Source: Candidatus Kerfeldbacteria bacterium
GTDB lineage: Bacteria; Patescibacteriota; Patescibacteriia; UBA10025; JAHIVO01
DNA length: 64,000 nt
Direction: 5' to 3'
Assembly: GCA_047946875.1 (NCBI GenBank)
Contig: CP181398.1
Location: 1,064,409 to 1,128,408, forward strand
The notes under the pieces are model-generated. The model was given only the letters and a program-made list of their open reading frames with translations, made no database searches and was not told where the DNA came from. Positions within the stretch are counted from its first letter, which is position 1, and the number at the start of each line of letters is the position of its first letter. The translations under genes and the position numbers were made by a program. Below, piece after piece: positions 1 through 64,000 of this stretch.

Positions 1-378
1 TCTTCCGAATATATACAGGTTTGGAAAACAGAGTGGTGGAACCCAGGCGAAGCCAGTTCAAATCAGAACGGACAACAAGGAGCTTCCGGTAGTTGTTATG
101 TTCCGGGCGTTGGTTGTAAGGATAATACAAAAAATGAATGTGACCCAATAACAACAAGTTTTGGAGCAGGCGATTGGACGCAAGGTCAGGCATGTGACAA
201 TATAACAGGTTGGCTAAATTTTAAAGATAATCACCTTATAGGGACTTCATGTTGCACTACAGGAACTTTGCCATTATATGACTCGTGTGATTTAATGAAT
301 GATAATTATTGCTTAGATTTTCCTGGCTCTGTAGGTAATACAAACCAATGTGGTATCTTAGGTGGCTGCGCATTATAA
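1..378 (+). CDS. 3' fragment (last ~125 codons) of a cysteine-rich, Gly/Thr/Asn-rich secreted-type protein; the ORF enters from upstream of the window
   Basis: Frame 1 is open from base 1 to TAA at 376-378. The translation has 10 Cys (…CYVPGVGCKDNTKNECDP…TSCCTTGTLPLYDSCDLMNDNYCLDFPG…). No family recognised. Confidence 0.3.
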   Translation, partial: SSEYIQVWKTEWWNPGEASSNQNGQQGASGSCYVPGVGCKDNTKNECDPITTSFGAGDWTQGQACDNITGWLNFKDNHLIGTSCCTTGTLPLYDSCDLMNDNYCLDFPGSVGNTNQCGILGGCAL

Positions 379-407
379 TTTCTCAACTAATAGTATATAT
401 AAATAAT

Positions 408-767
408 ATGAAAAAAAAGACATTCCTCATAGCATTAATAATTATTAACGTTGTTATATTTATTGTCCCCACTCTAGTATTTGCTCAAACTTTGCCAAAT
501 CCTATCACAGGCGGCAATGACAAGGTTGACGTTGTTACAATTATGTTAAGAGTGATGCAAATTGCCTTAGCTGTTGTAGATATTTTTGCCTTATTTATGT
601 TTATCTTAGGTGGCTTTGAATTCCTTATCTCTGCTGGTAACCCCGAAAGAGTAAAAAAAGCAAAAGATACTTTAGTTTGGGCGACTGTTGGTATTTTGGT
701 AATTACCTTAAGCTATACTATCCTAAAATATATTTTTGAACAAGTTTCAAAAGGGTTTGGTGCATAA
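408..767 (+). CDS. Small secreted two-helix membrane protein, VirB2/TrbC-like (T4SS-type) pilin candidate; paralog of 848..1201
   Basis: Start MKKKTFLIALIIINVVIFIVPTLVFA looks like a signal peptide. The mature part has two hydrophobic helices separated by the loop GGFEFLISAGNPERVKKAKD, the same architecture and loop as the next gene. The track start at 348 is probably an upstream extension. Confidence 0.5.
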   Translation: MKKKTFLIALIIINVVIFIVPTLVFAQTLPNPITGGNDKVDVVTIMLRVMQIALAVVDIFALFMFILGGFEFLISAGNPERVKKAKDTLVWATVGILVITLSYTILKYIFEQVSKGFGA

Positions 768-778
768 TTGAAAAGAAC

Positions 779-807
779 TTGACAAAATCCTTATTTATGC
801 TTATAAT
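779..807 (+). promoter_or_regulatory. Sigma70-type promoter: TTGACA (779-784), 17-nt spacer, TATAAT (802-807)
   Basis: Exact consensus hexamers read directly. A GGGGGTG ribosome-binding site follows, then the ATG at 848. Confidence 0.55.
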
Positions 808-847
808 TGTCTTATAAAGAACTATCTTATTTTGGAAAGGGGGTGAA

Positions 848-1201
848 ATGAAAATGAAAAAAATTATATTTGGTTTAATGGCTTTTGCTCTACTAGTACC
901 ATTTGCTGTTTCAGCTATTACAGTTGATACTGCTTTAGGAACCTCATTAGAGTTAGGTACTGCTGATTTAGAAGCAACAGTAATTAACATTGTCCAATGG
1001 GCATTAGGTTTCTTAGGTTTAGTAGCTGTTATTATGATTTTGCTCGGTGGTTTCCAATGGATGACTGCTGGTGGTAATGAAGAAAAAGTTGCATCTGCAA
1101 AGAAAATTATCTCTGCTGCTGTAATCGGTTTAATTATTGTATTATTAGCATGGGCTATCGTAATATTTGTTGTATCTCAGACTACTACAGTAACCAACTA
1201 A
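848..1201 (+). CDS. VirB2/TrbC-like pilin candidate (secreted two-helix membrane protein), paralog of 408..767
   Basis: Signal peptide MKMKKIIFGLMAFALLVPFAVSA. Loop GGFQWMTAGGNEEKVASAKK lies between two hydrophobic helices, parallel to the upstream paralog (ILGGFEFLISAGNPERVKKAK). Confidence 0.55.
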   Translation: MKMKKIIFGLMAFALLVPFAVSAITVDTALGTSLELGTADLEATVINIVQWALGFLGLVAVIMILLGGFQWMTAGGNEEKVASAKKIISAAVIGLIIVLLAWAIVIFVVSQTTTVTN

Positions 1202-1235
1202 CACTTAGCTAATATTTGATAATAGAAATATATAT

Positions 1236-1268
1236 CCCCCTCGCAAATGCGAGGGGGGTTTGTTTTAT
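1236..1268 (+). terminator. Rho-independent terminator
   Basis: CCCCCTCGCAAATGCGAGGGGGG forms a GC-rich hairpin, followed by TTTGTTTT. Confidence 0.75.
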
Positions 1269-1322
1269 GCAAAAATCTAAGCTAAAATTAACTTAACTCA
1301 AAATTATACATTTATTATTACT

Positions 1323-3296
1323 ATGAATTTAATTATAGCAGTACAAATCTTTGTTAATAAACACAATAAAAAAATTACCATAGGTTTAGTTATTGGGTAT
1401 ATAATTTTTATTTCCCTTCTCTTAATTGCAAAATATAATGCTTTTGGATTTACCGCTCTTGATTTAGGAATATACAATCAAGTCTTTTTTAATACCACTG
1501 AAGGAAGACTCTTCGAAATGAGCATTCATCCACATTCTTATTTAGGGGATCATTTTGAATTATTTATTTTGGTCTTAATACCTCTCTATAAAATATTTGC
1601 CTCTCCGATAACGTTATTAATATTACAAACTATTTTTATTGGTTTAGCCGCGTGGCCACTATACTTAATAGCAAAACAAAAATTAAGTTCCTCCTGGTCA
1701 TTAATGGTTATTCTAATTTTTTTATTTAATCCATTAATTTTAAATTTACAGTTTTTTGAATTTCATATTTTACCATTTGCAATATTTACACTACTTTTTT
1801 CCTTTTATTTTTATTACAAAAATAAATTCACTCCTTTTTTAATTTTTATTTTAATATCAATTATCATTAGAGAAGATGTTTCTTTAGTTATAATAATGTT
1901 TGGTATACTTGCCTGGATAGACAAAAGAGATTTAAAATGGATTCTTACTCCTATCATAATCGGTGTAAGTTGGTTTATTATGGCTATGCAACTTACGGGC
2001 TATTTTAATCAATCTGGAAATTATAAATTCCTTTCAATGTATGGATGGCTAGGCAATAGTATGTCAGAAATGATAAAAAATATTTTTACTAAACCTTGGA
2101 TTTTATTAAAACAAATTTTTAGCTTCAATAACATATTGTCGGTTGTAGGTATTTTCTTGCCCCTTGCTGCGCTCCCATTATTAAAACCAAAATATTTAAT
2201 TCCATCAATTTTAGTTGGCGGTCAGTTACTACTACTTAGTGCTTCAAGTGCAATTATACTGAAGACTCATTATACTTCCCTACTATTACCTTTTATATTT
2301 ATTTCTCTTATTTTTTCTTTGAAATATTTTATTCAAACGACATCTTCAAGAAATAAATTATTTCAATTTTTTATAGAACAGAGAATATTATTCTTTGCGA
2401 TATTTTTTACAGCCATTATCTACTCCTTCTTAACGATTAGCCCTATAATTCCTGCTATTTCTAGCCTATTTAATGAAGATAAAGCCAATATAAAAGTAGC
2501 AAATGAATTAATAAAACAAGTATCAGCTAGTGAGAGCGTTATTTCAAGTTTTAAATATTTACCTAATCTTTCAGATCGTGTAAATGTATATTCTCTACAT
2601 TATGCCTTTTTTGGTAAAAAACAATTTACCGATATAGATTTTGATATCAATGTTCCAATAGATAAAGCAATAATTGATTTTAACGATTACACAATCTATT
2701 ATCTTCAATCAAAGTATTCATCAAATAAAACAGGGCTATACCCAGATGGCGCGGAAAGAATTAAAAATATTATTGCAGAACATAATCTTAAATTAACTTC
2801 TATTACAGACACTCAAGCTATCTTTACAAAAAATGCCTTAACGGATATCAAGCTTATCAATGAAAATATTTTACCAACAATAAATAATATTAATGAAAAA
2901 ATTAATGATAACTTGACGTTGCTCGCAATCAATAAATCTACAAATATTTTTAGTACTTTGCCACTTAAATTTTTCTGGCAAGTTAATAACAAAATTGAAG
3001 ATAATTATTTTATCCAACTTAGACTCACGAACAAAAATAGGGAAATTGAATATAGCAAAATATATCCAATTGGTTATGGGTTATATCCAACTAGTAGTTG
3101 GAAAAATAATATGGCTACTAACTATTGGTTTAGTCTCCCTGATAATTATTCTCTAGATACTTATCAACTCTCTTTTCAAGTCGTAAATATTATTGATGGT
3201 CGTCTAAATCTAGATGGTCAACGTTCAGCCGTAAAATCTATTTATAAATCAGAAAATATTGGTCCTGAAATTATTGTCGATTATAATAATTTATAA
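1323..3296 (+). CDS. Polytopic membrane protein, DUF2079-like (putative GT-C-type glycosyltransferase)
   Basis: Many TM helices. The N-terminal FTALDLGIYNQ…HPHSYLGDHFELFILVLIPLYKIFASPITLLILQTIF resembles the DUF2079 consensus as I recall it (fdlgifdQ…HfsPil…PlY). A large C-terminal non-membrane domain follows. Confidence 0.55.
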   Translation: MNLIIAVQIFVNKHNKKITIGLVIGYIIFISLLLIAKYNAFGFTALDLGIYNQVFFNTTEGRLFEMSIHPHSYLGDHFELFILVLIPLYKIFASPITLLILQTIFIGLAAWPLYLIAKQKLSSSWSLMVILIFLFNPLILNLQFFEFHILPFAIFTLLFSFYFYYKNKFTPFLIFILISIIIREDVSLVIIMFGILAWIDKRDLKWILTPIIIGVSWFIMAMQLTGYFNQSGNYKFLSMYGWLGNSMSEMIKNIFTKPWILLKQIFSFNNILSVVGIFLPLAALPLLKPKYLIPSILVGGQLLLLSASSAIILKTHYTSLLLPFIFISLIFSLKYFIQTTSSRNKLFQFFIEQRILFFAIFFTAIIYSFLTISPIIPAISSLFNEDKANIKVANELIKQVSASESVISSFKYLPNLSDRVNVYSLHYAFFGKKQFTDIDFDINVPIDKAIIDFNDYTIYYLQSKYSSNKTGLYPDGAERIKNIIAEHNLKLTSITDTQAIFTKNALTDIKLINENILPTINNINEKINDNLTLLAINKSTNIFSTLPLKFFWQVNNKIEDNYFIQLRLTNKNREIEYSKIYPIGYGLYPTSSWKNNMATNYWFSLPDNYSLDTYQLSFQVVNIIDGRLNLDGQRSAVKSIYKSENIGPEIIVDYNNL

Positions 3297-4915
3297 ATAG
3301 TTACTTCTTTATTAGAGTAAACATTATCCAAATAATTCTTAGTACTAGGATCATAAGTGCCTAGTGCTTTTTCTTTCCTACCAAAAAATATATAATCAAT
3401 ATTATTATTTATTAAGAAATCATACTTGAGCTCTGATTCATTATCATCTTCCCAAAACCAATATTGATATTCTTTTTTATTTAGCAAATCAACGGTCTGT
3501 GGGCTATGACCAATCCATACCACTCTACCAGAATGAGCGGGTATAAAACTACCCATATATTTACTAGAAAAAGTTATTTCATCTATAGTTATATTATCTC
3601 TTAACCAATGCATGGCATTCACCTCATCTTGATATATATAGTATGGCAGGTCTTTTGCTTTTGAATATAATGTTATATCCTGTCCAATTATTAAAAAATT
3701 TGTCATTGGTAAAAATAATAATAATATCATTACAAAAGCACTATTCCATAAGCTCCACTTACCTCTTTTAGACCTGATCCAATTAAACACAAATAAAATT
3801 CCTAACATAGCTAGAATTGCAATCGGTATGTGCAAACCTTCAGATAAGCGCCTCTGAAAAGATATTGGAACATATATAGCAATAGCAGAAGTAATAAACC
3901 ATGCAACAACGAAACTTTTTTTGTTATCCATTTTTTTGAAGACAGACCATAAGCCAAATATTAACATTGGTATTAAAAGTCCATATCCAATCAAATACAT
4001 CCATACACTAGGCGATGGAAGTATATTTTGTGACTGCCAAGCCCTAATTACCCAATCAGCCTTATTCATTAGATAAAAATATAATACTACTGGAATTGGA
4101 ATCAAGCATAAAACGGCATAATGTCTTATATAAGACCATGTTATCCCCTTATTTCTTAAGAAAATTATTAATAAATAAACAGCCAAAACACCATAAATTG
4201 TTGGACCATTGAATGGATGAAACCATAACATCAATAAACAGGCAAAGCCAGCCAAAACACTATATAAGTATTTATTCTTTTCAAAAGCTAATAACATAAA
4301 CAAAAATATTACTACTATTAATGTTAGAGAAGCTGTTAAATGTGGGGTATGAAAAAGGGTGGAAAAAGTAATACTTTCTGTTACCCAAATATCGGTTGGG
4401 TGTTCATATATATTACCTGTATCATACAAAAAAGGATTAAAAAAAGATCCTAAACCAGAAGAAAATAATATTATCAACAAAATTAATTTTCTTTTTTTTA
4501 TCTTTTTAAATAAGTATGACAAAAACAAATACATCACTGCCACAAAAATAAAAATTAAGATACTACGAACCACATGTATTGATAATAAATTTGACAAACT
4601 AAATATTTTAGCAACCCAACCAACTGTTAACCATAAAGGATTAGTATATATTCGTAATTGATCTTCCGAGGTATATAAGTTAATAAATATATTTTCGTCC
4701 TGCCTTACCTGCTCGATCATAGATAGAAATACATTAGTATCCCCTGGGGCAAAATGATGCAAACCAGTATAGACCATATCTTCTGGCGTACTAAAATAAC
4801 CATAAAGATATGGCACGGCTGTAATAATTACTAATAACGTTGCAATTCCTATTACCAGCCACCACTCTTTTTTATTTACAGATTTTATTAATTCTATCAT
4901 ACAAATAAGGCACAA
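3281..4915 (-). CDS. Polytopic membrane protein with C-terminal extracytoplasmic domain; GT-C-like glycosyltransferase candidate
   Basis: About 12 predicted hydrophobic helices and a ~150-aa hydrophilic C-terminus. It sits in the glycosylation locus. No specific family recognised. Confidence 0.4.
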   Translation of the reverse strand: MCLICMIELIKSVNKKEWWLVIGIATLLVIITAVPYLYGYFSTPEDMVYTGLHHFAPGDTNVFLSMIEQVRQDENIFINLYTSEDQLRIYTNPLWLTVGWVAKIFSLSNLLSIHVVRSILIFIFVAVMYLFLSYLFKKIKKRKLILLIILFSSGLGSFFNPFLYDTGNIYEHPTDIWVTESITFSTLFHTPHLTASLTLIVVIFLFMLLAFEKNKYLYSVLAGFACLLMLWFHPFNGPTIYGVLAVYLLIIFLRNKGITWSYIRHYAVLCLIPIPVVLYFYLMNKADWVIRAWQSQNILPSPSVWMYLIGYGLLIPMLIFGLWSVFKKMDNKKSFVVAWFITSAIAIYVPISFQRRLSEGLHIPIAILAMLGILFVFNWIRSKRGKWSLWNSAFVMILLLFLPMTNFLIIGQDITLYSKAKDLPYYIYQDEVNAMHWLRDNITIDEITFSSKYMGSFIPAHSGRVVWIGHSPQTVDLLNKKEYQYWFWEDDNESELKYDFLINNNIDYIFFGRKEKALGTYDPSTKNYLDNVYSNKEVTIYKLL

Positions 4916-4986
4916 ATGTGTATTACTATGTTATAATTATATCATATTATTACATTTTTTATGTGGTTAAATGCTATAAGATTCAG

Positions 4987-6486
4987 ATGAGTAAAATTTC
5001 TTCCAAAACCAAACTACTAATTATTATATTTGTTTTTTTGATAATCAAACAAATAATTTTTGTATTTGCTGTGCCAGCATGGAACAATCACGATGAACCT
5101 GCTCATTTTCATTACACTCAATATATTGTGGAAGAAAAAAAACTACCATTAAATGAAATCCCTATAACATCTCGCGGTTTATCATTTTCAGAAGCATATG
5201 CTGAATCAGAAATAATCACTGATTCAACCAGAATTATGAGAGGACCCAATGAACAATTTAGATTCTTAAACCAAAGATTTGATGAACAATACTCAAACTT
5301 CTCAACAATAAAAGAGGCCTTAATAAATAAGTCAGGTAAATATTTATCTATTACCGACAACCGAGATGAATATAATGATATTTATTACAAATTACCGCAA
5401 AATAATAAATTCATAAATTCGGCTGCAATCTACCAACCGCTTTACTATATTCTTGAAGCAATACCATATACAATACTTGGCAATCAAGACATTGTCACAC
5501 GTCTATACGCCATGAGATTATTCTCTAATATTTTTTATATTTTAACATTATTAGTATGCTATCTTATTGCAATGCGTATATCTAGAAACTTTAAATTCTC
5601 GTTAACACTTCTACTATTAATTGGATTGCTTCCAGTTTTTAGTCACTTAGTCGCTGGAGTTACAAATAATACTTTACTAATACTGATTGTTACTCTATTA
5701 ATATATTGGAGTGTAAGAGTATTTCAAAATATATCTACAAAGAATGTTATTTGGCTAGGCATTATTCTCGGACTTGGCATGCTTACAAAACCTGAGTTTA
5801 TAATTTTCGCATTTCCTACAATAATTCCGTTTATATACCACCTAGTTTTTACAAAAAAATGCAACATTAAATTGTTACTAAAATATTTTTTATACATCCT
5901 ATTACTTATTATTGTAATCTCTGGTTGGTGGCATTTATGGGTTTATCTACAGCAAGGAAATATTTTTTTAAGCTATATTACACTAGGAGAATCAGTAAGT
6001 ATTTCTATTGCTCAAATCATACAATTTTTAATTAGTAGGTGGATATATGCCTTCGTTAGCTATGGTTATGCTTTCGGGTTTGCCACAGAAATGATATTAC
6101 CTCTTTATATAATTTTTTGTGGTGTTATATTAAGTGCCTTATCTTTTTTTGGATATATTTATAAAACTTTTTTTACTAAAGATAAGATAAGTTCCGAAAA
6201 AAAAGCTATTGGTATATATCTTATTAGCGGTCTAGTTTTTATTGAACTATTCTTTCTATATTTATTTATTAAAACTTTAATTGCAGTTGGATATGCACGA
6301 TTTCCTATTGATGGTAGATACTACTTGCCACTGGTGTTTAATATATCATTTATTTTTTTACTTGGGATTCACTATCTATTACCAAAAAAAATTATAAATT
6401 TATCATACATAATATTAATAGTTAGTCTGCTAATAATGAACGTAATTTCAATATGGGAAATAATCCTTCTAAAATTTTATTTATAA
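4987..6486 (+). CDS. Polytopic membrane protein, DUF2142-like GT-C glycosyltransferase candidate
   Basis: Motif PAWNNHDEPAHFHYTQY in the first predicted loop resembles the DUF2142 DEpaHf motif and the PMT-family fDEvHf acidic motif. It is hydrophobic along its whole length. The likely start is ATG 4987 (MSKISSK), not the track start at 4918. Confidence 0.5.
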   Translation: MSKISSKTKLLIIIFVFLIIKQIIFVFAVPAWNNHDEPAHFHYTQYIVEEKKLPLNEIPITSRGLSFSEAYAESEIITDSTRIMRGPNEQFRFLNQRFDEQYSNFSTIKEALINKSGKYLSITDNRDEYNDIYYKLPQNNKFINSAAIYQPLYYILEAIPYTILGNQDIVTRLYAMRLFSNIFYILTLLVCYLIAMRISRNFKFSLTLLLLIGLLPVFSHLVAGVTNNTLLILIVTLLIYWSVRVFQNISTKNVIWLGIILGLGMLTKPEFIIFAFPTIIPFIYHLVFTKKCNIKLLLKYFLYILLLIIVISGWWHLWVYLQQGNIFLSYITLGESVSISIAQIIQFLISRWIYAFVSYGYAFGFATEMILPLYIIFCGVILSALSFFGYIYKTFFTKDKISSEKKAIGIYLISGLVFIELFFLYLFIKTLIAVGYARFPIDGRYYLPLVFNISFIFLLGIHYLLPKKIINLSYIILIVSLLIMNVISIWEIILLKFYL

Positions 6487-7178
6487 AATCTAAATCATTC
6501 ATTTTTTTAATAATATCTATATTAATATTAATCTTAATATTGGGATATTTATTTATTATAATAAATAATAATAACTACTTCAGCAAGGAAGGTGTGGTTT
6601 TGGGTAATTATAAAGAAATTGAAGAAATTAAATTTCCACCTAATAGTACTATTGAAATTAAACAAGAAATATATAGTCGCCTTGACAATTTAGGTAAGAT
6701 AATAATTTCTCTTAGAACAAATAAGCTTATCATCTTGGATTTAAAATTAAAAAATAAATCTGATAATCAAATTATTAGACAAAAAAGTATATCAACAAAA
6801 TTAACTAATGGCGGTATAGAAATATTAGAATGGATAATAGACCCAATTTCTAATTCTAACAATAAAGATTATATATTACTTATTAGCACATTATCTAGTT
6901 CTGATTTGATATTTTATACGGTCGAACCCGAAAGATATGATGGTGGCAGTTTAATAATTAATAATAAAATTAATGATGATAGCCGAATAATAGTTGATTG
7001 GGAATATTATACCGCAAATCCTCTACAAATAATTTATCATTATCTTCCATTTTATAAGCCTGAAATATTTAATAATGCAGCAACTTATATTATATTAACT
7101 ATATTATTCTTTACTCTTCAAACATTAATAACATGGGAAATATTAAATATATTTCTTAATAAAAATGATGAGAACTAG
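6453..7178 (+). CDS. Hypothetical membrane-anchored protein
   Basis: N-terminal hydrophobic segment (FIFLIISILILILILGYLFII) and a C-terminal hydrophobic segment. Overlaps the previous ORF. Start uncertain. Confidence 0.35.
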   Translation: MGNNPSKILFIKSKSFIFLIISILILILILGYLFIIINNNNYFSKEGVVLGNYKEIEEIKFPPNSTIEIKQEIYSRLDNLGKIIISLRTNKLIILDLKLKNKSDNQIIRQKSISTKLTNGGIEILEWIIDPISNSNNKDYILLISTLSSSDLIFYTVEPERYDGGSLIINNKINDDSRIIVDWEYYTANPLQIIYHYLPFYKPEIFNNAATYIILTILFFTLQTLITWEILNIFLNKNDEN

Positions 7179-8079
7179 TTCCAAAATACTTCAAAAAATA
7201 GGTCAAATTCTAATATATGTAGTTATATTTATTTTTATTGGGAAAATACTTTCAAATAATTGGTCAGACATTTCAGTATCTTTAAAATCAGCAAATTATT
7301 TATTACTACTATCAGGAATATTTCTAATAGTACTAATTTTATATTTACAAAGTTACATTTGGCATCTTCTACTTAAACAATCAAATAATACTCTAAAATT
7401 TTCTGCTTCATTTATTACCTATTTCAAATCAGTTATTACTAGATACCTTCCGGGTGGTATATGGGTATATTTTGCAAGAACATACCTTACGGGTAAACTA
7501 GGTTTTAAAAAAACCCAAATTATTTTTTTGATTCTTATTGAATCGCTTTTTGTAGTTGCCACTGGATCCATATCAATATTATTATTTCAGCCGCCTTCGG
7601 ATATATATATCATCATTGCAATTTTATCTATCATACTTACAATTACTGGATTTGTTTTTATTTTTTCACCTTCTTTTTTTATTAAGATTTATAAAACTTT
7701 CTACAACAAAATACTATCAATTATTCCCCTAAATAGGCAAACCATAGCTAAAGCAACTTCTCTATATTTTATTTTATGGATATTATCTGGATTATTTTTA
7801 TATATTATTATTAACGCTTTTACTCCACTCGGTGTAGATAACATTCCATCATTAATTGGTATTTATGCAATAAGCTGGGTAGTTGGATTCGTTGTATTTT
7901 TTATGCCCTCAGGGATTGGTGTTAGAGATGTTTTTTTGATTATTTTACTAAGCACTATTGTCAGTGTACCAATCGCCACATTAGTTGCATTGATAGCAAG
8001 AATAGTATTCTTGATAGGTGAGATAATTTGTTTTTTTATAAGCTTAATTATTGAAAAAAAACATCCCTTACCAAATTAG
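7165..8079 (+). CDS. Flippase-like membrane protein (UPF0104 / LPG-synthase-TM-like)
   Basis: About 8 TM helices and the motif YLPGGIWVYFARTYL, which matches the lPggiGe..R signature of this family as I recall it. This family is often found with glycosyltransferases. Confidence 0.5.
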   Translation: MMRTSSKILQKIGQILIYVVIFIFIGKILSNNWSDISVSLKSANYLLLLSGIFLIVLILYLQSYIWHLLLKQSNNTLKFSASFITYFKSVITRYLPGGIWVYFARTYLTGKLGFKKTQIIFLILIESLFVVATGSISILLFQPPSDIYIIIAILSIILTITGFVFIFSPSFFIKIYKTFYNKILSIIPLNRQTIAKATSLYFILWILSGLFLYIIINAFTPLGVDNIPSLIGIYAISWVVGFVVFFMPSGIGVRDVFLIILLSTIVSVPIATLVALIARIVFLIGEIICFFISLIIEKKHPLPN

Positions 8080-8099
8080 GCTAAAAGTTTATTTTTTAG

Positions 8100-8777
8100 C
8101 TATTTTTTTAAAATAAAAATATTTGTAGGAAAAAAGAATTGTATATTTTTTAACAGCCACACTGGCCACCCACTAAATATTTTAACCTGACTGTTGAATT
8201 TATTCGGGTTATTTAATATATATGAACTATATTCTTTAACCTCAAACCTTGTGTTAATACTTTTTTTCAGATTAATATAACATGGTAAATCTATATTCTC
8301 CAGAGGCGCTTCAAATCTAATATATTTACTTAAGTACTTTACTATTAAATAATTAATTTTATTTGGAAAATAATGAACAAATGGAATTTTATAATGAGGT
8401 TCGATAGGGAAAATTCTGTTTGGTGAACCAAAATATGCAATTCCACCATCTTTTAAAAGTCGTTTTATTTCATTTATATGTTTTTCATGATTCCCCGTGT
8501 GTTCAATAACCATATTAGAAATAATAATATCAAATGAAGAATCCTGACATTCTACATCCCCACTAATGATATTGTAAAAGTTTCCATCTTTTTTCAATCT
8601 ATAATCACTAATATCTGCATAACTTACTCGATTGTCATTTGAAAAATAATCCCCGATCAACCCAGATCCAGATCCAAGATCTAATATTCTAAAATTCTTA
8701 ACTGATTTACCTAGATAATCTTTTAGAACTGCTTCAATTTTCTTATATTTTATTTCTCGATTTTTTTCTGAATACAT
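8100..8777 (-). CDS. Class I SAM-dependent methyltransferase
   Basis: Motif I ILDLGSGSGLIGDY. A Methyltransf_11-like post-motif reads MVIEHTGNHEKHINEIKRLLKDGG. Confidence 0.8.
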   Translation of the reverse strand: MYSEKNREIKYKKIEAVLKDYLGKSVKNFRILDLGSGSGLIGDYFSNDNRVSYADISDYRLKKDGNFYNIISGDVECQDSSFDIIISNMVIEHTGNHEKHINEIKRLLKDGGIAYFGSPNRIFPIEPHYKIPFVHYFPNKINYLIVKYLSKYIRFEAPLENIDLPCYINLKKSINTRFEVKEYSSYILNNPNKFNSQVKIFSGWPVWLLKNIQFFFPTNIFILKK

Positions 8778-8786
8778 AAAAAATAA

Positions 8787-9536
8787 TTAAAATTTGTTGT
8801 CAATAAAAATCTTCGTTCGGTTTTCTTTATTAGGAAGTGGAAAATATTGACTTTTAGATTGCTTAGTACTATTTTGTTTACTATCAGATACAAATTTTAT
8901 AATTTCTTCTGAAATAACTTCTATTTTCTTTGATAAATTTATCTCTACACTTATATGAAGAGGTAAAATTGGACCTTTTATTTCAGATTGACTTATAATA
9001 TTACCATTATCGATCTGTTCATCGAGCAAATGTGCAGTTATACCAAATTTTTTATCTTTAAATAATAGCCCCCAAATTATTGGTTCTGGACCGCGATAAG
9101 ATGGTAAAAAAGATGGATGAATATTTATACAAAAATTAAATGAATTAATAAAATCATTACTCACAATTTTTCCAAATCCACATGTAATTACCAGCTCAAT
9201 ACCTGACTCCTTTAATTGATTAATTATATCAATCTCATCTTTTTTATATGACCATTTCAATAATTTTATTCCTTTATTTTTTATTTTTTTCTGAGATATG
9301 CACCAGTTAAATATAATATAAAAAACTTTTTTTATTGTCATCTGCCATATATACCACAAACCATATTCTCTAAAAGTATGAATAAAAAATGATTTCTTCT
9401 TTACTTTATTCGAAATAACTAATGCCTTTAAATCAGTATTAATTAATAAATATTGATACATTTTATTTAAAATAGGACCTGATCCACCCGTTAATAATGC
9501 CACTTTTATTTTCTTGTTATTATTTTTTATTTCCAT
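8787..9536 (-). CDS. Formyltransferase-domain protein (sugar N-formyltransferase or ArnA N-domain-like)
   Basis: IHPSFLPSYRGPEPIIWGLL and GITAHLLDEQIDNGNII correspond to the HPSLLP.yRG and H..D motifs of the formyl-transferase fold. Confidence 0.75.
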   Translation of the reverse strand: MEIKNNNKKIKVALLTGGSGPILNKMYQYLLINTDLKALVISNKVKKKSFFIHTFREYGLWYIWQMTIKKVFYIIFNWCISQKKIKNKGIKLLKWSYKKDEIDIINQLKESGIELVITCGFGKIVSNDFINSFNFCINIHPSFLPSYRGPEPIIWGLLFKDKKFGITAHLLDEQIDNGNIISQSEIKGPILPLHISVEINLSKKIEVISEEIIKFVSDSKQNSTKQSKSQYFPLPNKENRTKIFIDNKF

Positions 9537-10507
9537 CTTAATAATATAAATATTTTATTCCGAACATAATTACCAATATCAAATAATTTCATCATTATTG
9601 GATTCAAAATTATTGTATATGTTTTTTGTAATCTTGTTTCTCCTCCCCATTTTCTTTTATAAAATTCCAATGACTCATTACCAATCGGCGACGACATAAA
9701 ATTAAACTTTTCAATATTATGTATTTTACACCAATCAATAGCACTATTTAATAATAAATCTGACGAACGGAATCGTTGTAATTCCTGAACATAAACACTA
9801 TGCAAATAATATGCTATTTTGTTTTGAATTAATAATACAACAAAACCAGCTGTTTTGTTATTATAAGTAGCTTTGATACATTGAATGTCTTTATTATTTT
9901 TAGATAATTCAATTAATTGTTCAAAATATTTGCTATTATATCTTTCATTCCCTTTATTTCTTTTGATAGTTTTTCGATATAACTCGTATATATTTACCCC
10001 GTCTTTTAACCCAATCGCATTATCAATTTCAACACCGTTCTTTTTAGATTTTCTAATGTCACTTCTTACTGCCTTTGGTAAATTTTCTTGTTTCCACTCC
10101 CATAATTTTTCAATACTTGTTTCATTTGTTAATTCTGACGGAAGATTAATTATTTGTTTATCCATAAATGACGAATTTGTAAAACGAATAGCATGAATTT
10201 TTAATGGTAATTTATTTTCTTGAAGACCATTTATTATCTTTATATCTATTGGTTTACCTTTTATAGTTCCTCCTGTAGGAAATCCTATATACCCAATATG
10301 AAATGGTCCAACACTAAAAACAGAGATTGTAAAGCCATCACTATTCACTTCATCCCATACATAGATTGTTTTAATATCAAAAGATTTCTGTAATAACGCC
10401 TGCCAATCAATATTATGAACAATGCTTTTGTTTAATTTACAACTAGAAATCCAATCATTGCTTGGTTCTAATAAATAAGTAAATCTTGCAGAATCTCCTT
10501 GTGTCAT
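9527..10507 (-). CDS. FemAB-like / BioF2-like GNAT-fold acyl- or aminoacyl-transferase
   Basis: ~326 aa with overall FemAB-family pattern (…KTAGFVVLLIQNKIAYYLHSVYVQE…EFYKRKWGGE). Assignment is by resemblance only. Confidence 0.4.
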   Translation of the reverse strand: MTQGDSARFTYLLEPSNDWISSCKLNKSIVHNIDWQALLQKSFDIKTIYVWDEVNSDGFTISVFSVGPFHIGYIGFPTGGTIKGKPIDIKIINGLQENKLPLKIHAIRFTNSSFMDKQIINLPSELTNETSIEKLWEWKQENLPKAVRSDIRKSKKNGVEIDNAIGLKDGVNIYELYRKTIKRNKGNERYNSKYFEQLIELSKNNKDIQCIKATYNNKTAGFVVLLIQNKIAYYLHSVYVQELQRFRSSDLLLNSAIDWCKIHNIEKFNFMSSPIGNESLEFYKRKWGGETRLQKTYTIILNPIMMKLFDIGNYVRNKIFILLRWK

Positions 10508-10518
10508 AATCCAATAAA

Positions 10519-11679
10519 TTATTTTTGAAATAAATTACATACCTCTTTTACTACCTGTATTACATCTTTTACATCTTTATTTGATAATTTTGCGGATAGT
10601 GGTAAAGATAAAGTTCTATCAGAAATCCACTCTGCATTTGGAAATGCTCCTCGCTTATATCCAAAAGTTTTTTTGTAATATGGATGAAGGTGAACGGCAA
10701 TAAAATGCACCCCTGTGCCAATATTTCTTTTATATAGTTCCTCCACAAATCTATCTCTATCAATAGATAGTTTATTTAACTCCAACATTATTGTATACAA
10801 ATGTCGCGCATGAATGGTTCTCTTTTCTGGATCGGCTGGTGTTATAATTGGCAAATTTTTGAATTCTTTATTGTATTTATTCCATACTTCTTTTCGTCTT
10901 TTTTGATATTTGTTAAATTTTTTTAACTGATGTATTCCTATCGCCGCTTGAATATCCATCATCGTATATTTATATCCGGGATTTACCACTTGATAATGTT
11001 TATATCCTTTATCTGAATATCTTTTCCATGCCCCCTTACTCATCCCATGCAGTGCATAAGTTTGTATTCTATTAATTATGTCTTTATCTTTGGATGCCAC
11101 CATTCCACCTTCTCCAGTTACTAAGTTTTTTGTCACATAAAAACTAAAAACCGTATAGTCTCCGATAGTACCTATCTTTTTACCTTTATATGATGCTCCA
11201 ATAGCATGTGCCGCATCTTCAATAACAACTAGTTTATGCCGCTTTGCAATTTTCATTATTTTATCCATATCGCATGGCCGTCCAGCCATATGTACGGGCA
11301 TTATTGCTTTAGTTTTTCTTGTAATTTTCTTTTCAATTTTACTAACATCAATATTCATAGTATCCCTCTTGACATCAATAAAAACGGGCTTTGCTCCAAC
11401 GTGTAAAATAGTATTAGCAGTTGCAGCAAAAGTCATTGGTGTTGTAATTATTTCATCATCTCTTTTAACCCCCGCCGTAATCAATGAAAGATGTAATCCG
11501 GCAGTACACGAATTTAAAGCTACTACATACCTAGCCCCAATAAATTTTTTAAAATTATTTTCAAACTTTGCTACTTTTGGTCCTGTTGAAATCCATCCAG
11601 AACGTAATGAATCAACGACTTCATTTATTTCATCTTGTCCTATCTTCGGACTGCCAAATATTAAAAAATCTTTTCTCAT
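10519..11679 (-). CDS. DegT/DnrJ/EryC1/StrS-family PLP-dependent sugar aminotransferase (ArnB/PglE-like)
   Basis: …VVALNSCTAGLHLSL…VIEDAAHAIGASYKGKKIGTIGDYTVFSFYVTKNL: Lys in SFYVTK is the PLP-binding position. Full-length family pattern. Confidence 0.9.
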   Translation of the reverse strand: MRKDFLIFGSPKIGQDEINEVVDSLRSGWISTGPKVAKFENNFKKFIGARYVVALNSCTAGLHLSLITAGVKRDDEIITTPMTFAATANTILHVGAKPVFIDVKRDTMNIDVSKIEKKITRKTKAIMPVHMAGRPCDMDKIMKIAKRHKLVVIEDAAHAIGASYKGKKIGTIGDYTVFSFYVTKNLVTGEGGMVASKDKDIINRIQTYALHGMSKGAWKRYSDKGYKHYQVVNPGYKYTMMDIQAAIGIHQLKKFNKYQKRRKEVWNKYNKEFKNLPIITPADPEKRTIHARHLYTIMLELNKLSIDRDRFVEELYKRNIGTGVHFIAVHLHPYYKKTFGYKRGAFPNAEWISDRTLSLPLSAKLSNKDVKDVIQVVKEVCNLFQK

Positions 11680-12827
11680 ATTTTATTATTTATTATTATA
11701 TTTATATCATTTACTAATTTGTTAGCTGCAGTTGGAATATCAAATTTTTGTGCCAATTTTATAGTATTTTCCTTATAAATTGAATATTTGTCTTTTTCTA
11801 AATATGATTTTTGCAACGCATTTGATAAATCACTAACACTATTTGATTTAGTAACAATACCAGCATTATATTCTTTTACCAAATCTCCCATATCCCCAAC
11901 ATCAGTCACAATTAGAGGTGTGTTTTTTTGAACAGCATCAGACATAACTACCGGTATGCTTTCATTAATAGAGGGAATAATTACCCAATCACAATTTTCC
12001 AGATATGTTGCGGCATCTTCTGCCGACGCATAACCTTTAAAAGATATATATTTTTCAAGCTCTAACTCTTTTATTAATTTTATTATATATTGCTCCATTG
12101 TACCAACGCCAAAGATATAAAAATGAACCTTTATATCTTTTGTTGAAGTTATAAATTCAGAAATAGCTTTTATCAAAATATCTACCCCCTTCACTTTTTC
12201 CAGTCTACCAACAAAGGTATAATTTGTTTTATCAGGATTTAATAATATTGAATCATTCTTTTTTGGGAGAACACGACTTGTCGGTAAAAAATCACATTTT
12301 ATTTTTGCTAATTGCTCCACATCCTTTAATAACTGAATCCCATCAGCATAAACTACATCTGCTTTCTGTAATATTTTTTTTGTAATCCCTTTAATAATTG
12401 GGATATTTGAATATATCCAAATATCCGAGCCAAGACACCATACACCATAAGGAATTCCTAACTTTTTTTTCACGATACTTGCAAATTTACCACTTGGAGT
12501 AGCCCAAAGCGCTAAACAAAAATCGATATTATTTTCCTGTACATAATTTAGAATTTCTTTCTTACCACTCCACATTAAACTCACTACTTTAAATAAATCA
12601 AACGGGTTAAAAAAATTATATTTTACCAATGGTTTGCTACCACCCCACCATTCATACCATCGTACATTAATATTTTCATAATCGCTCTTTATCCCTACTC
12701 TATTTGGCGTAAATACAAAAACCTCATGACCCATTTCAATTAATGAAAGCGAATAATAATATGCAAAAGCGGCAACGTAGTCCGACTTATTAATTGGGAA
12801 ACCGTTTGTAATTAAACAAATTCTCAT
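11676..12827 (-). CDS. Glycosyltransferase family 4 (GT-B, Glycos_transf_1)
   Basis: N-terminal MRICLITNGFP…; C-terminal ESIPVVMSDAVQKNTPLIVTDVGDMGDLV retaining motif. Confidence 0.85.
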   Translation of the reverse strand: MRICLITNGFPINKSDYVAAFAYYYSLSLIEMGHEVFVFTPNRVGIKSDYENINVRWYEWWGGSKPLVKYNFFNPFDLFKVVSLMWSGKKEILNYVQENNIDFCLALWATPSGKFASIVKKKLGIPYGVWCLGSDIWIYSNIPIIKGITKKILQKADVVYADGIQLLKDVEQLAKIKCDFLPTSRVLPKKNDSILLNPDKTNYTFVGRLEKVKGVDILIKAISEFITSTKDIKVHFYIFGVGTMEQYIIKLIKELELEKYISFKGYASAEDAATYLENCDWVIIPSINESIPVVMSDAVQKNTPLIVTDVGDMGDLVKEYNAGIVTKSNSVSDLSNALQKSYLEKDKYSIYKENTIKLAQKFDIPTAANKLVNDINIIINNKI

Positions 12828-12850
12828 CTTAATGTTATTTTTCTAAATTA

Positions 12851-13594
12851 TTATTTTTTTCCTACAACAATATATCCTAATGCAAATAGTTTATCTCGAT
12901 CGAATATTTTATCAAGATAATATGCTGGCAAAACAAACAACCATTTGTTAATAAATAGTATTATTTTTTTTAAATATTGTATATGCCATAAAGGTAATAT
13001 TATAATACTCGAAATTTGATGTCCTATAAAACTAAATAACCCTCCCGTTGATTCTAGTAATAATATTTCAAAACCCTCTTTTTCAAGAAGATATTTTAGT
13101 CCATACTGAGTAAAGCGATAATAATCATTTGGTACTTCGTGAAGACGACTCAAATGTGGAACGCTTATTATTATTTTTCCTCCATTTTTTAGTACCCTGC
13201 ACATTTCTGAAATTGCTTTTCGTGGTTCTTTTACATGTTCTAAAACATCAAAATTTAATACTGTATCATATTTATTATCTGGAACTTTTTCCATATTTTG
13301 AATATCCCCTAAATACGTAACTTTTACATCCCTCTCTTCGACATCAAATGTATCATATTGACTTATATTATTTTTAACAATATCTAAATATGGTGCATCA
13401 CCACATCCAACATCAATAACTACTCCCTTCGCATACTTATTAAGAACTGGTACTAATTTTTTATATTGTGATAAAAGAGAAGGAGAAAAATATTTTCTCT
13501 TCTCTATTCCTTTCAATTCTTTGTTAACTAAACGTCTATTTTTTTTAAGTAATTCTTTCATACTAATCCTTCTTCCTTTTCTCTTTCGATTCAT
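12851..13594 (-). CDS. Class I SAM-dependent methyltransferase
   Basis: VIDVGCGDAPY motif I; LNFDVLEHVKEPRKAISEMCRVLKNGGKIIIS. The start may be the internal MKELL (about 13561), which would avoid the overlap. Confidence 0.8.
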   Translation of the reverse strand: MNRKRKGRRISMKELLKKNRRLVNKELKGIEKRKYFSPSLLSQYKKLVPVLNKYAKGVVIDVGCGDAPYLDIVKNNISQYDTFDVEERDVKVTYLGDIQNMEKVPDNKYDTVLNFDVLEHVKEPRKAISEMCRVLKNGGKIIISVPHLSRLHEVPNDYYRFTQYGLKYLLEKEGFEILLLESTGGLFSFIGHQISSIIILPLWHIQYLKKIILFINKWLFVLPAYYLDKIFDRDKLFALGYIVVGKK

Positions 13595-14531
13595 TTTTTT
13601 TCCAAAAATACAACAACCTTTCCTGAGTCAACCTTACTTTATTTATCATATCCGCCAATAGTCCAACTATTAATAACATTAAACCAAAAACATTTAAAAA
13701 CAATCCAACAAAACCTATTGTTTTATATGGAGTTACTAAACCTGTGATCAAAAACCGACCACCAATAAATATATCTAAAATTAATCCTGCTACGAATAAT
13801 AATATTCCGCCCCAGCCAAAAAATTTTAATGGTTTATAATCCAAGGCTGTTCGAAAAATTGTATTAAAGATATTATAGCCATATTTCCATAGACTACTAG
13901 CCATTTTTGAATTGCCAAATTCTCTTTCTCCTCTTACTTCTATAGGCACCTCATGAATAATTAAATCTTTAAATGATAAATTTAAAAACGTTTCGTGTGT
14001 ATAGGTAAACTTACTAAAAAGATTTAAATTTAGTAAAGCTTCTTTAGAATATGCTCTAAATCCACAAGATACATCATAATATTTTTTTCCCGAAATATAA
14101 CTTATCAAATGTGCCACCATCTTATTTCCCCATTTTTTCATGCCTGGCATTTTTGGTATTAATTCTTTATCAATAAATCTAGAAGCAGTTACAAAACTTG
14201 CCTCTTCATTTATTATTGGCATTATCAATTTAACAATATCATGTGGATTAAACTGTCCATCAGCATCTATATTAACCATAATATCGTAATCCCCCTTAAT
14301 AGCCTCTTCAACCCCTTTCTGAAAAATAAAACCCAATCCCATATTATGTTTTAAGCTTATTACTCTTGCTCCAGCCTGTATAGCATAACTCGCAGTATTA
14401 TCTGATGAACCATCATTTAATACTAAAACATCAACCACTGATATATGGTCAATTTTATTTGGAATTTTTTCAATTACCACTTTTATTGATTTTTCCTCAT
14501 TTAATGCTGGTAAAGTTACTAATAGTTTCAT
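13563..14531 (-). CDS. GT2 polyprenyl-phosphate sugar synthase (DPM1/ArnC/GtrB-like) with C-terminal TM anchor
   Basis: LNDGSSDNT and NIDADGQ (DXD) motifs. Two C-terminal hydrophobic helices, as in GtrB/ArnC. Confidence 0.85.
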   Translation of the reverse strand: MKLLVTLPALNEEKSIKVVIEKIPNKIDHISVVDVLVLNDGSSDNTASYAIQAGARVISLKHNMGLGFIFQKGVEEAIKGDYDIMVNIDADGQFNPHDIVKLIMPIINEEASFVTASRFIDKELIPKMPGMKKWGNKMVAHLISYISGKKYYDVSCGFRAYSKEALLNLNLFSKFTYTHETFLNLSFKDLIIHEVPIEVRGEREFGNSKMASSLWKYGYNIFNTIFRTALDYKPLKFFGWGGILLFVAGLILDIFIGGRFLITGLVTPYKTIGFVGLFLNVFGLMLLIVGLLADMINKVRLTQERLLYFWKKNESKEKRKKD

Positions 14532-14550
14532 AAACCAATCAAATCTATTG

Positions 14551-16164
14551 TTATTTATGTAATATATATATCGAATAATTCTCTCCCCCTATTATATCAT
14601 TAAATTGCTCTTTTTTTATATTATCATCAAGATTGTCTATCTTTTGATTTAACTCATGATAATAACGTTCATAATTACCAAGAAATAAAATATCAATTTT
14701 CTTAAGCTTCATAAAATCAAATAATTGATTAATCTCGACGACAAAGGGTACTACATAATGTTCAGCATTTGCGTAATAAGTAATCAAATTATTTGATGAC
14801 ATAATTTTCAGATCACCCCCATAATTATCCTGAATTTGTTGTCCAAATTTTTGGTAATCACTAATCTCTTGTTTCTCCCAAACTAGTATTATCCCTGTTA
14901 TTTGATTATAAAAAGTAGGTAATATCATAAAATTATAAGAGAAAACCGAAAAAATAGCAATTATTATTACTACATACTTCAAATTAATCTTTAAGGGATT
15001 ATAAATTTTATCATTTACATACAAACTAACACTATATATACCCCAAGAAGCTAAAATAATTAACACCGGATATATTGGTAAATAATATCTAATAGGTGGT
15101 TTGGCAAAATAATATAAAAGTAAATATATTGGAACCGCCATTACTAAAAATACTGAAGGTAATAATTTATTAGCCTTTTTACTTCTAAACAATCCTATTA
15201 TAATATATACCAAAACTATAAATAATATTTCCGTTGCGTATTTCAAGTTATAACTAAAGTTTGTAAAAAATAGCTTTACATATACTACCAAACTATCAAA
15301 ATAATTTGACTTGCTTTCACCATTTGATAATTCGTTATTAATTAGATAATCTGTTTCATCTTCATTTAGAGATTGATAAATAATACGCTTTTCATATACC
15401 AAGTCCTCGGCCTCATAATCATATTTATCCATTCCTCTAGAACTATAAGCTTGTTGACCAGTAAAAATTATTAATCCGGTTTGTGAATATAGATATGACA
15501 CATACGGGAACACAATTAATAATACTCCAACGAATATTAATGCAATCCTAATAAAATAATATTTAATTTTTTTTGTTTTTATCATTTCAAATAGCAACCA
15601 TAAAAAAAATAAAAACATAAGTGACAAACCAACTAATCTGATTGAATACGCTAAGCCTATTAACCCACCAATTAAAATAAACCAATACCATTGCCATTTA
15701 TGTTTTATTACCAACCAAAATAATAACAATATTCCAATCAACAAACAGGCAAATAAAGACTCTGTTAAAACTTTGTGTGAAAAAATTATTGCCAATGGAT
15801 CTATTGCAAGTATTATACCTGCGATCATACCTACCTTATGCCCAAACATTTCTCTACTTAATAAATATGAAAATAAAACGATGAGTACACCACTAATTAA
15901 TGAGATCATTTGACCTGTCGTAACTGGATTGTGAACTAAAAAATTAAAAAAAGATATTACTATTGAGTACCCAGGCTGTATTAAATTAGCCATGTTGAAA
16001 GATTCATTTAATGCCAACTCCCCAAAACTAATTTTTTCAGCCAATTTTAAATATAATACAGAATCAGGACTTAAAGGAATATCCGTCACAAAAATAATTC
16101 GGATAGCCAAAGAAAATAATATTAGTCCAATGACCATTAAATTTTCTTTATTTATTTTTATCAT
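14551..16164 (-). CDS. GT-C membrane glycosyltransferase, GT39/GT83-like (PMT/ArnT family)
   Basis: Polytopic. The first loop has SPDSVLYLKLAEK and the N-terminal organisation is PMT_2-like (…GYSIVISFFNF…AIDPLAIIFSHKVLTES). Confidence 0.65.
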   Translation of the reverse strand: MIKINKENLMVIGLILFSLAIRIIFVTDIPLSPDSVLYLKLAEKISFGELALNESFNMANLIQPGYSIVISFFNFLVHNPVTTGQMISLISGVLIVLFSYLLSREMFGHKVGMIAGIILAIDPLAIIFSHKVLTESLFACLLIGILLLFWLVIKHKWQWYWFILIGGLIGLAYSIRLVGLSLMFLFFLWLLFEMIKTKKIKYYFIRIALIFVGVLLIVFPYVSYLYSQTGLIIFTGQQAYSSRGMDKYDYEAEDLVYEKRIIYQSLNEDETDYLINNELSNGESKSNYFDSLVVYVKLFFTNFSYNLKYATEILFIVLVYIIIGLFRSKKANKLLPSVFLVMAVPIYLLLYYFAKPPIRYYLPIYPVLIILASWGIYSVSLYVNDKIYNPLKINLKYVVIIIAIFSVFSYNFMILPTFYNQITGIILVWEKQEISDYQKFGQQIQDNYGGDLKIMSSNNLITYYANAEHYVVPFVVEINQLFDFMKLKKIDILFLGNYERYYHELNQKIDNLDDNIKKEQFNDIIGGENYSIYILHK

Positions 16165-17408
16165 ACTATAGCAACCTTTTCGATTTCTTTTATTTGATTA
16201 TTATTTTGTCTTATTCTTTTTACCAAAATAAATAGTAGCCAGACAAACACCAAACTGCGAACAAATACAACTATATCAAATACATAGTGATCGTAACCAA
16301 AATATCCATATACCAATGGAAAGAACATGAAGTTTAATAAATCATAAACTACTAAGATTATTATTTCTTTTTTGCCAATATTTATTAAGATAAATAACGG
16401 TAAAACCCATATAAACCATTGTGGTGAATAATATGGAGATAGTTGGATATACAACAGCAATACCAATAAAGACCAATTAATAACGTCTGTCTTGGTCTGA
16501 ATAAACTCTTTAAACTTTGTATAACCTGCATATATGATTAATGGCAAGGCTAATTGCATTAAACCAAGTATCTTGGAACCAATCGCCATATACCATTTCC
16601 AAAAACCAATTGAGAAATAATCCCAATTTGCAGAGATAAAAATTGCATAAATTGATCCGTAACCAAAACTCCTACCTGATTGAAAAATATATGGAAATAA
16701 TGCATTCTCAATCCCCGCCCAAATCATTAATATTAATAATACACCAGCTGTTGGCAACACCATTAAATACAACGGCTTGTTTTTGAATACATTGATTATT
16801 TTAATATCCTTCTTAACCAAATAATAAATTAAAAAAACTGGGAATAATACTATGGCATACCCCTTAGCTAAAAATGATAAACCTAATATTACGAAGGCCC
16901 AAGTAAATTTATCTTTTAATAAAAATAATATTGCTAATTGTATTAGCACGGCCGGAAAAATATCAAATCTATTAATTACAAAATATATAAACGAAGGTAG
17001 CATAAACAGCCACAACAAACTACTACTGCGGCCAAGTATTTTTATTAAACGATATGTTAAAAAAATTAGTAGTAATGTAAAAAATAAATTTTGAATAATT
17101 AAAGCATTTTGATACTCTTCTAACGTATCAGCAAAAAAAGCTGGAATTGTTAAATACAACATACCAAGCGCCGGGTATTCTGCTCGAGTATATTCATAGG
17201 GAGTTCCATTATTATAAAAGAAACTAACCCGATCAAAATATACTCCCATCTCATGATCATCCCAAACAAGACTTATTCCGCCCCCCCTAGCTTCCGTAAC
17301 AAATTTAGCCGGTGAGTTCACCATTAACACAAAAACCAAAATAAATAATAATATGAACCCCAAAAAAATTACTAATATCCTATTTTTATTTTCTAAAACT
17401 TTCTCCAT
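16161..17408 (-). CDS. Polytopic membrane protein, DUF2029/GT87-like mannosyltransferase candidate
   Basis: About 10 TM helices. AEYPALGMLYL resembles the fpYpPl motif of DUF2029. Low specificity. Confidence 0.4.
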   Translation of the reverse strand: MEKVLENKNRILVIFLGFILLFILVFVLMVNSPAKFVTEARGGGISLVWDDHEMGVYFDRVSFFYNNGTPYEYTRAEYPALGMLYLTIPAFFADTLEEYQNALIIQNLFFTLLLIFLTYRLIKILGRSSSLLWLFMLPSFIYFVINRFDIFPAVLIQLAILFLLKDKFTWAFVILGLSFLAKGYAIVLFPVFLIYYLVKKDIKIINVFKNKPLYLMVLPTAGVLLILMIWAGIENALFPYIFQSGRSFGYGSIYAIFISANWDYFSIGFWKWYMAIGSKILGLMQLALPLIIYAGYTKFKEFIQTKTDVINWSLLVLLLYIQLSPYYSPQWFIWVLPLFILINIGKKEIIILVVYDLLNFMFFPLVYGYFGYDHYVFDIVVFVRSLVFVWLLFILVKRIRQNNNQIKEIEKVAIV

Positions 17409-17416
17409 AATTATAT

Positions 17417-18997
17417 TTATAAAACTTTATAAATAGACGCCTCATCATCCATATAAACTCGTAAAAACTTATTATACTTTTGGATATTTTGTTCCATCGC
17501 CGTATGATTACTCTCAATAAATATATAATCCGCACCAAAAATATCTTTAATATCTGAATATATATTTTCTTTTTGAACTCCTGTAGTAATCTCTACCATT
17601 TTATGATAAGCCTCTTCATTATACTCATATGTGAAGGTGGGGTCCAAACCAGCAATATAATAATTATATGAATTGTAATAAAACAATATTGGGAATTCAT
17701 CCCAACTTGAATGAAACACAATTTCTCCTGGCTGACTATTTTCCTGCAACCATAATGAAACATTCTTAAATCTATTGATGCTTATTCCACTTTTAAAATC
17801 GTTATGAGTTTGACGGACGTCTTTTACTACTAACATTGGAATAATTATTACAAAATACAAAGCTAAAATAACAAAAATAACCCAATATTTTCTAATAAAA
17901 GATTCAAATTGTCTCCATATATGTAACCATGATATTCTAGCCACAAATTCATTAATAGTAAAAGCGCTAAAAATAATAGTAAATGGAATATAATATTCTA
18001 CATAACGTCTTGACTTTAAAGTAAAAATAAAAAATAATAGATAGATTAAAAACAAGGCTATAGTTTTTTTATTTAGTCTTTTGAATTTATAAACAAACAA
18101 TATAAGTGCAACAACTAAAATAATAGTCATTAAAGCGGTCCCAGAAGTTAAATTAAAAAAATTATAAGGATACCATTCATTACCTACTGGTATTACTGCC
18201 TGCTGATTAATAATCCCTATCTTTACCAGCTGATGCCAATAAAAAACTATATTTTGTGGAAAATATGGATTTATCACTAAACCGGCCAGAATGCCCCCTA
18301 AAGACGCAAAAAACAGCCTTAATTCACGATTGTGCCCTATTACAAAGCCTAAACTACGCTTTTTAGCTCTGAAAAATAAATCTTTAAATATCCCCGCTGC
18401 AGCATAGGCTCCAGCAAATAATAATATCAAAATAAACCCTCCATAAGACCAAACATAAATAAAAGATAAAATAAATAGTGCTAAATACTTATATCTAAAC
18501 AAAAAATATAACCCAATTATTAAAATCAATATTGAAAATACTGGTGCTTTAATCAGATTAATTCTAAAGATAAATGGAGTTGTTATCAATAACAATATTG
18601 TAAACCAAAAGGCAAATTTTACTTTGAACTTACGAAGTAATCCATAAAATAAAAGTACTAACCCAACCGATAATAAAATATTTGCCAATTTTACTCCCAT
18701 GAGTGGATCCATTATTTTTGTAAATGGTATCAAAAATACATGATACAAAAAATGTTGATCAATATATGAATCTTTTAAAATTGTTGTTTGCAACCAGGGA
18801 AATTCTGTAGAAAAACCATGCTCAGGAATTAACATTGCTGCTTTTGCATGATAAAAAGAATCCGGATCAGCTAAAGTTGGAGTTGATTGTAAAAAAATGA
18901 AATATGAAAAACTTATCACTAATAATACGATATATGCGATAATCCACCAATTATTTCTAAAAAAATATGCAACTGTATTTAACTGCTTCATGCTCAT
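17417..18997 (-). CDS. GT-C-like polytopic membrane glycosyltransferase candidate (paralog of 14551..16164 first-loop region)
   Basis: The first extracytoplasmic loop has ADPDSFYHAKAAML, similar to SPDSVLYLKLAEK in the GT39-like gene and to the PMT DEvHf acidic motif. More than 10 TM helices and a C-terminal soluble domain. Confidence 0.45.
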   Translation of the reverse strand: MSMKQLNTVAYFFRNNWWIIAYIVLLVISFSYFIFLQSTPTLADPDSFYHAKAAMLIPEHGFSTEFPWLQTTILKDSYIDQHFLYHVFLIPFTKIMDPLMGVKLANILLSVGLVLLFYGLLRKFKVKFAFWFTILLLITTPFIFRINLIKAPVFSILILIIGLYFLFRYKYLALFILSFIYVWSYGGFILILLFAGAYAAAGIFKDLFFRAKKRSLGFVIGHNRELRLFFASLGGILAGLVINPYFPQNIVFYWHQLVKIGIINQQAVIPVGNEWYPYNFFNLTSGTALMTIILVVALILFVYKFKRLNKKTIALFLIYLLFFIFTLKSRRYVEYYIPFTIIFSAFTINEFVARISWLHIWRQFESFIRKYWVIFVILALYFVIIIPMLVVKDVRQTHNDFKSGISINRFKNVSLWLQENSQPGEIVFHSSWDEFPILFYYNSYNYYIAGLDPTFTYEYNEEAYHKMVEITTGVQKENIYSDIKDIFGADYIFIESNHTAMEQNIQKYNKFLRVYMDDEASIYKVL

Positions 18998-19023
18998 ATT
19001 ATAACATCGTTAGCCAAAAAAAA

Positions 19024-19060
19024 TTAGTCTTCACCAAGCATGGGAGTGAAGACTAATAAT
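19024..19060 (-). terminator. Rho-independent terminator (minus strand) after the SIS gene
   Basis: Perfect 11-bp stem TTAGTCTTCAC/GTGAAGACTAA. On the minus strand it is followed by an 8-T run (the A8 at 19016-19023). Confidence 0.75.
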
Positions 19061-19084
19061 AAAGCTATTATAAACTATTTTAAT

Positions 19085-20155
19085 TTATTTAGCTAGTTGT
19101 TGTTTAAAAAAATCTACCACCGGTATTGGGGATGGATCAATATTATTCAACATAGACATATAAAAATTAACATAACTACCAAACAACAGAGCTTCGAACG
19201 ACTGAGATAGCTTGTCTTTACTACTAACCATATAACCAATATATGGAATTTTACTTTTATCAAGAACTTTCTTGGTGATTGCTACTCTGATAGTAATTTT
19301 TGCTGGATATAGCTTTGATTCCAAAAAAGTAAACACTAAATTACTTTTATTGGTCTTTGGGAAAATTAAACCCTCCATTAAATGGTGGTTCAATTCTGAT
19401 ATTAAAAAATATGCTGAGAAAGTCTTACTATTTTCATTAATCTGATTTGTCATTATATGAACATTCCCCGCTAAATGTTCTGCAGCAATGTTAATTGGCA
19501 ATCGACCATAGAGCTTTATGGCCATTTGCTTTGCTTTATTCTTTTTTGATGGAACCTTCAAGCCAAACTTATTGTGTAGTTTAACAATTAAATTAATTAC
19601 TTTTTTAAAATCATTATCAGTTACTTTTAGCATCCCGCAATTCTTCAATAAAGCAATTTGGCCAACGATAGAATAACCCAATCCCATTCTTGGTTGATTT
19701 GAAGGATTAAATTTAGGATCAAAAATATAAGCTGGAATTTTATATTTTTTTGCTGCCTTAGATAATTTACCACCAGCACAAATAATTAATAATTTTGCTT
19801 TACGTTTTTTAGCTATTGGTAAAGTTGCTAATATTTCTTCCGTAGTACCTGAATAGCTAGATAATATATATAAAGTATTTTTATCAACTGACCCCGGAAC
19901 AAAATAACTATTTGTCACCCTAAATGGAACTTTTAGATCATTACTATACAAAGACTCTATTACATGTCCACCAAGAGCCGATCCACCCATCCCACTAATA
20001 ACTATATTTTTACAAGATTTATAACTATTTGGAATTTTAATTTTATTTGCCTCTTCCCAAGCTTGTTGGCACTGCAATCCAAGAGATTCTATCGATCCAG
20101 CCATACCCTGTTTATCTAACTTAATAATATTTTTTAAATTATCAAGACTACTCAT
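19085..20155 (-). CDS. SIS-domain bifunctional phosphoglucose/phosphomannose isomerase-like protein
   Basis: ISGMGGSALGG and SYSGTTEE motifs, typical of the PGI/PMI SIS family. Confidence 0.65.
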   Translation of the reverse strand: MSSLDNLKNIIKLDKQGMAGSIESLGLQCQQAWEEANKIKIPNSYKSCKNIVISGMGGSALGGHVIESLYSNDLKVPFRVTNSYFVPGSVDKNTLYILSSYSGTTEEILATLPIAKKRKAKLLIICAGGKLSKAAKKYKIPAYIFDPKFNPSNQPRMGLGYSIVGQIALLKNCGMLKVTDNDFKKVINLIVKLHNKFGLKVPSKKNKAKQMAIKLYGRLPINIAAEHLAGNVHIMTNQINENSKTFSAYFLISELNHHLMEGLIFPKTNKSNLVFTFLESKLYPAKITIRVAITKKVLDKSKIPYIGYMVSSKDKLSQSFEALLFGSYVNFYMSMLNNIDPSPIPVVDFFKQQLAK

Positions 20156-20276
20156 AAATTATTCATTTAATTATTAATTAATAGACTAATTATAGTTTAA
20201 TTAAAGGTATATAACAAATTGATTTTTACCCTAAAATATGGTATATTCAACGATATTAAAGTAATAATTTCCAAAT

Positions 20277-21002
20277 ATGTCCGGTCACTCTAAATGGTCA
20301 ACAATTAAAAGAGCGAAAGCAGTTACTGACCAAAGACGCGGGAACTTATTTACCAAACTTTCAAAAAATATTACAATAGCAGCCAAACAGGGTGGTGGCG
20401 ATCAAGACATGAATTTCAAATTACGACTAGCAGTTGATAAGGCAAAAAATTCTAACATGCCCAATGACAACATAGATCGTGCTATAAAACGTGGAATAGG
20501 TGAGCTTAAAGATATTGTTGTAGAAGAAGTAATATATGAAGGATTTGGACCAGACGGAATTGCAATAATCATTGAAGTTGCTACTGATAATAAAAACCGA
20601 TCAGCTAGTGCTATCCGAAGCATCTTTACAAAAAATAATGGAAACCTCGGCAATAGCGGTAGTGTAATGTGGATGTTTGCTCAAAAAGGAATTATTAGAA
20701 TACTAAAAGAAAATATTAAAAATAAAGATGAGTTTGAACTGAACGTGATTGATAATGGGGCTGAAGACATAATCGAGGAAGATGAAGGGTTTGTGATATT
20801 ATCTGAAGTTAATTCTTTTAAAAAAATTAAAGACTACATTGAACAAGCTAATATTGTTTTTGAATCGGCAGATATTGAAATGATACCAAATGACAAAATA
20901 AAAGTTTCTGACGGTAAATTAAAAACGAAACTACAAAAATTATTCGACGAATTAGAAGACAATGAAGATGTAAATAACTTTTATACAAATGCCGACTTCT
21001 AA
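20277..21002 (+). CDS. yebC: YebC/PmpR-family transcriptional regulator
   Basis: MSGHSKWSTIKRAKAVTDQRRGNLFTKLSKNITIAAKQGGGD…, the canonical N-terminus. Confidence 0.9.
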   Translation: MSGHSKWSTIKRAKAVTDQRRGNLFTKLSKNITIAAKQGGGDQDMNFKLRLAVDKAKNSNMPNDNIDRAIKRGIGELKDIVVEEVIYEGFGPDGIAIIIEVATDNKNRSASAIRSIFTKNNGNLGNSGSVMWMFAQKGIIRILKENIKNKDEFELNVIDNGAEDIIEEDEGFVILSEVNSFKKIKDYIEQANIVFESADIEMIPNDKIKVSDGKLKTKLQKLFDELEDNEDVNNFYTNADF

Positions 21003-21480
21003 ACCAAAAATTATATTAGGAATTGATCCTGGCTTTGCTATCACTGGATATGGATTAATAAAATTTCATAAAAAAGAAATATCATTAGTAGCCTGTGGAG
21101 CAATAACTTCTTCTGCCAAAGAGCCACACGGACAAAGATTAAATAAAATCAATAAAGAACTAACGAAAATATTAAAAAAATATAAACCGGACGTCGTAGG
21201 AGTTGAAAAACTTTTTTTCGCTAAAAATACAAAGACAGCTCTTAAGGTTGGGGAAGCGCGTGGAGTAATAATGCAAACAGTCTGGCAACATAATCAATCC
21301 GTCAGAGAATTTACTCCTCTACAAATCAAACAAGCTATCACTGGATATGGTCGTGCTAGCAAAACACAAATCCAAATAATGGTAAAACAGCAACTAAATC
21401 TAAAAACTACACCGAAGCCTGATGACGTTGCTGATGCTTTAGCCATAGCAATCTGCTGTGCCTATACAAAAGAATATTAA
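20989..21480 (+). CDS. ruvC: Holliday junction resolvase RuvC
   Basis: ILGIDPGFAITGYGLI…, with conserved acidic residues along the sequence. Confidence 0.9.
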   Translation: MPTSKPKIILGIDPGFAITGYGLIKFHKKEISLVACGAITSSAKEPHGQRLNKINKELTKILKKYKPDVVGVEKLFFAKNTKTALKVGEARGVIMQTVWQHNQSVREFTPLQIKQAITGYGRASKTQIQIMVKQQLNLKTTPKPDDVADALAIAICCAYTKEY

Positions 21481-21490
21481 ATATAAGTTT

Positions 21491-22963
21491 ATGGCAAAAA
21501 TATTGAAAATCGCCAGCATTGCTTCTGAGGTATCCCCTTATTCAAAAAGTGGTGGTCTTGGTGATGTCACAAAATCATTACCCAAAGCTTTATCCCAACT
21601 TGGTCACAAAGTAAGTATTATCACTCCTTGCTATAGTTTTATCTGCAAAAAACAAAAGAATTTAGAAAATGTAGATAAAAAATTTACTGTAAAATTTAAA
21701 AATAACTCCTACCCAATCATAATAAAAAAACTTACTATAAGTAACAATTTGACCGTATATTTTATTGGGAATGCAAAATTATTTGGGAACAGTAAAAATA
21801 TTTATGGTTACAAAAATGATAATCTTAGATTTTTTATTTTCAATATTGCCGTTTTAAAAATGCTTGAATTATTAAAATTAAAACCAAATATAATCCATTG
21901 TCATGATTGGCAAGCGGGAATGATCCCAAACTTACTTAAATTAGATAAAAAAAGATTCCCTAGTCTAAAAAAATCAGCGACTATTTTTACTATTCACAAT
22001 CTTACCTTCCAAATGTCGGGGGGTTGGTGGAATGTACCAGCTAATAAAAAAGATAATGGGCGTAATAATCCTTTAAAAGATTTTTCTAAAATCAAATATC
22101 TAAATTTTACCAAAAGGGCTATATATAATGCTGACATTATTAATACTGTCAGCGAAAGATATGCAGAAGAAATAACCTCTCCAGAACTTGGGCAAGGTTT
22201 AGATAAATATCTAATACAAAGATCTGGCGACTTATATGGAATAATAAATGGTATTGATTATACAATTCATAATCCAGCCTTTGATAATAATTTAAAGTAT
22301 AAATATGATTGGAATAGTTTACGTCGTAAAAGCAAAAATAAATTAGCCCTTCAACAAGAACTTGGTCTAGAACAAAAAGGAGATATTCCATTAATTGGCA
22401 TGACTAACCGACTAACAGAACAAAAGGGTTTCAAACTTATTATGGAAAATATTGAAATTATTATGAAGCTCCCCATACAATTAGTTATCGTTGGAAGTGG
22501 TTTTCGTGAGTACATATTATTCTTCAAAAAATATGCAAAAAAATATCCCCACAAATTAGCCCTAGTCACTCCTTTTACAGAAATTATGGAATCAAAAATA
22601 TATGCTGGATCTGATATGTTTTTAATGCCTTCCAGATTTGAACCTTGTGGTATCTCCCAATTAAAAAGTTTACGATATGGTTCTGTGCCTATTGTTCATG
22701 AAACTGGGGGACTTTCAGATACAATTAGAAACTATAACCCAAAAACTCGAAAAGGAAATGGCTTTGTATTCAAACAATATGATTCTATTCATTTTATGAT
22801 GGCCCTAGCTCGAGCACTGGAAAATTATAAATTTCCTCAATTTTGGGAACATCTAACCTGGAAAGCAATGCAACAAACGTATTCTTGGGAACTTCCAGCA
22901 AAAAAATATATAAGACTATTTAACATCGCCTTGAAAAAAAAGGCAGAAAGAAAAAAAATATAA
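21491..22963 (+). CDS. glgA: Glycogen/starch synthase (GT5)
   Basis: KSGGLGDV motif at the N-terminus. C-terminal RFEPCGISQ…VHETGGLSDTI. Start at ATG 21491 (MAKILKIAS). Confidence 0.9.
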   Translation: MAKILKIASIASEVSPYSKSGGLGDVTKSLPKALSQLGHKVSIITPCYSFICKKQKNLENVDKKFTVKFKNNSYPIIIKKLTISNNLTVYFIGNAKLFGNSKNIYGYKNDNLRFFIFNIAVLKMLELLKLKPNIIHCHDWQAGMIPNLLKLDKKRFPSLKKSATIFTIHNLTFQMSGGWWNVPANKKDNGRNNPLKDFSKIKYLNFTKRAIYNADIINTVSERYAEEITSPELGQGLDKYLIQRSGDLYGIINGIDYTIHNPAFDNNLKYKYDWNSLRRKSKNKLALQQELGLEQKGDIPLIGMTNRLTEQKGFKLIMENIEIIMKLPIQLVIVGSGFREYILFFKKYAKKYPHKLALVTPFTEIMESKIYAGSDMFLMPSRFEPCGISQLKSLRYGSVPIVHETGGLSDTIRNYNPKTRKGNGFVFKQYDSIHFMMALARALENYKFPQFWEHLTWKAMQQTYSWELPAKKYIRLFNIALKKKAERKKI

Positions 22964-24186
22964 TGTACTGGGCAAATTTTTTTCATATCTACCAACCTCC
23001 TAACTGGTCACCACAAATAATAAAAAAAGTAACTAAAGAAAGCTATCGCCCCATTTTAACAATACTAAAAAAGAGTCCTAAGTTAAAAATAACTTTGAAT
23101 ATTTCTGGCTCTCTTACAGAACAATTAGCTCTACAAGGTTTTAATGACATAATTGATGATATTACAAATCTAGCTAAAAAAAAACAAATCGAATTTACAG
23201 GCAGCGCGCTCTATCATCCTATCCTACCTTTATTACCTACAAAAGAAATTATAAGACAGATTCAATTAAACACAGAAATAAACAAAAAATATTTTGGTAA
23301 AATATATAACCCAAAAGGATTTTTCTCTCCTGAAATGGCTTATAACAAAAAAATAGCTATTGTTATTCAGTCCCTCGGCTATAAATGGATAATCGTTGAT
23401 GAAATTTGTTACAACGGAGTATTAAATGCAAGTCAGCTCAACCAACGCTATCAAATAAAAGGTACTTCAGTAAATATAGTATTTAGAAACAGAGCCATTA
23501 GTGATTATTTTTCTTTTCATGGAAATCCAAAAAAACCACAAGAATTTTGGGATACTGTTGAGAAAGATGGTAGATATAATCCAGCTATCATAACTGCAAT
23601 GGACGGAGAAAATTTAGGTCATCATAGAAAAGGTTGGGATATCTACTGGAAAAAATTAGCTACAGACAAAAAAATACACACCCTTACCATAAATTCTTTG
23701 TTAAAAAAATATAAATCCAAAAAAATTATTACTCCAGTAAATGCTAGTTGGTCATCACAGGATCGAGAATTAAAAAACAAACATCCATATATATTATGGG
23801 ATGATCCGAAAAATCAAATACATTCTCTTCAATGGAATCTTATTCATTACACATCAAAGCTCCTCCATCAAAAAACCAAACACTCAAATTATACAAAAGC
23901 AAGAAAACTTTTTGATAAACGATTAGCCTCTGATCAATTTTGGTGGGCTTCTGCAAAACCATGGTGGAGCCTGAGAATAATTAAGAAAAAAACAAAAGAA
24001 CTTCAAGAAGTTATATTACTTGTAGACAAAAATAATAAAGAAGGAATTAATATTTCAAAGAAAATAATTAAACTTGCTACTAAATGGCAATCAACTAATA
24101 AATTTAAAACAATCGCTGATAAATATTTATTAGATAATCAAAATGATAATACAAGATTCATAGGCGGTAATAAAATTACTAACTAA
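22963..24186 (+). CDS. Glycoside hydrolase family 57 protein (alpha-glucan processing)
   Basis: MYWANFFHIYQPP…GSALYHPILPLLP…AMDGENLGHH: GH57 catalytic-domain pattern. Tandem paralog of the next gene. Confidence 0.7.
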   Translation: MYWANFFHIYQPPNWSPQIIKKVTKESYRPILTILKKSPKLKITLNISGSLTEQLALQGFNDIIDDITNLAKKKQIEFTGSALYHPILPLLPTKEIIRQIQLNTEINKKYFGKIYNPKGFFSPEMAYNKKIAIVIQSLGYKWIIVDEICYNGVLNASQLNQRYQIKGTSVNIVFRNRAISDYFSFHGNPKKPQEFWDTVEKDGRYNPAIITAMDGENLGHHRKGWDIYWKKLATDKKIHTLTINSLLKKYKSKKIITPVNASWSSQDRELKNKHPYILWDDPKNQIHSLQWNLIHYTSKLLHQKTKHSNYTKARKLFDKRLASDQFWWASAKPWWSLRIIKKKTKELQEVILLVDKNNKEGINISKKIIKLATKWQSTNKFKTIADKYLLDNQNDNTRFIGGNKITN

Positions 24187-24197
24187 AATTATAAATT

Positions 24198-25577
24198 ATG
24201 TACTGGGCAAATTTTCTTCATATTTACCAACCACCTACCCAAAAAGAATATTGGGTAAAAAAAATTGCTAACGAAAGTTATCGTAAAATAATTAAGGGCA
24301 TGGAGAAAGATCCAAACAGTAAGGCCACCTTAAATATCAATGCTGTTCTTACTGAGCTATTTGTTAAATTTGATTGCAAGGATGTAATACAAGGAATTAA
24401 AAAATTAGCAGAAAAAGGACAAATTGAGTTAACGGCCAGCGCTAAATACCATCCTTTTCTACCCTTAATGCCAGAGAAAGAAATAATCAGACAAATTGAA
24501 CTCAACACAATCACTAACAAAAAATACTTTGGTGATGCTTTTAATCCTAAAGGTTTTTTTCCACCAGAAATGGCTTATAATCGAAAAGTAGGAGAAATAG
24601 TTGCTAAAGCTGGCTACAAATGGTTAATTCTTGACGAGTTGGCCCACTCAGGGGAAACCAAAACAATCAATTGGTCAAAAACCTACAACTTAGAAGGTTT
24701 TGATGATTTCTATATATTCTTCCGAGAAAGAGAAGCAAGTTTTAGAATCCTATCAGCGGAAATTGGAATGAGTGTTTTTTCTAGTGACATGCTAATTAAA
24801 CTACTTGGTGACCGAGTAGACAAAAATGAATATCTAATTACTGCCATGGATGGTGAAACATTTGGTCATCATCGTCCTGGTTTAGAAGAACTATTATTTG
24901 ACTTATTTAAAACTGACAAATTACAACCGGTACATGTTTCCGACCTGATTGATTTATTCAAAAATAAAGAAAGTGTTGAGCCAAGAGATTCTTCCTGGGC
25001 CTTGATGAAAAAAGATATTGAACAAAATACTCCCTTTTCACGTTGGCAAGATAAAAATAATGAAATTCATAATATGCAATGGGAATTAACTGATCTTGCC
25101 TTAAGAAGCATAAAAAGCACTGATAAAAATACTAAAGATTTTAACAAAGTAAGAGCTGCTCTAGACCAAGCAATCCATTCAGATCAATACTGGTGGGCAT
25201 CTGCTATGCCATGGTGGAGCATTGAAATGATTGAAGCAGGTGCAAGAGATTTACAAAACGTAGTTCTCCAATCTTCATTGCCACAATCAGATAAAGATAG
25301 AGCTGAAGATTTATATAAAAATATTATCTATACTGCTTTTGACTGGCAACGTTCAGGTAAAGTAGATGAGCTGGCAAAATCAGCAGACGAAGACGTTACT
25401 CAACGTATAACCACAGAGATGCCTTTTATTCCCGTAGCTGAATTTAATAAAATGGTTAAGAATCTAGAAAACCAAATGTTAGAAGCAGCCAAGGCAAGAG
25501 AATATGAAAGGGCGGCTCAATTGAGAAATAGGGTTATCGAATTAAATGAAAAAAAAGATCAAATAACAAAAAAATAA
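24198..25577 (+). CDS. GH57 protein fused to a C-terminal UVR (UvrB/UvrC-type) motif
   Basis: N-terminal MYWANFLHIYQPP…AMDGETFGHH. The C-terminal end REYERAAQLRNRVIELNEKK matches the UVR consensus (..E.AA.lRd.i..L). Confidence 0.7.
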   Translation: MYWANFLHIYQPPTQKEYWVKKIANESYRKIIKGMEKDPNSKATLNINAVLTELFVKFDCKDVIQGIKKLAEKGQIELTASAKYHPFLPLMPEKEIIRQIELNTITNKKYFGDAFNPKGFFPPEMAYNRKVGEIVAKAGYKWLILDELAHSGETKTINWSKTYNLEGFDDFYIFFREREASFRILSAEIGMSVFSSDMLIKLLGDRVDKNEYLITAMDGETFGHHRPGLEELLFDLFKTDKLQPVHVSDLIDLFKNKESVEPRDSSWALMKKDIEQNTPFSRWQDKNNEIHNMQWELTDLALRSIKSTDKNTKDFNKVRAALDQAIHSDQYWWASAMPWWSIEMIEAGARDLQNVVLQSSLPQSDKDRAEDLYKNIIYTAFDWQRSGKVDELAKSADEDVTQRITTEMPFIPVAEFNKMVKNLENQMLEAAKAREYERAAQLRNRVIELNEKKDQITKK

Positions 25578-25580
25578 ACT

Positions 25581-26567
25581 ATGTTAGCAAAAAGTAAAGA
25601 TGATGCAAAAAACCACCGAGCTTATGCACGTAAAATAATAAAAGAAATTACCAATGAAAGAAGTTTTGTAACAACAGAGCGTATTAGATTTGGTCCCCGA
25701 TATTTTGTAGCTAAAGGAAATTATCAAAAATACACCTCCTTATTTAAAATCGCTTTATACCCTAAATCATACGATCACTTAACTAATGAAAAATTCTCCC
25801 GTGAAATATTATTTTTAAATATCATTCAGAATTCAAAATTTAAAAATTTAAAAAAATCAATTCCTCATATTTACGACTCAAGTATTAAAACAAGAGCGTG
25901 GTATTTTCGTGAATATCTAACTGGCAAAGTTCAAAATATTAATGGTGGTAATATCAGATTTAAAGATTCATTCTTTACAACCGCTCATCTTAATTGGTTT
26001 ATAAACGCATTTTCAGAACTTCAAAATATTACCCTTAAAGACTTACCATTACAATTTAAAAAACTATTATATCCCCACCAAACACTCGAATACCTTTGGC
26101 GTTTCATTAGTCCGGACTATAAAACTTTGGAAAAATTTATTGGTATCCCTGGGTCAACGAAAGATATTCATAATATATTCTTGAAAAACAGCAAGATATA
26201 CAAAAATGCTCCAAAAGTTTTAGCCCACCAAGAAGTATATTCACCCCATATTATAAACATAAATGGCCAATTAAAAATGATTGATTGGGAAAATATTGGC
26301 TGGGCCACTCCAACTAATGATATAGTTGCTATGTGGATGAGAGCACATAACCATCCAAATTGGCAGAAAAAACTTAAAAAAAGTTTTCAGAATAAATACA
26401 AAAAATATAAACAATTTGATCAACTTTGGGATATTACTGTCTTGGTTCAATCAGTCTATAATGTAATAAGTTACCACCACTACTTTGACAAAAAAGACTT
26501 TGAAGCGCTGGCAATATTCTCAGGTAAGATGGTCAAACAAATTTTAAAAAAATCACAAAACAAATAA
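25581..26567 (+). CDS. Protein-kinase-like (APH/ChoK fold) protein with substituted catalytic motif
   Basis: LAHQEVYSPHIININGQLKMIDWENIGWATPTND aligns to the APH HGDxxxxN…IDWE motif, but reads HQE…H (Asp to Glu, Asn to His). Confidence 0.5.
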   Translation: MLAKSKDDAKNHRAYARKIIKEITNERSFVTTERIRFGPRYFVAKGNYQKYTSLFKIALYPKSYDHLTNEKFSREILFLNIIQNSKFKNLKKSIPHIYDSSIKTRAWYFREYLTGKVQNINGGNIRFKDSFFTTAHLNWFINAFSELQNITLKDLPLQFKKLLYPHQTLEYLWRFISPDYKTLEKFIGIPGSTKDIHNIFLKNSKIYKNAPKVLAHQEVYSPHIININGQLKMIDWENIGWATPTNDIVAMWMRAHNHPNWQKKLKKSFQNKYKKYKQFDQLWDITVLVQSVYNVISYHHYFDKKDFEALAIFSGKMVKQILKKSQNK

Positions 26568-26573
26568 AATAAT

Positions 26574-27458
26574 ATGGAAAAAAATATTGATTTACATTTT
26601 CATTCAGTTTATTCCGAGGGAGATTACACCGTCCCAGAATTATTACAATTAGCCAAAGATAATAATATCCACGTCTTAGCTATGACTGATCATAATGTAA
26701 TAGCCGGTGTAGCCGAGCTAGTTAAACTTGCTCCAGACTATGGAATCAAAGCAATCCCTGGAGTGGAAATATATACACATTTTGAAAATGTCCCGCTACA
26801 TTTGCTCGGGTATAATTTTGATCCTGAAAATAAACAAATCAAAAAAATGATCCACGATCTTCAGACTGACAATGAAAAAAATATTAACAACTCTATCTCA
26901 AATTTACAGCAAGAGGGTTTTGTAATAGATGAAAAAAAATTATTCAAGTCAACCTCTCGTAATTTTGGAGCAATCCATATTCTCAAAGAGATGGAGCTTC
27001 ATCCAGAAAATATTAAAAAATTAGAAAAAGATTTAGGTAATAATTTTGATAATTTTTTTATAAAGATTGAAAAATACTTTGGACAAGGTCGCCCAGGCTA
27101 TATGCCTTTATCCGAGATACCTACTGATCAAGCAATTAAAATTATACAAGCTGGTAGTGGTTTTTCCTCCCTAGCTCATCCTGGACAACAATTAACCTAT
27201 GAACAAGATAATTTAATTTTGAATTTAGTTTCTAAGGGGCTAGATGCTATTGAAGTCCTCTCCCCTTATCACAACTGGCACCAAATAGAACATTACCAAA
27301 AAGTTGCAGATAAAAACAATTTACTAATTACTGGCGGGAGTGATTTTCATGGAGATATAGATTTCAAAAAACAAGAACTTATTCAGAGACAATGGGATTA
27401 TTTCCATGTGCCTTATAAAATTTTTGAACAATTAAATAATAAAATTACTAACTTATAA
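26574..27458 (+). CDS. PHP-domain metal-dependent phosphoesterase
   Basis: DLHFHSVYSEGDYT…LAMTDHNVIAG N-terminal His motifs. C-terminal GGSDFHG. Confidence 0.8.
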   Translation: MEKNIDLHFHSVYSEGDYTVPELLQLAKDNNIHVLAMTDHNVIAGVAELVKLAPDYGIKAIPGVEIYTHFENVPLHLLGYNFDPENKQIKKMIHDLQTDNEKNINNSISNLQQEGFVIDEKKLFKSTSRNFGAIHILKEMELHPENIKKLEKDLGNNFDNFFIKIEKYFGQGRPGYMPLSEIPTDQAIKIIQAGSGFSSLAHPGQQLTYEQDNLILNLVSKGLDAIEVLSPYHNWHQIEHYQKVADKNNLLITGGSDFHGDIDFKKQELIQRQWDYFHVPYKIFEQLNNKITNL

Positions 27459-27463
27459 AAAAT

Positions 27464-28933
27464 ATGAAACCTTTAAAAGTACTTTTGATAGCTTCTGAAC
27501 TTAACCCTATAGCCAAGGTTGGCGGTCTGGCTGACGTGATTGGAGCTTTACCCAAGGCATTGGCTAAATTGGGTGTAGACGTAAGAATCGCTATTCCAAA
27601 ATATGGTGTGATTGACGAAAAAGAATATCCAGTTACAGAACTAGCCAAAAATGTAACAGTTCCTTTTGAAGGTGAGGATAAACTAATGAATATTTTTTCT
27701 ACTCCTCTACCAGATACTAAGGTGCCTGTTTATTTATTAGACAATCTTGAGTACTTAGGACAAAACGGAATTTATTTTGAAACTGATGCATCCTCTAGTG
27801 GTTCAAATAGAGAGGCTGAAAGATATTCATTTTTTGCTCGATCTGTCATGGAAATCTTCGAGCCATTAGATTGGTATCCAGACGTTATTCATTGTCATGA
27901 TTGGCATGTTGGTTTTGTCCCAGTAATATTAAAAATATTAAGCAAAAAAAACAACAAACTTGCTCATATTAAATCACTACTAACTATCCATAATTTAGAA
28001 TATCAAGGACGATATGATGAACAGATGATTTTCAATGCTTTTGGTATTAAAAAATCTGACCATGAAACGTTGTCAGAAAACCAAAATGGACAAATTAATA
28101 GTTTACAACAAGCAATTTTAACTAGTGACCACCTTAATACTGTTAGTCCAAATTATGCTAAAGAAATATTAACCAAAAAATATGGTGCAGGTCTAGAAAG
28201 TACTTTAGATGTAAGAAAAAATGATTTAGAAGGAGTGATTAATGGAATAGATGTGGATAGATTTAATCCTGAAACAGATAAATCTTTAATCGCCAATTAT
28301 TCTGTTGACGACCTATCTGGACAGGCTAAATGTAAAGAAGATTTACAAAAAAAATGTGATCTTAAAGTTGATCCAAAAATTCCTATTTTAGGTATTGTCT
28401 CTCGTCTAGCCGACCAAAAGGGTATAGATCTAATTTATGATATTGCTGATAAAATTGCAAAAGAAGATGTTCAGTTTGTCTGCTTAGGAACTGGCGATCC
28501 AAAACTAGAAGCAATGATGAGTGAAATTGCAAAGAAATATCCTGAGAAATTCTATACCCAAATTGCTTTTGATGCGGCCTTTGCACAATTAATCTATGCT
28601 GGATCTGATATGTTCCTTATGCCATCAAAATTTGAGCCTTGTGGCTTAGGCCAAATGATTTCTATGCGTTATGGTACAGCACCTATTGTTCGATATACTG
28701 GTGGATTAGCAGATACTGTAGAAAACTATGACGCAAAAAATGATACTGGTGATGGTTTTGTATTTAATGACTATGATGCTGATCAATTCTTTGAAGCTAT
28801 AAAAAATTCATTAGATCTTTATCAAGATCAAAAGAAATGGTACAATTTAATCAAACGAATAATGAAGAAAGATTTCTCCTGGACTGCCTCAGCTAATAAA
28901 TACATTGAGCTATATAAAAAAATAATTGATTAA
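27464..28933 (+). CDS. glgA: Glycogen/starch synthase (GT5), second copy
   Basis: KVGGLADV motif; KFEPCGLGQ…RYTGGLADTV. Confidence 0.9.
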   Translation: MKPLKVLLIASELNPIAKVGGLADVIGALPKALAKLGVDVRIAIPKYGVIDEKEYPVTELAKNVTVPFEGEDKLMNIFSTPLPDTKVPVYLLDNLEYLGQNGIYFETDASSSGSNREAERYSFFARSVMEIFEPLDWYPDVIHCHDWHVGFVPVILKILSKKNNKLAHIKSLLTIHNLEYQGRYDEQMIFNAFGIKKSDHETLSENQNGQINSLQQAILTSDHLNTVSPNYAKEILTKKYGAGLESTLDVRKNDLEGVINGIDVDRFNPETDKSLIANYSVDDLSGQAKCKEDLQKKCDLKVDPKIPILGIVSRLADQKGIDLIYDIADKIAKEDVQFVCLGTGDPKLEAMMSEIAKKYPEKFYTQIAFDAAFAQLIYAGSDMFLMPSKFEPCGLGQMISMRYGTAPIVRYTGGLADTVENYDAKNDTGDGFVFNDYDADQFFEAIKNSLDLYQDQKKWYNLIKRIMKKDFSWTASANKYIELYKKIID

Positions 28934-28936
28934 ACA

Positions 28937-29929
28937 ATGCCCGTAAAAAAAACTACAAAAAAAATAGTTAAAAAAACCGTCTACAAAGATGTAAAAATTA
29001 ATCCTGCAAATAGTGAAATAAGAGTAGATGAAATCCATGATCGTTTTGTAATTATTGCTCCCGGTAGATCAAAAAGGCCTCATGATACAGCAAAACATAA
29101 AGAAGTTCCAGTTAAATCTAAAGACTGTCCTTTTTGTAAAGAAGCTAATTTTTTGTCACAACCTCCTCTTCATTTAGTCGGACCTGACAAATGGTGGGAA
29201 ATTAAAGTTATTCGGAATATTTTCCCCTTTCTTTCGCCAGGCAATCCAAAAGCTTATGGACACCAAGAAGTTGTAATAGAAACTCCTCACCACAACAAAG
29301 AGTTGGCGGAATTTGGTGAATCACACATTGTCAGGCTTTTACAAACCTATCAAGCGCGAACAAAAGCATTATCAAAAGATCCTAAGATAAAATATATTCT
29401 TATTTTTAAGAATCATGGTGGTAAGGCTGGTGCTTCACTTGTACATGCCCACTCACAAATTATGGCTGCTGGATTTGTCCCATCTCATATTGTAAATAAA
29501 TTGGGCCGAGCAAGAAAATATTTGATTGAAAAAGGTATTTCTTATTATCAAAAATTAGCTAATCGTGAAGGAAAAGGACCTAGAAAAATATTCGAAGATA
29601 AATATATAACTGCTTTTTGTCCATATGCTTCTTCTTATAATTATGAAGCATGGTTAGTACCAAAAAGAAAAGTTGATAACATATCTATGCTTGAAATTGA
29701 TGAGTTAAAATCGTTAGCTAAGGCTTTGAAAAAAATATTGAAGAAAGTAAATCAACTCGAGCTCCCATACAATTTTTATATGCACCAAACATTGACTGAT
29801 AGACATGAATATTTTTATCTAAGAGTTTGCCCAAGACGAGATACTCATGCTGGTGTAGAGCTTGGATCACGTGTCATTGTAAATACTGTCGCTCCAGAAG
29901 ATGCTGCGAAATTCTATAGAGGAAAATAA
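28937..29929 (+). CDS. GalT-family hexose-1-phosphate nucleotidyltransferase (galactose-1-P uridylyltransferase-like)
   Basis: Zn-knuckle CPFC and active-site HAHSQI (HxHxQ). Confidence 0.75.
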   Translation: MPVKKTTKKIVKKTVYKDVKINPANSEIRVDEIHDRFVIIAPGRSKRPHDTAKHKEVPVKSKDCPFCKEANFLSQPPLHLVGPDKWWEIKVIRNIFPFLSPGNPKAYGHQEVVIETPHHNKELAEFGESHIVRLLQTYQARTKALSKDPKIKYILIFKNHGGKAGASLVHAHSQIMAAGFVPSHIVNKLGRARKYLIEKGISYYQKLANREGKGPRKIFEDKYITAFCPYASSYNYEAWLVPKRKVDNISMLEIDELKSLAKALKKILKKVNQLELPYNFYMHQTLTDRHEYFYLRVCPRRDTHAGVELGSRVIVNTVAPEDAAKFYRGK

Positions 29930-29939
29930 ACTTAAACTA

Positions 29940-29973
29940 AAAAACATCTCCTTATCACGGGAGGTGTTTTTAG
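29940..29973. terminator. Bidirectional rho-independent terminator between convergent genes
   Basis: ACATCTCC-8nt-GGAGGTGT stem (one G-U pair), flanked by A5 and T5. Confidence 0.7.
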
Positions 29974-29987
29974 TTATTTAAAAACTA

Positions 29988-30737
29988 TTACTTATTTTGT
30001 TTATTATAAAGATATGTGCCAACATCAAGACTCCAAAAAGATTTACCTTGCCTCTTTTTTCTTATCCATCTCTTAACTAATAACATCATAATTACTAAAC
30101 TTGAAAATACAATAACCACCCATTGCCAGACAGTCAACCTCTGATTTTCTTGTCCAAATCCTAGTTCCGCAATATTACAAATATTATCTATAAGTGTGGT
30201 ACTTGTATCTCTGTTCGGATGTGCTCTTTGTAAATCTTCCAGTTCCTTTTTCGAAATATCATCTATTAATAATTCAACATTCTGGTCATTACTTATGTCA
30301 ACGGTCACCTGATAGTCTTGATTAACGTAATATAAAATTTTCTCACCTTCAAGATGATTACACTCTTCTTGATTTATCTCTATTAAAACCACTATTTGGT
30401 GTTGGCCAATCTGTACAAATCGACTTGAATCATCTACTATTGCTATAAAATTACCTTGGTCGTCCGTTTGCAATTCCAACGTCTCTCCAATCAAATTATC
30501 CACAAGATAAATAATCTGATCCTTATAAATAGTCTTTCCCTGAATAGAGATTGCGTGTTGATCTGAATAAGCTGTTATAATTGTAATTTCGGGAGCTTGC
30601 GGTGGCGCAACTGTAACCGAAACATTCACACTATCGCTCACTGCCAGGCAAATTGTAGGAACAATAAGTATAATAAGTGCTACAAGAACTAGTTCGTGTT
30701 TAACGATATAGTAAAGCAGGGGAAATATTTTTTTCAT
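29988..30737 (-). CDS. Hypothetical surface protein with signal peptide and C-terminal TM helix plus basic tail
   Basis: N-terminal hydrophobic segment. C-terminal …TVWQWVVIVFSSLVIMMLLVKRWIRKKRQ resembles a sortase-substrate membrane anchor, but no LPXTG is seen. Confidence 0.45.
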   Translation of the reverse strand: MKKIFPLLYYIVKHELVLVALIILIVPTICLAVSDSVNVSVTVAPPQAPEITIITAYSDQHAISIQGKTIYKDQIIYLVDNLIGETLELQTDDQGNFIAIVDDSSRFVQIGQHQIVVLIEINQEECNHLEGEKILYYVNQDYQVTVDISNDQNVELLIDDISKKELEDLQRAHPNRDTSTTLIDNICNIAELGFGQENQRLTVWQWVVIVFSSLVIMMLLVKRWIRKKRQGKSFWSLDVGTYLYNKQNK

Positions 30738-30887
30738 AGTTTTTATTTTTTTAACCTTTACTTACATATATATTATACAGTAAATGCAGGATTATTCAAA
30801 AATTTTATCTCTCCTAATAACTCCTCCATATACCCAAAACCTCAATGATTTTGAGATTAGTTCAAATAAGTTTACAGTAGCCATCCG

Positions 30888-30930
30888 AAAAAAAATAAAG
30901 TCTCCGTTTTAAAAAACAGAGACTTTTTAG
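30888..30930. terminator. Bidirectional hairpin terminator downstream of the OMP-like gene
   Basis: AAAGTCTC…GAGACTTT stem, flanked by A8 and T5. Confidence 0.55.
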
Positions 30931-30944
30931 TTTGAAAGAACTTG

Positions 30945-31571
30945 CTACAGCAGAGAAATGCCAAGATTAAATGTAAAGCCATTATTACTGTCGGTTCTAA
31001 ATGGTCCACCAGAGTAAGAATTCATTATATGTTGTAAAGAGAATCCTATAAAAACCATTCCTGAGCCTGTTTTAATGCCAAACTCTGCACTCAATAAGAA
31101 ATAGCTTTGTTTCAGACGTGCTAATGAACCATCCTGAATATTCGTATTCATCTTCACACCAGATAAATCATAAACACCGGTTATCTTCCCTCTCCAATGG
31201 ACAAATGATAATTGCCTACTTCGAGAGTAAAGCTTGGACCAAGGTGTGGCCACAAAAGTACCTACACCTAGTTTTGATTTTTCTTCCTGATAGCTTCCAG
31301 CTGATGCATTCGCATAATGAGTATAAACTAGCGCAAAGTTGAAAAACCTTGCCAACTTATAGCTTGTCGTAACTCCAAAAGCACCGGAGAGCTTGATGTC
31401 GGTTGATGGCACATGAACAGTCTGTCCACCTGGCAGATACACAGACACTTCGAGAGGATTCAAATGACCTCGCTTGCGTTGAGCTTCGGCCGGTATAGCA
31501 AACATCCCTATTGGTAATAATATTATTACCAAAAACTTTAGCATTGTTGAACGGAAAATACAGCTCTCCAT
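30945..31571 (-). CDS. Outer-membrane-type beta-barrel protein candidate (OmpW/OmpX-like small porin fold)
   Basis: Signal peptide …MLKFLVIILLPIGMFAIPAEA. Repeated amphipathic alternating-hydrophobic strands (VSVYLPG, FALVYTHY, LGVGTFVATPW, LSFVHWRG, SYFLLSAEFGIK, GFTFNLGISLL). Strong AAGGAGG ribosome-binding site. GC is visibly higher than its neighbours. Confidence 0.45.
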   Translation of the reverse strand: MESCIFRSTMLKFLVIILLPIGMFAIPAEAQRKRGHLNPLEVSVYLPGGQTVHVPSTDIKLSGAFGVTTSYKLARFFNFALVYTHYANASAGSYQEEKSKLGVGTFVATPWSKLYSRSRQLSFVHWRGKITGVYDLSGVKMNTNIQDGSLARLKQSYFLLSAEFGIKTGSGMVFIGFSLQHIMNSYSGGPFRTDSNNGFTFNLGISLL

Positions 31572-31793
31572 TTTTTCCTCCTTGGAAAAATAATGGTATT
31601 AATTAGTCCCCTAACTAACACCTTTTTAAATTAATAAGTATTCGTCCTATGAATATTTTTTCAAATAACAATTTTAATTGCTAACAATAACACATATATA
31701 GTATTTGTCAATAGTCATAAAGGTGGTAATTGCATAATAAAAAACCGGATCTTCTTTTGGAAGTCCGGCTATAATTTTTGATAAACTTTTGAA

Positions 31794-32021
31794 TTAGTTT
31801 ATCTGTTCAACTTGCTCTTGAGATGACTCAATATTATTTAAGTCTTTATTGTAATCCGAGACGGCAAAGGCGGCTATGCCCACGATTACAAGAACTATCA
31901 CTAAGATAAATATGATTTTTACTCCCTTACCCAGAGCGCCTGTCAATTCAGTATCGTTAGTACGCTTGTGGTAAGTTTGATTTCCCTGCCGTTGCTTGAT
32001 TTTCCTTATTTTCTTACTCAT
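31794..32021 (-). CDS. Small single-pass membrane protein
   Basis: Start at ATG 32019-32021 (MSKKIRK…) behind an AGGGAG ribosome-binding site. One TM helix (IIFILVIVLVIVGIAAFAV). Confidence 0.4.
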   Translation of the reverse strand: MSKKIRKIKQRQGNQTYHKRTNDTELTGALGKGVKIIFILVIVLVIVGIAAFAVSDYNKDLNNIESSQEQVEQIN

Positions 32022-32152
32022 TAGAAATCTCCCTGAAATCAAATGTTTACCTTATGTTAACATATAAATATATATCAAATTATTCTTTTTGTCAAGAGTA
32101 GTATTCATTTGATCATTTGCTAAGATTCGCGTAAAATAAATCATGTAACCAT

Positions 32153-32449
32153 ATGATAAAAACTAAGTTAGGAAAATGGTCTGTTGGTTTAATGGGTTCG
32201 TTTATTCTTTGGATGATGATATTAATTATTTTAATTATTACTGGCCAAAAAGGTGGTGATACTTTTTTTAGTAACCCTCTCTTATCAATCTCGGCTGTAA
32301 TCGCTGCTCTATCAGGATTTATATCATTAATAGTAGGTCTCGTTGCAATAATAAAACATAAAGAAAAAGCTGCGTTAGTATACATATCTACCTTCCTTAG
32401 TTTATTGATTACCATATACATATTTGCTGAAATAATTTTTCCACATTAA
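32153..32449 (+). CDS. Small three-helix membrane protein
   Basis: Three hydrophobic segments. No ribosome-binding site. Confidence 0.4.
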   Translation: MIKTKLGKWSVGLMGSFILWMMILIILIITGQKGGDTFFSNPLLSISAVIAALSGFISLIVGLVAIIKHKEKAALVYISTFLSLLITIYIFAEIIFPH

Positions 32450-32475
32450 TATAATTTAGTAATAATTAAAAACAT

Positions 32476-34131
32476 ATGAAAAAACTAGCCTTCGTTTTAG
32501 GAATATCCATAGCCATTTTTGTCAGCGCAAACTTTGCTGAAGCTATTCAAATTATTGATGATGCTCTGCAAGTTAACTCATTAAGAGTTGGTCAACAAGG
32601 GGTTGGTGGTGTTACCTACTTTAATGGCACCATCATTAATGAAACAACTACTGATGGGGTGGGTAATCCTGTAGCTTTTGGAGATGATGTTAGAATAGAT
32701 GGAAGACTGTTTCGTGGAGCAACAGCTGGTACTGGAGATACACAACCATTCATTATTAATGATAATCTTGAAGTTGTTGGATCATTAACTGTAGGATCAA
32801 CTAACATACTTTCCAGTTTAAGCTCTCTTGGAACGACTGATGCCAACTTACAATCTCAGATTACCACTTTAGAAACAACGGACTCTAGTTTGCAATCTCA
32901 GATCTCTGCCAAAGGAGTTGGTGATATGTTGAAGTCAACCTACGATATTGCTGGAAACAGCAAGATAGATGCTGGGAAACTAGATTCTGGTATTGCTGCT
33001 ACATTGATCAGTAGTGGTGGCGTAAATAACACAATTTTTAATTATTTAGCTAGTCTTAATTTAGATAATACCGGCAATATTCATTTAACAGCTCTTGGTA
33101 TTGACGCTGGGGCATTAGTTACAGGAGCAGATAACACACTTTTTGGCTATCAGGCTGGAGATGCAATTACTTCGGGAATCAATAATACAGCATTTGGCTA
33201 CAACACACTTAGTGCTATATCTACAAATGCCAATAATACCGCAATTGGCAGTAACGCACTTGCTGTTAGCACTGCAACTAATAATACAGCAATTGGATAT
33301 GATGCTTTAGCAGCTAATACAATAGGTAATTCAAATACTGCAGTAGGAAGTAAAGCATTAGACGCAAATACTGAAGGTGAATTTAACACAGCAATCGGCT
33401 ATAGTGCTCTTACTGCAAATATATTAGCCAGTTCAAACACCGCTATCGGATATAATGCCATGGCAGCGCACAATGGCGCTGGTGCTATGAATGTTGCTAT
33501 TGGTAGAAATGCCTTAGATGCTAGCACAGGTGGAACTTGGAATGTAGCTGTTGGTTATGAGACTCTTACTACTGGCACGGGTAATGACTCGAGCGTTGCC
33601 GTTGGTTATCAGGCTTTAAGAGTAGCGCTTGGTGATAACAATGTTGCCGTTGGTTATCAGGCTGGGAACGGAATAACATCTGGGAATAATAATATTCTGA
33701 TTGGATATGATATTGATGCGGCTTCTCCTGGAGCAAGTAGTTATTATTTAAATATTGGTGATATCCTAACAGGAAGTCTTGACCCTACTGCACCTGGGCT
33801 CAGCATAGATAGTGGATTTGCATTAACACCATCGACAGATCAAACAAGAGAGGCTACATCTACTATTACAATTGATAATGGTATTGTTAGAGTAGTAAGC
33901 GATGGGGGAGGAATTGTTTTAGGAAGTACTGCAATTGAAGATGGAGCTGCAGATGGACAAATTGTAATTATTCAAGGCACTCACGACACCAATACAGTTC
34001 AAATACCAAATGCCGCTAATACTGCTCTCGTGGGTGATGCTGCAATTACTTTAGGTAAGGGAGATAATATACAATTAATGTGGGATAGTGGCGACAGCTT
34101 ATGGTATGAGATAAGTCGCGCCGATCATTAA
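32476..34131 (+). CDS. Secreted repeat protein with YadA-head/Hep_Hag-like beta-helix repeats (adhesin or fibre-like)
   Basis: Signal peptide MKKLAFVLGISIAIFVSANFA. Duplicated TTDxxLQSQI segment. More than 12 repeats of N(T/N)A(I/V)GY.AL.A (NTAFGYNTL, NTAIGSNAL, NTAIGYDAL, NTAVGSKAL, NTAIGYSAL, NTAIGYNAM, NVAIGRNAL, NVAVGYETL, SVAVGYQAL, NVAVGYQAG…), resembling the YadA head SVAIG repeat. Confidence 0.55.
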   Translation: MKKLAFVLGISIAIFVSANFAEAIQIIDDALQVNSLRVGQQGVGGVTYFNGTIINETTTDGVGNPVAFGDDVRIDGRLFRGATAGTGDTQPFIINDNLEVVGSLTVGSTNILSSLSSLGTTDANLQSQITTLETTDSSLQSQISAKGVGDMLKSTYDIAGNSKIDAGKLDSGIAATLISSGGVNNTIFNYLASLNLDNTGNIHLTALGIDAGALVTGADNTLFGYQAGDAITSGINNTAFGYNTLSAISTNANNTAIGSNALAVSTATNNTAIGYDALAANTIGNSNTAVGSKALDANTEGEFNTAIGYSALTANILASSNTAIGYNAMAAHNGAGAMNVAIGRNALDASTGGTWNVAVGYETLTTGTGNDSSVAVGYQALRVALGDNNVAVGYQAGNGITSGNNNILIGYDIDAASPGASSYYLNIGDILTGSLDPTAPGLSIDSGFALTPSTDQTREATSTITIDNGIVRVVSDGGGIVLGSTAIEDGAADGQIVIIQGTHDTNTVQIPNAANTALVGDAAITLGKGDNIQLMWDSGDSLWYEISRADH

Positions 34132-34171
34132 TCGAATTTATAGTATTTCAAATTAATTAATTTGGTATAAA

Positions 34172-34210
34172 AATAAAGCCTTGTAAATTATTACGGGGCT
34201 TTTTATTTTT
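34172..34210 (+). terminator. Rho-independent terminator
   Basis: AAAGCCTTGTAA-ATTA-TTACGGGGCTTT gives a 12-bp stem with two G-U pairs, followed by TTTTTATTTTT. Confidence 0.7.
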
Positions 34211-34290
34211 AATTAGAAAGATTAAATCATTTATCACTTTAAACTTTAACAAAAATGGATTCTTTATCAATTAATTGATACAATAAAATT

Positions 34291-34941
34291 ATGAAAATAG
34301 CTATACCAATTATAATTATTATTTTAATTCTATCCGTAGTTGGATATTTTATATTTCAAATCATGCAAGACGATCCACAGTATGACTTTACTCAGGTTTA
34401 TATAACAAACGTTAATTCAAATATTAATACCGCTCCTCAAATAGAAGAACCTATATTTATTGAACCAATAGCAGAATTCCAAGAGCGTATTACCAAAAAA
34501 CCATTTGGTATTTATATTACCCCAGATACCTCCCCTATCCAACCAGAAAAATTTAGTGGTTATCATACTGCTGTCGATGTTGAATATCCATATACCATTA
34601 GTGATGTGCCGGTCATAGCTATCTCTGACGGAGAAGTTGTGGCATCTAAAACCGTCTCAGGTTATGGTGGTGTTGTGATAATAAAACATACAATCAATGA
34701 TAACGAAGAAATTTTATCAATATACGGACACTTGAATGACGATCGCTCGGTTGATAAAAATAAGTATGTAAAACAAGGAGATGTTATTGGATATTTAGGT
34801 AAAGACAAAACTAAAGAAACCGACTTCGAAAGAAGACATCTACATTTTGGGATTATCAAAGGCGATAAAATTAATTATCATGGATACGTAGATGACGAAA
34901 ATGAACTTGAAAATTGGTATGATCCTATATTATTTTATTAA
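34291..34941 (+). CDS. M23-family (LytM-type) metallopeptidase, membrane anchored
   Basis: HTAVD, ISDGEVV, GYGGVVIIKH…YGHL, HLHFGI motifs. N-terminal TM helix. Confidence 0.85.
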   Translation: MKIAIPIIIIILILSVVGYFIFQIMQDDPQYDFTQVYITNVNSNINTAPQIEEPIFIEPIAEFQERITKKPFGIYITPDTSPIQPEKFSGYHTAVDVEYPYTISDVPVIAISDGEVVASKTVSGYGGVVIIKHTINDNEEILSIYGHLNDDRSVDKNKYVKQGDVIGYLGKDKTKETDFERRHLHFGIIKGDKINYHGYVDDENELENWYDPILFY

Positions 34942-34946
34942 ATTAT

Positions 34947-35576
34947 ATGAAACAAAAACAAATCAAACATATAGTTTTTGACTGGTCTGGAGTAATCGCA
35001 GATACTTTTGATAATTGGTTTATCGCCTCAACAAAGATATTTGAACACTTTGGTCATAAAAAACTATCTATCAAAGAATCACGAGAAAATTTTACCCAGC
35101 CATATATGGTTTTTTATAATAAGTACATGCCAAAGTTAGGATTAAAAGAACAACAAAAAGTTTACGAGAAAATCATTACCAAGCTGCCACCTGCAAATAT
35201 TTTCCCTGGAATGAGAAGTGAAATATTAAAATTTAAAAAAGCCGGTGTAGAATTATCCATCCTCAGCGGTGATAGACACCAAACTCTTTTTTTAGAAATG
35301 AAGAAGTATAAACTTAAAAATATATTTAACCAAATAGAATACAATATTCACGATAAAACAAAAACTATTAAAAAAGTTATAAGCAAAAGTGATTATAATC
35401 CAAAAGAAACTGTTTTTATCGGCGACACAACTCATGAAATCGAAGCTGGGAAAAAAGTGGGCTGCCAAACGTGTTCCGTAACTTGGGGATTTATGACAAA
35501 AAGAAGATTATCAAAAACTAAACCTACATATATTGTAAGTAAGCCAAGCTTATTATTTAAAACATTAATACATTAA
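34947..35576 (+). CDS. HAD-superfamily hydrolase (motif I variant DWSGV)
   Basis: IVFDWSGVIAD (motif I, second Asp replaced by Ser), SGD (motif II/III region), FIGDTTHEIEAGKKVG (motif IV). Confidence 0.75.
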   Translation: MKQKQIKHIVFDWSGVIADTFDNWFIASTKIFEHFGHKKLSIKESRENFTQPYMVFYNKYMPKLGLKEQQKVYEKIITKLPPANIFPGMRSEILKFKKAGVELSILSGDRHQTLFLEMKKYKLKNIFNQIEYNIHDKTKTIKKVISKSDYNPKETVFIGDTTHEIEAGKKVGCQTCSVTWGFMTKRRLSKTKPTYIVSKPSLLFKTLIH

Positions 35577-35579
35577 ACA

Positions 35580-35858
35580 ATGCCCGAAATAAAAATACTA
35601 AAAACCATGGAAAGCGACCATGGTTGGGAATGTACTGTCCAAATAAATGATGATGATAGTTCAACCGAACATTTGGTCACCATCCCCCTTACAACCTACT
35701 CTAGATTAACTGGCGAGCAATATCCAGTAGAACAGCTAGTTATAAAATCTTTTGAGTTTTTATTGAACAAAGAATCAAAAGAATCTATCTTAAGTGAATT
35801 CACCCTTGATATTATCGGTGATTATTTCCCAAGTTGGGAACAAGAAATAGTAAAATAA
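35580..35858 (+). CDS. Hypothetical small cytoplasmic protein
   Basis: ORF only. It is followed by the hairpin GACCCA…TGGGTC at 35868-35893. Confidence 0.4.
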   Translation: MPEIKILKTMESDHGWECTVQINDDDSSTEHLVTIPLTTYSRLTGEQYPVEQLVIKSFEFLLNKESKESILSEFTLDIIGDYFPSWEQEIVK

Positions 35859-35950
35859 AAAAGACCCATTTATTTTACTCGCTGGGTCATATTTACGAGT
35901 CCTGACCTCCATCAGAATTTTTTTTAAGGCTTGTTAGACCTAAGCTTTTT

Positions 35951-36196
35951 TCACTTTCTTTCAGTAATATATTCAAAACACATCCCTATAAATAGAAATA
36001 TGGCAACCATAGAACCAACACTTCCATTGGCCATTAAGATATTGCCAATTGTTGGTTTCATCATTGAATGCTCCAACATTACCATTGCAAAAAATGGAAA
36101 AGTGAATAAACATATCAAGGTAACAATAAAACCACTGCCCAATGAAAAGCCGATTGCTTTCAAGTAACCAAAGCTTCGTTTTACATTACTGTTCAT
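35951..36196 (-). CDS. Hypothetical small membrane protein (alternative to the overlapping + ORF 35931..36167)
   Basis: Two hydrophobic segments. Both strands are open here, and the choice of strand is weak. Confidence 0.3.
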   Translation of the reverse strand: MNSNVKRSFGYLKAIGFSLGSGFIVTLICLFTFPFFAMVMLEHSMMKPTIGNILMANGSVGSMVAIFLFIGMCFEYITERK

Positions 36197-36338
36197 TTTT
36201 TTCCCTTGGTTTTGATTTATTTTTCAAATTTCTTTTTAACCAATTATAATATCACCAAACTATCCATTTGTCAACCCTAAACAACAAATTAGAATATACA
36301 AAAAACTAACACCAACTTCTATATTATAGGTATTTATT

Positions 36339-37532
36339 TTATTTAACTATTTTTACAAACTTTCTTTTTCCAACTTGGAGCACCATACCATCAAGAACTC
36401 TTACTTTTTCTTTCCAGTCTGTTATTTGCATGCCATCAAACTTTACTGCCCCCTGTTCTATCATTCTTCTTGCATCACTTTTAGAATTTACTAACCCACT
36501 TTCAGCAACTACATCTAATAGGGTATAATTATCTTCTTTACCTATTTTATATTCAGGCATACTGTCTGGATTTTCTTTTTCCTTAAACATTTTATTAAAT
36601 TCATCCTCTGCTTTATCTGCCTCTTTTTCACTATAGTATATAGTTACTAGTTCTCGAGCTAATTTAACTTTATAATCACGTGGATTATCTCCTTTTTTCA
36701 TTCCTTTTGTAAAACTTTCGATATCTTTAAGGCTTACATCTGTTAAAAGCGTAAAATATTTAATTATCAAATCGTCGGGGATAGACATCGTCTTCCCAAA
36801 CATATCTTTTGCAGTATCATCAAGATCTATTGTATTACCAATACTCTTGCTCATCTTTTCTTTACCATCCGTCCCCTCAAGTAGTTGAGAAGTCATTATA
36901 TCTTGTGGTGCTTGATTATAGCTTGGCTGAATCTCTCTAGCTGCTAACATATTAAATGTTTGATCGGTACCACCCAACTCTACATCTGACCTCAAAGCAA
37001 CAGAATCATATCCTTGTAATATTGGGTACAAAAGCTCGTGTATCCAAAGTGGTTTTTTTTGTTGAATCCTTTTTTTGAACATGTCTCTCTCTAATATTTG
37101 ATTTACCGTAAATAAAGAGGCTAGCTCAAAAAGTTCTGCGAAGTCCATATTATTATGCCACTCTGAATTCTGTTTAAATTCTACTTTCGATAAATCTAAA
37201 ACTTTTCCTACTTGTTTTTTGTAGGACTTCATATTCTTCTTAATTTCTTCTGTGGTTATTGGTTTACGTGCCGACATCTTTCCTGAAGGATCGCCAATCT
37301 TTGCTGTAAAATCACCAATCAAGAATATAACCTGGTGGCCAAGCTCCATAAACTGTTTTAATTTTCTCAAGACTACGGTATGTCCTAAATGAAGCTTTGG
37401 AGCAGTCGCATCAACACCTAATTTTATCCTTAATTTCTTACCTGATTCAAGCTTGTTAGTTAAGCTTTTATTTACTATAACCTGATCAACGCCTCGTTTT
37501 AATAATTCTTCTATTTTTTCTATTTTATTCAT
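36339..37532 (-). CDS. tyrS: Tyrosyl-tRNA synthetase
   Basis: HIGH-type KLHLGH and KMSKS motifs. C-terminal S4-like domain. Confidence 0.95.
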   Translation of the reverse strand: MNKIEKIEELLKRGVDQVIVNKSLTNKLESGKKLRIKLGVDATAPKLHLGHTVVLRKLKQFMELGHQVIFLIGDFTAKIGDPSGKMSARKPITTEEIKKNMKSYKKQVGKVLDLSKVEFKQNSEWHNNMDFAELFELASLFTVNQILERDMFKKRIQQKKPLWIHELLYPILQGYDSVALRSDVELGGTDQTFNMLAAREIQPSYNQAPQDIMTSQLLEGTDGKEKMSKSIGNTIDLDDTAKDMFGKTMSIPDDLIIKYFTLLTDVSLKDIESFTKGMKKGDNPRDYKVKLARELVTIYYSEKEADKAEDEFNKMFKEKENPDSMPEYKIGKEDNYTLLDVVAESGLVNSKSDARRMIEQGAVKFDGMQITDWKEKVRVLDGMVLQVGKRKFVKIVK

Positions 37533-37602
37533 ATTATTTACCCTTATTCCTTTAAAGTATACCTTATTTTTGTTATACTATAAAGGTTATTAATAACATT
37601 TT

Positions 37603-38502
37603 ATGCTAAAATATATTTTAGGAATAGATATCGGAGGAACTAAAATACAAACTGGATTAGTAAATACTAATCTAAAAGTTATTCAGGGTAAACAATCAGT
37701 AATGAAAAGAAATACAAAGAGTCAGGCACTTAATAGTATTTTTAACTCTATCGAAGATTATAACCCAAAAGATATTAAAGCGATCGGCATCTCAATAACC
37801 GGCCTTGTAGACAGCAAAAAAGGCATTGCTATAAAAAGCCCCAATCTTCCAAAGGGATTTTTCAACGTGCCTTTAACTAAACTAATAAGTAAAAAATTTA
37901 AAAAACCTACTTTTATTGAAAATGATGGCAATTGCATTGCTTTGGCTGAAGCAATAGTAGGCGAAGGTAAAAATAATAAAATTGTTTTTAGTTTAACATT
38001 AGGGACTGGTATTGGCAGTGGTCTCATAATTAATAAAAAACTATACACCGGATCTAAAAACATATTCGAATTTGGTCATACTTTTATTTCTAATGAAAAA
38101 CAAAAATGTAATTGTGGACAATATGGGCATTTTGAATCTTTTGTAACTGGTGACGGAATTCAAAGAACATACAAAAAACTAACCAATAAGAACAAAACTT
38201 CTTATGAAATAATAAAAGAAGCAAAACTAAACAAGTCTAGTGCTAAAAAAGCGGTCGTTCTTACTAGTCACTATCTAACATTAGGTCTTGCAAATATAAT
38301 CAATTCTTATAATCCTGATATTATTGTTCTTGGTGGGGGGTTAGCTAAATTAAACGTACTTACCAAGCCAGCCATAAAAAATATTTATTCTCACCTATCA
38401 TCGCCTGAATATAAAAAAACCAAAGTTAAAGTATCAAAACTAGGTTACGATGCAGGCGTACTTGGCGCAGCTCTACTAACAAGGTATACTAGAAAAAAGT
38501 AA
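37603..38502 (+). CDS. ROK-family sugar kinase (glucokinase-like)
   Basis: ILGIDIGGTKIQ. Zn motif CNCGQYGHFE. Confidence 0.85.
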   Translation: MLKYILGIDIGGTKIQTGLVNTNLKVIQGKQSVMKRNTKSQALNSIFNSIEDYNPKDIKAIGISITGLVDSKKGIAIKSPNLPKGFFNVPLTKLISKKFKKPTFIENDGNCIALAEAIVGEGKNNKIVFSLTLGTGIGSGLIINKKLYTGSKNIFEFGHTFISNEKQKCNCGQYGHFESFVTGDGIQRTYKKLTNKNKTSYEIIKEAKLNKSSAKKAVVLTSHYLTLGLANIINSYNPDIIVLGGGLAKLNVLTKPAIKNIYSHLSSPEYKKTKVKVSKLGYDAGVLGAALLTRYTRKK

Positions 38503-38506
38503 TTAT

Positions 38507-41143
38507 ATGCCTATCCCACACCTAAAAGAACCAAATTTTAGAGTAAAAAAAATTGGTGCGAGAGTAAGCCAATTTAATAGAAGAAACCGAAAAAAAAATA
38601 AACCAAGAGAAAAACTCGGTAAACTTCAATGGCTTAAATCTAACTGGTTATTAGTATTAATCATTCTTGCTTTTACATTTGTTATTTTAATAATTAGTGC
38701 TTTTGCGTGGTATTCACGTGACCTTCCTGATCCCGATAAAATAATGGCAAGAACAATAGCTGAAAGCACTAAAATATATGCTAATGATGGAACTTCTTTA
38801 TTATATGAAATACATGGAGACGAAAAACGCACCTTAGTAGAAATTGAAGATATTCCTGACATTATGAAACAAGCAACTATAGCAATTGAAGACCATGATT
38901 TTTATGAACATGGTGGCTTTTCATTGGCTGGTATTATTAAAGCAACTTGTCATGAGGTTTTTGGTAATCTTGGTGGACTATGCCCACAACGTGGTGGCTC
39001 TACTATCACTCAACAGTTTGTAAAAAATGCGATATTAACTAACGAAAGATCTTATACAAGAAAGATAAAAGAACTTGTACTTTCTTATCAGTTAGAAAAA
39101 CAATTTGAAAAAGACCAAATACTACAACTATATTTCAATGAAATTCCTTTTGGTTCTACTTTATATGGAGTAGAATCTGCTTCTCAATCTTTCCTAGGTA
39201 AACCGATACAAGATATTACTTTATCTGAGGCAGCTTTTCTAGCATCTATCCCAAATAGACCAACTTACTATTCTCCTTATGGTAATAATACAGAAGCTCT
39301 CTCTAACCGTCTTCACACCGTATTAAACGAAATGGTTAAACTTGGATTTGTAACAGAAGAAGAAGCGGAGGAAGCAAGAAATGATAATATATTAGCTAGA
39401 CTCAAACCAAAGTATGAAAATATCACGGCCCCACATTTCGTTTTTTATGTACGTGAACAGCTCAGTGAAAAATATGGAGAGAAAGTAATTGAGCAGGGTG
39501 GCTTACGAGTTACCACTACTATTGATATTGAAAAACAAACAATCGCCGAAGAAGTACTTGAAACCCAGGCAGAAAAAAATAAAATTAATTATAATGCTAA
39601 TAATGCTGCTCTTGTTTCTATCGATACAAAGACTGGTCAAATATTAGCCATGGTAGGGTCAAAAGATTATTTTAATGAGGAGATAGACGGCAATGTTAAC
39701 GTAACTCTTAGACCCAGACAACCAGGATCTTCTTTTAAACCTTTAGTATATTTAACCGCCTTTAATCAAGGTTTTACACCAGAAACCATCCTATTTGACC
39801 TCGTTACCAAATTTAAAACAGGTGCTGCCGACTATGAACCAAAAAACTATGATTTAGGAGAACGTGGCCCAGTCTCCATGAGAGAGTCCTTAGCTGGTTC
39901 TCTAAACGTAACCGCTGTAAAGACATTGTATTTAGCTGGAATTGAAAATGTTCTTGATGCCGCAGATAGTTTTGGTTACTCAACCCTTGGAGACAGAAGT
40001 AGGTTTGGATTATCTCTAGTTTTGGGTGGTGGTGAAGTAACTCTTTTAGACCACACTTCGGCTTTTGCTACTTTTGCAAGAGAAGGTGTATATCACCCAG
40101 TTGTATCTATCTTAAAAATTGAAGACCATAATGGAAAAGTGTTGGAAGAATATGAAGCACGAGAAGATCAAGTTTTTAACAAAGAAAATGTTCGTACACT
40201 TAACAGCATTCTCTCGGATGATGGAGCTCGTGCCTATGTATTTGGTACCGGTAGTGTTTTAACTCTTCCAGGACGCCCTGTAGCAGCGAAAACAGGAACT
40301 ACTAACGACTACCGTGATGCTTGGACTATTGGTTACACCCCTTCAATTGCTACTGGGGTCTGGGTAGGTAATAATGATAATTCAGAAATGAGACGGGGTG
40401 CTGCAGGATCTGTTGTTGCTGCACCAATTTGGCACAACTATATGAAACAAGTAGTTACAGGTCCAGTTGAAACTTTTCAAACAGCACCTGCCAACACAAC
40501 TACTAAAGATATCTTACAAGGGAACATAGAAGGGGAAACCGCTCTTCAAGTAGACAGTATTACTGGAAAACTTATTCCTGAAGAATGTAAAGACACTTAT
40601 CCAGAACTATTTATTGAAGAAAAAATATTTAGAATTATTCACAATATTTTACACTATGTAGATAAAAGTAATCCCGATGGTCCTGTTCCAGCCGATCCTA
40701 CCATTGATCCACAATACGAAAGATGGGAAGAACCTGTAAGACGTTGGGCAACAGAAAATGACTACCTAGAAACTAAACCAGAGCTAGGAGATTGTGCATT
40801 ACGTGCAGTAGAAAATCAACCTACTATTAAAATTACCTCACCAACAAAAAATGACACCGTAAGCACAAACTCTCTTGCATTAACTGTTAGTGCAAGCGCC
40901 TCAACCACCTCTACAAGCGCTCTAGAAAGAGTTGATTACTATATTGATGATGTGCTAATAGGAACTTCTAAAAAGGCTCCTTTCAGCCTTTCCCATACTA
41001 TTAGTGATACAACTTTTGAAAATGGTTTTCACGACTTAAAGGTTATTGTCTATGATAAATTAGAAAATTTTTCTTCTGAGACAGTTATCTTTAATTATTT
41101 AGTTGGACAACCAACAACAAATTCAAATACTAATTCTTTATAA
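38507..41143 (+). CDS. mrcA: Class A penicillin-binding protein (GT51 transglycosylase plus transpeptidase) with extra C-terminal domain
   Basis: EDHDFYEHGG and GGSTITQQ (GT51). SGSSFKP, SLN and KTGTT (transpeptidase). N-terminal TM helix. Confidence 0.9.
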   Translation: MPIPHLKEPNFRVKKIGARVSQFNRRNRKKNKPREKLGKLQWLKSNWLLVLIILAFTFVILIISAFAWYSRDLPDPDKIMARTIAESTKIYANDGTSLLYEIHGDEKRTLVEIEDIPDIMKQATIAIEDHDFYEHGGFSLAGIIKATCHEVFGNLGGLCPQRGGSTITQQFVKNAILTNERSYTRKIKELVLSYQLEKQFEKDQILQLYFNEIPFGSTLYGVESASQSFLGKPIQDITLSEAAFLASIPNRPTYYSPYGNNTEALSNRLHTVLNEMVKLGFVTEEEAEEARNDNILARLKPKYENITAPHFVFYVREQLSEKYGEKVIEQGGLRVTTTIDIEKQTIAEEVLETQAEKNKINYNANNAALVSIDTKTGQILAMVGSKDYFNEEIDGNVNVTLRPRQPGSSFKPLVYLTAFNQGFTPETILFDLVTKFKTGAADYEPKNYDLGERGPVSMRESLAGSLNVTAVKTLYLAGIENVLDAADSFGYSTLGDRSRFGLSLVLGGGEVTLLDHTSAFATFAREGVYHPVVSILKIEDHNGKVLEEYEAREDQVFNKENVRTLNSILSDDGARAYVFGTGSVLTLPGRPVAAKTGTTNDYRDAWTIGYTPSIATGVWVGNNDNSEMRRGAAGSVVAAPIWHNYMKQVVTGPVETFQTAPANTTTKDILQGNIEGETALQVDSITGKLIPEECKDTYPELFIEEKIFRIIHNILHYVDKSNPDGPVPADPTIDPQYERWEEPVRRWATENDYLETKPELGDCALRAVENQPTIKITSPTKNDTVSTNSLALTVSASASTTSTSALERVDYYIDDVLIGTSKKAPFSLSHTISDTTFENGFHDLKVIVYDKLENFSSETVIFNYLVGQPTTNSNTNSL

Positions 41144-41199
41144 CTTATCAAATAAAAAATATCCCGGATAATCGAGGATACTTTTTTTATTATTTCTAA

Positions 41200-41228
41200 T
41201 TGACAAACATATCCCTCTATACTAATAT
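41200..41228 (+). promoter_or_regulatory. Sigma70-type promoter TTGACA-17-TAATAT upstream of 41279 gene
   Basis: Read directly. Followed by the ribosome-binding site AAGGAGG and a TTG start. Confidence 0.45.
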
Positions 41229-41278
41229 AATATGGACAATATTATAAGTAACTAAATGCTAAATGCAAGGAGGTAGTA

Positions 41279-42067
41279 TTGAGTAAATTATCGTTCATTA
41301 CAGTAAAAGACACTAGTTCTCTGTCAACAGACGGAATACTTCACTTATTTATGGAGTCTTGTCCAAACGGGTATGAGACCTGGAAAAAGTTTCGAGACGA
41401 AGCAATGAGTCTTGTGGCAAGTGCAAACAAAATTCAAAGCGTGATATTCGATATTTCCGGAATTGAAATCCCAGACAAAGAATGGTTTTTTATCAGCGGA
41501 GCTCTTCATTCCATACGAATGAGTATCATGTCCAAAAAATACAATTTTGCACTTCTCTCTGGTGAAGAACACAGAAAAAACCGTAAGCTATATCAGATTT
41601 TATATCACACCCTCTATGCTCAAGACAGCATGAAGGAAGCGCAAGAATTCTTGGGCAAAGCACACATGCAGAATCCTGGTACTTACGAGTACACTATTAA
41701 GTCCATGGCGGGTTACGCTGAGATAAGGTTTGTAGTTAGCCAAATATACCCGATTGTATTCCCTATGAAATCCCTCAAGCGAGATATCAATGCTCTGATT
41801 AGCGATAATATTGTTAATATCGTCATCTGTAGCAATTTCGATCTCTATGGTGAATCGTCACGTAGTGAAATGAGGGGACATATGATCGCTTGGGTCTTCA
41901 ACGAACTTCTTGAAGTTCTCAATGTAAAACTCCCTAAAGGAGTTACTATCAGATTTGCTGATCCGACACTCAATACAGCTAGGTTAGCGGCTAAACAAGA
42001 CTGGCCCATTGATGATGAAGCTGATAGCTCAAAAAAGAAATTTCTCAAACCATGGGGGAAAAAGTAA
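41279..42067 (+). CDS. Hypothetical protein (two internally similar halves); island gene
   Basis: TTG start 5 nt after AAGGAGG. GC by eye about 40% against about 30% in the flanks. The halves share the pattern VIFDISGIEIPDKEWFFISGALHSI / IVICSNFDLYGESSRSEMRGHMIAWVFNEL. Confidence 0.55.
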   Translation: MSKLSFITVKDTSSLSTDGILHLFMESCPNGYETWKKFRDEAMSLVASANKIQSVIFDISGIEIPDKEWFFISGALHSIRMSIMSKKYNFALLSGEEHRKNRKLYQILYHTLYAQDSMKEAQEFLGKAHMQNPGTYEYTIKSMAGYAEIRFVVSQIYPIVFPMKSLKRDINALISDNIVNIVICSNFDLYGESSRSEMRGHMIAWVFNELLEVLNVKLPKGVTIRFADPTLNTARLAAKQDWPIDDEADSSKKKFLKPWGKK

Positions 42068-42141
42068 CCAACATAGTGGTTAGTGTAAAGAGGCGTTTAT
42101 AATGTCTCTTTTTTTATTTAAGAAATAATTCAGCTGATAAG

Positions 42142-42170
42142 TTGACAATATATGATTTGTATGATAAATT
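42142..42170 (+). promoter_or_regulatory. Sigma70-like promoter TTGACA-17-TAAATT upstream of 42216 gene
   Basis: Read directly. A third copy of the same hexamer pair lies at 42750-42778 with no ORF downstream. Confidence 0.4.
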
Positions 42171-42215
42171 AATACGTTCAATAATAAAGCAATATTATAA
42201 AAAGTGGAGGAAATA

Positions 42216-42608
42216 ATGGCTGAAACTATTGAGCAACGCTGCTCTATACCAAAATGGCACTGGTTCAATGTCATGAAAGATCTGGAAACACAAGGGAAAC
42301 TCCCCGGTGTAACTATTGACCCTCTTTCTGTGAAAGAGAATGGCTGTGCAGGAGAAACAGCTAAGGGCACCAGATTTTATTTTTCTTGGATCAAAGACAC
42401 TTTTCTGTTACTAAGTATGGTACCAGAAGAGTTAGAACTAATAGAGGCTTTCGCCGCTATCGTTGAATACCGCCCTTTTTGCAGGTATACTACCAATTCA
42501 GAAGATGGTACCGAGATGATCACCTTCGAATGGGATAAAAAAGACTCGCAAGGAAGATTTGTGGAGCTACAGAAAGAAAGAAAAGAGAATCTCCAGCCTG
42601 TTGAATAA
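42216..42608 (+). CDS. Hypothetical 130-aa protein; island gene
   Basis: ATG 5 nt after GGAGG (the track start at 42204 is an upstream GTG). No family recognised. Confidence 0.5.
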   Translation: MAETIEQRCSIPKWHWFNVMKDLETQGKLPGVTIDPLSVKENGCAGETAKGTRFYFSWIKDTFLLLSMVPEELELIEAFAAIVEYRPFCRYTTNSEDGTEMITFEWDKKDSQGRFVELQKERKENLQPVE

Positions 42609-42844
42609 AAAGTATCCTGATATTTGAGAATACGACTATATATAACAGTCAGCTCTGTTAACAACTGTTGACATTCTCCTCCCTAAGACCCGAGCAAGTC
42701 TCTAAACTGCTCATTTTTTATTTCAAAAATTCGTAATAATATTTGTAGATTGACAATAAAGCCATTATTAACTAAATTGAATAAACTTTTAAATTGTACA
42801 AAAAAAATACCCTGCTCAATTGAGGATATTTTTTTATATTATAT

Positions 42845-43945
42845 TTATTGTTTAATCGGCATGATTATATAAACGTAGTCTTTTTTATTTTTTGGTCTTA
42901 ATAAACCAGGATTTGTATTTGTATTAATTTCTAATATACACTCTTCATCTTCAATATTTTGTAAACCTTCTAATAAAAAACGATAGTTAAAAATAATATT
43001 ATTTTCTATACCTTCTAATTTAACTTCTTGTTTCGCTTCACTTTCTCCAATTTGCATATTATTTGCAGAAATTGTAATTTCACTATTTTCAATTAAAAAT
43101 TGTATTAGTATGTCATTACTCCCTGTTTTGCAAAACAAACTAGCCCTTTTAACTGTTTTAATTAAATCACCTGTATTAACTATTGCCAAGGTTTTATGTT
43201 CTTTTGGGATAATTTGTTTATAGTCTGGATATTTTCCTTCTATCAAACGAGATGATAGTTTTGCACCAGCAATAGAAAATACTACTTGATTATCATTTAT
43301 CTTAATTTGTAACATTTCATCTTCATCTCCAATTATTCTTACTAACTCTTGAATTGTTTTAATTGGGACAATAAAATTCTGTTCTTTAACTTCTTTATTT
43401 AAGGATATTTCTTTTTCGGCTAACCTATAACTATCAGTGGCGGCAAGAACTAAAGAATTGTTAATAAAATTAAAAAATACTCCATTTATTTCAGGTCTTG
43501 TCTCGTCAAAAGAAACAGCAAAAAAGACTGAATTTAGGGCATTTTTTAAGATTTTTCCGTCTATTTCAATATTTTCTTCTGATTCAACTTGTGGTATTAA
43601 TGGAAATTCTGATGCTTCCATACCCTTCATTGAAGTTTTTGAATTACTACTTTTTATTTTTAAATTTTGTTCTTCAAGCTCTATTTCAATATTTTCTTTT
43701 GGTAATAAATTAATATAATCACTTAAAGTTTTTGCTTGGACAGTAAAAGATCCTTCTCTTTCTACTTTTCCTCTCACCTGACAAATAATCCCCATCTCTA
43801 AATTTGTGGTCATTAATTTTAAAATTCCATTTTCTGTTTTTAATAAAACATTACTAAGAATTGGTAAAGAAATATTTTTACTTGCAATATGACTTACTAG
43901 TTGTAATCCTTTAGATAAGTTTTCTTGTGTACAAGTTATCTTCAT
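42845..43945 (-). CDS. dnaN: DNA polymerase III beta sliding clamp
   Basis: MKITCTQENLSKGLQLVSHIASKNISLPILSNVLL… Three-domain length. Lies downstream of dnaA. Confidence 0.9.
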   Translation of the reverse strand: MKITCTQENLSKGLQLVSHIASKNISLPILSNVLLKTENGILKLMTTNLEMGIICQVRGKVEREGSFTVQAKTLSDYINLLPKENIEIELEEQNLKIKSSNSKTSMKGMEASEFPLIPQVESEENIEIDGKILKNALNSVFFAVSFDETRPEINGVFFNFINNSLVLAATDSYRLAEKEISLNKEVKEQNFIVPIKTIQELVRIIGDEDEMLQIKINDNQVVFSIAGAKLSSRLIEGKYPDYKQIIPKEHKTLAIVNTGDLIKTVKRASLFCKTGSNDILIQFLIENSEITISANNMQIGESEAKQEVKLEGIENNIIFNYRFLLEGLQNIEDEECILEINTNTNPGLLRPKNKKDYVYIIMPIKQ

Positions 43946-44198
43946 ATATTTATTATATTAAGTTTTTATATATAAATAGTATTAGTAATAATAGAGTGGA
44001 AAAGTTAATAACTTTTTTTATTTAGAAAGAAAGGTTAGAGAAAAGTTATTTTTTTAAAGTTTTTTTCTGTTAATATTTTGAGAGTTATAAGTGGATAGAT
44101 GGGGGAAACTTTTTATGTTTTTTTTAACTTGATTTAACTTGATGAGTTTTTAAACATTTAGATAACAGATTGTTAATAATATATCCACAGTAAAAAAA
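43946..44198. promoter_or_regulatory. dnaA-dnaN spacer with DnaA-box-like motifs (possible second oriC segment)
   Basis: ATATCCACA at 44181-44189, AAGTGGATA (reverse complement TATCCACTT) about 44091-44099, TTATC cores. AT-rich. Confidence 0.35.
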
Positions 44199-45575
44199 TT
44201 ATTTATTGTATAGACGTTGTCTGATTAGATTAATATCTTGTCTAATTTTTTCATCTTTATCTAAACATTTTTTTATTTTTTCATAAGCATGCATAGCGGT
44301 TGTATGGTCACGTCCACCTAATTCTTGTCCAATTGTTGGGTAAGAACATTTAATCTCTTCTCTTAATAAAAACATTGCTATCTGTCTAGGAATAACGAGT
44401 TCTTTTTTACGACTACTACCTAGTAAATCATCTTTTGGTTTATCAAAAAAAGAAGCAACCATATTAATAATTTGTTTTGTTGTAATTGCGCTGTCACGAT
44501 GTTTGTAGCTGGATACACTGCTAAGAATATTTTTAACAGATTCAACGCTAGGAGCTGTATTGTTAAGCTGATGAAAGGCAATTATTCTATTTAAAGCCCC
44601 TTCTAGTTCACGAACATTACTTTGTATATTATTAGCAATAACAGCAATTATATCAGCATTAAGCTGGTGGTCTTTCTCTTTACATTTTGCGTTTAATATT
44701 GCAATTCTTGTCTCATAGTCAGGTAAATTAACGTCTGCAATCATTCCCCACTCAAAACGAGAAATAAGCCTATTTTCAAGTGCAGGAATTGCTTTTGGCG
44801 GACGATCAGAACTAATTACTATTTGTTTATTTTGTTGATGTAGGGCATTAAAAGTATGAAAAAACTCTTCTTGTGTTCCCTCTTTTCCTGCCAAGAATTG
44901 AATATCATCAATAAGTAATAAATCGGCAGTCCGGTAGGTGTTTTTAAATTGTTCGGTACTACCCTGACTAATGGATTTAATAAAATCATTAGTGAATTTT
45001 TCGCATGTTACAAAAATTACTTTTTTGTCAGGGCTCTTTTCTGTTATACTGTGGGCAATTGCTTGTAGTAGGTGAGTTTTTCCTAGTCCAGATCCTCCAT
45101 ATATAAATAATGGATTATAAACCTCTCCAGGGCGCTCTGCTACGGCTAGACAGGCGGCGTGAGCAAGTTCATTTCCCTTACCTACAATAAAACTTTTAAA
45201 AGTATTTGAATTATTAAAACCCGAGCCGTTTTTTACAGCATTAGTAGAAGAATTAGTGTTAGAAGAATCTAAAACAACTTCAGTTTTTGTAACCGGGGTT
45301 TTTGATTCTTCTTTTTGTTTGTTTGAATTAGTTTCTACTTGGTATGTAGCTTCGGATATTTTATTATTAGTTGCATTTTGTAGCGATTGTAATATCTCTT
45401 TATGATATTTATTTTCTAACCAGGTTTTTGTAAAAGCATTTGGTACACCAATAACAATTTTATTATTTTCAAGTGATGAAATAAAAGTATTTTTAAACCA
45501 TGTGGTGAAATTTGCCTTACTTAGAGAGAGCTCTAATTCACCCAAGGCGGCTTGCCAGAGTTGTTCTTTATTCAT
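44199..45575 (-). CDS. dnaA: Chromosomal replication initiator DnaA
   Basis: GGSGLGKTHLLQAIAH (Walker A), LLIDDIQFL, C-terminal DNA-binding …GRDHTTAMHAYEKI. Confidence 0.95.
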   Translation of the reverse strand: MNKEQLWQAALGELELSLSKANFTTWFKNTFISSLENNKIVIGVPNAFTKTWLENKYHKEILQSLQNATNNKISEATYQVETNSNKQKEESKTPVTKTEVVLDSSNTNSSTNAVKNGSGFNNSNTFKSFIVGKGNELAHAACLAVAERPGEVYNPLFIYGGSGLGKTHLLQAIAHSITEKSPDKKVIFVTCEKFTNDFIKSISQGSTEQFKNTYRTADLLLIDDIQFLAGKEGTQEEFFHTFNALHQQNKQIVISSDRPPKAIPALENRLISRFEWGMIADVNLPDYETRIAILNAKCKEKDHQLNADIIAVIANNIQSNVRELEGALNRIIAFHQLNNTAPSVESVKNILSSVSSYKHRDSAITTKQIINMVASFFDKPKDDLLGSSRKKELVIPRQIAMFLLREEIKCSYPTIGQELGGRDHTTAMHAYEKIKKCLDKDEKIRQDINLIRQRLYNK

Positions 45576-45708
45576 ATGAATAATAAATTGTTATTAACGA
45601 AATTTTGAGTACAAAGTATATATTACCATATTAACTATAATTAAAATATATAGAATACTTGATAATATGTGTATAAATTGTTAATATCATGTGGGTATAA
45701 TTTATAGA

Positions 45709-45737
45709 TTGACCCAGTGTTTTATTATTGATATAAT
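45709..45737 (+). promoter_or_regulatory. Sigma70-type promoter TTGACC-17-TATAAT for rpmH, inside the rpmH-dnaA spacer (putative oriC region 45576..45764)
   Basis: Read directly. The spacer also holds box-like TGTGTATAA and TGTGGGTAT. Confidence 0.5.
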
Positions 45738-45764
45738 GCATTGTAATTAAGTAAACTTTTATAT

Positions 45765-45902
45765 ATGCCAAAAAGAACCTATCAACCAAAAACAAAGCAA
45801 CGAAAAACAAAACACGGTTTTAGAAAGAAAATGCAGTCTAAAAGTGGGCAAAAAACTATTGCCAGAAGAAGAGCAAAAGGAAGAAAGAAATTAGCTTCAT
45901 AA
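45765..45902 (+). CDS. rpmH: 50S ribosomal protein L34 (not in the supplied ORF track)
   Basis: [45 protein letters not shown], classic L34. 45 codons. Confidence 0.9.
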
Positions 45903-45908
45903 TATTTT

Positions 45909-46253
45909 ATGTTGCCCAAAGAAAGGCGTATTGTTAAGCTGTCTGAGTGGAATAAACTACATAAGCGTGGTATTGGAGCTCATTCTGCTGAAATAGTATT
46001 GAAATATATTAAAAATAATACCAAAATTACTCGCTTTGGTTTTATTGTAAGCACTAAGATTAGCAAAAAAGCAGTAGATAGAAATTTGATTAAAAGAAGA
46101 ATGCGAGACGTGATAGAAAAGAAATTATCAAATATTAAAGAAGGTTACGATGTTATCTTAATTGCTAAAGTGAAGATAAAAAGTAATAATTATTCCGAAA
46201 TTGAACAAATGATTAATCAACTTTTAAGAAAAGAAAGGTTGTTAACCAGATAA
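45909..46253 (+). CDS. rnpA: RNase P protein component
   Basis: …RFGFIVSTKISKKAVDRNLIKRRMRD…, the conserved RNR motif. Position after rpmH. Confidence 0.85.
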   Translation: MLPKERRIVKLSEWNKLHKRGIGAHSAEIVLKYIKNNTKITRFGFIVSTKISKKAVDRNLIKRRMRDVIEKKLSNIKEGYDVILIAKVKIKSNNYSEIEQMINQLLRKERLLTR

Positions 46254-46511
46254 ATGTTTAAAATAATTAGAAAATTAATAATACAAGTAGTTTTAAAGCT
46301 TATAAAGTTCTATCAAAAGACCTTATCGCCAGATCATGGATTTTTCTCTTATAAGTACCCATATGGCTATTGTCGGTTTCGGCCAACATGCTCAAATTAT
46401 ACTTATCAAGCAATAGAAAAATACGGTTTATTGAAAGGCGGATGGATGGGAATGAAAAGAATAATTCGTTGTAATCCATTAAATCAAGGGGGAGAAGACC
46501 CAGTAAAATAA
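46254..46511 (+). CDS. yidD: Membrane protein insertion efficiency factor YidD
   Basis: …[19 protein letters not shown]…. Confidence 0.85.
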
Positions 46512-46518
46512 TAAAAAT

Positions 46519-47322
46519 ATGATTGTAGATATATATAATTTAGTACTATTTGAACCACTTTTTAATGCTTTGGTTTTTATTTATAATTATATCCCAAATT
46601 TGGGAGTAGCAATTATTATATTGACCTTGATTATCAAGTTTATTTTGTATATCCCCTCTCGATCATCTATAACTTCTCAAAAAAAACTACAAGAAACTCA
46701 GCCAAAATTAAAAGCTATACAAGATAAATACAAAAATAATAAAGAAGAGCTTGGTCGGCAGTTGATGAAATTTTATAAAGATAATAAAGTAAATCCTTTT
46801 TCTTCTTGTTTGCCATTATTGCTTCAACTTCCTATATTAATTGCCCTATATAGGGTATTTTTAGCTGTTGCTCAAACAGACCCTAGTACTTTTATTTTAG
46901 TTGATGAACAAATACAGCATTTATATGAACCAATGAGGGAAATATTTAGTTCAAAAGCTATAAATCCATTCTTCTTTGGTGAATTTGCACTTGCTGATTT
47001 GTCCAAAACAGGAAATTTTGTTCTAGCTGCAATGGCTGGGGCTGCTCAATTTTGGCAGTCAAAGATGTTGATGAGTAAAAAACCACCACAAGTCCCTGGA
47101 GCTAAAGATGAAAGTATGATGGCAGGTATGAATAAGCAAATGACTTACTTTATGCCACTAATTACAGTATTTTTTGCATATCAATTTCCTGCAGGATTAG
47201 CCTTGTATTGGTTTATTTCCACATTGTTTTCAGCACTACAACAACTCTATTTATTTAGGAAAGATAAAAAACCAGAAGTAGAAGTAATATCTAATGATAC
47301 TAAAAAAACAGGACATAATTAA
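46519..47322 (+). CDS. yidC: YidC/Oxa1-family membrane insertase (short form)
   Basis: 5-TM core. …GLALYWFISTLFSALQQ. Synteny. Confidence 0.85.
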   Translation: MIVDIYNLVLFEPLFNALVFIYNYIPNLGVAIIILTLIIKFILYIPSRSSITSQKKLQETQPKLKAIQDKYKNNKEELGRQLMKFYKDNKVNPFSSCLPLLLQLPILIALYRVFLAVAQTDPSTFILVDEQIQHLYEPMREIFSSKAINPFFFGEFALADLSKTGNFVLAAMAGAAQFWQSKMLMSKKPPQVPGAKDESMMAGMNKQMTYFMPLITVFFAYQFPAGLALYWFISTLFSALQQLYLFRKDKKPEVEVISNDTKKTGHN

Positions 47323-47572
47323 TCTCCCTGTCTATACAGAATCGAGTCAACATCTTGGTAAGATAGTTGATTTTGAATTTGAAAGTGATACACAAACAAT
47401 ATTAAGTTATTACATAAGAAGTGGACATAGTATTAAAGAATTATTATCTGCCGAATTAATAATAAACCGAGAACAGGTAATACTGATTACAAATGAAAAA
47501 ATGATAGTTGAAGATAATATCCTGGTCGAAAAAGAGAAAAAAAATATCCAAAAACAAGCCATAGTAGCATAG
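47294..47572 (+). CDS. PRC-barrel-like small protein (YlmC/YmxH-like) candidate
   Basis: HLGKIVDFEFESDTQTILSYYIRSG…EQVILITNEKMIV pattern. Start uncertain. Overlaps the yidC end. Confidence 0.35.
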   Translation: MILKKQDIINLPVYTESSQHLGKIVDFEFESDTQTILSYYIRSGHSIKELLSAELIINREQVILITNEKMIVEDNILVEKEKKNIQKQAIVA

Positions 47573-47605
47573 TTGTGATAATATGGGTTAATAAATAACT
47601 TATAG

Positions 47606-48031
47606 TTAAGTTATTTTTATTTTTCGAATATTTTTATCAATAAAAGTAAAGTTAATAAATTTTTGTTTGTATGATTTAAGAAAATGTTTTAATTTATCTG
47701 CCCATTCAATAACTACAATCGTATCTCCCCTACTAAGATATTCTTCAAGACCAATTTCAATAATTTCTTCTGGTCGTTTAAGTCTATATGCATCAACGTG
47801 ACAAAAATACTTAATCTTTTTATCTTTTATTTTGTATATTTTCATCAAAATAAAGCTAGGACTATTTATAGTTGTTTTAAGTCCCAATCCTTTGGCAAAA
47901 CCTTTAGTAAAGTGAGTTTTTCCACTCCCTAAGTCTCCAATAAGAGAATAGATATCTCCCGTTGAAGCTTTTTTTGCTAATTTTAGCCCTAAATTTGATG
48001 TTTCTGTTGGTGATTTACTTATTATCATCAT
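47606..48031 (-). CDS. tsaE: tRNA t6A37 biosynthesis ATPase TsaE (YjeE)
   Basis: P-loop GDLGSGKTHFTKGF. About 140 aa. Confidence 0.85.
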   Translation of the reverse strand: MMIISKSPTETSNLGLKLAKKASTGDIYSLIGDLGSGKTHFTKGFAKGLGLKTTINSPSFILMKIYKIKDKKIKYFCHVDAYRLKRPEEIIEIGLEEYLSRGDTIVVIEWADKLKHFLKSYKQKFINFTFIDKNIRKIKIT

Positions 48032-48127
48032 AACGATAGTTTACCTAATAATTTGTATAATGCCAAACTTGACACTATAGTATGCCTGAAGTATAATAAA
48101 TAATTCCAATTTTTTAAATTTATATAA

Positions 48128-49267
48128 ATGGAAAGAACACCTACACAACAAGCAATAGATTTGTTTGGCAAAAGTAACAATATTGTAATAGTTTTGCCTA
48201 ACAATCCAACGACTGATGCCGTATCATCAGGATTGGGTCTTTTTTTAACCCTTGAAAAAATGGGGAAAAAAGTAAAAGTTGTTTGTAGTGAATTTGATTT
48301 ACCACCCCAACATAATTTTTTACCAAAAAGTAAAGAAATTCATTCAGATCTAACGGCATTAAGGAAATTCATCATTACATTAGACGTATCAAGAACAAAA
48401 GTGCAAGAATTAAGCTATGATATAAGCAATAATAAAAAATTAGATATTTTTATTACACCTAAAGATGGTTTTTTTGAAGCAAGAGATGTGACGACCTCAG
48501 CATCTTCCTATGAGTATGATGCTATTATAGTCATTGATACACCCACGTTAGAAGGAGTTGGAAAAATATATGATAATAATACTGAATTTTTTTATAACAC
48601 CCCAATAATTAATATTGATCATAATCCTGCAAACGAACATTTTGGCGAAATAAATGTAATAGATTTGGTAGCTACTTCAACATCCGAAATAATTTTTGAA
48701 CTTATTAAACAATTAGATCCAGCGCTGGATGAATATGTTGCTACAAGTTTATTAACTGGTATTATTTCAAAAACTAAAAGCTTCCAAAGTACTACCGTTA
48801 CTCCAAGGTCTTTAGCTATAAGTAGTCACCTTATTGAAAATGGTGCAAGACGGGATGATATTATTAAGAATTTATATCGAACAAAATCAATAAACACTTT
48901 AAAATTATGGGGAAGAGCTTTGGCAAGACTTAAGACAGATTTAAATGGAAGAATTGTTTGGTCATTACTAAATAAGCAAGATTTTGATAAATCAAATTCA
49001 AAAGAAGAAAATTTAGAAGGGGTAATTGATGAATTAATAATTAATACACCAGATGCAGAGATAGTTGTAATATTTTATGAATATAATAATAATATTAAAG
49101 TAATAGTAAACACTTTAAAATCGATCAATGGTTTTAATTTATTTAAGAAATTTAATCCAACAGGAACAAAGAATTTTACAAAATTTTCAATTAACAACAA
49201 AGAGCTATTGGATGTTGAGAAGATAGTTCTGACTGTAGTGAAGGATTTTTTAACACAACAAGTCTAA
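48128..49267 (+). CDS. DHH-family phosphoesterase-like protein (NrnA-like; motif III reads DHN)
   Basis: N-terminal …TDAVSSGLGLFLTLEKMGKKVKVV and INIDHNPANEHFG. The motifs are degenerate, so it is possibly a divergent enzyme. Confidence 0.5.
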   Translation: MERTPTQQAIDLFGKSNNIVIVLPNNPTTDAVSSGLGLFLTLEKMGKKVKVVCSEFDLPPQHNFLPKSKEIHSDLTALRKFIITLDVSRTKVQELSYDISNNKKLDIFITPKDGFFEARDVTTSASSYEYDAIIVIDTPTLEGVGKIYDNNTEFFYNTPIINIDHNPANEHFGEINVIDLVATSTSEIIFELIKQLDPALDEYVATSLLTGIISKTKSFQSTTVTPRSLAISSHLIENGARRDDIIKNLYRTKSINTLKLWGRALARLKTDLNGRIVWSLLNKQDFDKSNSKEENLEGVIDELIINTPDAEIVVIFYEYNNNIKVIVNTLKSINGFNLFKKFNPTGTKNFTKFSINNKELLDVEKIVLTVVKDFLTQQV

Positions 49268-49330
49268 ATATAGTATAATGTTTTTTGGTCTATATTTACC
49301 TATATAGGTCTTTCTGGTATAATATTAATC

Positions 49331-51130
49331 ATGGATGATAATTTAATTTCAAAAAATGATAGTAGTATTGATGATTTGATTAGTCAGTCACAAGCTTCGA
49401 ATAAAAAAATATCAATAACTTCGGATGAAGTTTCGGATAAACTAGATACTAAAATTAAAGAAATTGCTTCAAAGAAAATTGAACAAGCTGCCCGAAATGA
49501 GGCAGCTGAACTTGGGTTTGACCATATTGCGTTGAAGGGTTTTCCAATAATTCCCGAAGCATTAATATCAATTGAAGAAGTTGAAGCAAAAAGTTTAAAA
49601 GCTGTATGTTTTTTCAAAACAGATACAGAGTTTAGAGTTGGCGCGGTAGATCCAACAGATTTACAAATTGAAAAACTCAAAGAACGTTTAACAGAAGAAT
49701 TTAGATCTAACGGTAAAATTTATAAAATATCTCAACAAAGTCTTGATGCGGCATTAGAGCTTTATAAAACAATGCCTAAACCTAGAAAATATATAGCTGG
49801 GATAGAAATTTCTGCTGAAGAATTTAATAAATATAAAGGTAGTATTAAGTCTTTTAAAGATATTGCTGAAAAAGTACAACATGTAACCGCCACTGAGGTT
49901 TTAACAGTGTTATTATCTGGAGCTATTCAAGTAAATAGTTCGGATGTTCATATAGAAGCAGAACAAGATGATATAAAAGTTCGTTATCGTATTGATGGAG
50001 TTTTATATGATGTTGCTACTTTACCAAAAAAAGAATGGTCAAAAATTATTAGTAGAGTTAAATTGGTAGCAAAACTTAAAATTAATATAAATGATATACC
50101 ACAAGATGGTAGATTTACAATTTATCTGAAAGATGAGTATGTTGATGTTCGTGTGTCTACGGTTCCAAGTGCTTATGGCGAGAGTGTTGTTATGCGTCTT
50201 TTGATGTCATCAGCGGTTGGATTAGATCTTGAAAATATCGGTTTAGTTGGTCTTGCTTATGATATTATGAAACAAGAAATGACTAAACCAAATGGTATGA
50301 TATTAACTACTGGACCGACTGGTTCTGGTAAATCTAGTACTCTTTATGCAATTTTAAAGAAAATAAATAATCCAGAAAGTAAAATAATTACACTGGAAAA
50401 TCCAATTGAATATAGGTTAGAAGGGATAACGCAAAGTCAAGTAGAAAGTGATGGGGGTGGTGATGGAGAACAATCAGATTTAAAAAAGTTATTAACTGGC
50501 GGAGGCGGTAGAAAACATTTTACCTACGCAAGTGGGTTAAGAGCGGTTTTACGTCAAGATCCTGATATTGTTATGGTTGGAGAAATTCGTGACCATGAGA
50601 CAGCTGAGATAGCTACACAAGCAGCTTTAACTGGACACTTAATGCTTTCTACATTACACACTAATAGTGCTGCTGGAGCTATCCCTCGTTTGATATCAAT
50701 GGAAATAAAACCATTTTTATTAGCACCATCTCTCAATGTGATTATTGGTCAAAGGCTTGTTAGAAAAATATGTCAGGATTGTAAAGAGAAATATGTACCA
50801 GAACCAGAAGATTTAAAAAAAGTAAAAGAGGTTATTCTTTCTTTAGCTGAAGATAAAAGAAAAGATATTGATACAGATAATTTAGAATTTTATCGGGGCA
50901 AAGGATGTGAGGCATGTAGTAGTTTAGGATTTAAGGGTCGAATTGGAGTATTCGAAATATTAACGATGAATAAAGAAATTGAAGAATTGATTTTGACAGG
51001 CAAAGTGTCGGAATATCAAATTGAGGAAATTGCAAAAAGAAGTGGAATGATAACTATGCTTCAAGACGGGATGTTGAAAGCAATCAAAGGAATAACCACC
51101 CCAGAAGAAGTAATAAAAGGAATTGGGTAA
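49331..51130 (+). CDS. pilB: Type II/IV secretion-system ATPase (PilB/GspE family)
   Basis: Walker A LTTGPTGSGKSS, Asp box RQDPDIVMVGEIRD, His box. C-terminal tetra-Cys CQDC…CEAC. N-terminal T2SSE_N-like domain. A Gly-rich insert ESDGGGDGEQSDLKKLLTGGGGRKH precedes the Asp box. Confidence 0.9.
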   Translation: MDDNLISKNDSSIDDLISQSQASNKKISITSDEVSDKLDTKIKEIASKKIEQAARNEAAELGFDHIALKGFPIIPEALISIEEVEAKSLKAVCFFKTDTEFRVGAVDPTDLQIEKLKERLTEEFRSNGKIYKISQQSLDAALELYKTMPKPRKYIAGIEISAEEFNKYKGSIKSFKDIAEKVQHVTATEVLTVLLSGAIQVNSSDVHIEAEQDDIKVRYRIDGVLYDVATLPKKEWSKIISRVKLVAKLKININDIPQDGRFTIYLKDEYVDVRVSTVPSAYGESVVMRLLMSSAVGLDLENIGLVGLAYDIMKQEMTKPNGMILTTGPTGSGKSSTLYAILKKINNPESKIITLENPIEYRLEGITQSQVESDGGGDGEQSDLKKLLTGGGGRKHFTYASGLRAVLRQDPDIVMVGEIRDHETAEIATQAALTGHLMLSTLHTNSAAGAIPRLISMEIKPFLLAPSLNVIIGQRLVRKICQDCKEKYVPEPEDLKKVKEVILSLAEDKRKDIDTDNLEFYRGKGCEACSSLGFKGRIGVFEILTMNKEIEELILTGKVSEYQIEEIAKRSGMITMLQDGMLKAIKGITTPEEVIKGIG

Positions 51131-51134
51131 TAAA

Positions 51135-51172
51135 AAAATAGATTATAATTAATTATTAATCTATTTTTTGTG
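51135..51172. terminator. AT-rich bidirectional hairpin between convergent pilB and valS
   Basis: AATAGATTA-11nt-TAATCTATT, flanked by A7 and T6. Confidence 0.45.
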
Positions 51173-53695
51173 TTATATTAGTTTTTTTAATTTTTCCTGT
51201 TGTTCTTTGAGTTTTTCTCTTTCTTTTTCAATAATATTATTTGGTGCATGGGCAACAAAATTTTTATTAGAAAGTTTATTTTCAATTGTTTGGATATATT
51301 TTGATATATTTTGGATTTCTTTGTTTATTACAGACTCGTCTTGTTCATAGTTAATATAATAATCAAGGCCAGGTAGAGTTCCTGTTGTGTCTGTACTTTT
51401 TTTATTTATAATGGATTTAATTTTACTTAATTTTTGTATAATAACTAGATTTTTATCTATGGTTTTAGATTTTTTACCCCAATAAAATACATTAAGTTTA
51501 GTTTTTGGGGAGATATTATTTTCTGCTAAAAAATTTCTTAGATTAGTGATAAATTTTTTAGTAAATTCAAATTCTGTTTCTGCTGAATTATTTATTAAAG
51601 TTTTGTCTTGTTGTGGCCAGTCTTGGATAATTAACATTTGTTCTTTTTTTGTACCAATCCAACGTGACCATATCTCTTCAGTAATAAAAGGAATAAAAGG
51701 ATGGGATAATTTTAGAATATTTTCTAATACATAATATAAAAGTGGGATATTTTTTTCTTCTTTTGAAATTTCTATATACCAATCAGCAAAGTCAGACCAC
51801 AAAAAATCATAAATTTTTGTACCTGCTTCAGAAAATTTCATATCTTCTAAATTTGTTGTTGTTTCTTTAATTAACCACTGAAGTTTACTTAGAATCCATT
51901 GATCAGAAATGGATACAGGTTTAACTTTTGTCTTTTTAGGGTATGGATTGGTGAATATGTATCTTGAAACATTCCAAAGTTTATTAATATAATTTCGGAA
52001 ACCCGCAATTTTTTCTTCAAAAATTCTAAAGTCTTGACCCACAGAAGTACCTAATGTTAAGGACAATCTGATAGCATCAGTCCCGTATTTTTTAGTCATT
52101 GGGATCGGATCAATACCAGTACCTTTTGATTTAGACATTTTTTTACCATCTTTGTCTAAAACAAGTCCGTGTAGGTATACTTTTTCGAATGGAATTTCTT
52201 TTGTAAAATATAAGCTCATCATTACCATCCTAGCAATCCAAAAAAATAGAATATCCCAACCAGTCTCCATTACCGAAGTTGGGTGAAAAGTTTTTAAATC
52301 TTTAGTTTTTTTAGGCCATCCTAATGTAGAAAAAGTCCAAAGGCCAGAAGAGAACCAAGTATCTAATGTATCAGTATCTTGTACCCAGCCTTTGCCGGAC
52401 GGTTTTGTAACGGAAGCTTTTACTTTATCACCATTATACCAGATTGGTATTGGGTGTCCCCACCATAATTGGCGAGAAATACACCAATCTTTAATATTTT
52501 CCATCCAGTAAAAATATACTTTCTCTTCACGTTTTGGATATATTTTTATCTTTCCATTTTTAACAACCTCAATTGCCTTTTTTGCTAGTGGTTTTGTTTT
52601 GATAAACCATTGTTTTGATATCAGGGGTTCGATTGGTGCTTTACACCTTTCACAACGAGAAACATTGTGTTCGTATATTTTAGTTTTGATTAATAACCCC
52701 TCTGCTTCTAATAATTCTAAAATATCATGTCTAGCTTGTTGGACACTAAGACCATAAAAAACTCCAGCCTCTTTAGTCATTTTGTTGTCTTGTCCAATTA
52801 CATTAATAATTTTAAGTTTATGTTTTTCTCCTAATTCATAATCGAAATGATCATGAGCAGGAGTAACTTTAACAGCGCCAGTTCCGAATTTCATATCTAC
52901 TTGTTTGTCTGTGATAATAGGAATTTCACGATTTGTGATAGGTAAAATTATCTTTTGGCCGAGGTATTTTTTGTATCTCTTGTCGTCTGGATTTACGGCT
53001 ACAGCAGTATCCCCCAACATAGTTTCTGGCCTAGTAGTTGCAACAGTTATATATTTTGTACTACCCGCTAATGGATAGCGCAAATACCAAAGTTTACCAG
53101 TAGTAGCCTGATGTATTACTTCTAAGTCTGAGAGGGCAGATGAACATCTAGGACACCAATTAATAATTCTATCACCATGGTATATCAGTCCGTCGTTATA
53201 CATTTTGATAAAGGCAGTTTGGACAGCGACAGTCATTGTTTCGTCCATTGTGAAATGTTCGCGTGACCAATCACATGAAGTGCCAAGTTGTCTTATTTGT
53301 TTAGTAATACGACTACCATATTGTTTTTTCCAAGCCCATACTTTTTTTACAAACTTATCTCTTCCTAACGTATGACGATCAAGACCACTTTTTTTAATTA
53401 GTTTTTCTACCATTACTTGCGTACCGATACCAGCATGATCAGTGCCAGGAATATATAAAACTTTTTCTCCTTGCATACGATGATATCGAGCCATAATATC
53501 TTCCATGGTCATTCCGGTTGCATGCCCTAAGTGGAGTTCTCCTGTAACGTTTGGTGGGGGCATAGCAATACTAAAAGATTTGGTTCTTTTACCTGGTAGA
53601 TTATCTGGATTAAAATACCCTGATTTTTCCCATTTGGAATAAATTTGTGATTCAACGTTATTTGGTTGGTATGCTTTGGATAATTCTTCGGTCAT
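51173..53695 (-). CDS. valS: Valyl-tRNA synthetase
   Basis: PNVTGELHLGHA (HIGH) and KMSKSKG. C-terminal coiled coil. Confidence 0.95.
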   Translation of the reverse strand: MTEELSKAYQPNNVESQIYSKWEKSGYFNPDNLPGKRTKSFSIAMPPPNVTGELHLGHATGMTMEDIMARYHRMQGEKVLYIPGTDHAGIGTQVMVEKLIKKSGLDRHTLGRDKFVKKVWAWKKQYGSRITKQIRQLGTSCDWSREHFTMDETMTVAVQTAFIKMYNDGLIYHGDRIINWCPRCSSALSDLEVIHQATTGKLWYLRYPLAGSTKYITVATTRPETMLGDTAVAVNPDDKRYKKYLGQKIILPITNREIPIITDKQVDMKFGTGAVKVTPAHDHFDYELGEKHKLKIINVIGQDNKMTKEAGVFYGLSVQQARHDILELLEAEGLLIKTKIYEHNVSRCERCKAPIEPLISKQWFIKTKPLAKKAIEVVKNGKIKIYPKREEKVYFYWMENIKDWCISRQLWWGHPIPIWYNGDKVKASVTKPSGKGWVQDTDTLDTWFSSGLWTFSTLGWPKKTKDLKTFHPTSVMETGWDILFFWIARMVMMSLYFTKEIPFEKVYLHGLVLDKDGKKMSKSKGTGIDPIPMTKKYGTDAIRLSLTLGTSVGQDFRIFEEKIAGFRNYINKLWNVSRYIFTNPYPKKTKVKPVSISDQWILSKLQWLIKETTTNLEDMKFSEAGTKIYDFLWSDFADWYIEISKEEKNIPLLYYVLENILKLSHPFIPFITEEIWSRWIGTKKEQMLIIQDWPQQDKTLINNSAETEFEFTKKFITNLRNFLAENNISPKTKLNVFYWGKKSKTIDKNLVIIQKLSKIKSIINKKSTDTTGTLPGLDYYINYEQDESVINKEIQNISKYIQTIENKLSNKNFVAHAPNNIIEKEREKLKEQQEKLKKLI

Positions 53696-53783
53696 AAAAA
53701 TATAGTTGACTAAATCTCAAAAAAGAGTTAATTTGCAGTAATATTGTACCATTTGTTCATTTATATTAGAAGAGAGGAAAAGA

Positions 53784-54224
53784 ATGATAAAAGAGTTTAA
53801 AGATAGTTTTGCACAAAATCAACCTATCTCATGGCCTTTGTATATATTTTTTGGCTATATATTATTGCCTATGGCTTGTTCTCTGAGTTTAATGTTAATG
53901 TTGCGACTATTCGGCAACATGCGATTTAATCAGTTTAGTTGGGATATGGTATTATGTAGCGTAATAGGATCAACTATAGGTATATGTATTTCATCAATTA
54001 TTTTGCTAGATAAAAGAAGAAAAGCAAATAAAGAGACGATTATATCTATATTGAGTGATTTGAATATTGAATGTAGCAAGAAATACAAATTTTGGTTTGA
54101 ATGTCCTGCCTGTGGTAAGGTTTGGGATCCTGATATTGCCCCGGCAAATAATTTATGCCCAATAGATTTTATTCCTTTAAAAAAGATTGACCCAGTAGAA
54201 AGGGATCAGTTCGAAGATTTATAA
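53784..54224 (+). CDS. Hypothetical membrane protein with C-terminal Cys pair (ECPACG…CP)
   Basis: Two TM segments. No family recognised. Confidence 0.4.
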   Translation: MIKEFKDSFAQNQPISWPLYIFFGYILLPMACSLSLMLMLRLFGNMRFNQFSWDMVLCSVIGSTIGICISSIILLDKRRKANKETIISILSDLNIECSKKYKFWFECPACGKVWDPDIAPANNLCPIDFIPLKKIDPVERDQFEDL

Positions 54225-54246
54225 GTCTTGTTACAATATGTAATAG

Positions 54247-54498
54247 GGCTTTTTATTTTACTAATTCCCAATTTGGATCAGCATCGAGTTTTTTCCAATC
54301 AGAAAAATCTTTTTGTTTTGCATGGTGATATCCAGCGATGGCAATCATCGTGGCATTATCAGTACAAAGCTTGAGAGGAGGATAGTGATACTTAGTATTA
54401 GGGAGTTCTTTGGTGACAGCTTGTCCTAGTTGTTCTCGTAGAGGTTTGTTTGCCGCTACACCACCAGCCAGGAGGACTGTTTTAATTTTAAGTTTTTT
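54247..54498 (-). pseudogene. Orphan duplicate of the 3' end (last ~75 codons plus stop) of tsaD; left arm of a perfect ~250-bp direct repeat
   Basis: 54251-54497 is base-for-base identical to 55768-56014 as far as I can read. That stretch is the C-terminus of tsaD, …PLKLCTDNATMIAIAGYHHAKQKDFSDWKKLDADPNWELVK*. Confidence 0.8.
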
Positions 54499-54690
54499 TT
54501 CTGTTTTGCGATGTCTGAAATTTTTCTTTGACTATTTTTTTGTATTCATAAATTATAGTATACTGAAAAAATACACTAAGAACATGTTATTGAGGTTTTA
54601 TTGGATTTTAAGTATATGGTAGACTTAATAATATTAACGCAAATATATTTAGTATAAAATATATATTTATTGCAAAGTAAAAGAAAAAGT

Positions 54691-55713
54691 ATGAACGATT
54701 TATCAAAAATAAATATTGATTATAAAACTACCCGCAATACTTCAAATAAGCCAATATTTCATACGGCGTCTTTAGATGATACTCTAACAAAATTTTCGTA
54801 TGAAGCTAAATTATTAAAAAATGGTCAAAACGAACTAGATGATTTTATTAAAAATGGGGGGCTTGAAAATTTCAAAAGAATATTTATTATTATTAAAAAA
54901 ATTCTTAAATTATCACCTTTAAGATTAGGTGTATATTTAGTTAATAGACATGCTTTAAAAAATGTATATATAGACGCTTTAAAATTAATCCAAGAAGTAT
55001 TAGAAGTATTAAGTATTAAATTACAAAATAATAAAATTAGGATAGTAAATAATTCTTGGAATTATCGGGAGGTAAAGAAAATGATTAGTTTTGGAGAATA
55101 TGTTGCATGGTATCTCCAGGCACTTGATAATATGTATACAATAGAGATGTTATCAAGTTATTATTATTCAATAGTTGGTAAGAATAGTAATGTTACTTCA
55201 AGATTTTTTAATTTATTTTTTCGATTTCCTGAAAAGATAATTAGAAAATTGTTTGGTATGAGTTATATAGCACATAGATCAGAATCACGATTTGAAAAAA
55301 AATTTAGACTGGTAACAGGAAGAGCTAATAAATTATTATTTAAATCATTATCTAATAGAATAAATGAAGAAGAAATATTACTAAATTTTAAGAAGCATGT
55401 TCAAAGATTAAAAGTTAAAAATGAGATTATTCAATTTACTTTGGAAAAACCATGGAGAGCTAGAAGAATGCTATCAAGGGGATTTGCAATAATTTCTGTT
55501 TCTATTGCTTTGGTACAACAATTTATATATAAAGGAGATTTTATTGTTTTAATGGAAATATTATTTTCAGGATTGGCAATTGTGTTAGTGATAAATTGGG
55601 TACCATATTTTATTAAAGTGGGGGTTGATAAGTTTGCCTATAAAAATCTCAAGTCAATAAATCATTCGAGAAAAAAAATTGAATTATATTTTACTATTAA
55701 AAAGAAATTCTAA
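54691..55713 (+). CDS. Hypothetical AT-rich protein with C-terminal two-helix membrane module; cargo of the insert between the tsaD repeats
   Basis: ATG 54691 (MNDLSKINIDYK). About 250 aa of soluble, Lys/Asn-rich N-domain. C-terminal GFAIISVSIALVQQFIY and FIVLMEILFSGLAIVLVINWVPYFI helices. No homolog recognised. Confidence 0.55.
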   Translation: MNDLSKINIDYKTTRNTSNKPIFHTASLDDTLTKFSYEAKLLKNGQNELDDFIKNGGLENFKRIFIIIKKILKLSPLRLGVYLVNRHALKNVYIDALKLIQEVLEVLSIKLQNNKIRIVNNSWNYREVKKMISFGEYVAWYLQALDNMYTIEMLSSYYYSIVGKNSNVTSRFFNLFFRFPEKIIRKLFGMSYIAHRSESRFEKKFRLVTGRANKLLFKSLSNRINEEEILLNFKKHVQRLKVKNEIIQFTLEKPWRARRMLSRGFAIISVSIALVQQFIYKGDFIVLMEILFSGLAIVLVINWVPYFIKVGVDKFAYKNLKSINHSRKKIELYFTIKKKF

Positions 55714-55760
55714 AAACAAACCAAAACATTCGTTTTCCCTTCCGTTATGGTATATAAAGG

Positions 55761-56014
55761 GGGCGTTTTTATTTTACTAATTCCCAATTTGGATCAGCAT
55801 CGAGTTTTTTCCAATCAGAAAAATCTTTTTGTTTTGCATGGTGATATCCAGCGATGGCAATCATCGTGGCATTATCAGTACAAAGCTTGAGAGGAGGATA
55901 GTGATACTTAGTATTAGGGAGTTCTTTGGTGACAGCTTGTCCTAGTTGTTCTCGTAGAGGTTTGTTTGCCGCTACACCACCAGCCAGGAGGACTGTTTTA
56001 ATTTTAAGTTTTTT
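55761..56014. repeat. Right arm of the ~250-bp direct repeat (within intact tsaD 3' end)
   Basis: See the 54247..54498 feature. Identity starts at the tsaD stop codon region and ends about 82 codons upstream of the stop. Confidence 0.8.
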
Positions 56015-56791
56015 AGCAGCTTTGATAGTTTTTTTGACTAAGACGTCGACGGCAGCTTGTTGAAAGCTAGCAGCTATATTATCGACGGGGACGTTTTTAT
56101 TGTTAAATTGTTTTTTAACAAGATAAAGAACGGAGGTTTTCAGACCAGAAAAGCTAAAATCAAAATTATTTTGGTTTATCATTGGGCGCGGAAATTTATA
56201 ACTATAGGGATCACCCTTTTTAGCTATTTTTTGAATCATTGGACCGCCCGGATAGCCAAGTTCTAATAATTTTGCTACTTTATCAAAAGCTTCTCCAACC
56301 GCATCATCACGAGTTTGACCGATTAACTTATAATTATTATGTTTCTTTATTTCAATTAATTCTGTGTGACCTCCAGAGACAACTAAGCAAAGTGCTGGTA
56401 ATCTTAAATTTGGATTTTCATACCAATTAGCATAGATATGTCCTTCCATATGATTTAATCCTACAATTTTTTTGTTCCAGGTAACACTTAATGTTTTTGC
56501 AGTCTGTACTCCAACTCGAAGTGAGGTAATTAACCCAGGCCCTTTAGTTACCGTAATATTAGAAATATCTTTTGGTGTTATTTTTGCTTTTGTAAGAGCA
56601 GTTTCTAAGACGGGAATAATATTAACTACATGTTCTCTTGCGGCTACTTCTGGAACTACTCCGCCATATTTTTTATGAGTTTTGATCTGTGATGCTACAA
56701 CGTGTGACAGAATTTCAAAACGACCAGCCGTGGCCTTGACCACACTGATAGCTGTTTCATCACAAGAAGATTCAATTCCTAGAATTATCAT
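55769..56791 (-). CDS. tsaD: tRNA N6-adenosine threonylcarbamoyltransferase TsaD (Kae1/Gcp family)
   Basis: MIILGIESSCDETAISVV…. The metal-binding HxEGH region reads NHMEGHIY. Confidence 0.9.
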   Translation of the reverse strand: MIILGIESSCDETAISVVKATAGRFEILSHVVASQIKTHKKYGGVVPEVAAREHVVNIIPVLETALTKAKITPKDISNITVTKGPGLITSLRVGVQTAKTLSVTWNKKIVGLNHMEGHIYANWYENPNLRLPALCLVVSGGHTELIEIKKHNNYKLIGQTRDDAVGEAFDKVAKLLELGYPGGPMIQKIAKKGDPYSYKFPRPMINQNNFDFSFSGLKTSVLYLVKKQFNNKNVPVDNIAASFQQAAVDVLVKKTIKAAKKLKIKTVLLAGGVAANKPLREQLGQAVTKELPNTKYHYPPLKLCTDNATMIAIAGYHHAKQKDFSDWKKLDADPNWELVK

Positions 56792-56880
56792 ATTATTATT
56801 GTAACATAAAAGGGGCTTTTTTTATTTACTATTGACTCTCACCTATTAGCTTAATTCTACTCGTTCAAATCCTTTAGCTC

Positions 56881-56908
56881 AAAAAAGCTTATATATAGTT
56901 ATAAGCTT
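56881..56908 (-). terminator. Hairpin terminator downstream of tRNA-Glu (minus strand)
   Basis: AGCTTATA-loop-TATAAGCT, then T6 on the minus strand. Confidence 0.5.
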
Positions 56909-56929
56909 ATTTAGGTAATAAAAATGGAT

Positions 56930-57006
56930 TGGTAGCGCCAAGGGGATTCGAACCCCTGTTACCACATTGAAAGCGTGGTGTCCTGACCAAGCTAGACGAT
57001 GGCGCC
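56930..57006 (-). tRNA. tRNA-Glu (anticodon UUC), CCA encoded
   Basis: The reverse complement GGCGCCATCGTCTAGCTTGGTCAGGACACCACGCTTTCAATGTGGTAACAGGGGTTCGAATCCCCTTGGCGCTACCA folds as a cloverleaf. Anticodon loop CTTTCAA, T-loop TTCGAAT. Near-colinear with E. coli tRNA-Glu. Confidence 0.9.
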
Positions 57007-57017
57007 TTATATATTTA
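56994..57017. repeat. Left direct repeat AGACGATGGCGCCTTAT(atattta), covering the 5' end of the tRNA-Glu gene
   Basis: The 17-bp perfect core is repeated at 57313-57329, and about 20 of 21 bp match including the flank. Confidence 0.6.
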
Positions 57018-57312
57018 TTTACTCAATTAAGTTGTTTTAGTTGTTTACGAAGTAGCCCTGATTTTTTAATTTGTTGTTCCCTTTTACGAGTATCTGTTTT
57101 ATTCAAGAATTTTTCAATTTTAACTAATTTATAAGGTATATATGATTTTGATGAACTTACATTGCCATTATTATGCTCTTTGATTCTTCGATTAACATTA
57201 TTAGTACTCCCTATGTATAATCTACTATTTTTTATGCTTTTAAGAATATATACGTAATACATAATTATATTATTATCAAGCTTCCGGCATAGCCGGATCA
57301 GGCTCTGCCTGA
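57018..57312 (-). mobile_element. Mini-insertion carrying a GIY-YIG nuclease gene, bounded by ~20-bp direct repeats
   Basis: About 300 bp between the repeats. It contains only the 79-aa GIY-YIG ORF plus two short GC hairpins (CCGGC-ATA-GCCGG, TCAGGC-TCT-GCCTGA) in its 5' leader. Confidence 0.5.
57023..57262 (-). CDS. Small GIY-YIG-domain nuclease (UPF0213/YhbQ-like)
   Basis: YVYILKSIKNSRLYIGSTNNVNRRIKEHNNG matches GIY…YIG…R…E.H.G and is colinear with E. coli YhbQ ([30 protein letters not shown]). Confidence 0.8.
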   Translation of the reverse strand: MYYVYILKSIKNSRLYIGSTNNVNRRIKEHNNGNVSSSKSYIPYKLVKIEKFLNKTDTRKREQQIKKSGLLRKQLKQLN

Positions 57313-57336
57313 AGACGATGGCGCCTTATGTATATT
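57313..57336. repeat. Right direct repeat AGACGATGGCGCCTTAT(gtatatt)
   Basis: Partner of 56994..57017. Confidence 0.6.
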
Positions 57337-57375
57337 CTATGGGTTTAAAAAAATATTAACTTAAATTACATGATT

Positions 57376-57420
57376 AGTCAACCCCGCCCTGCTTAATGGG
57401 AGTGAGGTTAGCAGGCGGGG
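57376..57420. other. Isolated GC-rich stem-loop flanked by TCAACC direct repeats in the AT-rich hsp20 upstream region
   Basis: CCCCGCCCTGCT-16nt-AGCAGGCGGGG (11 bp, one bulge). GTCAACC lies immediately on both sides. Confidence 0.4.
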
Positions 57421-57491
57421 TCAACCATATTGTTTAAAAGCTATATTTATACTATAATAATTATACAAATAAATTTTATAAAAATATAATC

Positions 57492-57941
57492 ATGAGTAAA
57501 CAAATATCAACAAAAAATTCAAAAACAATCAGCAATAACTCAACAATAGACAAAGAAATTGATTTAAATAATCCTCAAAATGAGGAATGGATGGATGATG
57601 ATGATTTTTCTGGTCAGTTGGCAGTAGACGTTTATCAGACAAAAGATGACATAATAATTAAATCTACTATTGCTGGGGTAAGGACAGAAGATATTGATAT
57701 TGCAATTAATAATGATATGATCACTATTCGTGGGAAAAGAGAAAAAGAACACGAAATTATTGAAGATAATTATTTCTATCGGGAATGTTATTGGGGAGGT
57801 TTTTCCAGATCAATAATTCTTCCGGTGGATGTGAAATCTGACAAAGTAAAGGCAAATATGAAAAATGGTGTTCTTACAATATCTTTGCCTAAGGCAGATA
57901 AAGTTAACAAAGTGACTGTAGTCAAGGTTAAAGAGGAATAA
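57492..57941 (+). CDS. Hsp20/alpha-crystallin small heat-shock protein
   Basis: Alpha-crystallin domain …LAVDVYQTKDDIIIKSTIAGV…GVLTISLPKA. Confidence 0.9.
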   Translation: MSKQISTKNSKTISNNSTIDKEIDLNNPQNEEWMDDDDFSGQLAVDVYQTKDDIIIKSTIAGVRTEDIDIAINNDMITIRGKREKEHEIIEDNYFYRECYWGGFSRSIILPVDVKSDKVKANMKNGVLTISLPKADKVNKVTVVKVKEE

Positions 57942-57946
57942 TAAAT

Positions 57947-58180
57947 ATGTTTGAAGACGGGATGAGCTATGATCTCAACGTTACTATAAAAAAGTTTGAG
58001 GGGATTTTTGCATTGATTGAAACAGAAGATAATCAATTATTAAAATGGCCAATCAAAAATCTTCCCGACGATGTTAAAGAAGGCGCAAGTTTACGATTGG
58101 CAGTCTCTACTGAAAAAACTGATGAGGAGTCAAGAGAAAAATTAGCAAGAACAGTATTAAATAGTATTTTAGCAGGTTAA
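57947..58180 (+). CDS. Hypothetical small protein, co-oriented with the VanW gene
   Basis: ORF only. Confidence 0.4.
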   Translation: MFEDGMSYDLNVTIKKFEGIFALIETEDNQLLKWPIKNLPDDVKEGASLRLAVSTEKTDEESREKLARTVLNSILAG

Positions 58181-58184
58181 ATAA

Positions 58185-60050
58185 ATGTTTGGAAATAAAA
58201 AATCTGAAAAAAAATCTGAAAAAAAAGCAGATTCAGTTTGGAATAAAAAGTTGATAATTACTAATCAGGCTCCAGCTTGGGTTATAATCTTATTATTTTT
58301 TTTAATATTAGCTGGATTAGCTATTATAAGTTTTGTATTTTTATTTGATAGTAAATATCAAGAGAAGGTATATCCAGGTACTACTGTAGCCGGGATTAAT
58401 GCCGGTGGATTTACTTATGAACAGTTGAGAGAAAAACTGGAAGTTGCGACAAACGATGTACGTGATCAAGGACTAAATTTTATATATGATGGTCAGCAAT
58501 TTACAATAAAATCTAGTGTTGGTGATTTGGCAAATCCAGAATTGAGTACAGAATTGTTTTCATATGATATTGAGAAGACAATTACAGAATTAATTAAAAT
58601 AAATAACAGAAGAAGCGAGGCAGAGAAAATTTATTATTGGTTGACTGGTTGGGAGGTTACTCCGATTATAACAATAGATCAAGAAAAGTTGGTTGAAGTA
58701 TTATCAGAGGAATTATCACAGTATGAACAACCGGCTGTGGAAGCTGCTTTAAGAATAAGTGAGGATTATGAATTAACAATAAGCTCTGAAAAAGGTGGAC
58801 AAGCATTTAATTATGAAAAGATAATTACCGAGGTGTATGGGAGCTTAATGAATTTATTGGAAGCTCCTGTTGTTGTAATATTAGAAAATGACCAACCAGA
58901 AATTACTAAAACAGACGCTGAAGCAGCTCTAGGATTAGTTAATCAAGCTCTGTCTTCTACCCCATACACATTAGTTTACGATGAGATGTCTTGGGAGGTA
59001 GATAAAGCACTACTCCGAGAGTGGCTACAGTTTGCTATAGCTGATGGTGAGGTTAGTATTGGTTTACACAAAGAAAAGTTAACAGAATATTTAGAGGCAG
59101 TAGCTAATGAAATTGATGTAGAAGTAAAAGAAGCAAAATTTCAAATGGAGAATGGTAAAGTTTTAGAATTCCAACCATCACAAAACGGAAGAGTGATGCA
59201 GGTAGATGATAGTGCGGAATTATTTAATCAAAAAATTAGACAAATAGGAGTAAGTCAAATTGATTTAATAGTTTTAGAAGAAGAACCATCTACTAAAACA
59301 AGCGAACTTAATGATATGGGAATTGTAGAGTTAATCGGAGAAGGAAGATCAAATTTCTCAGGTAGTCCTGCTAATCGTCGTCACAATATAGCAATAGGTG
59401 CAGATTCTGTAAACGGTACTTTGATAGCACCAGGTGAGACTTTTTCTCTTGTAAAAACCTTAGGAAATATTGATAAGGCAGGAGGATATTTACCAGAATT
59501 AGTAATTAAGGGTAATCAAACAATTCCAGAATATGGTGGCGGGCTATGTCAGGTTGGCACAACTACCTTTCGATCAGTATTAAATGCTGGACTTAATATT
59601 ACAGAACGAAAAAATCATTCTTATAGAGTTTCTTATTATGAGCCGGCAGGGACAGATGCGACGATTTACGATCCAGCCCCTGATTTTAAATTTGTTAATG
59701 ACACAGAAAATCATGTTCTTTTTAATACAGAAATTGACGGTAGTGAATTGATATTTAGAATTTATGGAACAAAAGATGGTCGTAAGGTAGAACAGACTTA
59801 TCCAAGGATATATAATATCGTAAAGCCGGGTCCAACTAAGCTGATCGAAACTACGGACTTGGCACCAGGTGTAAAGAAGTGTACAGAAAGTGCTCACGCT
59901 GGGGCCGATGCAGAGTTTACACACAGTATTACTTATGCTTCAGGTGAAACAAAAGTAGATGTTTATCGTAGTCATTACAAGCCATGGCAAGCAGTTTGTT
60001 TGATCGGGGTCGAGGAAAAAGTTGAAGAACCAGAAACTACAGAAGAATAA
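58185..60050 (+). CDS. VanW-family protein with N-terminal TM helix and putative peptidoglycan-binding domain
   Basis: PEYGGGLCQVGTTTFRSVLNAGL…HSYRVSYYEPAGTDATIY…FKFVNDT matches the VanW core (GGG.CQ.S.T…H…G.DAt…f.Ndt). Confidence 0.75.
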   Translation: MFGNKKSEKKSEKKADSVWNKKLIITNQAPAWVIILLFFLILAGLAIISFVFLFDSKYQEKVYPGTTVAGINAGGFTYEQLREKLEVATNDVRDQGLNFIYDGQQFTIKSSVGDLANPELSTELFSYDIEKTITELIKINNRRSEAEKIYYWLTGWEVTPIITIDQEKLVEVLSEELSQYEQPAVEAALRISEDYELTISSEKGGQAFNYEKIITEVYGSLMNLLEAPVVVILENDQPEITKTDAEAALGLVNQALSSTPYTLVYDEMSWEVDKALLREWLQFAIADGEVSIGLHKEKLTEYLEAVANEIDVEVKEAKFQMENGKVLEFQPSQNGRVMQVDDSAELFNQKIRQIGVSQIDLIVLEEEPSTKTSELNDMGIVELIGEGRSNFSGSPANRRHNIAIGADSVNGTLIAPGETFSLVKTLGNIDKAGGYLPELVIKGNQTIPEYGGGLCQVGTTTFRSVLNAGLNITERKNHSYRVSYYEPAGTDATIYDPAPDFKFVNDTENHVLFNTEIDGSELIFRIYGTKDGRKVEQTYPRIYNIVKPGPTKLIETTDLAPGVKKCTESAHAGADAEFTHSITYASGETKVDVYRSHYKPWQAVCLIGVEEKVEEPETTEE

Positions 60051-60059
60051 TTTTTTTCA

Positions 60060-60105
60060 AAAAGAAAACCCGAGTCACATCCTATGTGAATCGGGTTATT
60101 ATTTG
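60060..60105. terminator. Bidirectional hairpin between convergent VanW and 60184..60807
   Basis: AACCCGAGTCACAT-CCT-ATGTGAATCGGGTT (14 bp, one mismatch). A-rich before it and T-rich after. Confidence 0.6.
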
Positions 60106-60183
60106 ATTGTATATTTATGTAGTAGGTACATGATTCCCTCCAATCGATTTGATTATTGAAGGGAGAAGACGAGGGGGGTACAA

Positions 60184-60807
60184 CTATGAACCGTTTGCAG
60201 TTTTGTCACTCCCGCTTTCATTAAATATGTTACTCCACCAAGGCTCTTCTTCTGTCGAGATTGGTCGTTCTTTGAGTTTTGTAAAAAGTCTCTGATCAAG
60301 TCCGGTGATCGCTACGGTTACAATCTGACCAGATTCCAAACTAGTAGCATCGTTAATTTGCCAGGGATCCCAGTGGGTTGTTTTGGTATGTTCCCATTTG
60401 TTTATAATCATGGGATCTTCCATAACACTAGTTGGGGTTAGGGAGATATTGTATCCTCCTAAAATTGGATCGAGATCTCCAGTAATTTGGTAATCACCGG
60501 ATGATAGGACATGTGTTCCTTGGTCTGAAGTATCAGCAATATCACCTTCTTGATAATTGCCAGTAATATTCATACCAAAACTGAAGAAAAACAGCATGAG
60601 GAATGGTGCTATTGTTCTAACTGGCTTGCCGAGGTACTTATGTGCACCAAATTTGCGAATCGAAAATGCAAGGGCAATACTAAGCAGCATTACTATTACA
60701 AAGAGGATTGTTAGTGGGACACTAGTACTTGTGAAAAGGCTCATAAATGGGTCATAGAGAATTGTTTTGACACCATCTGCAAACCATTTCAATAGATATT
60801 CAAGCAT
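60184..60807 (-). CDS. Hypothetical membrane protein (two N-terminal TM helices plus ~130-aa extracytoplasmic domain); island gene
   Basis: Ribosome-binding site AAGGAGAT 6 nt before the ATG. GC by eye above 40%. Confidence 0.5.
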   Translation of the reverse strand: MLEYLLKWFADGVKTILYDPFMSLFTSTSVPLTILFVIVMLLSIALAFSIRKFGAHKYLGKPVRTIAPFLMLFFFSFGMNITGNYQEGDIADTSDQGTHVLSSGDYQITGDLDPILGGYNISLTPTSVMEDPMIINKWEHTKTTHWDPWQINDATSLESGQIVTVAITGLDQRLFTKLKERPISTEEEPWWSNIFNESGSDKTANGS

Positions 60808-60858
60808 AATTATCTCCTTGAAACTTATTAAATTACTTCCTTGTCTTGTTTTGGATTG

Positions 60859-61041
60859 TTAATCCAAACTATCTGGCGGTAAAGATGATCGTCCGCAATC
60901 ACCACCGATATCATCACGCTGATGATCTTCGAGGCGATAATTTGCTGCCTCATTGTCATCTCTGTATCCAGCATCACCTGGGTTGGTAGCCTTAATGACT
61001 TTGATGTTGAATCCGTTACAGACTGGACAATGTCCTGTCAT
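60859..61041 (-). CDS. 60-aa Cys-containing (CPVC) acidic small protein, first gene of a two-gene operon
   Basis: MTGHCPVCNGFNIKV…. Ribosome-binding site AAGGAGGT 5 nt before the ATG. Confidence 0.45.
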   Translation of the reverse strand: MTGHCPVCNGFNIKVIKATNPGDAGYRDDNEAANYRLEDHQRDDIGGDCGRSSLPPDSLD

Positions 61042-61395
61042 TGTTATACCTCCTTAGTGTATTTTAATATGTTAATGATACTATCTATATATACAAACAA
61101 CCGGCAACCAATTAATATAAGTTAATGCTCACTAATCTGCAGTCAAGAAGGTTGTTATAAGGGAAAATTAAGAATAAATCCCCAATAATCCTTAAATCAA
61201 ACTCCATGCTTGTCGTGACTGCAGGTTAGTAAACACCACTTGTTTAACTAATAAGCTTCCGGCTGTAAATAAACGAAAAATGTGATATTTAAAGGTCTAA
61301 AATTAATAACAGTCAATATTAACACAAGCTTTTCATCTTGTCAAGGGCGGTTTTAAATGATAAGATCTTAGTATTAATAATATAATTAAATATTT

Positions 61396-62424
61396 ATGAT
61401 GACTATAAAACAAATATTTGACCTTGCCATTAATCTTGGCATAAAGAATGATCTGAGAGGGGCGGATATTGTACAAAAAAGATTAAAGAGAGAAAATGAT
61501 TTATATAAAAAGTTGTCAGAAAAAGAAAAAAAAGATTTTGATAAAGAAAAATTAGTAAATCCTTTTTCTGATTCAAGGTTGTTTACAGAAAATCCAAGTA
61601 AGCCGGTTAGACGCATTTTAACTGGTATTGATATTGGCACAGAGGAATTATTATTGGCTAAAGAGTTGGGTAAAGAAAAATCAATTGATTTAGTTTTGGC
61701 ACATCACCCTATCGGACCAGCTTTAGCTGGATTACATGAGGTTATGCATTTGCAAGCAGAAGTGATGGCACAATATGGAGTACCAATAAATGTTGCCGAA
61801 AGTCTTACCAAAGTAAGAATCGAAGAAGTTGGTAGATCAGTCTCTAGTTCTAACCATAATCGTGTTTTAGATGCAGCTAAACTGCTTGGTTTTGATATGA
61901 TGTGTACTCATACTGCTGCAGATAATATGGTAGCTACTTTTATTTTGAAGTTAGTTAAAAAGAATGAGAAAAATATTGAGCGAGTAGGTGATCTGATGGA
62001 TTTATTAAGGAAAATTCCTGAGTATCAACAAGCAACTAAATTAAAAGCAGGCCCAACTTTGTTCGCAGGTTCTGAAGATAATTTTGCTGGTAAGGTAGCA
62101 GTAACAGAAGTAACTGGTGGTACGGAAGGATCAAAACATATGTATGAGAAGTTAGCTCAAGCTGGAGTCGGTACAATTATTGGGATGCACCTTCATGAGG
62201 AGCATAAGAAAGAAGCTGAAAAACATCATCTCAATGTTGTTATCGCTGGACATATGTCATCTGATTCAATCGGAATGAATTTATTGTTGGATGAGTTTGA
62301 AAAAAGAGGTGTAGAGATAGTTCCTTGTTCTGGTTTGATTAGAGTAAAAAGATTTAAAAAAATACGTAAGCCGGTTGCAAAAAAAGAAGTCAAAAAACTT
62401 AAACCAAAAAAGAAGAAAAAATAA
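61396..62424 (+). CDS. Nif3/YqfO-family dinuclear-metal-centre protein with Lys-rich C-terminal tail
   Basis: …SIDLVLAHHPIGP… and …VVIAGHMSSDSIGMNLL…. Tail KKEVKKLKPKKKKK. Confidence 0.55.
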   Translation: MMTIKQIFDLAINLGIKNDLRGADIVQKRLKRENDLYKKLSEKEKKDFDKEKLVNPFSDSRLFTENPSKPVRRILTGIDIGTEELLLAKELGKEKSIDLVLAHHPIGPALAGLHEVMHLQAEVMAQYGVPINVAESLTKVRIEEVGRSVSSSNHNRVLDAAKLLGFDMMCTHTAADNMVATFILKLVKKNEKNIERVGDLMDLLRKIPEYQQATKLKAGPTLFAGSEDNFAGKVAVTEVTGGTEGSKHMYEKLAQAGVGTIIGMHLHEEHKKEAEKHHLNVVIAGHMSSDSIGMNLLLDEFEKRGVEIVPCSGLIRVKRFKKIRKPVAKKEVKKLKPKKKKK

Positions 62425-62440
62425 ACTACAATATAAATAA

Positions 62441-63460
62441 ATGACAGATCGAGTATTAAATAGTGAAGAGAAGGATGAGGATAGAGTTTTTGACAATACT
62501 TTAAGACCAAAAGGCATTAAGGAATTTATTGGACAGGATAAAGTAAAAGATAATCTTAATATTTTTATTGCAGCGGCAAAACAACGCAGTGAACCATTGG
62601 ATCACGTATTGTTACATGGACCACCAGGAATCGGCAAAACAACTTTGGCGCATATTGTTGGTGGAGAAATGGGATCAAGTGTTCGCGTTACATCTGGACC
62701 AGCTATAGAGAAGGCTGGTGATTTGGGAGCTATCCTTACTAATTTAGAAGATGGGGATATTTTATTTATTGATGAAATACATAGATTAAACAGAGTTATA
62801 GAGGAAGTACTTTATTCTGCTATGGAAGATTACGTTTTAGATATCGTTGTTGGTAAGGGACCTTCGGCCAGGACCTTAAGACTAGATTTACCAAAATTTA
62901 CTTTAGTTGGTGCTACGACCAAGGTTCATTTATTGTCTCCCCCTCTTCGTGATAGGTTTGGTAATGTTTTTAGATTGGACTTTTATAATGTAGATGATAT
63001 TGAGAAAATTATTAGTCGTTCAGCAGATATTTTAAACGTTGATATTCATCAAGAAGCTTTGCCAGAAATTGCCAAACGTTCTAGAAGAACCCCTAGGGTA
63101 GCAAATAGATTGTTAAAAAGAGTAAGAGATTATGCTCAGGTAAAAGCTGATGGAGCAATCATACCTAAGGTTGCTGTTGATGCTTTATCATCTTTAGATA
63201 TTGATCATTCTGGTTTGGATGAGATAGATCGTAAAATATTAACTACAATTATTGATAAATTTGGTGGTGGCCCCGTTGGCCTTAATACTATTGCAGCAGT
63301 TATTGCTGAAGATCAATCTACTATGGAAGATGTTTACGAACCATATTTGATGCAGTTAGGCTTATTAGCTCGTACTTCACGTGGTCGGGTAGTTACTGCT
63401 GATGGGTATAAACATATTGGTAGAGATATACCAGATGATTTACAGCAGAAATTAGTGTAA
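62441..63460 (+). CDS. ruvB: Holliday junction branch-migration helicase RuvB
   Basis: [19 protein letters not shown]…[25 protein letters not shown], sensor and arginine finger regions. Full length. Confidence 0.95.
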
Positions 63461-63562
63461 AAATAATTTAATAGTTGTTTCTTGCTCTATTGCGCCTTTT
63501 AGGCTAAGATAGTTTATTAGTGATCTTTGAAAATAATCTAACAATGAATAAAGAGGTGTATA

Positions 63563-64000
63563 ATGGTCATATTATTAAGGATGTTTAAGTGGCCATATGA
63601 ATCGGTCGCAAAAAAATTGCCTAGTTTTTTAACCAGGATATTAATGCTGGATAAACTAACATGGCTTTCACCAGATACCTGGTGTTATATAAGAGTTTTT
63701 TTAGCGTTAGTTATAATACTGGCCATAAAAGAACAGGTTAACCTATATATTATAGTGAGTTTGTATTGGGTGGCTGTCTTCACAGATTTTATTGATGGAG
63801 CCCATGCACGTGCAACAAACCAAGTTTCTGAGTTTGGTGCAAAGCTGGATCCTATTGCTGATAAATTTTTTATTGGCATTATCTTGCTATTTTATGGCAT
63901 GGACCTAATCGGTGGACAAATCGTAGCAATGTTTTTATTGGTTGAGGGGATGTTATTGTTTACATCTATTTTTCTTAAACCATTTTTAAAACAAAGGTAT
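63563..64000 (+). CDS. CDP-alcohol phosphatidyltransferase (PgsA-like), 5' partial; runs off the window end
   Basis: DFIDGAHARATNQVSEFGAKLDPIADK matches D(x2)DG(x2)AR…G(x3)D(x3)D. ATG 63563 after AAAGAGGTG. The frame is open to base 64000. Confidence 0.7.
   Translation, partial: MVILLRMFKWPYESVAKKLPSFLTRILMLDKLTWLSPDTWCYIRVFLALVIILAIKEQVNLYIIVSLYWVAVFTDFIDGAHARATNQVSEFGAKLDPIADKFFIGIILLFYGMDLIGGQIVAMFLLVEGMLLFTSIFLKPFLKQRY

Follow-up and report, generated by a model that had tools for sequence, protein, structure and literature searches.

The window, i.e. the whole stretch of 64,000 nucleotides that was analysed, comes from a Candidatus Kerfeldbacteria MAG (Patescibacteria, GC about 31%) and carries what is probably a hypervariable cell-surface glycosylation island, a reading to which we assign a probability of roughly 0.55. 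Its GT-C glycosyltransferases would work outside the membrane on lipid-linked donors, and one amino-sugar branch would act via a single one of them, PMT2b. The block is found again in about 80 related genomes (some 85 loci), so it is not a chance feature.

In total 80 GTDB loci were mapped, and the presence of single genes was counted among 63 related loci. The gene order RuvC-YebC-PGI-[A1]-variable slot-[A2]-DUF2079-VirB2-like pilins is conserved, and the slot between A1 and A2 holds from 0 to 8 or more genes that differ between lineages, the gene sets being unlike even among close relatives. In the loci L002 and L004 (A1-A3-A2-DUF2079) the slot is empty and GT2 and amino-sugar genes are missing, while L088 and L089 add only the PMT2a/229-aa gene pair, again with no amino-sugar genes. 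The slot of L007 consists of a GT-C, a GT2 and a flippase-like gene, that of L005 of two GT-Cs, a GT2, a GT4, a methyltransferase and a flippase-like gene. Unknown slot genes elsewhere score as PMT_2, GT87, PTPS_related, GT2, GT4 and methyltransferases. The number of GT-Cs per locus has a mode of 4 and goes up to 8; the multi-GT-C block, which the initial annotation had regarded as unusual, is a trait of the lineage and not a peculiarity of the Kerfeldbacteria genome.

Positions 1323-18997 are exactly filled by 15 back-to-back ORFs according to the ORF listing of the window, six of which encode polytopic GT-C glycosyltransferases and nine other products. The genes are contiguous and largely co-directional, and stops and starts overlap. 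The block had been recognised initially, but as fourteen genes, the 241-aa ORF at 6453-7178 having been missed. Families were assigned by Pfam and NCBIfam profile searches, and all functions given below are predictions from sequence and structural models. The three polytopic ORFs at 3281-4915 (A2), 16161-17408 (A3) and 17417-18997 (A1) have no Pfam match. All six polytopic proteins are nonetheless predicted to be GT-C enzymes and not transporters, since three are assigned by Pfam (DUF2079 and PMT_2 twice), A3 by its profile and A1 and A2 by their models; the proposal of at least six GT-C membrane transferases thus holds, with hhalign in agreement.

The DUF2079 protein (core GT-C no. 1; 1323-3296, plus strand, 657 aa) was correctly named at the outset (Pfam DUF2079, E 1e-57). 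It ends in an extracytoplasmic domain of about 270 aa and has weak hhalign links to A2 (55%) and MptA_B (62%); its gene is convergent with A2 and is found in 38 of the 63 related loci. PMT2a (GT-C no. 3; Pfam PMT_2, E 1e-11) lies at 4987-6486 on the plus strand, the ATG at 4987 being the likely start of an ORF that opens with a GTG at 4918. Its former label, DUF2142-like, has to be given up in favour of PMT_2, which it matches; the L089 orthologue matches PMT/PMT_2. The orthologue in L088 is 31% identical, and hhalign links PMT2a to the MptA_B family (95%). The product of the overlooked ORF, p241 (plus strand), has no Pfam match and consists of a TM helix, an outside domain of about 165 aa and another TM helix; it is 29% identical to the product of the 229-aa gene that adjoins the PMT_2 gene in L088, and is predicted to be a conserved partner of PMT2a. 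PMT2b (GT-C no. 4; 14551-16164, minus strand) is of the ArnT/PMT_2 type (PMT_2, E 2e-11), aligns with A2 over the full length (hhalign 90.5%), and its start overlaps the stop of A3 by 4 nt. A3 (core GT-C no. 5; minus strand, 415 aa) is GT87/PIG-M-like (GT-C_B type). The original term DUF2029-like stands here in an indirect way, not by a Pfam match of A3 itself but by PF09594 in 4 of 23 homologues, by a profile match to PIG-M (GPI mannosyltransferase I) in the PDB (E 2e-4) and by hhalign with MptA_B/GT87-family neighbours (98.5%).

The acidic motifs noticed earlier are present, all directly after TM1: HDEPAHF in PMT2a (residues 58-64 of the 4918 ORF), SPDSVLYLK in PMT2b (residues 32-40 of the 14551 ORF) and ADPDSFYHAK in A1 (residues 43-52 of the 17417 ORF). 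As the short N-termini carry Lys/Arg, this first loop should face outward, and it is predicted to be extracytoplasmic. A loop-1 Asp is invariant in each of the A1, A2 and A3 family alignments (D46, D59 and D50, respectively).

A1 (core GT-C no. 6; minus strand), the anchor gene of the island, and A2 (core GT-C no. 2; minus strand, with a start 5 codons further in, i.e. 539 aa, in the NCBI annotation) gave models with pLDDT values of 94-95 (95.4 for the AF2 model of A2). As anticipated both are GT-C folds, nearest to STT3/AglB/PglB with the C-terminal domain of AglB included. Foldseek ranks STT3 first for A2 (5e-11), followed by DPY19, AglB and PglB, and the A2 profile matches the C-terminal domains of STT3/AglB and aligns with these proteins exactly across the WWDYG stretch. 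A2 is a distant paralogue of A1 (hhalign 97%); this alignment places an invariant SWDEF (S-W432-D433-E-F) of A1 at the WWDYG position, and the WWD motif is partial in A1 and missing from A2. E274 and R331 are further invariant residues of the A1 family, and loop 1 carries D44-x-D46, with D44 in at least 90% of the members. Like the GT66 enzymes, the two proteins have the 13-TM GT-C_A fold and a small AglB-S-type C-terminal globular domain, and A1 has the D-x-D in loop 1 and the W-D of WWD. On the other hand, they are only about 525-545 aa long, the Pfam STT3 model matches 0 of 41 A1 and 0 of 45 A2 members, and a sequon requirement is not evident. Two unannotated relatives of the archaeal/eukaryotic protein sugar-attaching enzyme thus appear to sit in the conserved core of the island.

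This resemblance, and a GT2 that is closest to AglJ of the archaeal Agl pathway (AglJ, AglS, AglB), makes it tentatively possible that the locus carries out archaeal/eukaryote-like protein glycosylation. A divergent oligosaccharyltransferase, namely A1 and perhaps also A2, would then transfer a lipid-linked glycan to surface proteins such as the adjacent pilins, and GT87/PMT_2-type GT-Cs would extend this glycan on the outer side of the membrane with polyprenyl-phosphate sugars. The pilin-like products suspected upstream are indeed of the T4SS_pilin type: pilinA (348-767, plus strand; VirB2/TrbC-like, PF18895, E 2.6e-9) belongs to the conserved flank and is syntenic in related loci, and pilinB (848-1201, plus strand; VirB2-like, PF18895, E 1.4e-13) has a Thr-rich C-terminal tail (…VVSQTTTVTN), a consensus promoter of its own (779-807) and a hairpin terminator (1234-1259). 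Even the minimal loci have pilin genes after A1, and in these loci a PAP2_3 phosphatase gene also adjoins A1. The pilinB tails are Thr-rich in general, and N-x-T is found in 26 of 90 of them against about 1 expected; however, no N-x-S/T sequon occurs in the tail of the Kerfeldbacteria pilinB or in those of its nearest relatives, and the locus has neither an initiating phosphoglycosyltransferase nor a Wzx gene. The pilin synteny itself may be incidental and simply due to the rigid gene order of small Patescibacteria genomes, since RuvC, YebC and PGI are equally syntenic and clearly unrelated in function. The bacterial-type phosphoglucose isomerase PGI (19085-20155, minus strand; bact-PGI_C, E 2e-24), the conserved left flank with YebC and then RuvC beyond it, adjoins A1 in 61 of the 80 loci.

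It is likewise tentatively possible that the island makes a wall polymer or lipoglycan similar to mycobacterial lipomannan/arabinogalactan, its GT-Cs polymerising and branching a polysaccharide on a lipid or peptidoglycan anchor, with acceptors other than proteins. Glycolipids are the targets of the known members of the MptA_B/GT87/PIG-M group, to which A3 and many slot genes belong. Polymer assembly typically involves a series of GT-Cs, a glycolipid primer could be supplied by the GT4, and NTP_transferase and PGA_cap genes are present in the conserved flank. However, the OST-type C-terminal domain of A1/A2 has no counterpart in known polymerising GT-Cs, and profile searches found no anchor-forming or ligase (LCP) gene in the window. 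The mycobacterial and corynebacterial LM/LAM and arabinogalactan systems (MptA/MptB, PimE, GT87, Aft/Emb) likewise employ many GT-Cs with polyprenyl-phosphate sugars outside the membrane, but the island gathers its GT-Cs in a single hypervariable locus between conserved flanks, belongs to an ultra-small Patescibacterium and has no PI-anchor or arabinan genes.

In the Kerfeldbacteria genome the slot contains A3, the PMT2a/p241 pair and a nine-gene unit that includes PMT2b. Among its products is an LPG_synthase_TM (MprF-flippase-like) membrane protein (7165-8079, plus strand; PF03706, E 1e-15), a candidate polyprenyl-phosphate-sugar flippase whose gene is found together with GT2 and GT-C genes in the L005 and L007 slots and occurs also in L017, L008 and L072. 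The genes that follow are on the minus strand, and methyltransferase 1 (8100-8777; class I SAM, Methyltransf_11, E 1e-12) is the last of their operon. The N-formyltransferase (8787-9536; Formyl_trans_N, E 4e-22) is a stand-alone protein of 249 aa with an intact catalytic signature (INIHPS…DEQIDNG); its PDB neighbours are PurN, Fmt, PseJ and sugar N-formyltransferases, ArnA reaching just 27 bits. The FemAB/GNAT-like acyl- or aminoacyltransferase (9527-10507; Acetyltransf_6, PF13480, 3e-8; FemAB, 2e-5; TIGR03019, 3e-9, below cut-off) has no relative in the PDB and no close one in the metagenome scan. The DegT sugar-nucleotide aminotransferase (10519-11679; PF01041, E 2e-135) is ArnB-like, with ArnB 1mdo as best PDB match (298 bits, full length) and NCBIfam scores of 396 bits for ArnB (cut-off 631) and 380 bits for PseC (cut-off 423). 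It is followed in coordinate order by a cytoplasmic GT4 of GT-B fold (11676-12827; Glycos_transf_1, E 1e-28; best NCBIfam match TuaC, 100 bits, below cut-off) and by methyltransferase 2 (12851-13594; class I SAM, Methyltransf_23/11, E 1e-14), in which hydropathy indicates one C-terminal hydrophobic helix. The only GT2 of the block (13563-14531; PF00535, DAD motif) is of the polyprenyl-phosphate sugar synthase type, with two C-terminal TM helices (234-299); AglJ (138 bits), a Dol-P-hexose transferase, PpgS and ArnC (58 bits) are all matched over the full length and below cut-off. The GT4, methyltransferase, FemAB-like and flippase-like assignments made earlier were thus borne out by profile matches, weak in the case of FemAB, as was the adjacency of DegT, formyltransferase, GT2 and a PMT_2 GT-C in one operon. 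In GC and GC3 the cassette does not stand out clearly against the remainder of the window, and its composition thus gives no hint of recent transfer.

The nine-gene unit would constitute a complete three-component branch. The starting 4-keto sugar nucleotide would come from enzymes encoded outside the 64 kb, in which no enzyme forming it is found. DegT would aminate it, after which either the formyltransferase would add a formyl group to the nitrogen or the FemAB-like enzyme an acyl group, possibly with methylation of the sugar. The AglJ/ArnC-type GT2 would load the product on polyprenyl phosphate, the LPG_synthase_TM protein would flip it across the membrane, and the adjacent PMT2b would transfer it to an extracytoplasmic acceptor; alternatively, the amino sugar could be used by the cytoplasmic GT4 rather than via the GT2. 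The remaining five GT-Cs would use other donors, all jointly building or decorating the same surface glycoconjugate. The acceptor is, as our best guess, a surface protein, e.g. the Thr-rich tail of pilinB, or its glycan, and A1 would carry out the transfer. Three-component systems are well established, and their flippases come from various families (PMC11127046, PMC8035078). As in GtrA/GtrB/Gtr*, CsbB/GtcA/YfhO and the polyprenyl-phosphoribose systems (PMC11127046; reviewed in PMC8035078), genes for a GT2 polyprenyl-phosphate-sugar synthase with C-terminal TM helices, a small polytopic flippase candidate and a GT-C lie together, and the minimal slot cassette of L007 is exactly this trio. The island differs in that its flippase candidate is of the LPG_synthase_TM (MprF) type instead of GtrA, SMR or MATE, its donor is predicted to be an N-acylated amino sugar, and the trio lies inside a frame of four further GT-Cs.

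The initial annotation had gone further and seen one Arn-like polyprenyl-phosphate amino-sugar pathway wired to all six GT-Cs, which would attach the same sugar to different acceptors. The contiguous, mostly co-directional and overlapping genes, the ArnB-like DegT and the single GT2 agree with this, yet we consider it quite improbable. A1, A3, A2 and DUF2079 (L002/L004) and PMT2a/p241 (L088, L089) recur where GT2, DegT and formyltransferase are missing; 1 of the 63 related loci has DegT and 0 of 63 have the formyltransferase or the FemAB-like gene, while the GT-Cs persist. Five of the six GT-Cs therefore appear to be older than the cassette and independent of it, and the amino-sugar branch is a cassette inserted into a multi-GT-C frame that already existed. 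PMT2b and the flippase-like gene are the only ones to travel with the GT2; in L015 and L017, PMT2b is located next to a closely similar GT2 or in its vicinity, so the branch most likely feeds PMT2b alone. The likeness to Arn (PmrF, 4-amino-arabinose on lipid A) stands as far as the logic is concerned, i.e. aminotransferase, N-formyltransferase, GT2 on polyprenyl phosphate and outside GT-C, with ArnB as the nearest solved structure to DegT. It fails for the parts: the window has no ArnA UDP-GlcA decarboxylase or other SDR, no Ugd, ArnD deformylase or ArnE/F, the ArnB, ArnA and ArnC models reach 396/631, 44/777 and 58/529 bits against their cut-offs, the formyltransferase is not close to ArnA, and FemAB-like, GT4 and methyltransferase genes are added. 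A further difference is that the host presumably lacks lipid A.

An ordinary O-antigen/LPS cassette, or transporters misread as glycosyltransferases, can be regarded as refuted: O-antigen loci often contain DegT, formyltransferase, GT2 and GT4, but the host is a Patescibacterium, the 64 kb contain no Wzx/Wzy, WaaL/O-antigen ligase, LPS or lipid A genes, and the matches of the six polytopic proteins are all to GT-C families or folds, never to a transporter, in line with the original view. The island resembles O-antigen and capsule loci in having highly variable content between conserved flanks (here PGI/A1 and A2/DUF2079). Those loci vary in cytoplasmic GT-A/GT-B enzymes with Wzx/Wzy, whereas the island varies mainly in GT-Cs, GT2 lipid-sugar synthases and methyltransferases.

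The locus is best understood as a hypervariable surface-glycan island built on GT-C enzymes, akin to known extracytoplasmic glycosylation systems. A Candidatus Kerfeldbacteria MAG (1.31-Mb contig) encodes a hypothetical protein with 100% identity to one of the window's predicted products. The window has a GC content of about 31% and carries bacterial housekeeping genes (RuvC, YebC, RuvB, DnaA, DnaN, YidC, ValRS, TyrRS and a class A PBP); the only find of the Rfam and tRNA scans of the window was one tRNA-Glu, distant from the island. The initial annotation had described a block of fourteen genes. The block is real, but 15 tightly packed ORFs lie between 1323 and 18997. These are DUF2079 (1323-3296), A2 (3281-4915), the PMT_2 protein PMT2a (4918-6486), the 241-aa protein p241 (6453-7178), an LPG_synthase_TM protein (7165-8079), a class I methyltransferase (8100-8777), a stand-alone formyltransferase (8787-9536), an Acetyltransf_6/FemAB-like protein (9527-10507), a DegT aminotransferase (10519-11679), a GT4 (11676-12827), a second class I methyltransferase (12851-13594), a GT2 with two C-terminal TM helices (13563-14531), a further PMT_2 protein, PMT2b (14551-16164), A3 (16161-17408) and A1 (17417-18997). 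The families were assigned with Pfam/NCBIfam; A1, A2, A3 and p241 are without a Pfam family. The earlier "DUF2142-like" label of PMT2a found no support, as Pfam places this protein in PMT_2. For the FemAB-like protein, the metagenome scan found no relative, and no related solved structure was found.

The six polytopic proteins that had been proposed as GT-C transferases are indeed such enzymes, i.e. each of them matches a GT-C family profile or a solved GT-C fold, which rules out that they are transporters. The assignment of DUF2079, PMT2a and PMT2b comes from Pfam; NCBIfam gave no match for any of the six. Single-sequence phmmer searches of A1, A2 and A3 against the PDB returned nothing useful, so alignments and structure prediction were needed for these three. 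In the PDB, the family alignment of A3 finds GPI mannosyltransferase I (PIG-M; E 2e-4), GT87 is present in some A3 homologues, and A3 aligns with the MptA_B/GT87 genes of related loci (hhalign 98.5%). The A1 profile had no meaningful match in the PDB. The alignment-based models of A1 (pLDDT 93.7) and A2 (pLDDT 95.4) land on STT3, AglB, DPY19, PglB, AftA and ArnT (Foldseek, E 1e-10 to 1e-5). Judged from their sequences, A2 is a distant paralogue of A1 (hhalign 97%, 465 columns), and PMT2b aligns with A2 over the full length (hhalign 90.5%). The LPG_synthase_TM protein, used as a control, showed no relationship to any of the six GT-Cs. PMT2a and PMT2b are not recent paralogues (BLASTP E 0.94).

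The acidic first-loop motifs that were noticed earlier were found directly after TM1. One loop-1 Asp is invariant in each family alignment (D46 of A1, D59 of A2, D50 of A3), and D44 of A1 is conserved in at least 90% of the family alignment. The corresponding residues after TM1 are HDE in PMT2a, SPD in PMT2b and LD in DUF2079. The N-termini of the GT-Cs are rich in Lys/Arg, which indicates a cytoplasmic N-terminus (topology from hydropathy and AF2 models).

The surroundings of the block were compared in fetched contigs and 80 GTDB loci that were annotated by the A1-A3 HMMs and by phmmer with the window proteins. Homologues of the locus were found exclusively in Patescibacteria-type MAGs, and A1, A3 and A2 homologues have consecutive locus tags in other MAGs. 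A near-universal frame is seen: RuvC, YebC, then PGI → A1 → [slot] → A2 (1-3 copies) ← DUF2079 ← pilinB (n copies) ← pilinA, continued by ← a 516-666-aa pilin-related protein ← SBP ← NTP_transferase. A Cys-rich ORF that is cut by the window edge, with its 3' end inside (1-347), corresponds by synteny to the 516-666-aa pilin-related protein. The records of L013, L018, L020, L034 and many other GTDB loci are titled "uncultured Gammaproteobacteria bacterium" (TPA_asm/binchicken MAGs); these titles look like mislabels, since these loci match Patescibacteria in gene content and synteny.

The slot between A1 and A2 varies widely, leaving aside A3 where it is present. It is empty in L002 and L004. 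In L007 it holds one MptA_B GT-C, a GT2 and a flippase-like gene, and in L005 two MptA_B GT-Cs, a GT2, a 725-aa GT4, a methyltransferase and LPG_synthase_TM. L081 has two GT2, two 776-aa PMT_2 proteins, a GT4, a DegT and a NodS-like methyltransferase. The multi-TM slot genes of other loci that were tested with Pfam are PMT_2, GT87 or PTPS_related. In the nearest relatives, L088 and L089, whose A2 is 63-64% identical, the slot contains only a PMT_2 gene and a 229-aa gene, on the opposite strand. This pair is orthologous to PMT2a (31% identity) and p241 (29% identity), and the nine genes at 7165-16164 are missing from both loci. A PMT2a-type gene with a bitopic protein of about 230-240 aa is thus a conserved gene pair (window 4987-7178; L088:7009-9101; L089:7798-9857). 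Proteins of the p241 type consist of a TM segment, an outside domain of about 165 aa and a second TM segment, and match no known family; the conservation of the pair points to a GT-C that works with an accessory subunit.

In the 63 loci that have 8 kb or more of sequence downstream of A1, A2 was found in 46, pilins in 40, DUF2079 in 38, GT2 in 28 and A3 in 19, DegT was found in one, and the formyltransferase and the FemAB-like gene in none. The closed loci have up to 8 GT-C-like genes each (mode 4). These numbers are lower bounds, since long slots extend past the 10-kb flank. The synteny makes the multi-GT-C block a lineage trait and the slot a site that behaves like a hypervariable cassette site flanked by conserved genes. 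It also marks the amino-sugar genes of the window as a rare cassette. Neither GC nor GC3 clearly points to a foreign origin of this cassette.

The initial annotation had read the amino-sugar genes as an Arn-like pathway wired to six GT-Cs. The cassette does follow an Arn-like logic. The best NCBIfam match of the DegT protein is ArnB (396 bits, just above PseC), and among solved structures it is closest to four of ArnB (271-298 bits over the full length), followed by a capsular aminotransferase (245 bits), perosamine synthases (about 218 bits) and PseC (190 bits). The equivalog cut-offs are nevertheless missed: 396 bits against 631 for ArnB (NF008658), 44 against 777 for ArnA and 58.5 against 529 for ArnC. 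The GT2 aligns with the ArnC equivalog over the full length and has the same architecture, whereas the formyltransferase is a 249-aa protein with Formyl_trans_N alone. It retains the Asn-His…Asp signature and is about equidistant from PurN, Fmt, PseJ and the sugar N-formyltransferases; the ArnA structure gives only 27 bits. The whole 64 kb lack SDR and epimerase domains, hence also an ArnA-type UDP-GlcA decarboxylase, and contain no dehydratase or decarboxylase. The block has no ArnD-type polysaccharide deacetylase (weak deacetylase-like signals occur only inside GH57 enzymes) and no SMR/EamA gene for an ArnE/ArnF-type flippase. As an ArnD-type deformylase is missing, the N-formyl group would remain on the product. 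The counterpart of ArnT would be PMT2b, which belongs to the PMT_2 family. To our knowledge Patescibacteria lack LPS; a reading of the genes as an O-antigen cassette was rejected.

The proposed wiring to all six GT-Cs did not hold, because the Arn-like branch is a rare cassette that is absent from the nearest relatives. Most likely it serves one GT-C, and the other five belong to the conserved frame or to older slot content. The cassette represents Arn-like chemistry recruited in an organism without LPS.

The most economical reading of the cassette is a three-component branch as in the extracytoplasmic glycosylation systems described earlier (PMC11127046, PMC8035078). The GT2 is of the polyprenyl-P-sugar synthase type with C-terminal TM helices. 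It has a DAD motif and two TM helices at residues 234-299, and its full-length NCBIfam matches (AglJ 138 bits, Dol-P-hexose transferase, PpgS and ArnC 58 bits, all below cut-off) are all polyprenyl-P glycosyltransferases. The likeness extends to PMT2b, a GT-C co-inherited with the GT2: PMT2b lies directly upstream of it in the operon, with a start that overlaps the A3 stop, and in L015 and L017 the two genes likewise lie side by side or close together. The LPG_synthase_TM gene recurs with GT2 and GT-C in L005 and L007; L017, L008 and L072 have it as well. In such a branch a 4-keto sugar nucleotide would be aminated and then N-formylated, or N-acylated by the FemAB-like enzyme, with methylation also possible. 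The GT2 would load the sugar onto polyprenyl-P (the cytoplasmic GT4 could be an alternative user of the amino sugar), the lipid-linked sugar would be flipped across the membrane, for which the LPG_synthase_TM protein is the candidate flippase, and PMT2b would pass it to the acceptor.

The anchor genes of the island, A1 and A2, form a previously undescribed STT3/AglB-like family. Both share with the oligosaccharyltransferases (OSTs) the GT-C_A membrane fold and an AglB-type C-terminal globular domain. The A2 profile independently matches STT3 8i9p (E 0.0023), 3vu0 (E 0.0064) and yeast Stt3 2lgz in the C-terminal domain, and the HMMER alignment with those STT3/AglB structures spans the WWDYG motif. 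At this stretch A1 reads VFHSSWDEFPILFY and AglB AVLSWWDYGNWILY, the correspondence being transferred via the A1-A2 alignment. The motif itself differs: WWDYG of STT3/AglB reads SSWDEFP in A1, where all 41 sequences, down to 41% identity, keep W432 and D433, and it is lost in A2, where the aligned position is SSKYMGS. The STT3 profile PF02516 matches 0/41 A1 and 0/45 A2 family members at E <= 0.1; when every member of both families was scanned with Pfam, sporadic matches to DUF6541, DUF7649 and DUF7657 were all that turned up. Loop 1 of A1 is D44-P-D46-S-F-Y-H; E274 is invariant and lies in a long late loop after about nine helices, and R331 is also invariant. D44/D46, E274 and R331 may correspond to the D-x-D motif, the TIXE/SVSE Glu and the pyrophosphate-binding Arg of the OSTs. 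The A1 family covers 270 GTDB species and 3,467 clusters at 50% identity (E <= 1e-3).

Patescibacteria might possess a large unannotated family of divergent STT3/AglB-type OSTs, i.e. A1 with A2 as a degenerate paralogue, in which A1 would glycosylate surface proteins such as the neighbouring VirB2-like pilins, while a lineage-specific, fast-swapped set of GT-Cs would lengthen the transferred glycan outside the membrane. We consider this proposal tentative and give it about one chance in four. If true, bacteria would have their own counterpart to the luminal ALG-plus-OST logic, in the form of a surface-diversity locus of epibiotic ultra-small bacteria. Were A1 a protein-acting STT3/AglB-type enzyme, the known range of OST-like enzymes in bacteria would reach far beyond PglB of epsilon- and delta-proteobacteria, and compact tools (~525 aa) for glyco-engineering would become available.

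A PAP2_3 membrane phosphatase gene (E 1e-26 to 1e-30) lies directly upstream of A1 in minimal islands (L023:8957-9889, L034:8962-9942, L039:9052-10020, L041:5146-6057). A possible role of its product is the recycling of polyprenyl pyrophosphate, and this would be in line with a PP-linked donor of A1.

There are hints that the acceptors are proteins. One is the OST-type C-terminal domain of A1, another is that minimal loci such as L034, L039, L041 and L045 read PAP2_3 → A1 ← pilins, although this synteny may be incidental given the rigid gene order in Patescibacteria. The third hint comes from the pilinB homologues (window 848-1201; L002-L087), which carry a Thr-rich outside tail right after TM2, often …TTANVT(T/Q/S), and pilinA is without such a tail. 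N-x-T occurs within the last 12 residues of 26 of the 90 pilinB homologues, as compared with 11 occurrences in 11,351 residues of the protein bodies, a count that overstates the independent support as the pilin sequences are phylogenetically related. The tail of the window pilinB is …SQTTTVTN and that of its closest relatives …KVTT; neither has a sequon, so that any glycosylation of the tail would here be easier to reconcile with O-linkage to Thr. In streptococci, Ser/Thr-rich tails are known to be O-glycosylated in a GtrB/GT-C-dependent manner (PMC12041528). It is equally possible that the acceptor is a polysaccharide or a lipoglycan, as MptA_B/GT87-type enzymes are present.

Between 5 and 9 tandem pilinB paralogues with divergent tails are found beside A1 in L040 (11569-15144), L063, L067 and L068, and one tandem paralogue is a 406-aa protein with a Cys-rich extension, which suggests that the pilins themselves are diversifying. 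In the window, pilinB is preceded by a perfect TTGACA-17-TATAAT promoter (779-807) and followed by an 11-bp GC-rich bidirectional hairpin terminator (1234-1259); these two alone stand out, the other promoter and terminator signals in 20 kb being at chance level.

Patescibacteria are ultra-small, mostly uncultured and attached to other cells, and hardly anything is known of their surface chemistry. Given this way of life, their surface is the main interface with hosts and phages. The locus looks like the Patescibacteria equivalent of an O-antigen/capsule diversity locus, built from GT-C enzymes and lipid-phosphate sugars, and the PGI-A1 … A2-DUF2079-pilin frame provides a widely conserved genomic handle on surface variation in hundreds of species. 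No description of the locus was found in the literature on GT-C, oligosaccharyltransferase, STT3, ArnT or PMT in Patescibacteria/CPR, or in that on DUF2079 and glycosyltransferases.

A glycogen-type cluster adjoins the island (21458-29929) and is conserved and syntenic in relatives. It consists of two Glyco_transf_5 synthases, two GH57 enzymes, a PHP-domain protein and a GalT/HIT-like protein, and together with PGI it may supply hexose phosphates. Further along the window, in a region of slightly raised GC, a 551-aa protein (32476-34131) has a weak match to Phage_depo_C, a phage depolymerase C-terminal β-sandwich (E 2e-5, just above cut-off). The dnaN-dnaA genes are found at 42080-46253 with yidC downstream, and the cumulative GC skew turns near 40-44 kb; the replication origin is likely about 25 kb from the island.

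Follow-up and report, generated by a model that had tools for sequence, protein, structure and literature searches.

Textbook glycogen metabolism is represented by the E. coli glgBXCAP operon (GlgC-GlgA-GlgB(-GlgX-GlgP)), in which GlgC is the ADP-glucose-making enzyme. ADP-glucose is also the substrate of ADP-glucose phosphorylase, which converts ADP-glucose and Pi into ADP and glucose-1-phosphate (G1P); a passage of PMC4136846, citing McCoy 2006, puts the Km for ADP-glucose at 7 uM. The locus described here lies in a window of 64,000 nucleotides (the whole stretch of DNA analysed) from Candidatus Kerfeldbacteria bacterium. It shares with the E. coli operon the GT5 synthases of the ADP-glucose type, a probable alpha-1,4-glucan product and the operon organization. 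Unlike the E. coli system, neither the locus nor the window contains GlgC, a GH13 GlgB, GlgX or a GT35 GlgP; the locus encodes two synthases, GH57 proteins in place of GH13, a HIT-family nucleotidyltransferase, a kinase (more than one in some relatives) and a PHP phosphoesterase.

The locus occupies positions 21491-29929 of the + strand and comprises seven co-oriented ORFs with intergenic gaps of -1 to 11 nt. Upstream are placed, in the same direction, a yebC/TACO1-family gene (20277..21002, +) and ruvC (20989..21480, +), which overlaps the end of yebC and stops at 21480, 10 nt before glgA1; in orthologous loci ruvC matches PF02075. This synteny is conserved, the YebC-RuvC pair also preceding the glucan genes in relatives. 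A promoter-like site, recognized by consensus match only, is found upstream of yebC at 20219-20247, and the operon probably starts at yebC. Downstream, a hairpin terminator (29940..29971; 13 pairs and a T-run) sits between the stop of the last gene and the next, convergent gene. The window also carries a large surface-glycosylation cluster, located upstream of the glucan operon. An earlier note on this DNA had placed, between ruvC and a strong terminator, seven co-oriented genes: two GlgA copies, tandem GH57 genes, an atypical kinase, a PHP phosphoesterase and a GalT-fold enzyme that could supply or recycle NDP-hexose. All the ORFs and the hairpin with its T-run were found, and the family data given below agree with these labels.

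GlgA1 (21491..22963, +) and GlgA2 (27464..28933, +), GT5 proteins that are 37% identical to each other, pass the TIGR02095 model 'glycogen/starch synthase, ADP-glucose type' with 481.7 and 544.9 bits, respectively (cut-off 328.45). GlgA1 matches Pfam Glyco_transf_5 with 218 bits, and the K-x-G-G and E-P-C-G motifs are kept in its orthologues. Both proteins are shown, at the level of sequence, to be intact, full-length polymer synthases of the ADP-glucose type.

GH57a (22963..24186, +; 407 aa), whose start codon shares 1 nt with the stop codon of glgA1, and GH57b (24198..25577, +; 459 aa) are paralogs with 39% identity that match PF03065 with 158.5 and 122.5 bits (cut-off 21.2). GH57b contains in addition a C-terminal UVR motif of the UvrB/UvrC type. 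The best solved relative of both is the T. litoralis 4-alpha-glucanotransferase, with whose catalytic residues E123 and D214 the residues E124 and D214 of GH57a align. The catalytic Glu and Asp are present in every copy of both paralogs, including 39 of 39 GH57a orthologues. None of the described GH57 fingerprints is matched by either protein, that of the branching enzymes (GBE) included; the CSR fingerprints of these CPR proteins are mixed, and GH57a falls in an undescribed GH57 subgroup. In the subfamily check by catalytic motifs proposed in the earlier note, the catalytic pair is intact, but the fingerprints assign the proteins neither to branching enzymes nor to 4-alpha-glucanotransferases.

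The following gene encodes an APH-fold kinase-like protein (25581..26567, +) with the variant motifs H216-Q-E218-x-Y-x-x-H223 and I-D235-W-E-N. HQExYxxH stands in place of the expected HxDxxxxN, the catalytic Asp being replaced by Glu and the metal-binding Asn by His, so that the usual chemistry of kinases cannot be taken for granted. The protein falls in a small 'Glu/His' clade, which almost always comes after GH57b and does so in 21 of 32 metagenome hits. It has no sequence-level match to maltokinase, and its fold matches maltokinase no better than other APH kinases. The next product, a PHP-family metal-dependent phosphoesterase of the TrpH/YciV type (26574..27458, +), passes PF02811 with 54.6 bits. 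Its best NCBIfam match is the 3',5'-nucleoside bisphosphate phosphatase (130 bits; cut-off 400) and its nearest solved structures are 9ETK, 2YB1, 3E0F and 7UG9; among characterised proteins, those closest to it have nucleotides and not sugars as substrates.

The last gene (28937..29929, +) encodes a GalT/HIT-family nucleotidyltransferase (DUF4931) that resembles ADP-glucose phosphorylase and matches GalP_UDP_transf, DUF4931_N and DUF4921. Its best solved relative is the Arabidopsis ADP-glucose phosphorylase At5g18200 (1Z84), aligned over the full length with an E value of 3e-39 and 138 bits, whereas the true GalTs of Pyrobaculum and E. coli give 3e-22 (82 bits) and 5e-18 (69 bits) and the protein remains below the NCBIfam GalT equivalog cut-offs. 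H170-A-H172-S-Q174 (HxHxQ) is kept in 81 of 81 GalT-like homologues and C64 and C67 in 66 of them, and the C-terminal motif 'E-[IL]-G-[ST]-x3-[IV]-N-x-V-x-PED' is common to the GalT-like protein and ADP-glucose phosphorylase. In operons with GT-B glycosyltransferases the GalT-like gene is always the last one. Outside glucan loci it closes operons in which GT4 glycosyltransferases are combined with an APH kinase, or is preceded by a PfkB sugar kinase, a context that fits a sugar-activation module of kinase and nucleotidyltransferase. A precedent for such a module is the pair NahK and GalT2 of the bifidobacterial GNB/LNB pathway, described in a 2026 preprint that still calls DUF4931 uncharacterised (bioRxiv 10.64898/2026.09.13.751320).

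The gene order was compared in 56 related Patescibacteria loci with at least 7 kb of upstream sequence. In 45 of the 56 the gene immediately preceding GalT-like is GlgA2, and the full core (GlgA1, GH57, GlgA2 and GalT-like) is present in 38; the arrangement is not due to chance. The adjacency of GlgA2 and GalT-like persists down to 44% identity, with a 3-nt gap here and overlapping genes in relatives, and the other junctions are likewise tight or overlapping. The interval between GH57b and GlgA2 is a variable slot that nearly always contains at least one APH-fold kinase (36 of the 38 core loci have a kinase), with or without a PHP-type phosphoesterase. Up to two or three distinct APH kinases (K1, K2/Glu-His, fused forms) can share an operon with the polymer enzymes, accompanied by PHP-like phosphoesterases (PHP, 'X'), of which there are one or two; some relatives have an extra GH15 glucoamylase-like gene. 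In other lineages a GT35 phosphorylase takes the place of GalT-like, or of GlgA2 and GalT-like, as in GH57b/UVR - kinase - GT35 (L089), GlgA - GH57 - GT35 - PHP-like - kinase (L087), kinase - GT35 (L092) and the overlapping pair GlgA - GT35 (L194). The GT35 and GalT-like alternatives would both interconvert G1P and glucan. In L087 the GlgA has no GalT-like gene nearby, so that ADP-glucose must sometimes come from elsewhere.

The gene content and the conservation across Patescibacteria uphold the earlier description of a variant alpha-glucan locus distinct from glgBXCAP. The absence of GlgC, GlgB and GlgP from the window was also confirmed: the scan covered 48 ORFs of the window, among them every one of the 32 with at least 300 aa, and gave no match to the NTP_transferase/GlgC, GH13 or GT35 families; the genome measures 1.3 Mb. 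The ORFs outside the scan, ten with 200-299 aa and nine with 120-199 aa, all fall short of the usual length of GlgC, GlgB or GlgP. With a probability of about 0.55, we regard the locus as a conserved Patescibacteria operon for intracellular alpha-1,4-glucan turnover, glycogen- or maltodextrin-like, that would be centred on G1P and not on the classical GlgC step. The HIT enzyme would interconvert ADP-glucose and Pi with G1P and ADP via a His-AMP intermediate and, together with GlgA2, link G1P to glucan with ADP as the recycled carrier. The two reactions would sum to that of glycogen phosphorylase, and the pair could thus release G1P from glucan phosphorolytically. Synthesis by the pair would be possible only if G1P is high relative to Pi: by textbook values, reverse ADP-glucose phosphorylase and GlgA yield net synthesis only when [G1P]/[Pi] exceeds about 0.28, which makes a GlgC-free synthesis demanding. 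The kinase would most simply convert glucose or maltose into the sugar 1-phosphate, by analogy with NahK and maltokinase, which are APH-fold anomeric kinases, and synthesis would in this way receive a push from ATP. The two GH57 proteins may act on the chains by cutting, disproportionation or possibly branching, and candidate substrates of the PHP protein are a sugar-phosphate or a nucleotide-derived phosphoester.

Ordinary glycogen metabolism with scattered parts is unlikely, although it is the most probable of the alternatives. A canonical glgC, perhaps with glgB and glgP, would supply ADP-glucose from elsewhere, the GalT-like enzyme would be a side player (drain or buffer of ADP-glucose, or Leloir-type GalT for scavenged galactose) and the kinase and the PHP protein unrelated passengers. 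The standard type of both synthases and the L087 GlgA agree with this, thermodynamics would disfavour reverse ADP-glucose phosphorylase as sole ADP-glucose source, and the absence of glgC is established for the scanned window ORFs, not genome-wide. On the other hand, the deep conservation of the GlgA2-GalT-like junction speaks against a side player, and the recurrence of kinases in the core loci and behind GH57b indicates that they are not passengers. Neither galK nor galE was seen at the locus, the GalT-like protein is nearer to ADP-glucose phosphorylase than to GalT, and GlgC co-expressed with such a phosphorylase and the synthases would make a futile cycle. Next in order, and quite doubtful, is a purely catabolic operon for host-derived maltodextrin or glycogen, an analogue of MalQ/MalP/Glk or of the Thermococcus GH57 4-alpha-glucanotransferase and phosphorylase, in which the GH57 proteins would disproportionate chains, reverse GlgA2 and the HIT enzyme would release G1P and the kinase would phosphorylate the freed glucose. 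The net reaction of the pair would be favoured toward phosphorolysis, and the solved relative of both GH57 proteins, the swap for GT35 in sister operons, the GH15 gene of some relatives and the host dependence that CPR bacteria are thought to have point the same way. However, the conservation of two full-length synthases whose donor and acceptor motifs are intact is difficult to account for if no glucan is made, the operon has neither a transporter nor a secreted amylase, and we know of no precedent for the reversal of GT5 synthases in vivo.

Lower again in probability is an action of the kinases and PHP phosphoesterases on the polymer, a reversible phosphorylation that would loosen a semi-crystalline glucan with little branching so that it can be degraded, as a bacterial analogue of plant GWD/PWD and SEX4/LSF2. 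The multiple APH kinases and PHP-like phosphoesterases sharing operons with polymer enzymes are consistent with it, as are the Glu/His kinase, which tracks GH57b and not the NDP-sugar enzyme, and the lack of a recognisable branching enzyme at the locus, the GH57 fingerprint not being GBE-type. Yet APH-fold kinases typically act on small molecules, no carbohydrate-binding module was found, related canonical kinases also occur in GT4 and GalT-like operons devoid of glucan enzymes, and the relatives of the PHP protein are nucleotide phosphoesterases. The glucosylated solute suggested in the earlier note, or a cell-surface glycan, is very improbable as the product. The glycosylation cluster upstream and the GT4 operons closed by GalT-like, which may build other glycans, lean toward it; against it, the two transferases are GT5 GlgA proteins of full length whose neighbours are alpha-glucan-active GH57 enzymes and, in sister loci, a GT35 phosphorylase, and a GpgS/GT81-type transferase, a solute-phosphate phosphatase, a flippase and an export gene are all absent.

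Several described systems share parts of the favored glucan-turnover operon. The bifidobacterial GNB/LNB pathway and the Leloir-type modules of sugar-1-kinase and GalT also co-encode an APH-fold kinase and a GalT/HIT-family nucleotidyltransferase, which by analogy suggests the sequence sugar, sugar-1-P, NDP-sugar; GalT2, however, belongs to the class II GalTs, which share <15% identity with class I enzymes, and the pathway handles N-acetylhexosamine sugars and has no polymer synthase. The GlgE pathway (TreS-Pep2/maltokinase-GlgE-GlgB) likewise places an APH-fold kinase within alpha-glucan metabolism and uses a sugar 1-phosphate as the activated donor, whereas the present locus lacks GlgE (GH13_3), TreS, GlgB and a kinase resembling maltokinase in sequence. 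A GH57 protein beside a glucan-elongating or -phosphorolysing enzyme is known from the Thermococcus-type maltodextrin system (GH57 4-alpha-glucanotransferase and maltodextrin phosphorylase), the Thermus/Thermococcus GBE clusters and mycobacterial Rv3031-Rv3032, a likeness extended by the GT35 phosphorylase of sister CPR operons; the CPR proteins differ from the GBE and 4-alpha-glucanotransferase enzymes in their short length and in lacking DUF1957 and the C-terminal domains, and one carries the UVR motif. In plant starch phosphorylation, kinases and phosphoesterases are also genetically tied to glucan enzymes, but these are PEP-utilising dikinases and DSP phosphatases instead of APH and PHP folds, and the polymer as substrate is hypothetical here. 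The closest solved relative of the last gene product, At5g18200 (EC 2.7.7.36; PDB 1Z84/2H39), has the same HxHxQ nucleophile, CxxC zinc and C-terminal motifs. No physiological partner is established for the plant enzyme, whereas the gene of its putative CPR counterpart is translationally linked to a glycogen synthase. In this widely conserved operon of tiny uncultured CPR/Patescibacteria, a HIT (histidine-triad) enzyme stands where the textbook ADP-glucose-making enzyme is expected.

The seven ORFs of the alpha-glucan operon lie on the + strand (21491-29929) in the order GlgA1, GH57a, GH57b, APH-fold kinase, PHP phosphoesterase, GlgA2 and GalT-like HIT enzyme, with intergenic gaps of -1 to 11 nt, in a window of ~30% G+C. 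The operon is preceded by yebC (20277-21002, + strand) and ruvC (20989-21480, + strand) and is closed by a terminator hairpin (29940-29971) of 13 pairs with a T-run, beyond which a convergent gene is found. All the co-oriented genes that the earlier note had placed between ruvC and the terminator are present. Its statement that the window lacks GlgC, GlgB and GlgP holds for the 48 ORFs scanned, namely every ORF of at least 300 aa and some smaller ones (the others are all below 300 aa), none of which matches GlgC or another NTP-transferase, GH13 or GT35. Similarity mapping also detects no GlgC, GH13 branching enzyme or GT35 in the 38 orthologous core loci, which carry GlgA1, GH57, GlgA2 and the GalT-like gene. 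The variant alpha-glucan pathway proposed in the same note is supported in its direction, whereas the glucosylated-solute alternative is rejected, since no gene supports it.

Both GlgA copies are predicted ADP-glucose-type GT5 synthases. They match TIGR02095 (glycogen/starch synthase, ADP-glucose type) over their full length with 481.7 (GlgA1) and 544.9 bits (GlgA2), above the curated NCBIfam cut-off of 328.45 bits. The two copies are 37% identical and share the N-terminal K-x-G-G-L and the C-terminal (S/P)-x-F-E-P-C-G motifs, which are kept in 36-50 orthologues. For some GlgC-less bacteria, UDP-glucose has been proposed as the donor (bioRxiv 10.1101/2020.10.23.351924).

The conservation of the operon was evaluated by mapping the window proteins onto 80 loci around GalT-like homologues, taken from GTDB one-genome-per-species assemblies. 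Almost all belong to the Patescibacteria, namely Kerfeldbacteria, Uhrbacteria, Komeilibacteria and Kuenenbacteria, together with many records that bear the wrong label "uncultured Gammaproteobacteria". The synteny counts rest on the 56 loci that extend 7 kb or more upstream; in these, GlgA2 lies immediately 5' of the GalT-like gene in 45, the set GlgA1, GH57, GlgA2 and GalT-like is found in 38 and both GH57 paralogs in 35. The order is fixed as GlgA1, GH57a, GH57b, a variable slot, GlgA2 and GalT-like, mostly behind yebC-ruvC, and in relatives the GlgA2 and GalT-like genes overlap by 4 to 35 nt. The K-x-G-G and E-P-C-G motifs of GlgA are retained in every copy. The duplications that gave GlgA1/GlgA2 and GH57a/GH57b are older than the split of these lineages, and the operon is real and selected. 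The CPR-type operon, with its flanking synteny, also occurs on contigs named as uncultured Gammaproteobacteria, Zixiibacteriota, Omnitrophota or Pirellulales (loci L007, L013, L016, L017, L019, L033 and L066 of the numbered relatives, among others), which are probably mis-binned or mislabelled. Some relatives carry a GH15 (glucoamylase/"oligosaccharide amylase"-like) gene between ruvC and glgA1 (L002, 4753-5913; L006, 4771-5868) that the window lacks.

The operon lies ~13 kb away from the likely origin of replication, as judged from the position of dnaN and dnaA (42845-45575, - strand) downstream of it, and this placement is kept in L002 and L004. It is flanked, in conserved synteny, by a bifunctional PGI/PMI (19085-20155), a HAD-IA hydrolase (34947-35576) and a ROK-family sugar kinase (37603-38502). 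The HAD-IA protein stays under all cut-offs and is PpaX/phosphoglycolate-phosphatase-like, and its assignment as a beta-phosphoglucomutase was rejected. These three proteins may feed or drain hexose phosphates, or their linkage may be merely positional. Upstream lies a large envelope-glycosylation cluster (1323-18997) that encodes GT2 and GT4 proteins, two PMT_2 transferases of the dolichyl-phosphate-mannose type, a DUF2079 membrane protein, a FemAB/GNAT-like protein and a DegT/DnrJ aminotransferase, besides several long ORFs without a family. The ORF at 32476-34131 encodes a protein of 551 aa that has a signal peptide and is made up for the most part of degenerate NNTA(I/V)GY repeats; it has no Pfam match on record and may be an adhesin or a fibre of the cell surface.

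The GH57 pair (GH57a, 407 aa; GH57b, 459 aa; 39% identical) scores above the PF03065 cut-off with 158.5 and 122.5 bits, respectively, and shows the (beta/alpha)7-barrel catalytic fold. For both paralogs the best solved relative is the T. litoralis 4-alpha-glucanotransferase (TLGT), a weak match (E 2e-14 and 2e-7). E124 and D214 of GH57a line up with the TLGT catalytic residues E123 and D214; in GH57b the equivalents are E124, the nucleophile Glu of CSR-3, and D218, the proton-donor Asp of CSR-4. Both residues are kept in all sequences compared (39/39 each for GH57a, 40/40 each for GH57b).

The earlier note had suggested that catalytic motifs could assign the pair to a GH57 subfamily. The fingerprint positions were read by eye against the fingerprint of Janecek (PMC6037648). 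At position 23, GH57a has Asn and GH57b has Thr, and positions 35-36 are Trp-Trp. The branching enzyme (GBE) fingerprint has Leu at position 23 and Phe plus a non-aromatic residue at 35-36, the 4-alpha-glucanotransferases have Lys at 23, the alpha-amylases have Tyr-Tyr at 35-36 and the amylopullulanases combine Trp-Trp with a long CSR-1 to CSR-3 spacing (PMC6037648). The GBE equivalogs of NCBIfam reach only 21-35 bits on the pair versus cut-offs of 920-1000, and these scores, with the fingerprint positions, are the grounds on which a branching-enzyme assignment was rejected; Pfam finds no match to the DUF1957 domain of GBE in either protein. For the other subfamilies the features are mixed, and the pair matches no defined GH57 group over its complete fingerprint. 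The motifs xPPEMA, DGE(N/T) and SDxxWW are similar to WPPEAS and DGENCW of AaApu, the Glu/Asp spacing matches that of TLGT (E123/D214) and the fold scores do not discriminate among subfamilies. GH57a and GH57b are genuine and probably active enzymes of an undescribed short subgroup, with branching, debranching and disproportionation all as possible activities. GH57b (24198-25577) additionally carries a C-terminal UvrB/UvrC-type UVR motif (residues 415-452), and NCBI names its whole family "UvrB/UvrC motif-containing protein". E435-R445 of this motif and the acidic stretch D397-E-D-V-T-Q-R403 are invariant across the family, and the region ahead of the motif (residues 397-408) is modelled with low confidence as disordered. 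This suggests a protein-protein contact and looks like a glycoside hydrolase that bears a conserved module for interaction.

The last gene of the operon (28937-29929) encodes the GalT-like protein, which belongs to the GalT branch of the HIT superfamily, with an HxHxQ nucleophile and a CxxC/His zinc site. H170-A-H172-S-Q174 is invariant in 81/81 homologues; the zinc ligands C64, C67 and H119 do not vary in an alignment of 22 sequences, and 66 of the 81 more distant homologues keep the two Cys residues. Pfam matches are GalP_UDP_transf, DUF4931_N and DUF4921. The protein does not reach the cut-offs of the class I GalT equivalogs (TIGR00209, 95.3 vs 102.1; PRK11720, 109.4 vs 448). The nearest solved structure is Arabidopsis At5g18200 (1Z84; E 3e-39, 138.5 bits, residues 24-328), with which it shares a C-terminal motif, versus 82.5 bits for the Pyrobaculum GalT (6K5Z) and 68.6 bits for the E. 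coli GalT (1HXP). By sequence, ADP-glucose phosphorylase (EC 2.7.7.36) is the closest characterised relative of this putative enzyme. PMC4136846, citing McCoy 2006, gives the reaction of ADP-glucose phosphorylase as ADP-glucose + Pi to glucose-1-phosphate (G1P) + ADP, with a Km for ADP-glucose of 7 uM. DUF4931 is called uncharacterised in a 2026 preprint (bioRxiv 10.64898/2026.09.13.751320), and neither GalT-family nor ADP-glucose phosphorylase enzymes are mentioned in the 2024 survey in Chem Rev that covers the alpha-glucan enzymes of prokaryotes.

Away from GlgA, the GalT-like gene occurs in three other contexts. It closes operons of the type GT4, APH kinase (canonical HGD...N), GT4, GT4 (L034, 253-5320; likewise L053, L028, L072, L040, L042 and L045), follows GT4, GT4 and a RimK-type ATP-grasp gene (L080, L064), or, in Kuenenbacteria (L027, L029, L031 and L041), comes directly after a PfkB sugar kinase. 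By these contexts the GalT-like protein behaves as an NDP-sugar/sugar-1-phosphate enzyme tied to NDP-sugar-using transferases, often together with a kinase.

The kinase of the slot, located between GH57b and GlgA2, has a bilobal kinase fold that includes the Lys of beta3 and the Glu of alphaC. Pfam finds no APH match in the window protein, whereas its homologues do carry PF01636. The canonical H-x-D-x4-N catalytic loop is replaced by H216-Q-E218-V-Y-S-P-H223, in which the Glu and the His line up with the catalytic Asp and the metal-binding Asn of choline kinase. This double change is invariant within the clade, termed here the Glu/His kinases (H-x-E-x4-H). The family is small, with 269 representatives at E <= 1e-3 in a set of 1.84 billion proteins, and the best 150 of these include 48 with H-x-E-x4-H and ~57 with H-x-D-x4-N. 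Twelve residues do not vary across 32 diverse Glu/His kinases of 18-48% identity: R40, K56, E75, W107, H216, E218, H223, I234, D235, W236, E237 and D247. The invariance of K56, E75, H216, E218, H223 and D235 at such divergence is the reason for rejecting pseudokinase decay, and the active site looks live but altered.

Canonical HGD...N or HND...N kinases take the same slot in other lineages. In the core loci, the slot holds a Glu/His kinase in 17, a K1 kinase (HNDFQxSN...IDF) in 15 and a K2 kinase (HGDxYPxN...FDWE) in 7; both kinases, or a fused two-kinase protein, are also found, and at least one kinase is present in 36/38. The fused form (675-677 aa) carries two APH domains between GH57b and GlgA2. 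Two different APH kinases or one fused protein occur in L038, L043 and L059 (~4526-6565 each), L061, L071 and L073. Fold and profile-versus-PDB searches with the window and K1 clades return no specific similarity to maltokinase (Pep2/Mak), NahK or any other sugar kinase; they gave only generic APH similarity, which allows no substrate to be assigned.

The most informative result is the gene context of the deep members of the Glu/His clade. A degenerate DNA pattern of this kinase, scanned over metagenome contigs, gives 119 matches, 87 of them by chance; among the 32 true members GH57b is directly upstream in 21, and the rest are mostly at contig edges. The operons of the deep members read X, GH57b/UVR, kinase and GT35 phosphorylase in L089; GlgA, GH57, GT35, X and kinase in L087; kinase, GT35, X and kinase in L092; and kinase, GlgA2 and GalT-like in L090, where X is a Pfam-silent family. 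In L194 a GT35 gene overlaps the GlgA stop, the position of the GalT-like gene in the window. GT35 and the GalT-like enzyme, with or without GlgA2, are therefore positional alternatives within homologous operons. In L087 GlgA has no GalT-like neighbour, which implies another source of ADP-glucose, at least there.

This interchange could be accommodated by a coupled reaction. The HIT enzyme would interconvert ADP-glucose + Pi and G1P + ADP, and GlgA2 would interconvert glucan(n) + ADP and glucan(n-1) + ADP-glucose. The two steps would add up to the reaction of glycogen phosphorylase, glucan + Pi <-> G1P, with a textbook equilibrium [G1P]/[Pi] of ~0.28. The GlgA2/HIT pair would therefore be thermodynamically equivalent to GT35, which fits their interchange in the operon and would explain the absence of both GlgC and GlgP from the locus. 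Net glucan synthesis by this pair would require G1P to be high relative to Pi. A kinase that acts at the anomeric carbon (glucose + ATP to G1P + ADP, about -10 kJ/mol) would provide the two substrates for running the HIT reaction in reverse as well as its driving force, which would make sense of a kinase being present almost universally. Sugar kinases of the APH fold that act at C1 include NahK, maltokinase and methylthioribose kinase. The tentative reading, to which a probability of roughly 0.2 is given, is that GlgA2 and the HIT enzyme form an ADP-shuttled reversible converter between G1P and alpha-glucan that replaces GlgC and GlgP, with synthesis driven by an unrecognised Glu/His class of APH-fold sugar 1-kinases. 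In a stronger variant, the HIT enzyme could take AMP directly from ATP and would be a mechanistically new ADP-glucose synthase.

The window PHP protein matches PF02811 with 54.6 bits (cut-off 26.4), its N-terminal H-x-H metal motif (LHFHSVYSEGD) is kept in 15-17 of 18 orthologues and its gene is present in 15 core loci. It is of the TrpH/YciV branch, with 9ETK, 2YB1, 3E0F and 7UG9 as its nearest structures, and stays below the NCBIfam equivalog cut-offs for 3',5'-nucleoside bisphosphate phosphatase (130.3 vs 400) and RNase RNM (105.4 vs 375). The characterised PHP relatives are nucleotide phosphoesterases. NF041661, a PHP family member that hydrolyses a sugar 1,2-cyclic phosphate, gives 76 bits to the window protein, and according to PMC4136846 the breakdown of ADP-glucose yields glucose-1,2-cyclic phosphate; an action of the PHP protein on this compound is only a lead. 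The X proteins (285-390 aa) have an H-x-H motif and weak NCBIfam PHP matches, and X is predicted to be a second, divergent PHP-like phosphoesterase. They are encoded beside kinases in the alpha-glucan operons of some relatives (L006, 11888-12994; L087, 8196-9053 and 10106-11020; L089, 1-561 and 4669-5640; L092, 3847-4755; L168, 474-1547). Possibly, the kinases and PHP proteins phosphorylate and dephosphorylate the glucan itself, as in starch phosphorylation, or they regulate the operon enzymes; the converter reading instead assigns the kinase to the supply of G1P and ADP.

The operon, the GlgA-HIT pairing, the Glu/His kinase clade and the UVR-tagged GH57 have no description in the searchable literature. 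In many Patescibacteria a HIT-family ADP-glucose phosphorylase-like enzyme is in translational contact with a glycogen synthase, and GT35 takes the same place in sister lineages. This raises the questions of what ADP-glucose phosphorylase and DUF4931 do, whether a synthase and a HIT enzyme can replace GlgC and/or GlgP and how genome-reduced CPR bacteria store or mobilise carbon. It also draws attention to three unstudied groups of proteins, namely the APH-fold Glu/His kinases, the short GH57 paralogs, of which one has a UVR motif, and the PHP-like X. The converter, if true, would be the first physiological role to be assigned to DUF4931 and ADP-glucose phosphorylase. Current descriptions of bacterial alpha-glucan synthesis recognise two routes, GlgC-GlgA and TreS-Mak-GlgE, and the converter would be a third beside GlgC-GlgA and GlgE. 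The coupling of a kinase with a GalT-like enzyme resembles that of NahK and GalT2 in the GNB/LNB pathway (bioRxiv 10.64898/2026.09.13.751320).

Follow-up and report, generated by a model that had tools for sequence, protein, structure and literature searches.

In Bacteroidia (GeneMarkS-2 group B; Flavobacterium johnsoniae), core genes are almost devoid of SD sequences and have A-rich, G-poor leaders, and a small minority of genes carries a strong, conserved SD (PMC6028130, PMC9976891, PMC13000453). The anti-SD is present in these bacteria and is sequestered by bS21, bS18 and bS6, and the conserved SD precedes native regulators, for example rpsU and prfB. Loss of the anti-SD is reported for a subgroup of Parcubacteria, in which SD helices have been proposed not to form (Tsurumaki et al. 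2022, RNA 28:1041; PMC9297842). These lineages overlap the uL1-lacking Parcubacteria, and bS21 is reported to be often absent in Parcubacteria (PMC9297842). That study concerns the 16S tail and does not score mRNA signals. In the literature on start selection in Patescibacteria, we found anti-SD loss described in this one subgroup only and no report of the SD split described here.

The genes analysed here resemble those of Bacteroidia in their SD-poor core, their A-rich, G-poor leaders and the strong SD of a minority. However, instead of native regulators, the SD leads orphan accessory genes of foreign composition, and the strongest native context is a U at position -1, not a discrete A-rich motif. 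With the anti-SD-less Parcubacteria they share a CPR lineage with altered ribosomes. In contrast to that subgroup, the accessory genes of the present clade keep a conserved, well-spaced SD, an argument that its anti-SD is intact.

The window, that is, the whole stretch of 64,000 nucleotides analysed, surrounds the replication origin of an AT-rich Candidatus Kerfeldbacteria MAG (Patescibacteria/CPR; ~31% GC). SD strength was scored as the hybridisation energy to the anti-SD, with cut-offs of dG ≤ -6 and dG ≤ -8, taking the start of the longest ORF as the gene start. Random positions in the window pass these cut-offs in 4.9% and 1.5% of cases, respectively. Of the 63 genes scored, 46 have a Pfam family and 17 have no Pfam match. 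The features discussed are listed in Table 1.

Table 1. Positions of the SD-led units, their signals and the comparison genes in the window.
Feature	Position	Strand	Details
T4SS pilin	839..1201	+	SD-like GGGGGTGA (839-846)
i31571	30945..31571	-	SD-led orphan, 208 aa, hydrophobic N-terminal segment, GC3 0.34
SD of i31571	31577..31583	-	AAGGAGG, 5 nt before ATG 31571, dG -11.4
Promoter-like site and leader of i31571	31595..31711	-	TTGACA-N16-TATTGT (31711-31684), leader of ~105 nt
Terminator of i32021	31739-31768	-	conserved in L081
i32021	31794..32021	-	SD-led small ORF, 75 aa, hydrophobic segment, GC3 0.42
SD of i32021	32029..32033	-	GGGAG, 7 nt before ATG 32021, dG -8.2 (weakest of six)
Promoter-like site of i32021	32095-32067	-	TTGACA-N17-TATATT
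Insertion	41144..42844	.	1.7 kb, between convergent mrcA (38507-41143) and dnaN (42845-43945)
Promoter-like site, first unit	41200..41228	+	TTGACA-N17-TAATAT
SD of i41279	41267..41274	+	AAGGAGGT, 4 nt before TTG 41279, dG -12.7
i41279	41279..42067	+	SD-led singleton orphan, 262 aa, GC3 0.40
Second unit	42142..42608	+	promoter-like TTGACA-N17-TAAATT (42142-42170), SD GGAGG, ORF i42216
SD of i42216	42206..42210	+	GGAGG, 5 nt before ATG 42216
i42216	42216..42608	+	130 aa, GC3 0.39, no family match
rpmH (L34)	45765..45902	+	native comparison gene
3'UTR of i60807	60059..60183	-	highly conserved, ends in hairpin and U-tract terminator (60059-60097)
i60807	60184..60807	-	membrane protein, 207 aa, GC3 0.34
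SD of i60807	60814..60819	-	AAGGAG, 6 nt before ATG 60807, dG -8.5
i61041	60859..61041	-	small ORF, 60 aa, CPVC motif
SD of i61041	61048..61056	-	TAAGGAGGT, 6 nt before ATG 61041, dG -13.3
CDP-alcohol phosphatidyltransferase	63550..64000	+	ATG 63563, runs off the window; AAAGAGGTG 5 nt upstream

The six ORFs that the original prediction had flagged as SD-led (31571, 32021, 41279, 42216, 60807 and 61041) do carry an SD, spaced 4-8 nt from the start. Among the housekeeping genes that it had described as free of a ribosome-binding site, this holds for dnaA (hybridisation energy +1.9), valS (+0.4), mrcA (-0.4), pilB (-2.8) and both glgA copies (>0), and tyrS turned out to be borderline (TAAGGG, dG -6.0). 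At dG ≤ -6, an SD precedes 7 of the 17 genes without a Pfam match and 4 of the 46 with one (Fisher p=0.006); at dG ≤ -8, the counts are 6/17 and 1/46. Given the random-position background, the Pfam-assigned (core) genes are at chance level. Ribosome-binding sites are not equally common among core genes, either in the 63 genes of the window or in 80 related loci.

In both samples, the SD-led genes deviate from the rest in GC3. Within the window, their median GC3 is 0.33 vs 0.21 for the others (Mann-Whitney p=2.6e-5). The flagged six coincide with the six genes of the 63 that fit native synonymous codon usage worst, an agreement expected by chance about once in 6.8e7 by our own arithmetic. Their GC3 ranges from 0.33 to 0.42 vs the median of 0.21, with both G and C raised at fourfold sites. 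None of the six proteins has a match in Pfam, PHROG or PADLOC. Each ORF sits in its own unit of promoter, SD, ORF and terminator, with a sigma-70-like promoter and a leader of 40-105 nt, and the units lie in three short segments between operons (30945-32021, 41279-42608 and 60184-61041). These are not copies of one element, as they share no DNA or protein similarity, and no repeats link them. High GC3 is also not a signature of high expression, since the native rpmH and Hsp20 genes are AT-rich at third positions.

SD-like sites beyond these six precede the T4SS pilin gene (848), a hypothetical gene (53784, AGAGGA) and the CDP-alcohol phosphatidyltransferase gene (63563). Among the Pfam-assigned genes of the window, only the pilin gene has a strong SD-like site; at 0.19, the GC3 of this gene is native. 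The phosphatidyltransferase gene has a GC3 of 0.32 and the 7th-worst codon-usage fit. The SD is a specific but insensitive marker of foreign-looking genes: 10 of the 17 genes without a Pfam match lack it. In the 6.4-kb variable region 29930-36338, most genes lack an SD and follow native codon usage, and the clearly accessory genes without an SD include hyp249, ORF347 and the M23/HAD genes of this region.

Native genes show a different start context. The leaders of conserved genes contain, between -20 and -2, 0.40-0.48 A and 0.10-0.12 G, and no discrete motif is resolved in them. A U at -1 is found in 65% of conserved genes overall and in 80% of those in the lowest-GC loci, and this frequency indicates that most native starts are correctly placed. 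The rpmH gene is an example, with a promoter-like TTGACC-N17-TATAAT site, an A/U leader of ~27 nt, no SD and a T at -1. Leaderless initiation of native genes was ruled out because no TATAAT-like peak (-10) occurs at a fixed distance from the start in 459 conserved genes with an upstream gap of at least 60 nt. U(-1) is a modest enhancer in E. coli. Esposito and colleagues reportedly described, in 2003, its pairing with A37 of the initiator tRNA, an extended codon-anticodon interaction. In the native genes studied here, the U directly preceding the start codon appears to be a similar start-site determinant, but in this case, as far as sequence alone tells, it is the dominant positional signal of the whole clade.

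The split recurs in the comparison set of 80 related loci, from which the window was left out and which cover a Kerfeld/Buchanan/Falkow/Uhr/Kuenenbacteria-like clade. At dG ≤ -6, an SD is found in 17.8% of orphan, 12.7% of rare and 3.5-4.7% of conserved genes, against an average background of 7.2%. At dG ≤ -8, the values are 10.8% and 8.3% for orphan and rare genes and 2.0% and 1.3% for conserved genes, with a background of 2.0%. The distance between SD and start is most often 4-7 nt. In GC3, SD-led accessory genes differ from their host by 0.07-0.12 vs 0.02-0.03 for conserved genes (p=2e-22), reaching 0.3-0.4 above the host value in relatives, and they have U(-1) in 25% of cases vs 65% (p=2e-14). 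SD status agrees within pairs of accessory homologues (odds ratio 39, p=5e-18), and a Zn-ribbon family retains AAGGAGG at 35-72% protein identity. The SD is not a mark of secreted or membrane proteins, as 22% of SD-led and 19% of other accessory genes encode an N-terminal hydrophobic segment (p=0.49). The proposal that the dichotomy marks acquired cargo agrees with these data, as the SD tracks three mutually independent indications of non-native DNA, namely atypical codon usage and GC3, syntenic absence and orphan status.

The unit pair between dnaN and mrcA is an insertion into a backbone that is conserved across relatives (TsaD-ValRS...PilB...DnaA-DnaN-PBP1-ROK-TyrRS-GalT-GlgA). The two genes lie 70-190 nt apart in 10 close relatives, and the unit is missing from every relative examined. 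In two other relatives (L003 and L007), this DnaN/PBP1 junction is occupied by inserts unrelated to that of the window, each with one strong-SD gene (dG -12.9 or -13.6). Searches with i41279 returned only the protein itself from 5.8e9 proteins and 1.84e9 representatives (phmmer) and nothing from viral contigs, and no donor homologue of 41279-42067 was found among about 15 billion proteins. A metagenome scan with DnaN retrieved distant relatives only (at most 51% identity over the full length; one partial match of 60%).

The segment 30945-32021 sits in a 6.4-kb gap between TyrRS and GalT that measures 70-900 nt in relatives, and the congener L081 has the unit as well. i31571, the third-worst codon-usage fit of the window, has orthologues of 77-83% identity in close relatives only. 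Its SD falls in a stretch of 26 nt that is identical in L081, where the adjoining 5'UTR has diverged. Immediately 5' of the SD, the leader forms a 12-bp hairpin followed by a U-tract (31622-31595), and L081 retains the hairpin with a different stem sequence (fold z-scores -4.5 and -3.8). This arrangement suggests attenuation control, and the overlap of hairpin and U-tract with the SD block may partly account for its conservation. An impression that i31571 is a beta-barrel protein is unsupported (pLDDT of the predicted structure 33). For i32021, L081 retains a 21-nt block that takes in the SD, and the protein identity is just 37%.

In the segment 60184-61041, the i60807 orthologue (75% identity) adjoins the 3' end of VanW in L082/L083 with its SD conserved, and in the L082 alignment the 3'UTR is better conserved than the coding part. 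i61041 has a partial orthologue in L082. dN/dS values of 0.13 for i31571 (vs the L081 orthologue) and 0.27 for i60807 indicate that both proteins are under purifying selection. Homologues of these two proteins beyond close relatives were not found in 5.8e9 proteins.

We favour, with a probability of about 70%, the reading that the core genes are SD-independent and that the SD-led units are horizontally entered accessory or mobile DNA keeping its own signal. On this reading, conserved genes of this lineage and of the wider clade are translated without SD pairing, from A/U-rich, G-depleted leaders that usually end in U at -1. The six ORFs in three inter-operon segments form a second class of self-contained units with GC-richer third positions. 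An unsampled SD-using pool, with a phage, a plasmid or another bacterium as candidates, would have supplied these units to the conserved backbone as accessory or mobile DNA, and they would have kept their own translation signal. Since no donor or distant homologue of the island proteins was found, we infer their horizontal origin from insertion and composition, and the donor types named above are candidates. The donor search beyond close relatives gave nothing in PHROGs or PADLOC, and Rfam (E-value mode) detected no known RNAs in the islands. The segments resemble genomic islets of atypical composition in being short backbone inserts with deviant GC3 and codon usage, orphan content and reused junctions as hot spots. 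They differ in that no integrase or transposase family matches, tRNA targets or flanking repeats are present at the three borders, and in that the discriminating feature is the translation-initiation signal. Such horizontally acquired genes are the subject of the amelioration model of Lawrence and Ochman and of the 'atypical gene' models in gene finders; a further difference is that the units remain unameliorated in composition in two species whose synonymous divergence is substantial.

The units 30945-32021 and 60184-61041 occupy the same loci in congeneric relatives and are therefore not very recent, and for the same reason they may represent old genes specific to the lineage instead of cargo. 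In that case the SD-led ORFs would be native, fast-evolving or de novo genes, and the SD would suit stand-alone, specially regulated transcripts with long, partly structured leaders on which the A/U-leader mode fails. Purifying selection, the conserved SD, the conserved leader hairpin and U-tract of i31571, the match of the unit promoters to the site upstream of rpmH and the fruitless donor search all fit a native origin. We nevertheless consider it unlikely, because the codon usage is the most atypical of the window with fourfold G and C both raised, the dnaN/mrcA unit is missing from all relatives examined while two of them have unrelated strong-SD inserts there, and SD-led accessory genes of relatives can exceed host GC3 by so much. 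Furthermore, the native rpmH transcript, which likewise stands alone and has a leader, lacks an SD. Synonymous divergence is lower in island genes than in the flanking native genes (pS 0.38-0.44 vs 0.59-0.77), which is consistent with later arrival or exchange, although constraint on synonymous sites instead of recent transfer could produce the same difference. An artefact, by contrast, is effectively refuted already. Chance SD-like strings are somewhat commoner in GC-richer DNA, as the backgrounds of the two samples show, and taking the longest ORF could misplace native starts; yet all six flagged genes reach dG ≤ -8 at 4-8 nt vs a 1.5% background, and when any start within the first 25 codons is allowed, the SD is still found in 9-10% of conserved vs 29% of orphan genes. 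The U(-1) frequency speaks against misplaced starts as well. The ORFs span 60-262 codons, two of them with dN/dS below 0.3. Mis-assembly of foreign contigs into a chimera is excluded because the same units, bordered by native genes on both sides, recur at the same loci in the independent assemblies L081 and L082/L083.

Under the preferred horizontal-entry reading, the SD sites are probably still used in the host. Their conservation in orthologues points to function, and from this it would follow that the ribosome retains a functional anti-SD tail although core genes ignore it; the sites would presumably pair with the 16S rRNA. Rfam finds no rRNA genes in the window, no 16S 3'-end or V4 motifs occur in it or in loci L001-L114, and neither bS21 nor RF2 (with its frameshift-site SD) was found in any locus scanned. 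The motifs would instead be non-functional relics if the host 16S had lost its anti-SD too recently for decay. Anti-SD loss is reported for a Parcubacteria subgroup (PMC9297842), the SD of core genes is at or below background, and NCBI starts i41279 at an internal ATG with U at -1. We regard decay-in-waiting as highly improbable, as SD blocks are perfectly conserved between species that differ at 38-44% or more of synonymous sites, the Zn-ribbon family keeps its SD down to 35% protein identity, homologue pairs are concordant and spacing is concentrated at 4-7 nt. In addition, the uL1-lacking Parcubacteria, which the anti-SD-less lineages overlap, are probably a subgroup other than the Kerfeld/Falkow/Uhrbacteria group.

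A two-tier system is also conceivable, in which the core is translated via the A/U leader and U(-1) and SD competence is kept mainly for accessory, mobile and host-interaction genes. We consider this speculative and quite improbable. If it were true, SD-led cargo could be switchable as a class, for example because ribosomes are heterogeneous or the 16S tail is occluded, as proposed by analogy with bS21-lacking ribosomes in Flavobacteria.

An SD-independent core with an SD-led minority is a phenomenon of a known kind, seen here in a clade for which we found no such report. Patescibacteria make up a huge uncultured share of bacterial diversity, and there is little documentation of start-codon choice by their reduced ribosomes. 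From the conservation of the SD sites we predict an intact anti-SD, which is directly checkable on public assemblies. The signals also bear on start-codon annotation, as for i41279, where NCBI places the start at the internal ATG and not at the SD-led TTG. Across the whole Kerfeld/Buchanan/Falkowbacteria-like clade, core genes are translated without an SD, with U at -1 as the candidate native start context, and in these genomes the SD is a cheap and specific marker, readable from sequence, of accessory genes with foreign composition.

Each of six flagged open reading frames (ORFs; named here by start coordinate, i31571 to i61041) is preceded by a Shine–Dalgarno (SD) site at canonical spacing (see table), as the original prediction had it. 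We scored all 63 genes of the window by the hybridization energy (dG) of positions -20 to -3 to the anti-SD sequence 5'-ACCUCCUUA-3'. At dG<=-6, an SD is found in 7 of the 17 genes that have no Pfam family, compared with 4 of the 46 that have one (Fisher p=0.006); at dG<=-8, 6 of 17 and 1 of 46 remain. The SD-like background is 4.9% (dG<=-6) and 1.5% (dG<=-8) at random positions of the window, and 7.5% and 2.2% at its internal in-frame ATGs. Since the rates in family-assigned genes match this background, their SD-like strings are at chance level. The housekeeping genes predicted to lack an SD (dnaA, valS, tyrS, glgA, mrcA, and pilB) score negative, with tyrS borderline (TAAGGG, -6.0). A few genes of native composition do carry an SD-like site, among them the pilin at 848.

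Coordinates of SD sites and other features (positions in the window unless a related contig is named)
Feature	Position	Strand	Detail
SD AAGGAGG	31577-31583	-	5 nt to ATG 31571
SD GGGAG	32029-32033	-	7 nt to ATG 32021
SD AAGGAGGT	41267-41274	+	4 nt to TTG 41279
SD GGAGG	42206-42210	+	5 nt to ATG 42216
SD AAGGAG	60814-60819	-	6 nt to ATG 60807
SD TAAGGAGGT	61048-61056	-	6 nt to ATG 61041
i31571 5'UTR	31595-31680	-	12-bp hairpin
Same hairpin in L081	9895-10000 (L081)	+	stem sequence different
i60807 3'UTR	60059-60183	-	~125 nt
TyrRS/GalT gap	29930-36338		6.4 kb
hyp249	29988-30737		
Repeat-protein gene	32476-34131	+	551 aa
259-nt repeat, first copy	54250-54508		98% identical to second
Segment between 259-nt repeats	54509-55765		1,257 nt, AT-rich
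Orphan ORF	54670-55713		347 aa, TTG start
259-nt repeat, second copy	55766-56024		
tsaD	55769-56791	-	
tRNA-Glu	56930-57006	-	
21-nt repeat, first copy	56994-57014		95% identical to second
GIY-YIG nuclease ORF	57023-57262	-	79 aa
21-nt repeat, second copy	57313-57333		
M23 peptidase gene in L003 insert	7322-9694 (L003)	-	

The median GC3 of SD-led genes is 0.33, versus 0.21 otherwise (p=2.6e-5). Ranking all window genes by how likely their synonymous codon choices are under native usage (log-likelihood) places exactly the six flagged ORFs at the bottom; the seventh from the bottom, a CDP-alcohol phosphatidyltransferase gene (63563), is preceded at 5 nt by AAAGAGGTG. At fourfold-degenerate sites of the six ORFs both G and C are raised, and third positions of the native genes rpmH and Hsp20 are AT-rich, so that the shift reflects composition rather than a codon bias linked to expression.

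A sigma-70-like promoter of its own, its TTGACA box perfect or nearly so, precedes every flagged ORF, together with a leader of ~40-105 nt and an SD; a hairpin plus U-tract terminator completes each unit. For the native rpmH, the promoter is of the same type (TTGACC-N17-TATAAT), and its leader of ~27 nt lacks an SD. What separates the two classes is therefore the translation signal and codon usage alone, and not the transcription signals. Upstream of conserved genes, the sequence is rich in A (0.40-0.48) and poor in G (0.10-0.12), and position -1 is T in 65% and G in 4%. T(-1) rises to 80% in the lowest-GC loci and is found in 25% of SD-led accessory genes (p=2e-14); in the window it occurs in 34 of 52 genes without SD versus 1 of 7 SD-led orphans. 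T (U) at -1 is a candidate native start-context signal, of which we found no report for Patescibacteria in the literature searched. Leaderless initiation of native genes was rejected, as no -10 peak occurs at a fixed distance from the start.

Pfam annotation of the window (GC ~31%) yields a typical CPR backbone: T4SS pilins, glycosyltransferases, two GlgA, two GH57, RuvC, YebC, PGI, GalT, TyrRS, ROK kinase, PBP1 (mrcA), DnaN, DnaA, RnpA, YidD, YidC, TsaE, PilB, ValRS, TsaD, Hsp20, VanW, NIF3, and RuvB; rpmH was recognized by eye from its translation. The tRNA-Glu gene is the only RNA gene. The cumulative GC skew minimum at ~43-44 kb is consistent with a replication origin adjoining dnaA. In GTDB contigs (one genome per species), the nearest DnaA proteins (70-74% identity) come from Patescibacteria MAGs, followed by those of Kerfeld-, Buchanan-, Falkow-, Uhr-, Kuenen-, and Magasanikbacteria.

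This DnaA search provided an independent comparison set of 80 loci, restricted to dnaA plus or minus 10 kb, whose 1,416 genes (window excluded) were classed by the number of other loci with a homologue. SD frequencies at dG<=-6 and dG<=-8 are 17.8% and 10.8% in the 443 orphans, 12.7% and 8.3% in genes with a homologue in 1-4 loci (181), 3.5% and 2.0% for 5-19 loci (341), and 4.7% and 1.3% for at least 20 loci (451), with a background of 7.2% and 2.0%. The orphan classes include some spurious ORFs, which dilute the contrast and do not inflate it. Starts were set by the longest ORF; if any start in the first 25 codons is accepted, the figures are 9-10% for conserved genes versus 29% for orphans, and the contrast is unchanged. 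Host GC spans 30% to 56%, and SD poverty is therefore a property of the clade and not an effect of AT-richness. Both in the window and in the 80 loci, SD sites are clearly not as common in core genes as in the other class; the dichotomy is real, has strong statistical support, and recurs in independent genomes.

In SD-led orphans of these loci the spacing peaks at 4-7 nt. SD-led accessory genes deviate from the GC3 of the conserved genes of their host by a median of 0.07-0.12, versus 0.02-0.03 for conserved genes (p=2e-22); SD-less accessory genes deviate less than SD-led ones (p=6e-6). GC3 is shifted upward in hosts of low GC and downward in those of highest GC; individual cases reach a GC3 of 0.70-0.80 in hosts at 0.39. 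SD status is strongly concordant in accessory homologue pairs (163 pairs; odds ratio 39, p=5e-18), and AAGGAGG-type sites persist in a syntenic Zn-ribbon family (66 aa) whose proteins are 35-72% identical. Retention over such long times is the best evidence we have that ribosomes of the clade would read these sites.

The relatives have in common the backbone TsaD-ValRS...PilB...DnaA-DnaN-PBP1-ROK-TyrRS-GalT-GlgA. The convergent DnaN and PBP1 genes lie 70-190 nt apart in ten of the loci (L001, L004, L005, L006, L008-L012, and L077), and the 1.7-kb gap in the window contains i41279 and i42216. Two further loci, L003 and L007, have unrelated inserts at this junction, each with one very-strong-SD gene (AAAGGAGGT, dG -12.9; AGGAGGT, dG -13.6) and ORFs without SD. 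The strong-SD gene of L003 codes for an M23 peptidase that carries a Por_Secre_tail domain; this sorting domain of type IX secretion is typical of the Bacteroidota/FCB group and would be unexpected in a Patescibacteria genome.

The TyrRS/GalT gap, 70-900 nt in relatives, holds in the window i31571 and i32021 together with accessory genes that lack an SD and are native in composition (hyp249, a depolymerase-like protein, M23, and HAD). In L081, a contig of a congener, this junction has a different gene set, including a spermine-synthase-like protein, and lacks hyp249. The 551-aa protein is a Gly/Ala/Asn-rich repeat protein whose C-terminal domain is a beta-sandwich of the phage-depolymerase type; its gene lifts local GC to 0.40 while GC3 stays native (0.22), so that GC alone would mislabel it as foreign.

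The ValRS/TsaD gap is 34-50 nt in relatives versus 2.07 kb in the window. Here the second copy of a 259-nt direct repeat is the tsaD 3' end and the first a detached duplicate; the 347-aa orphan ORF between them has no match in Pfam, PHROG, or PADLOC. Such an A-B-A arrangement resembles the integration of a small circular element through recombination at the tsaD 3' end. Nearby, the GIY-YIG ORF is flanked by a 21-nt direct repeat, of which the first copy overlaps tRNA-Glu at the 5' end of the gene. This suggests a small mobile cassette inserted beside the tRNA gene.

The six flagged proteins have no match in Pfam, PHROGs, or PADLOC except a marginal one of i32021 to a PHROG family of unknown function (E=0.006). 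The three island segments have no sequence in common with each other, and no Rfam families were found in them. Beyond its own NCBI record, i41279 has no homologue in 5.8 billion clustered proteins, and phmmer, run exhaustively against 1.84 billion representatives, returned nothing but itself. Orthologues of i31571 are 77-83% identical (dN/dS 0.13); in L081 (ENA; 33% GC, GalT 94% identical) the orthologue adjoins GalT in the same place. A 75% identical orthologue of i60807 (dN/dS 0.27) adjoins the VanW 3' end on the congeneric contigs L082/L083. The SD is kept in the orthologues of both, and a 26-nt block upstream of i31571 (TATTTTTCCAAGGAGGAAAAAATGGA) is identical in L081 beside an extensively diverged stretch of ~35 nt.

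The hairpin of the i31571 leader, followed by a U-tract, lies immediately 5' of the SD and is kept in L081 through compensatory changes. The 3' half of the SD region is a second potential pairing partner of the U-tract, and the element, which has no Rfam match, looks like a candidate transcription attenuator or SD-masking switch. The i60807 3'UTR, likewise without an Rfam match, is more conserved relative to L082 than the coding sequence and contains a terminator that the VanW gene, which is convergent, also uses. The region may be a small RNA or act as a regulatory 3'UTR.

Relative to L081 and L082, the proportion of synonymous differences (pS) is 0.44 for i31571 and 0.38 for i60807, versus 0.59-0.77 (saturation) for flanking native genes. 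The lower values fit a later arrival or exchange among relatives, and the island genes may have passed between related species after their divergence. Constraint on synonymous sites is a possible alternative source of the lower pS; non-synonymous differences are more numerous in i31571 and i60807 than in the flanking native genes.

Tsurumaki et al. 2022 (PMC9297842) report that no more than 48% of Parcubacteria have a detected CCTCCT anti-SD motif, that the anti-SD-less lineages overlap the group lacking uL1, and that bS21 is often absent in Parcubacteria. In Flavobacterium, the anti-SD is intact but sequestered, and rpsU and prfB retain an SD (PMC9976891, PMC13000453, PMC10798248). GeneMarkS-2 defines non-SD genome classes and handles atypical genes separately, without linking the two (PMC6028130). 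The literature searched described neither SD usage in the present clade nor the use of an SD to tell foreign genes apart in SD-poor genomes.

The original prediction took the SD as a marker of horizontally acquired cargo. It holds as a specific marker of atypical accessory genes but is insensitive, because many accessory genes have no SD; as no donor and no mobility genes were found, the horizontal origin is one that we infer. Most economically, the SD-led units would be accessory DNA put into a conserved backbone at recurrent junctions, from an SD-using gene pool with mid-range GC3. Their sites presumably pair with the 16S rRNA of the host, whose ribosome would still be able to use the SD, while core genes would depend on another start context.
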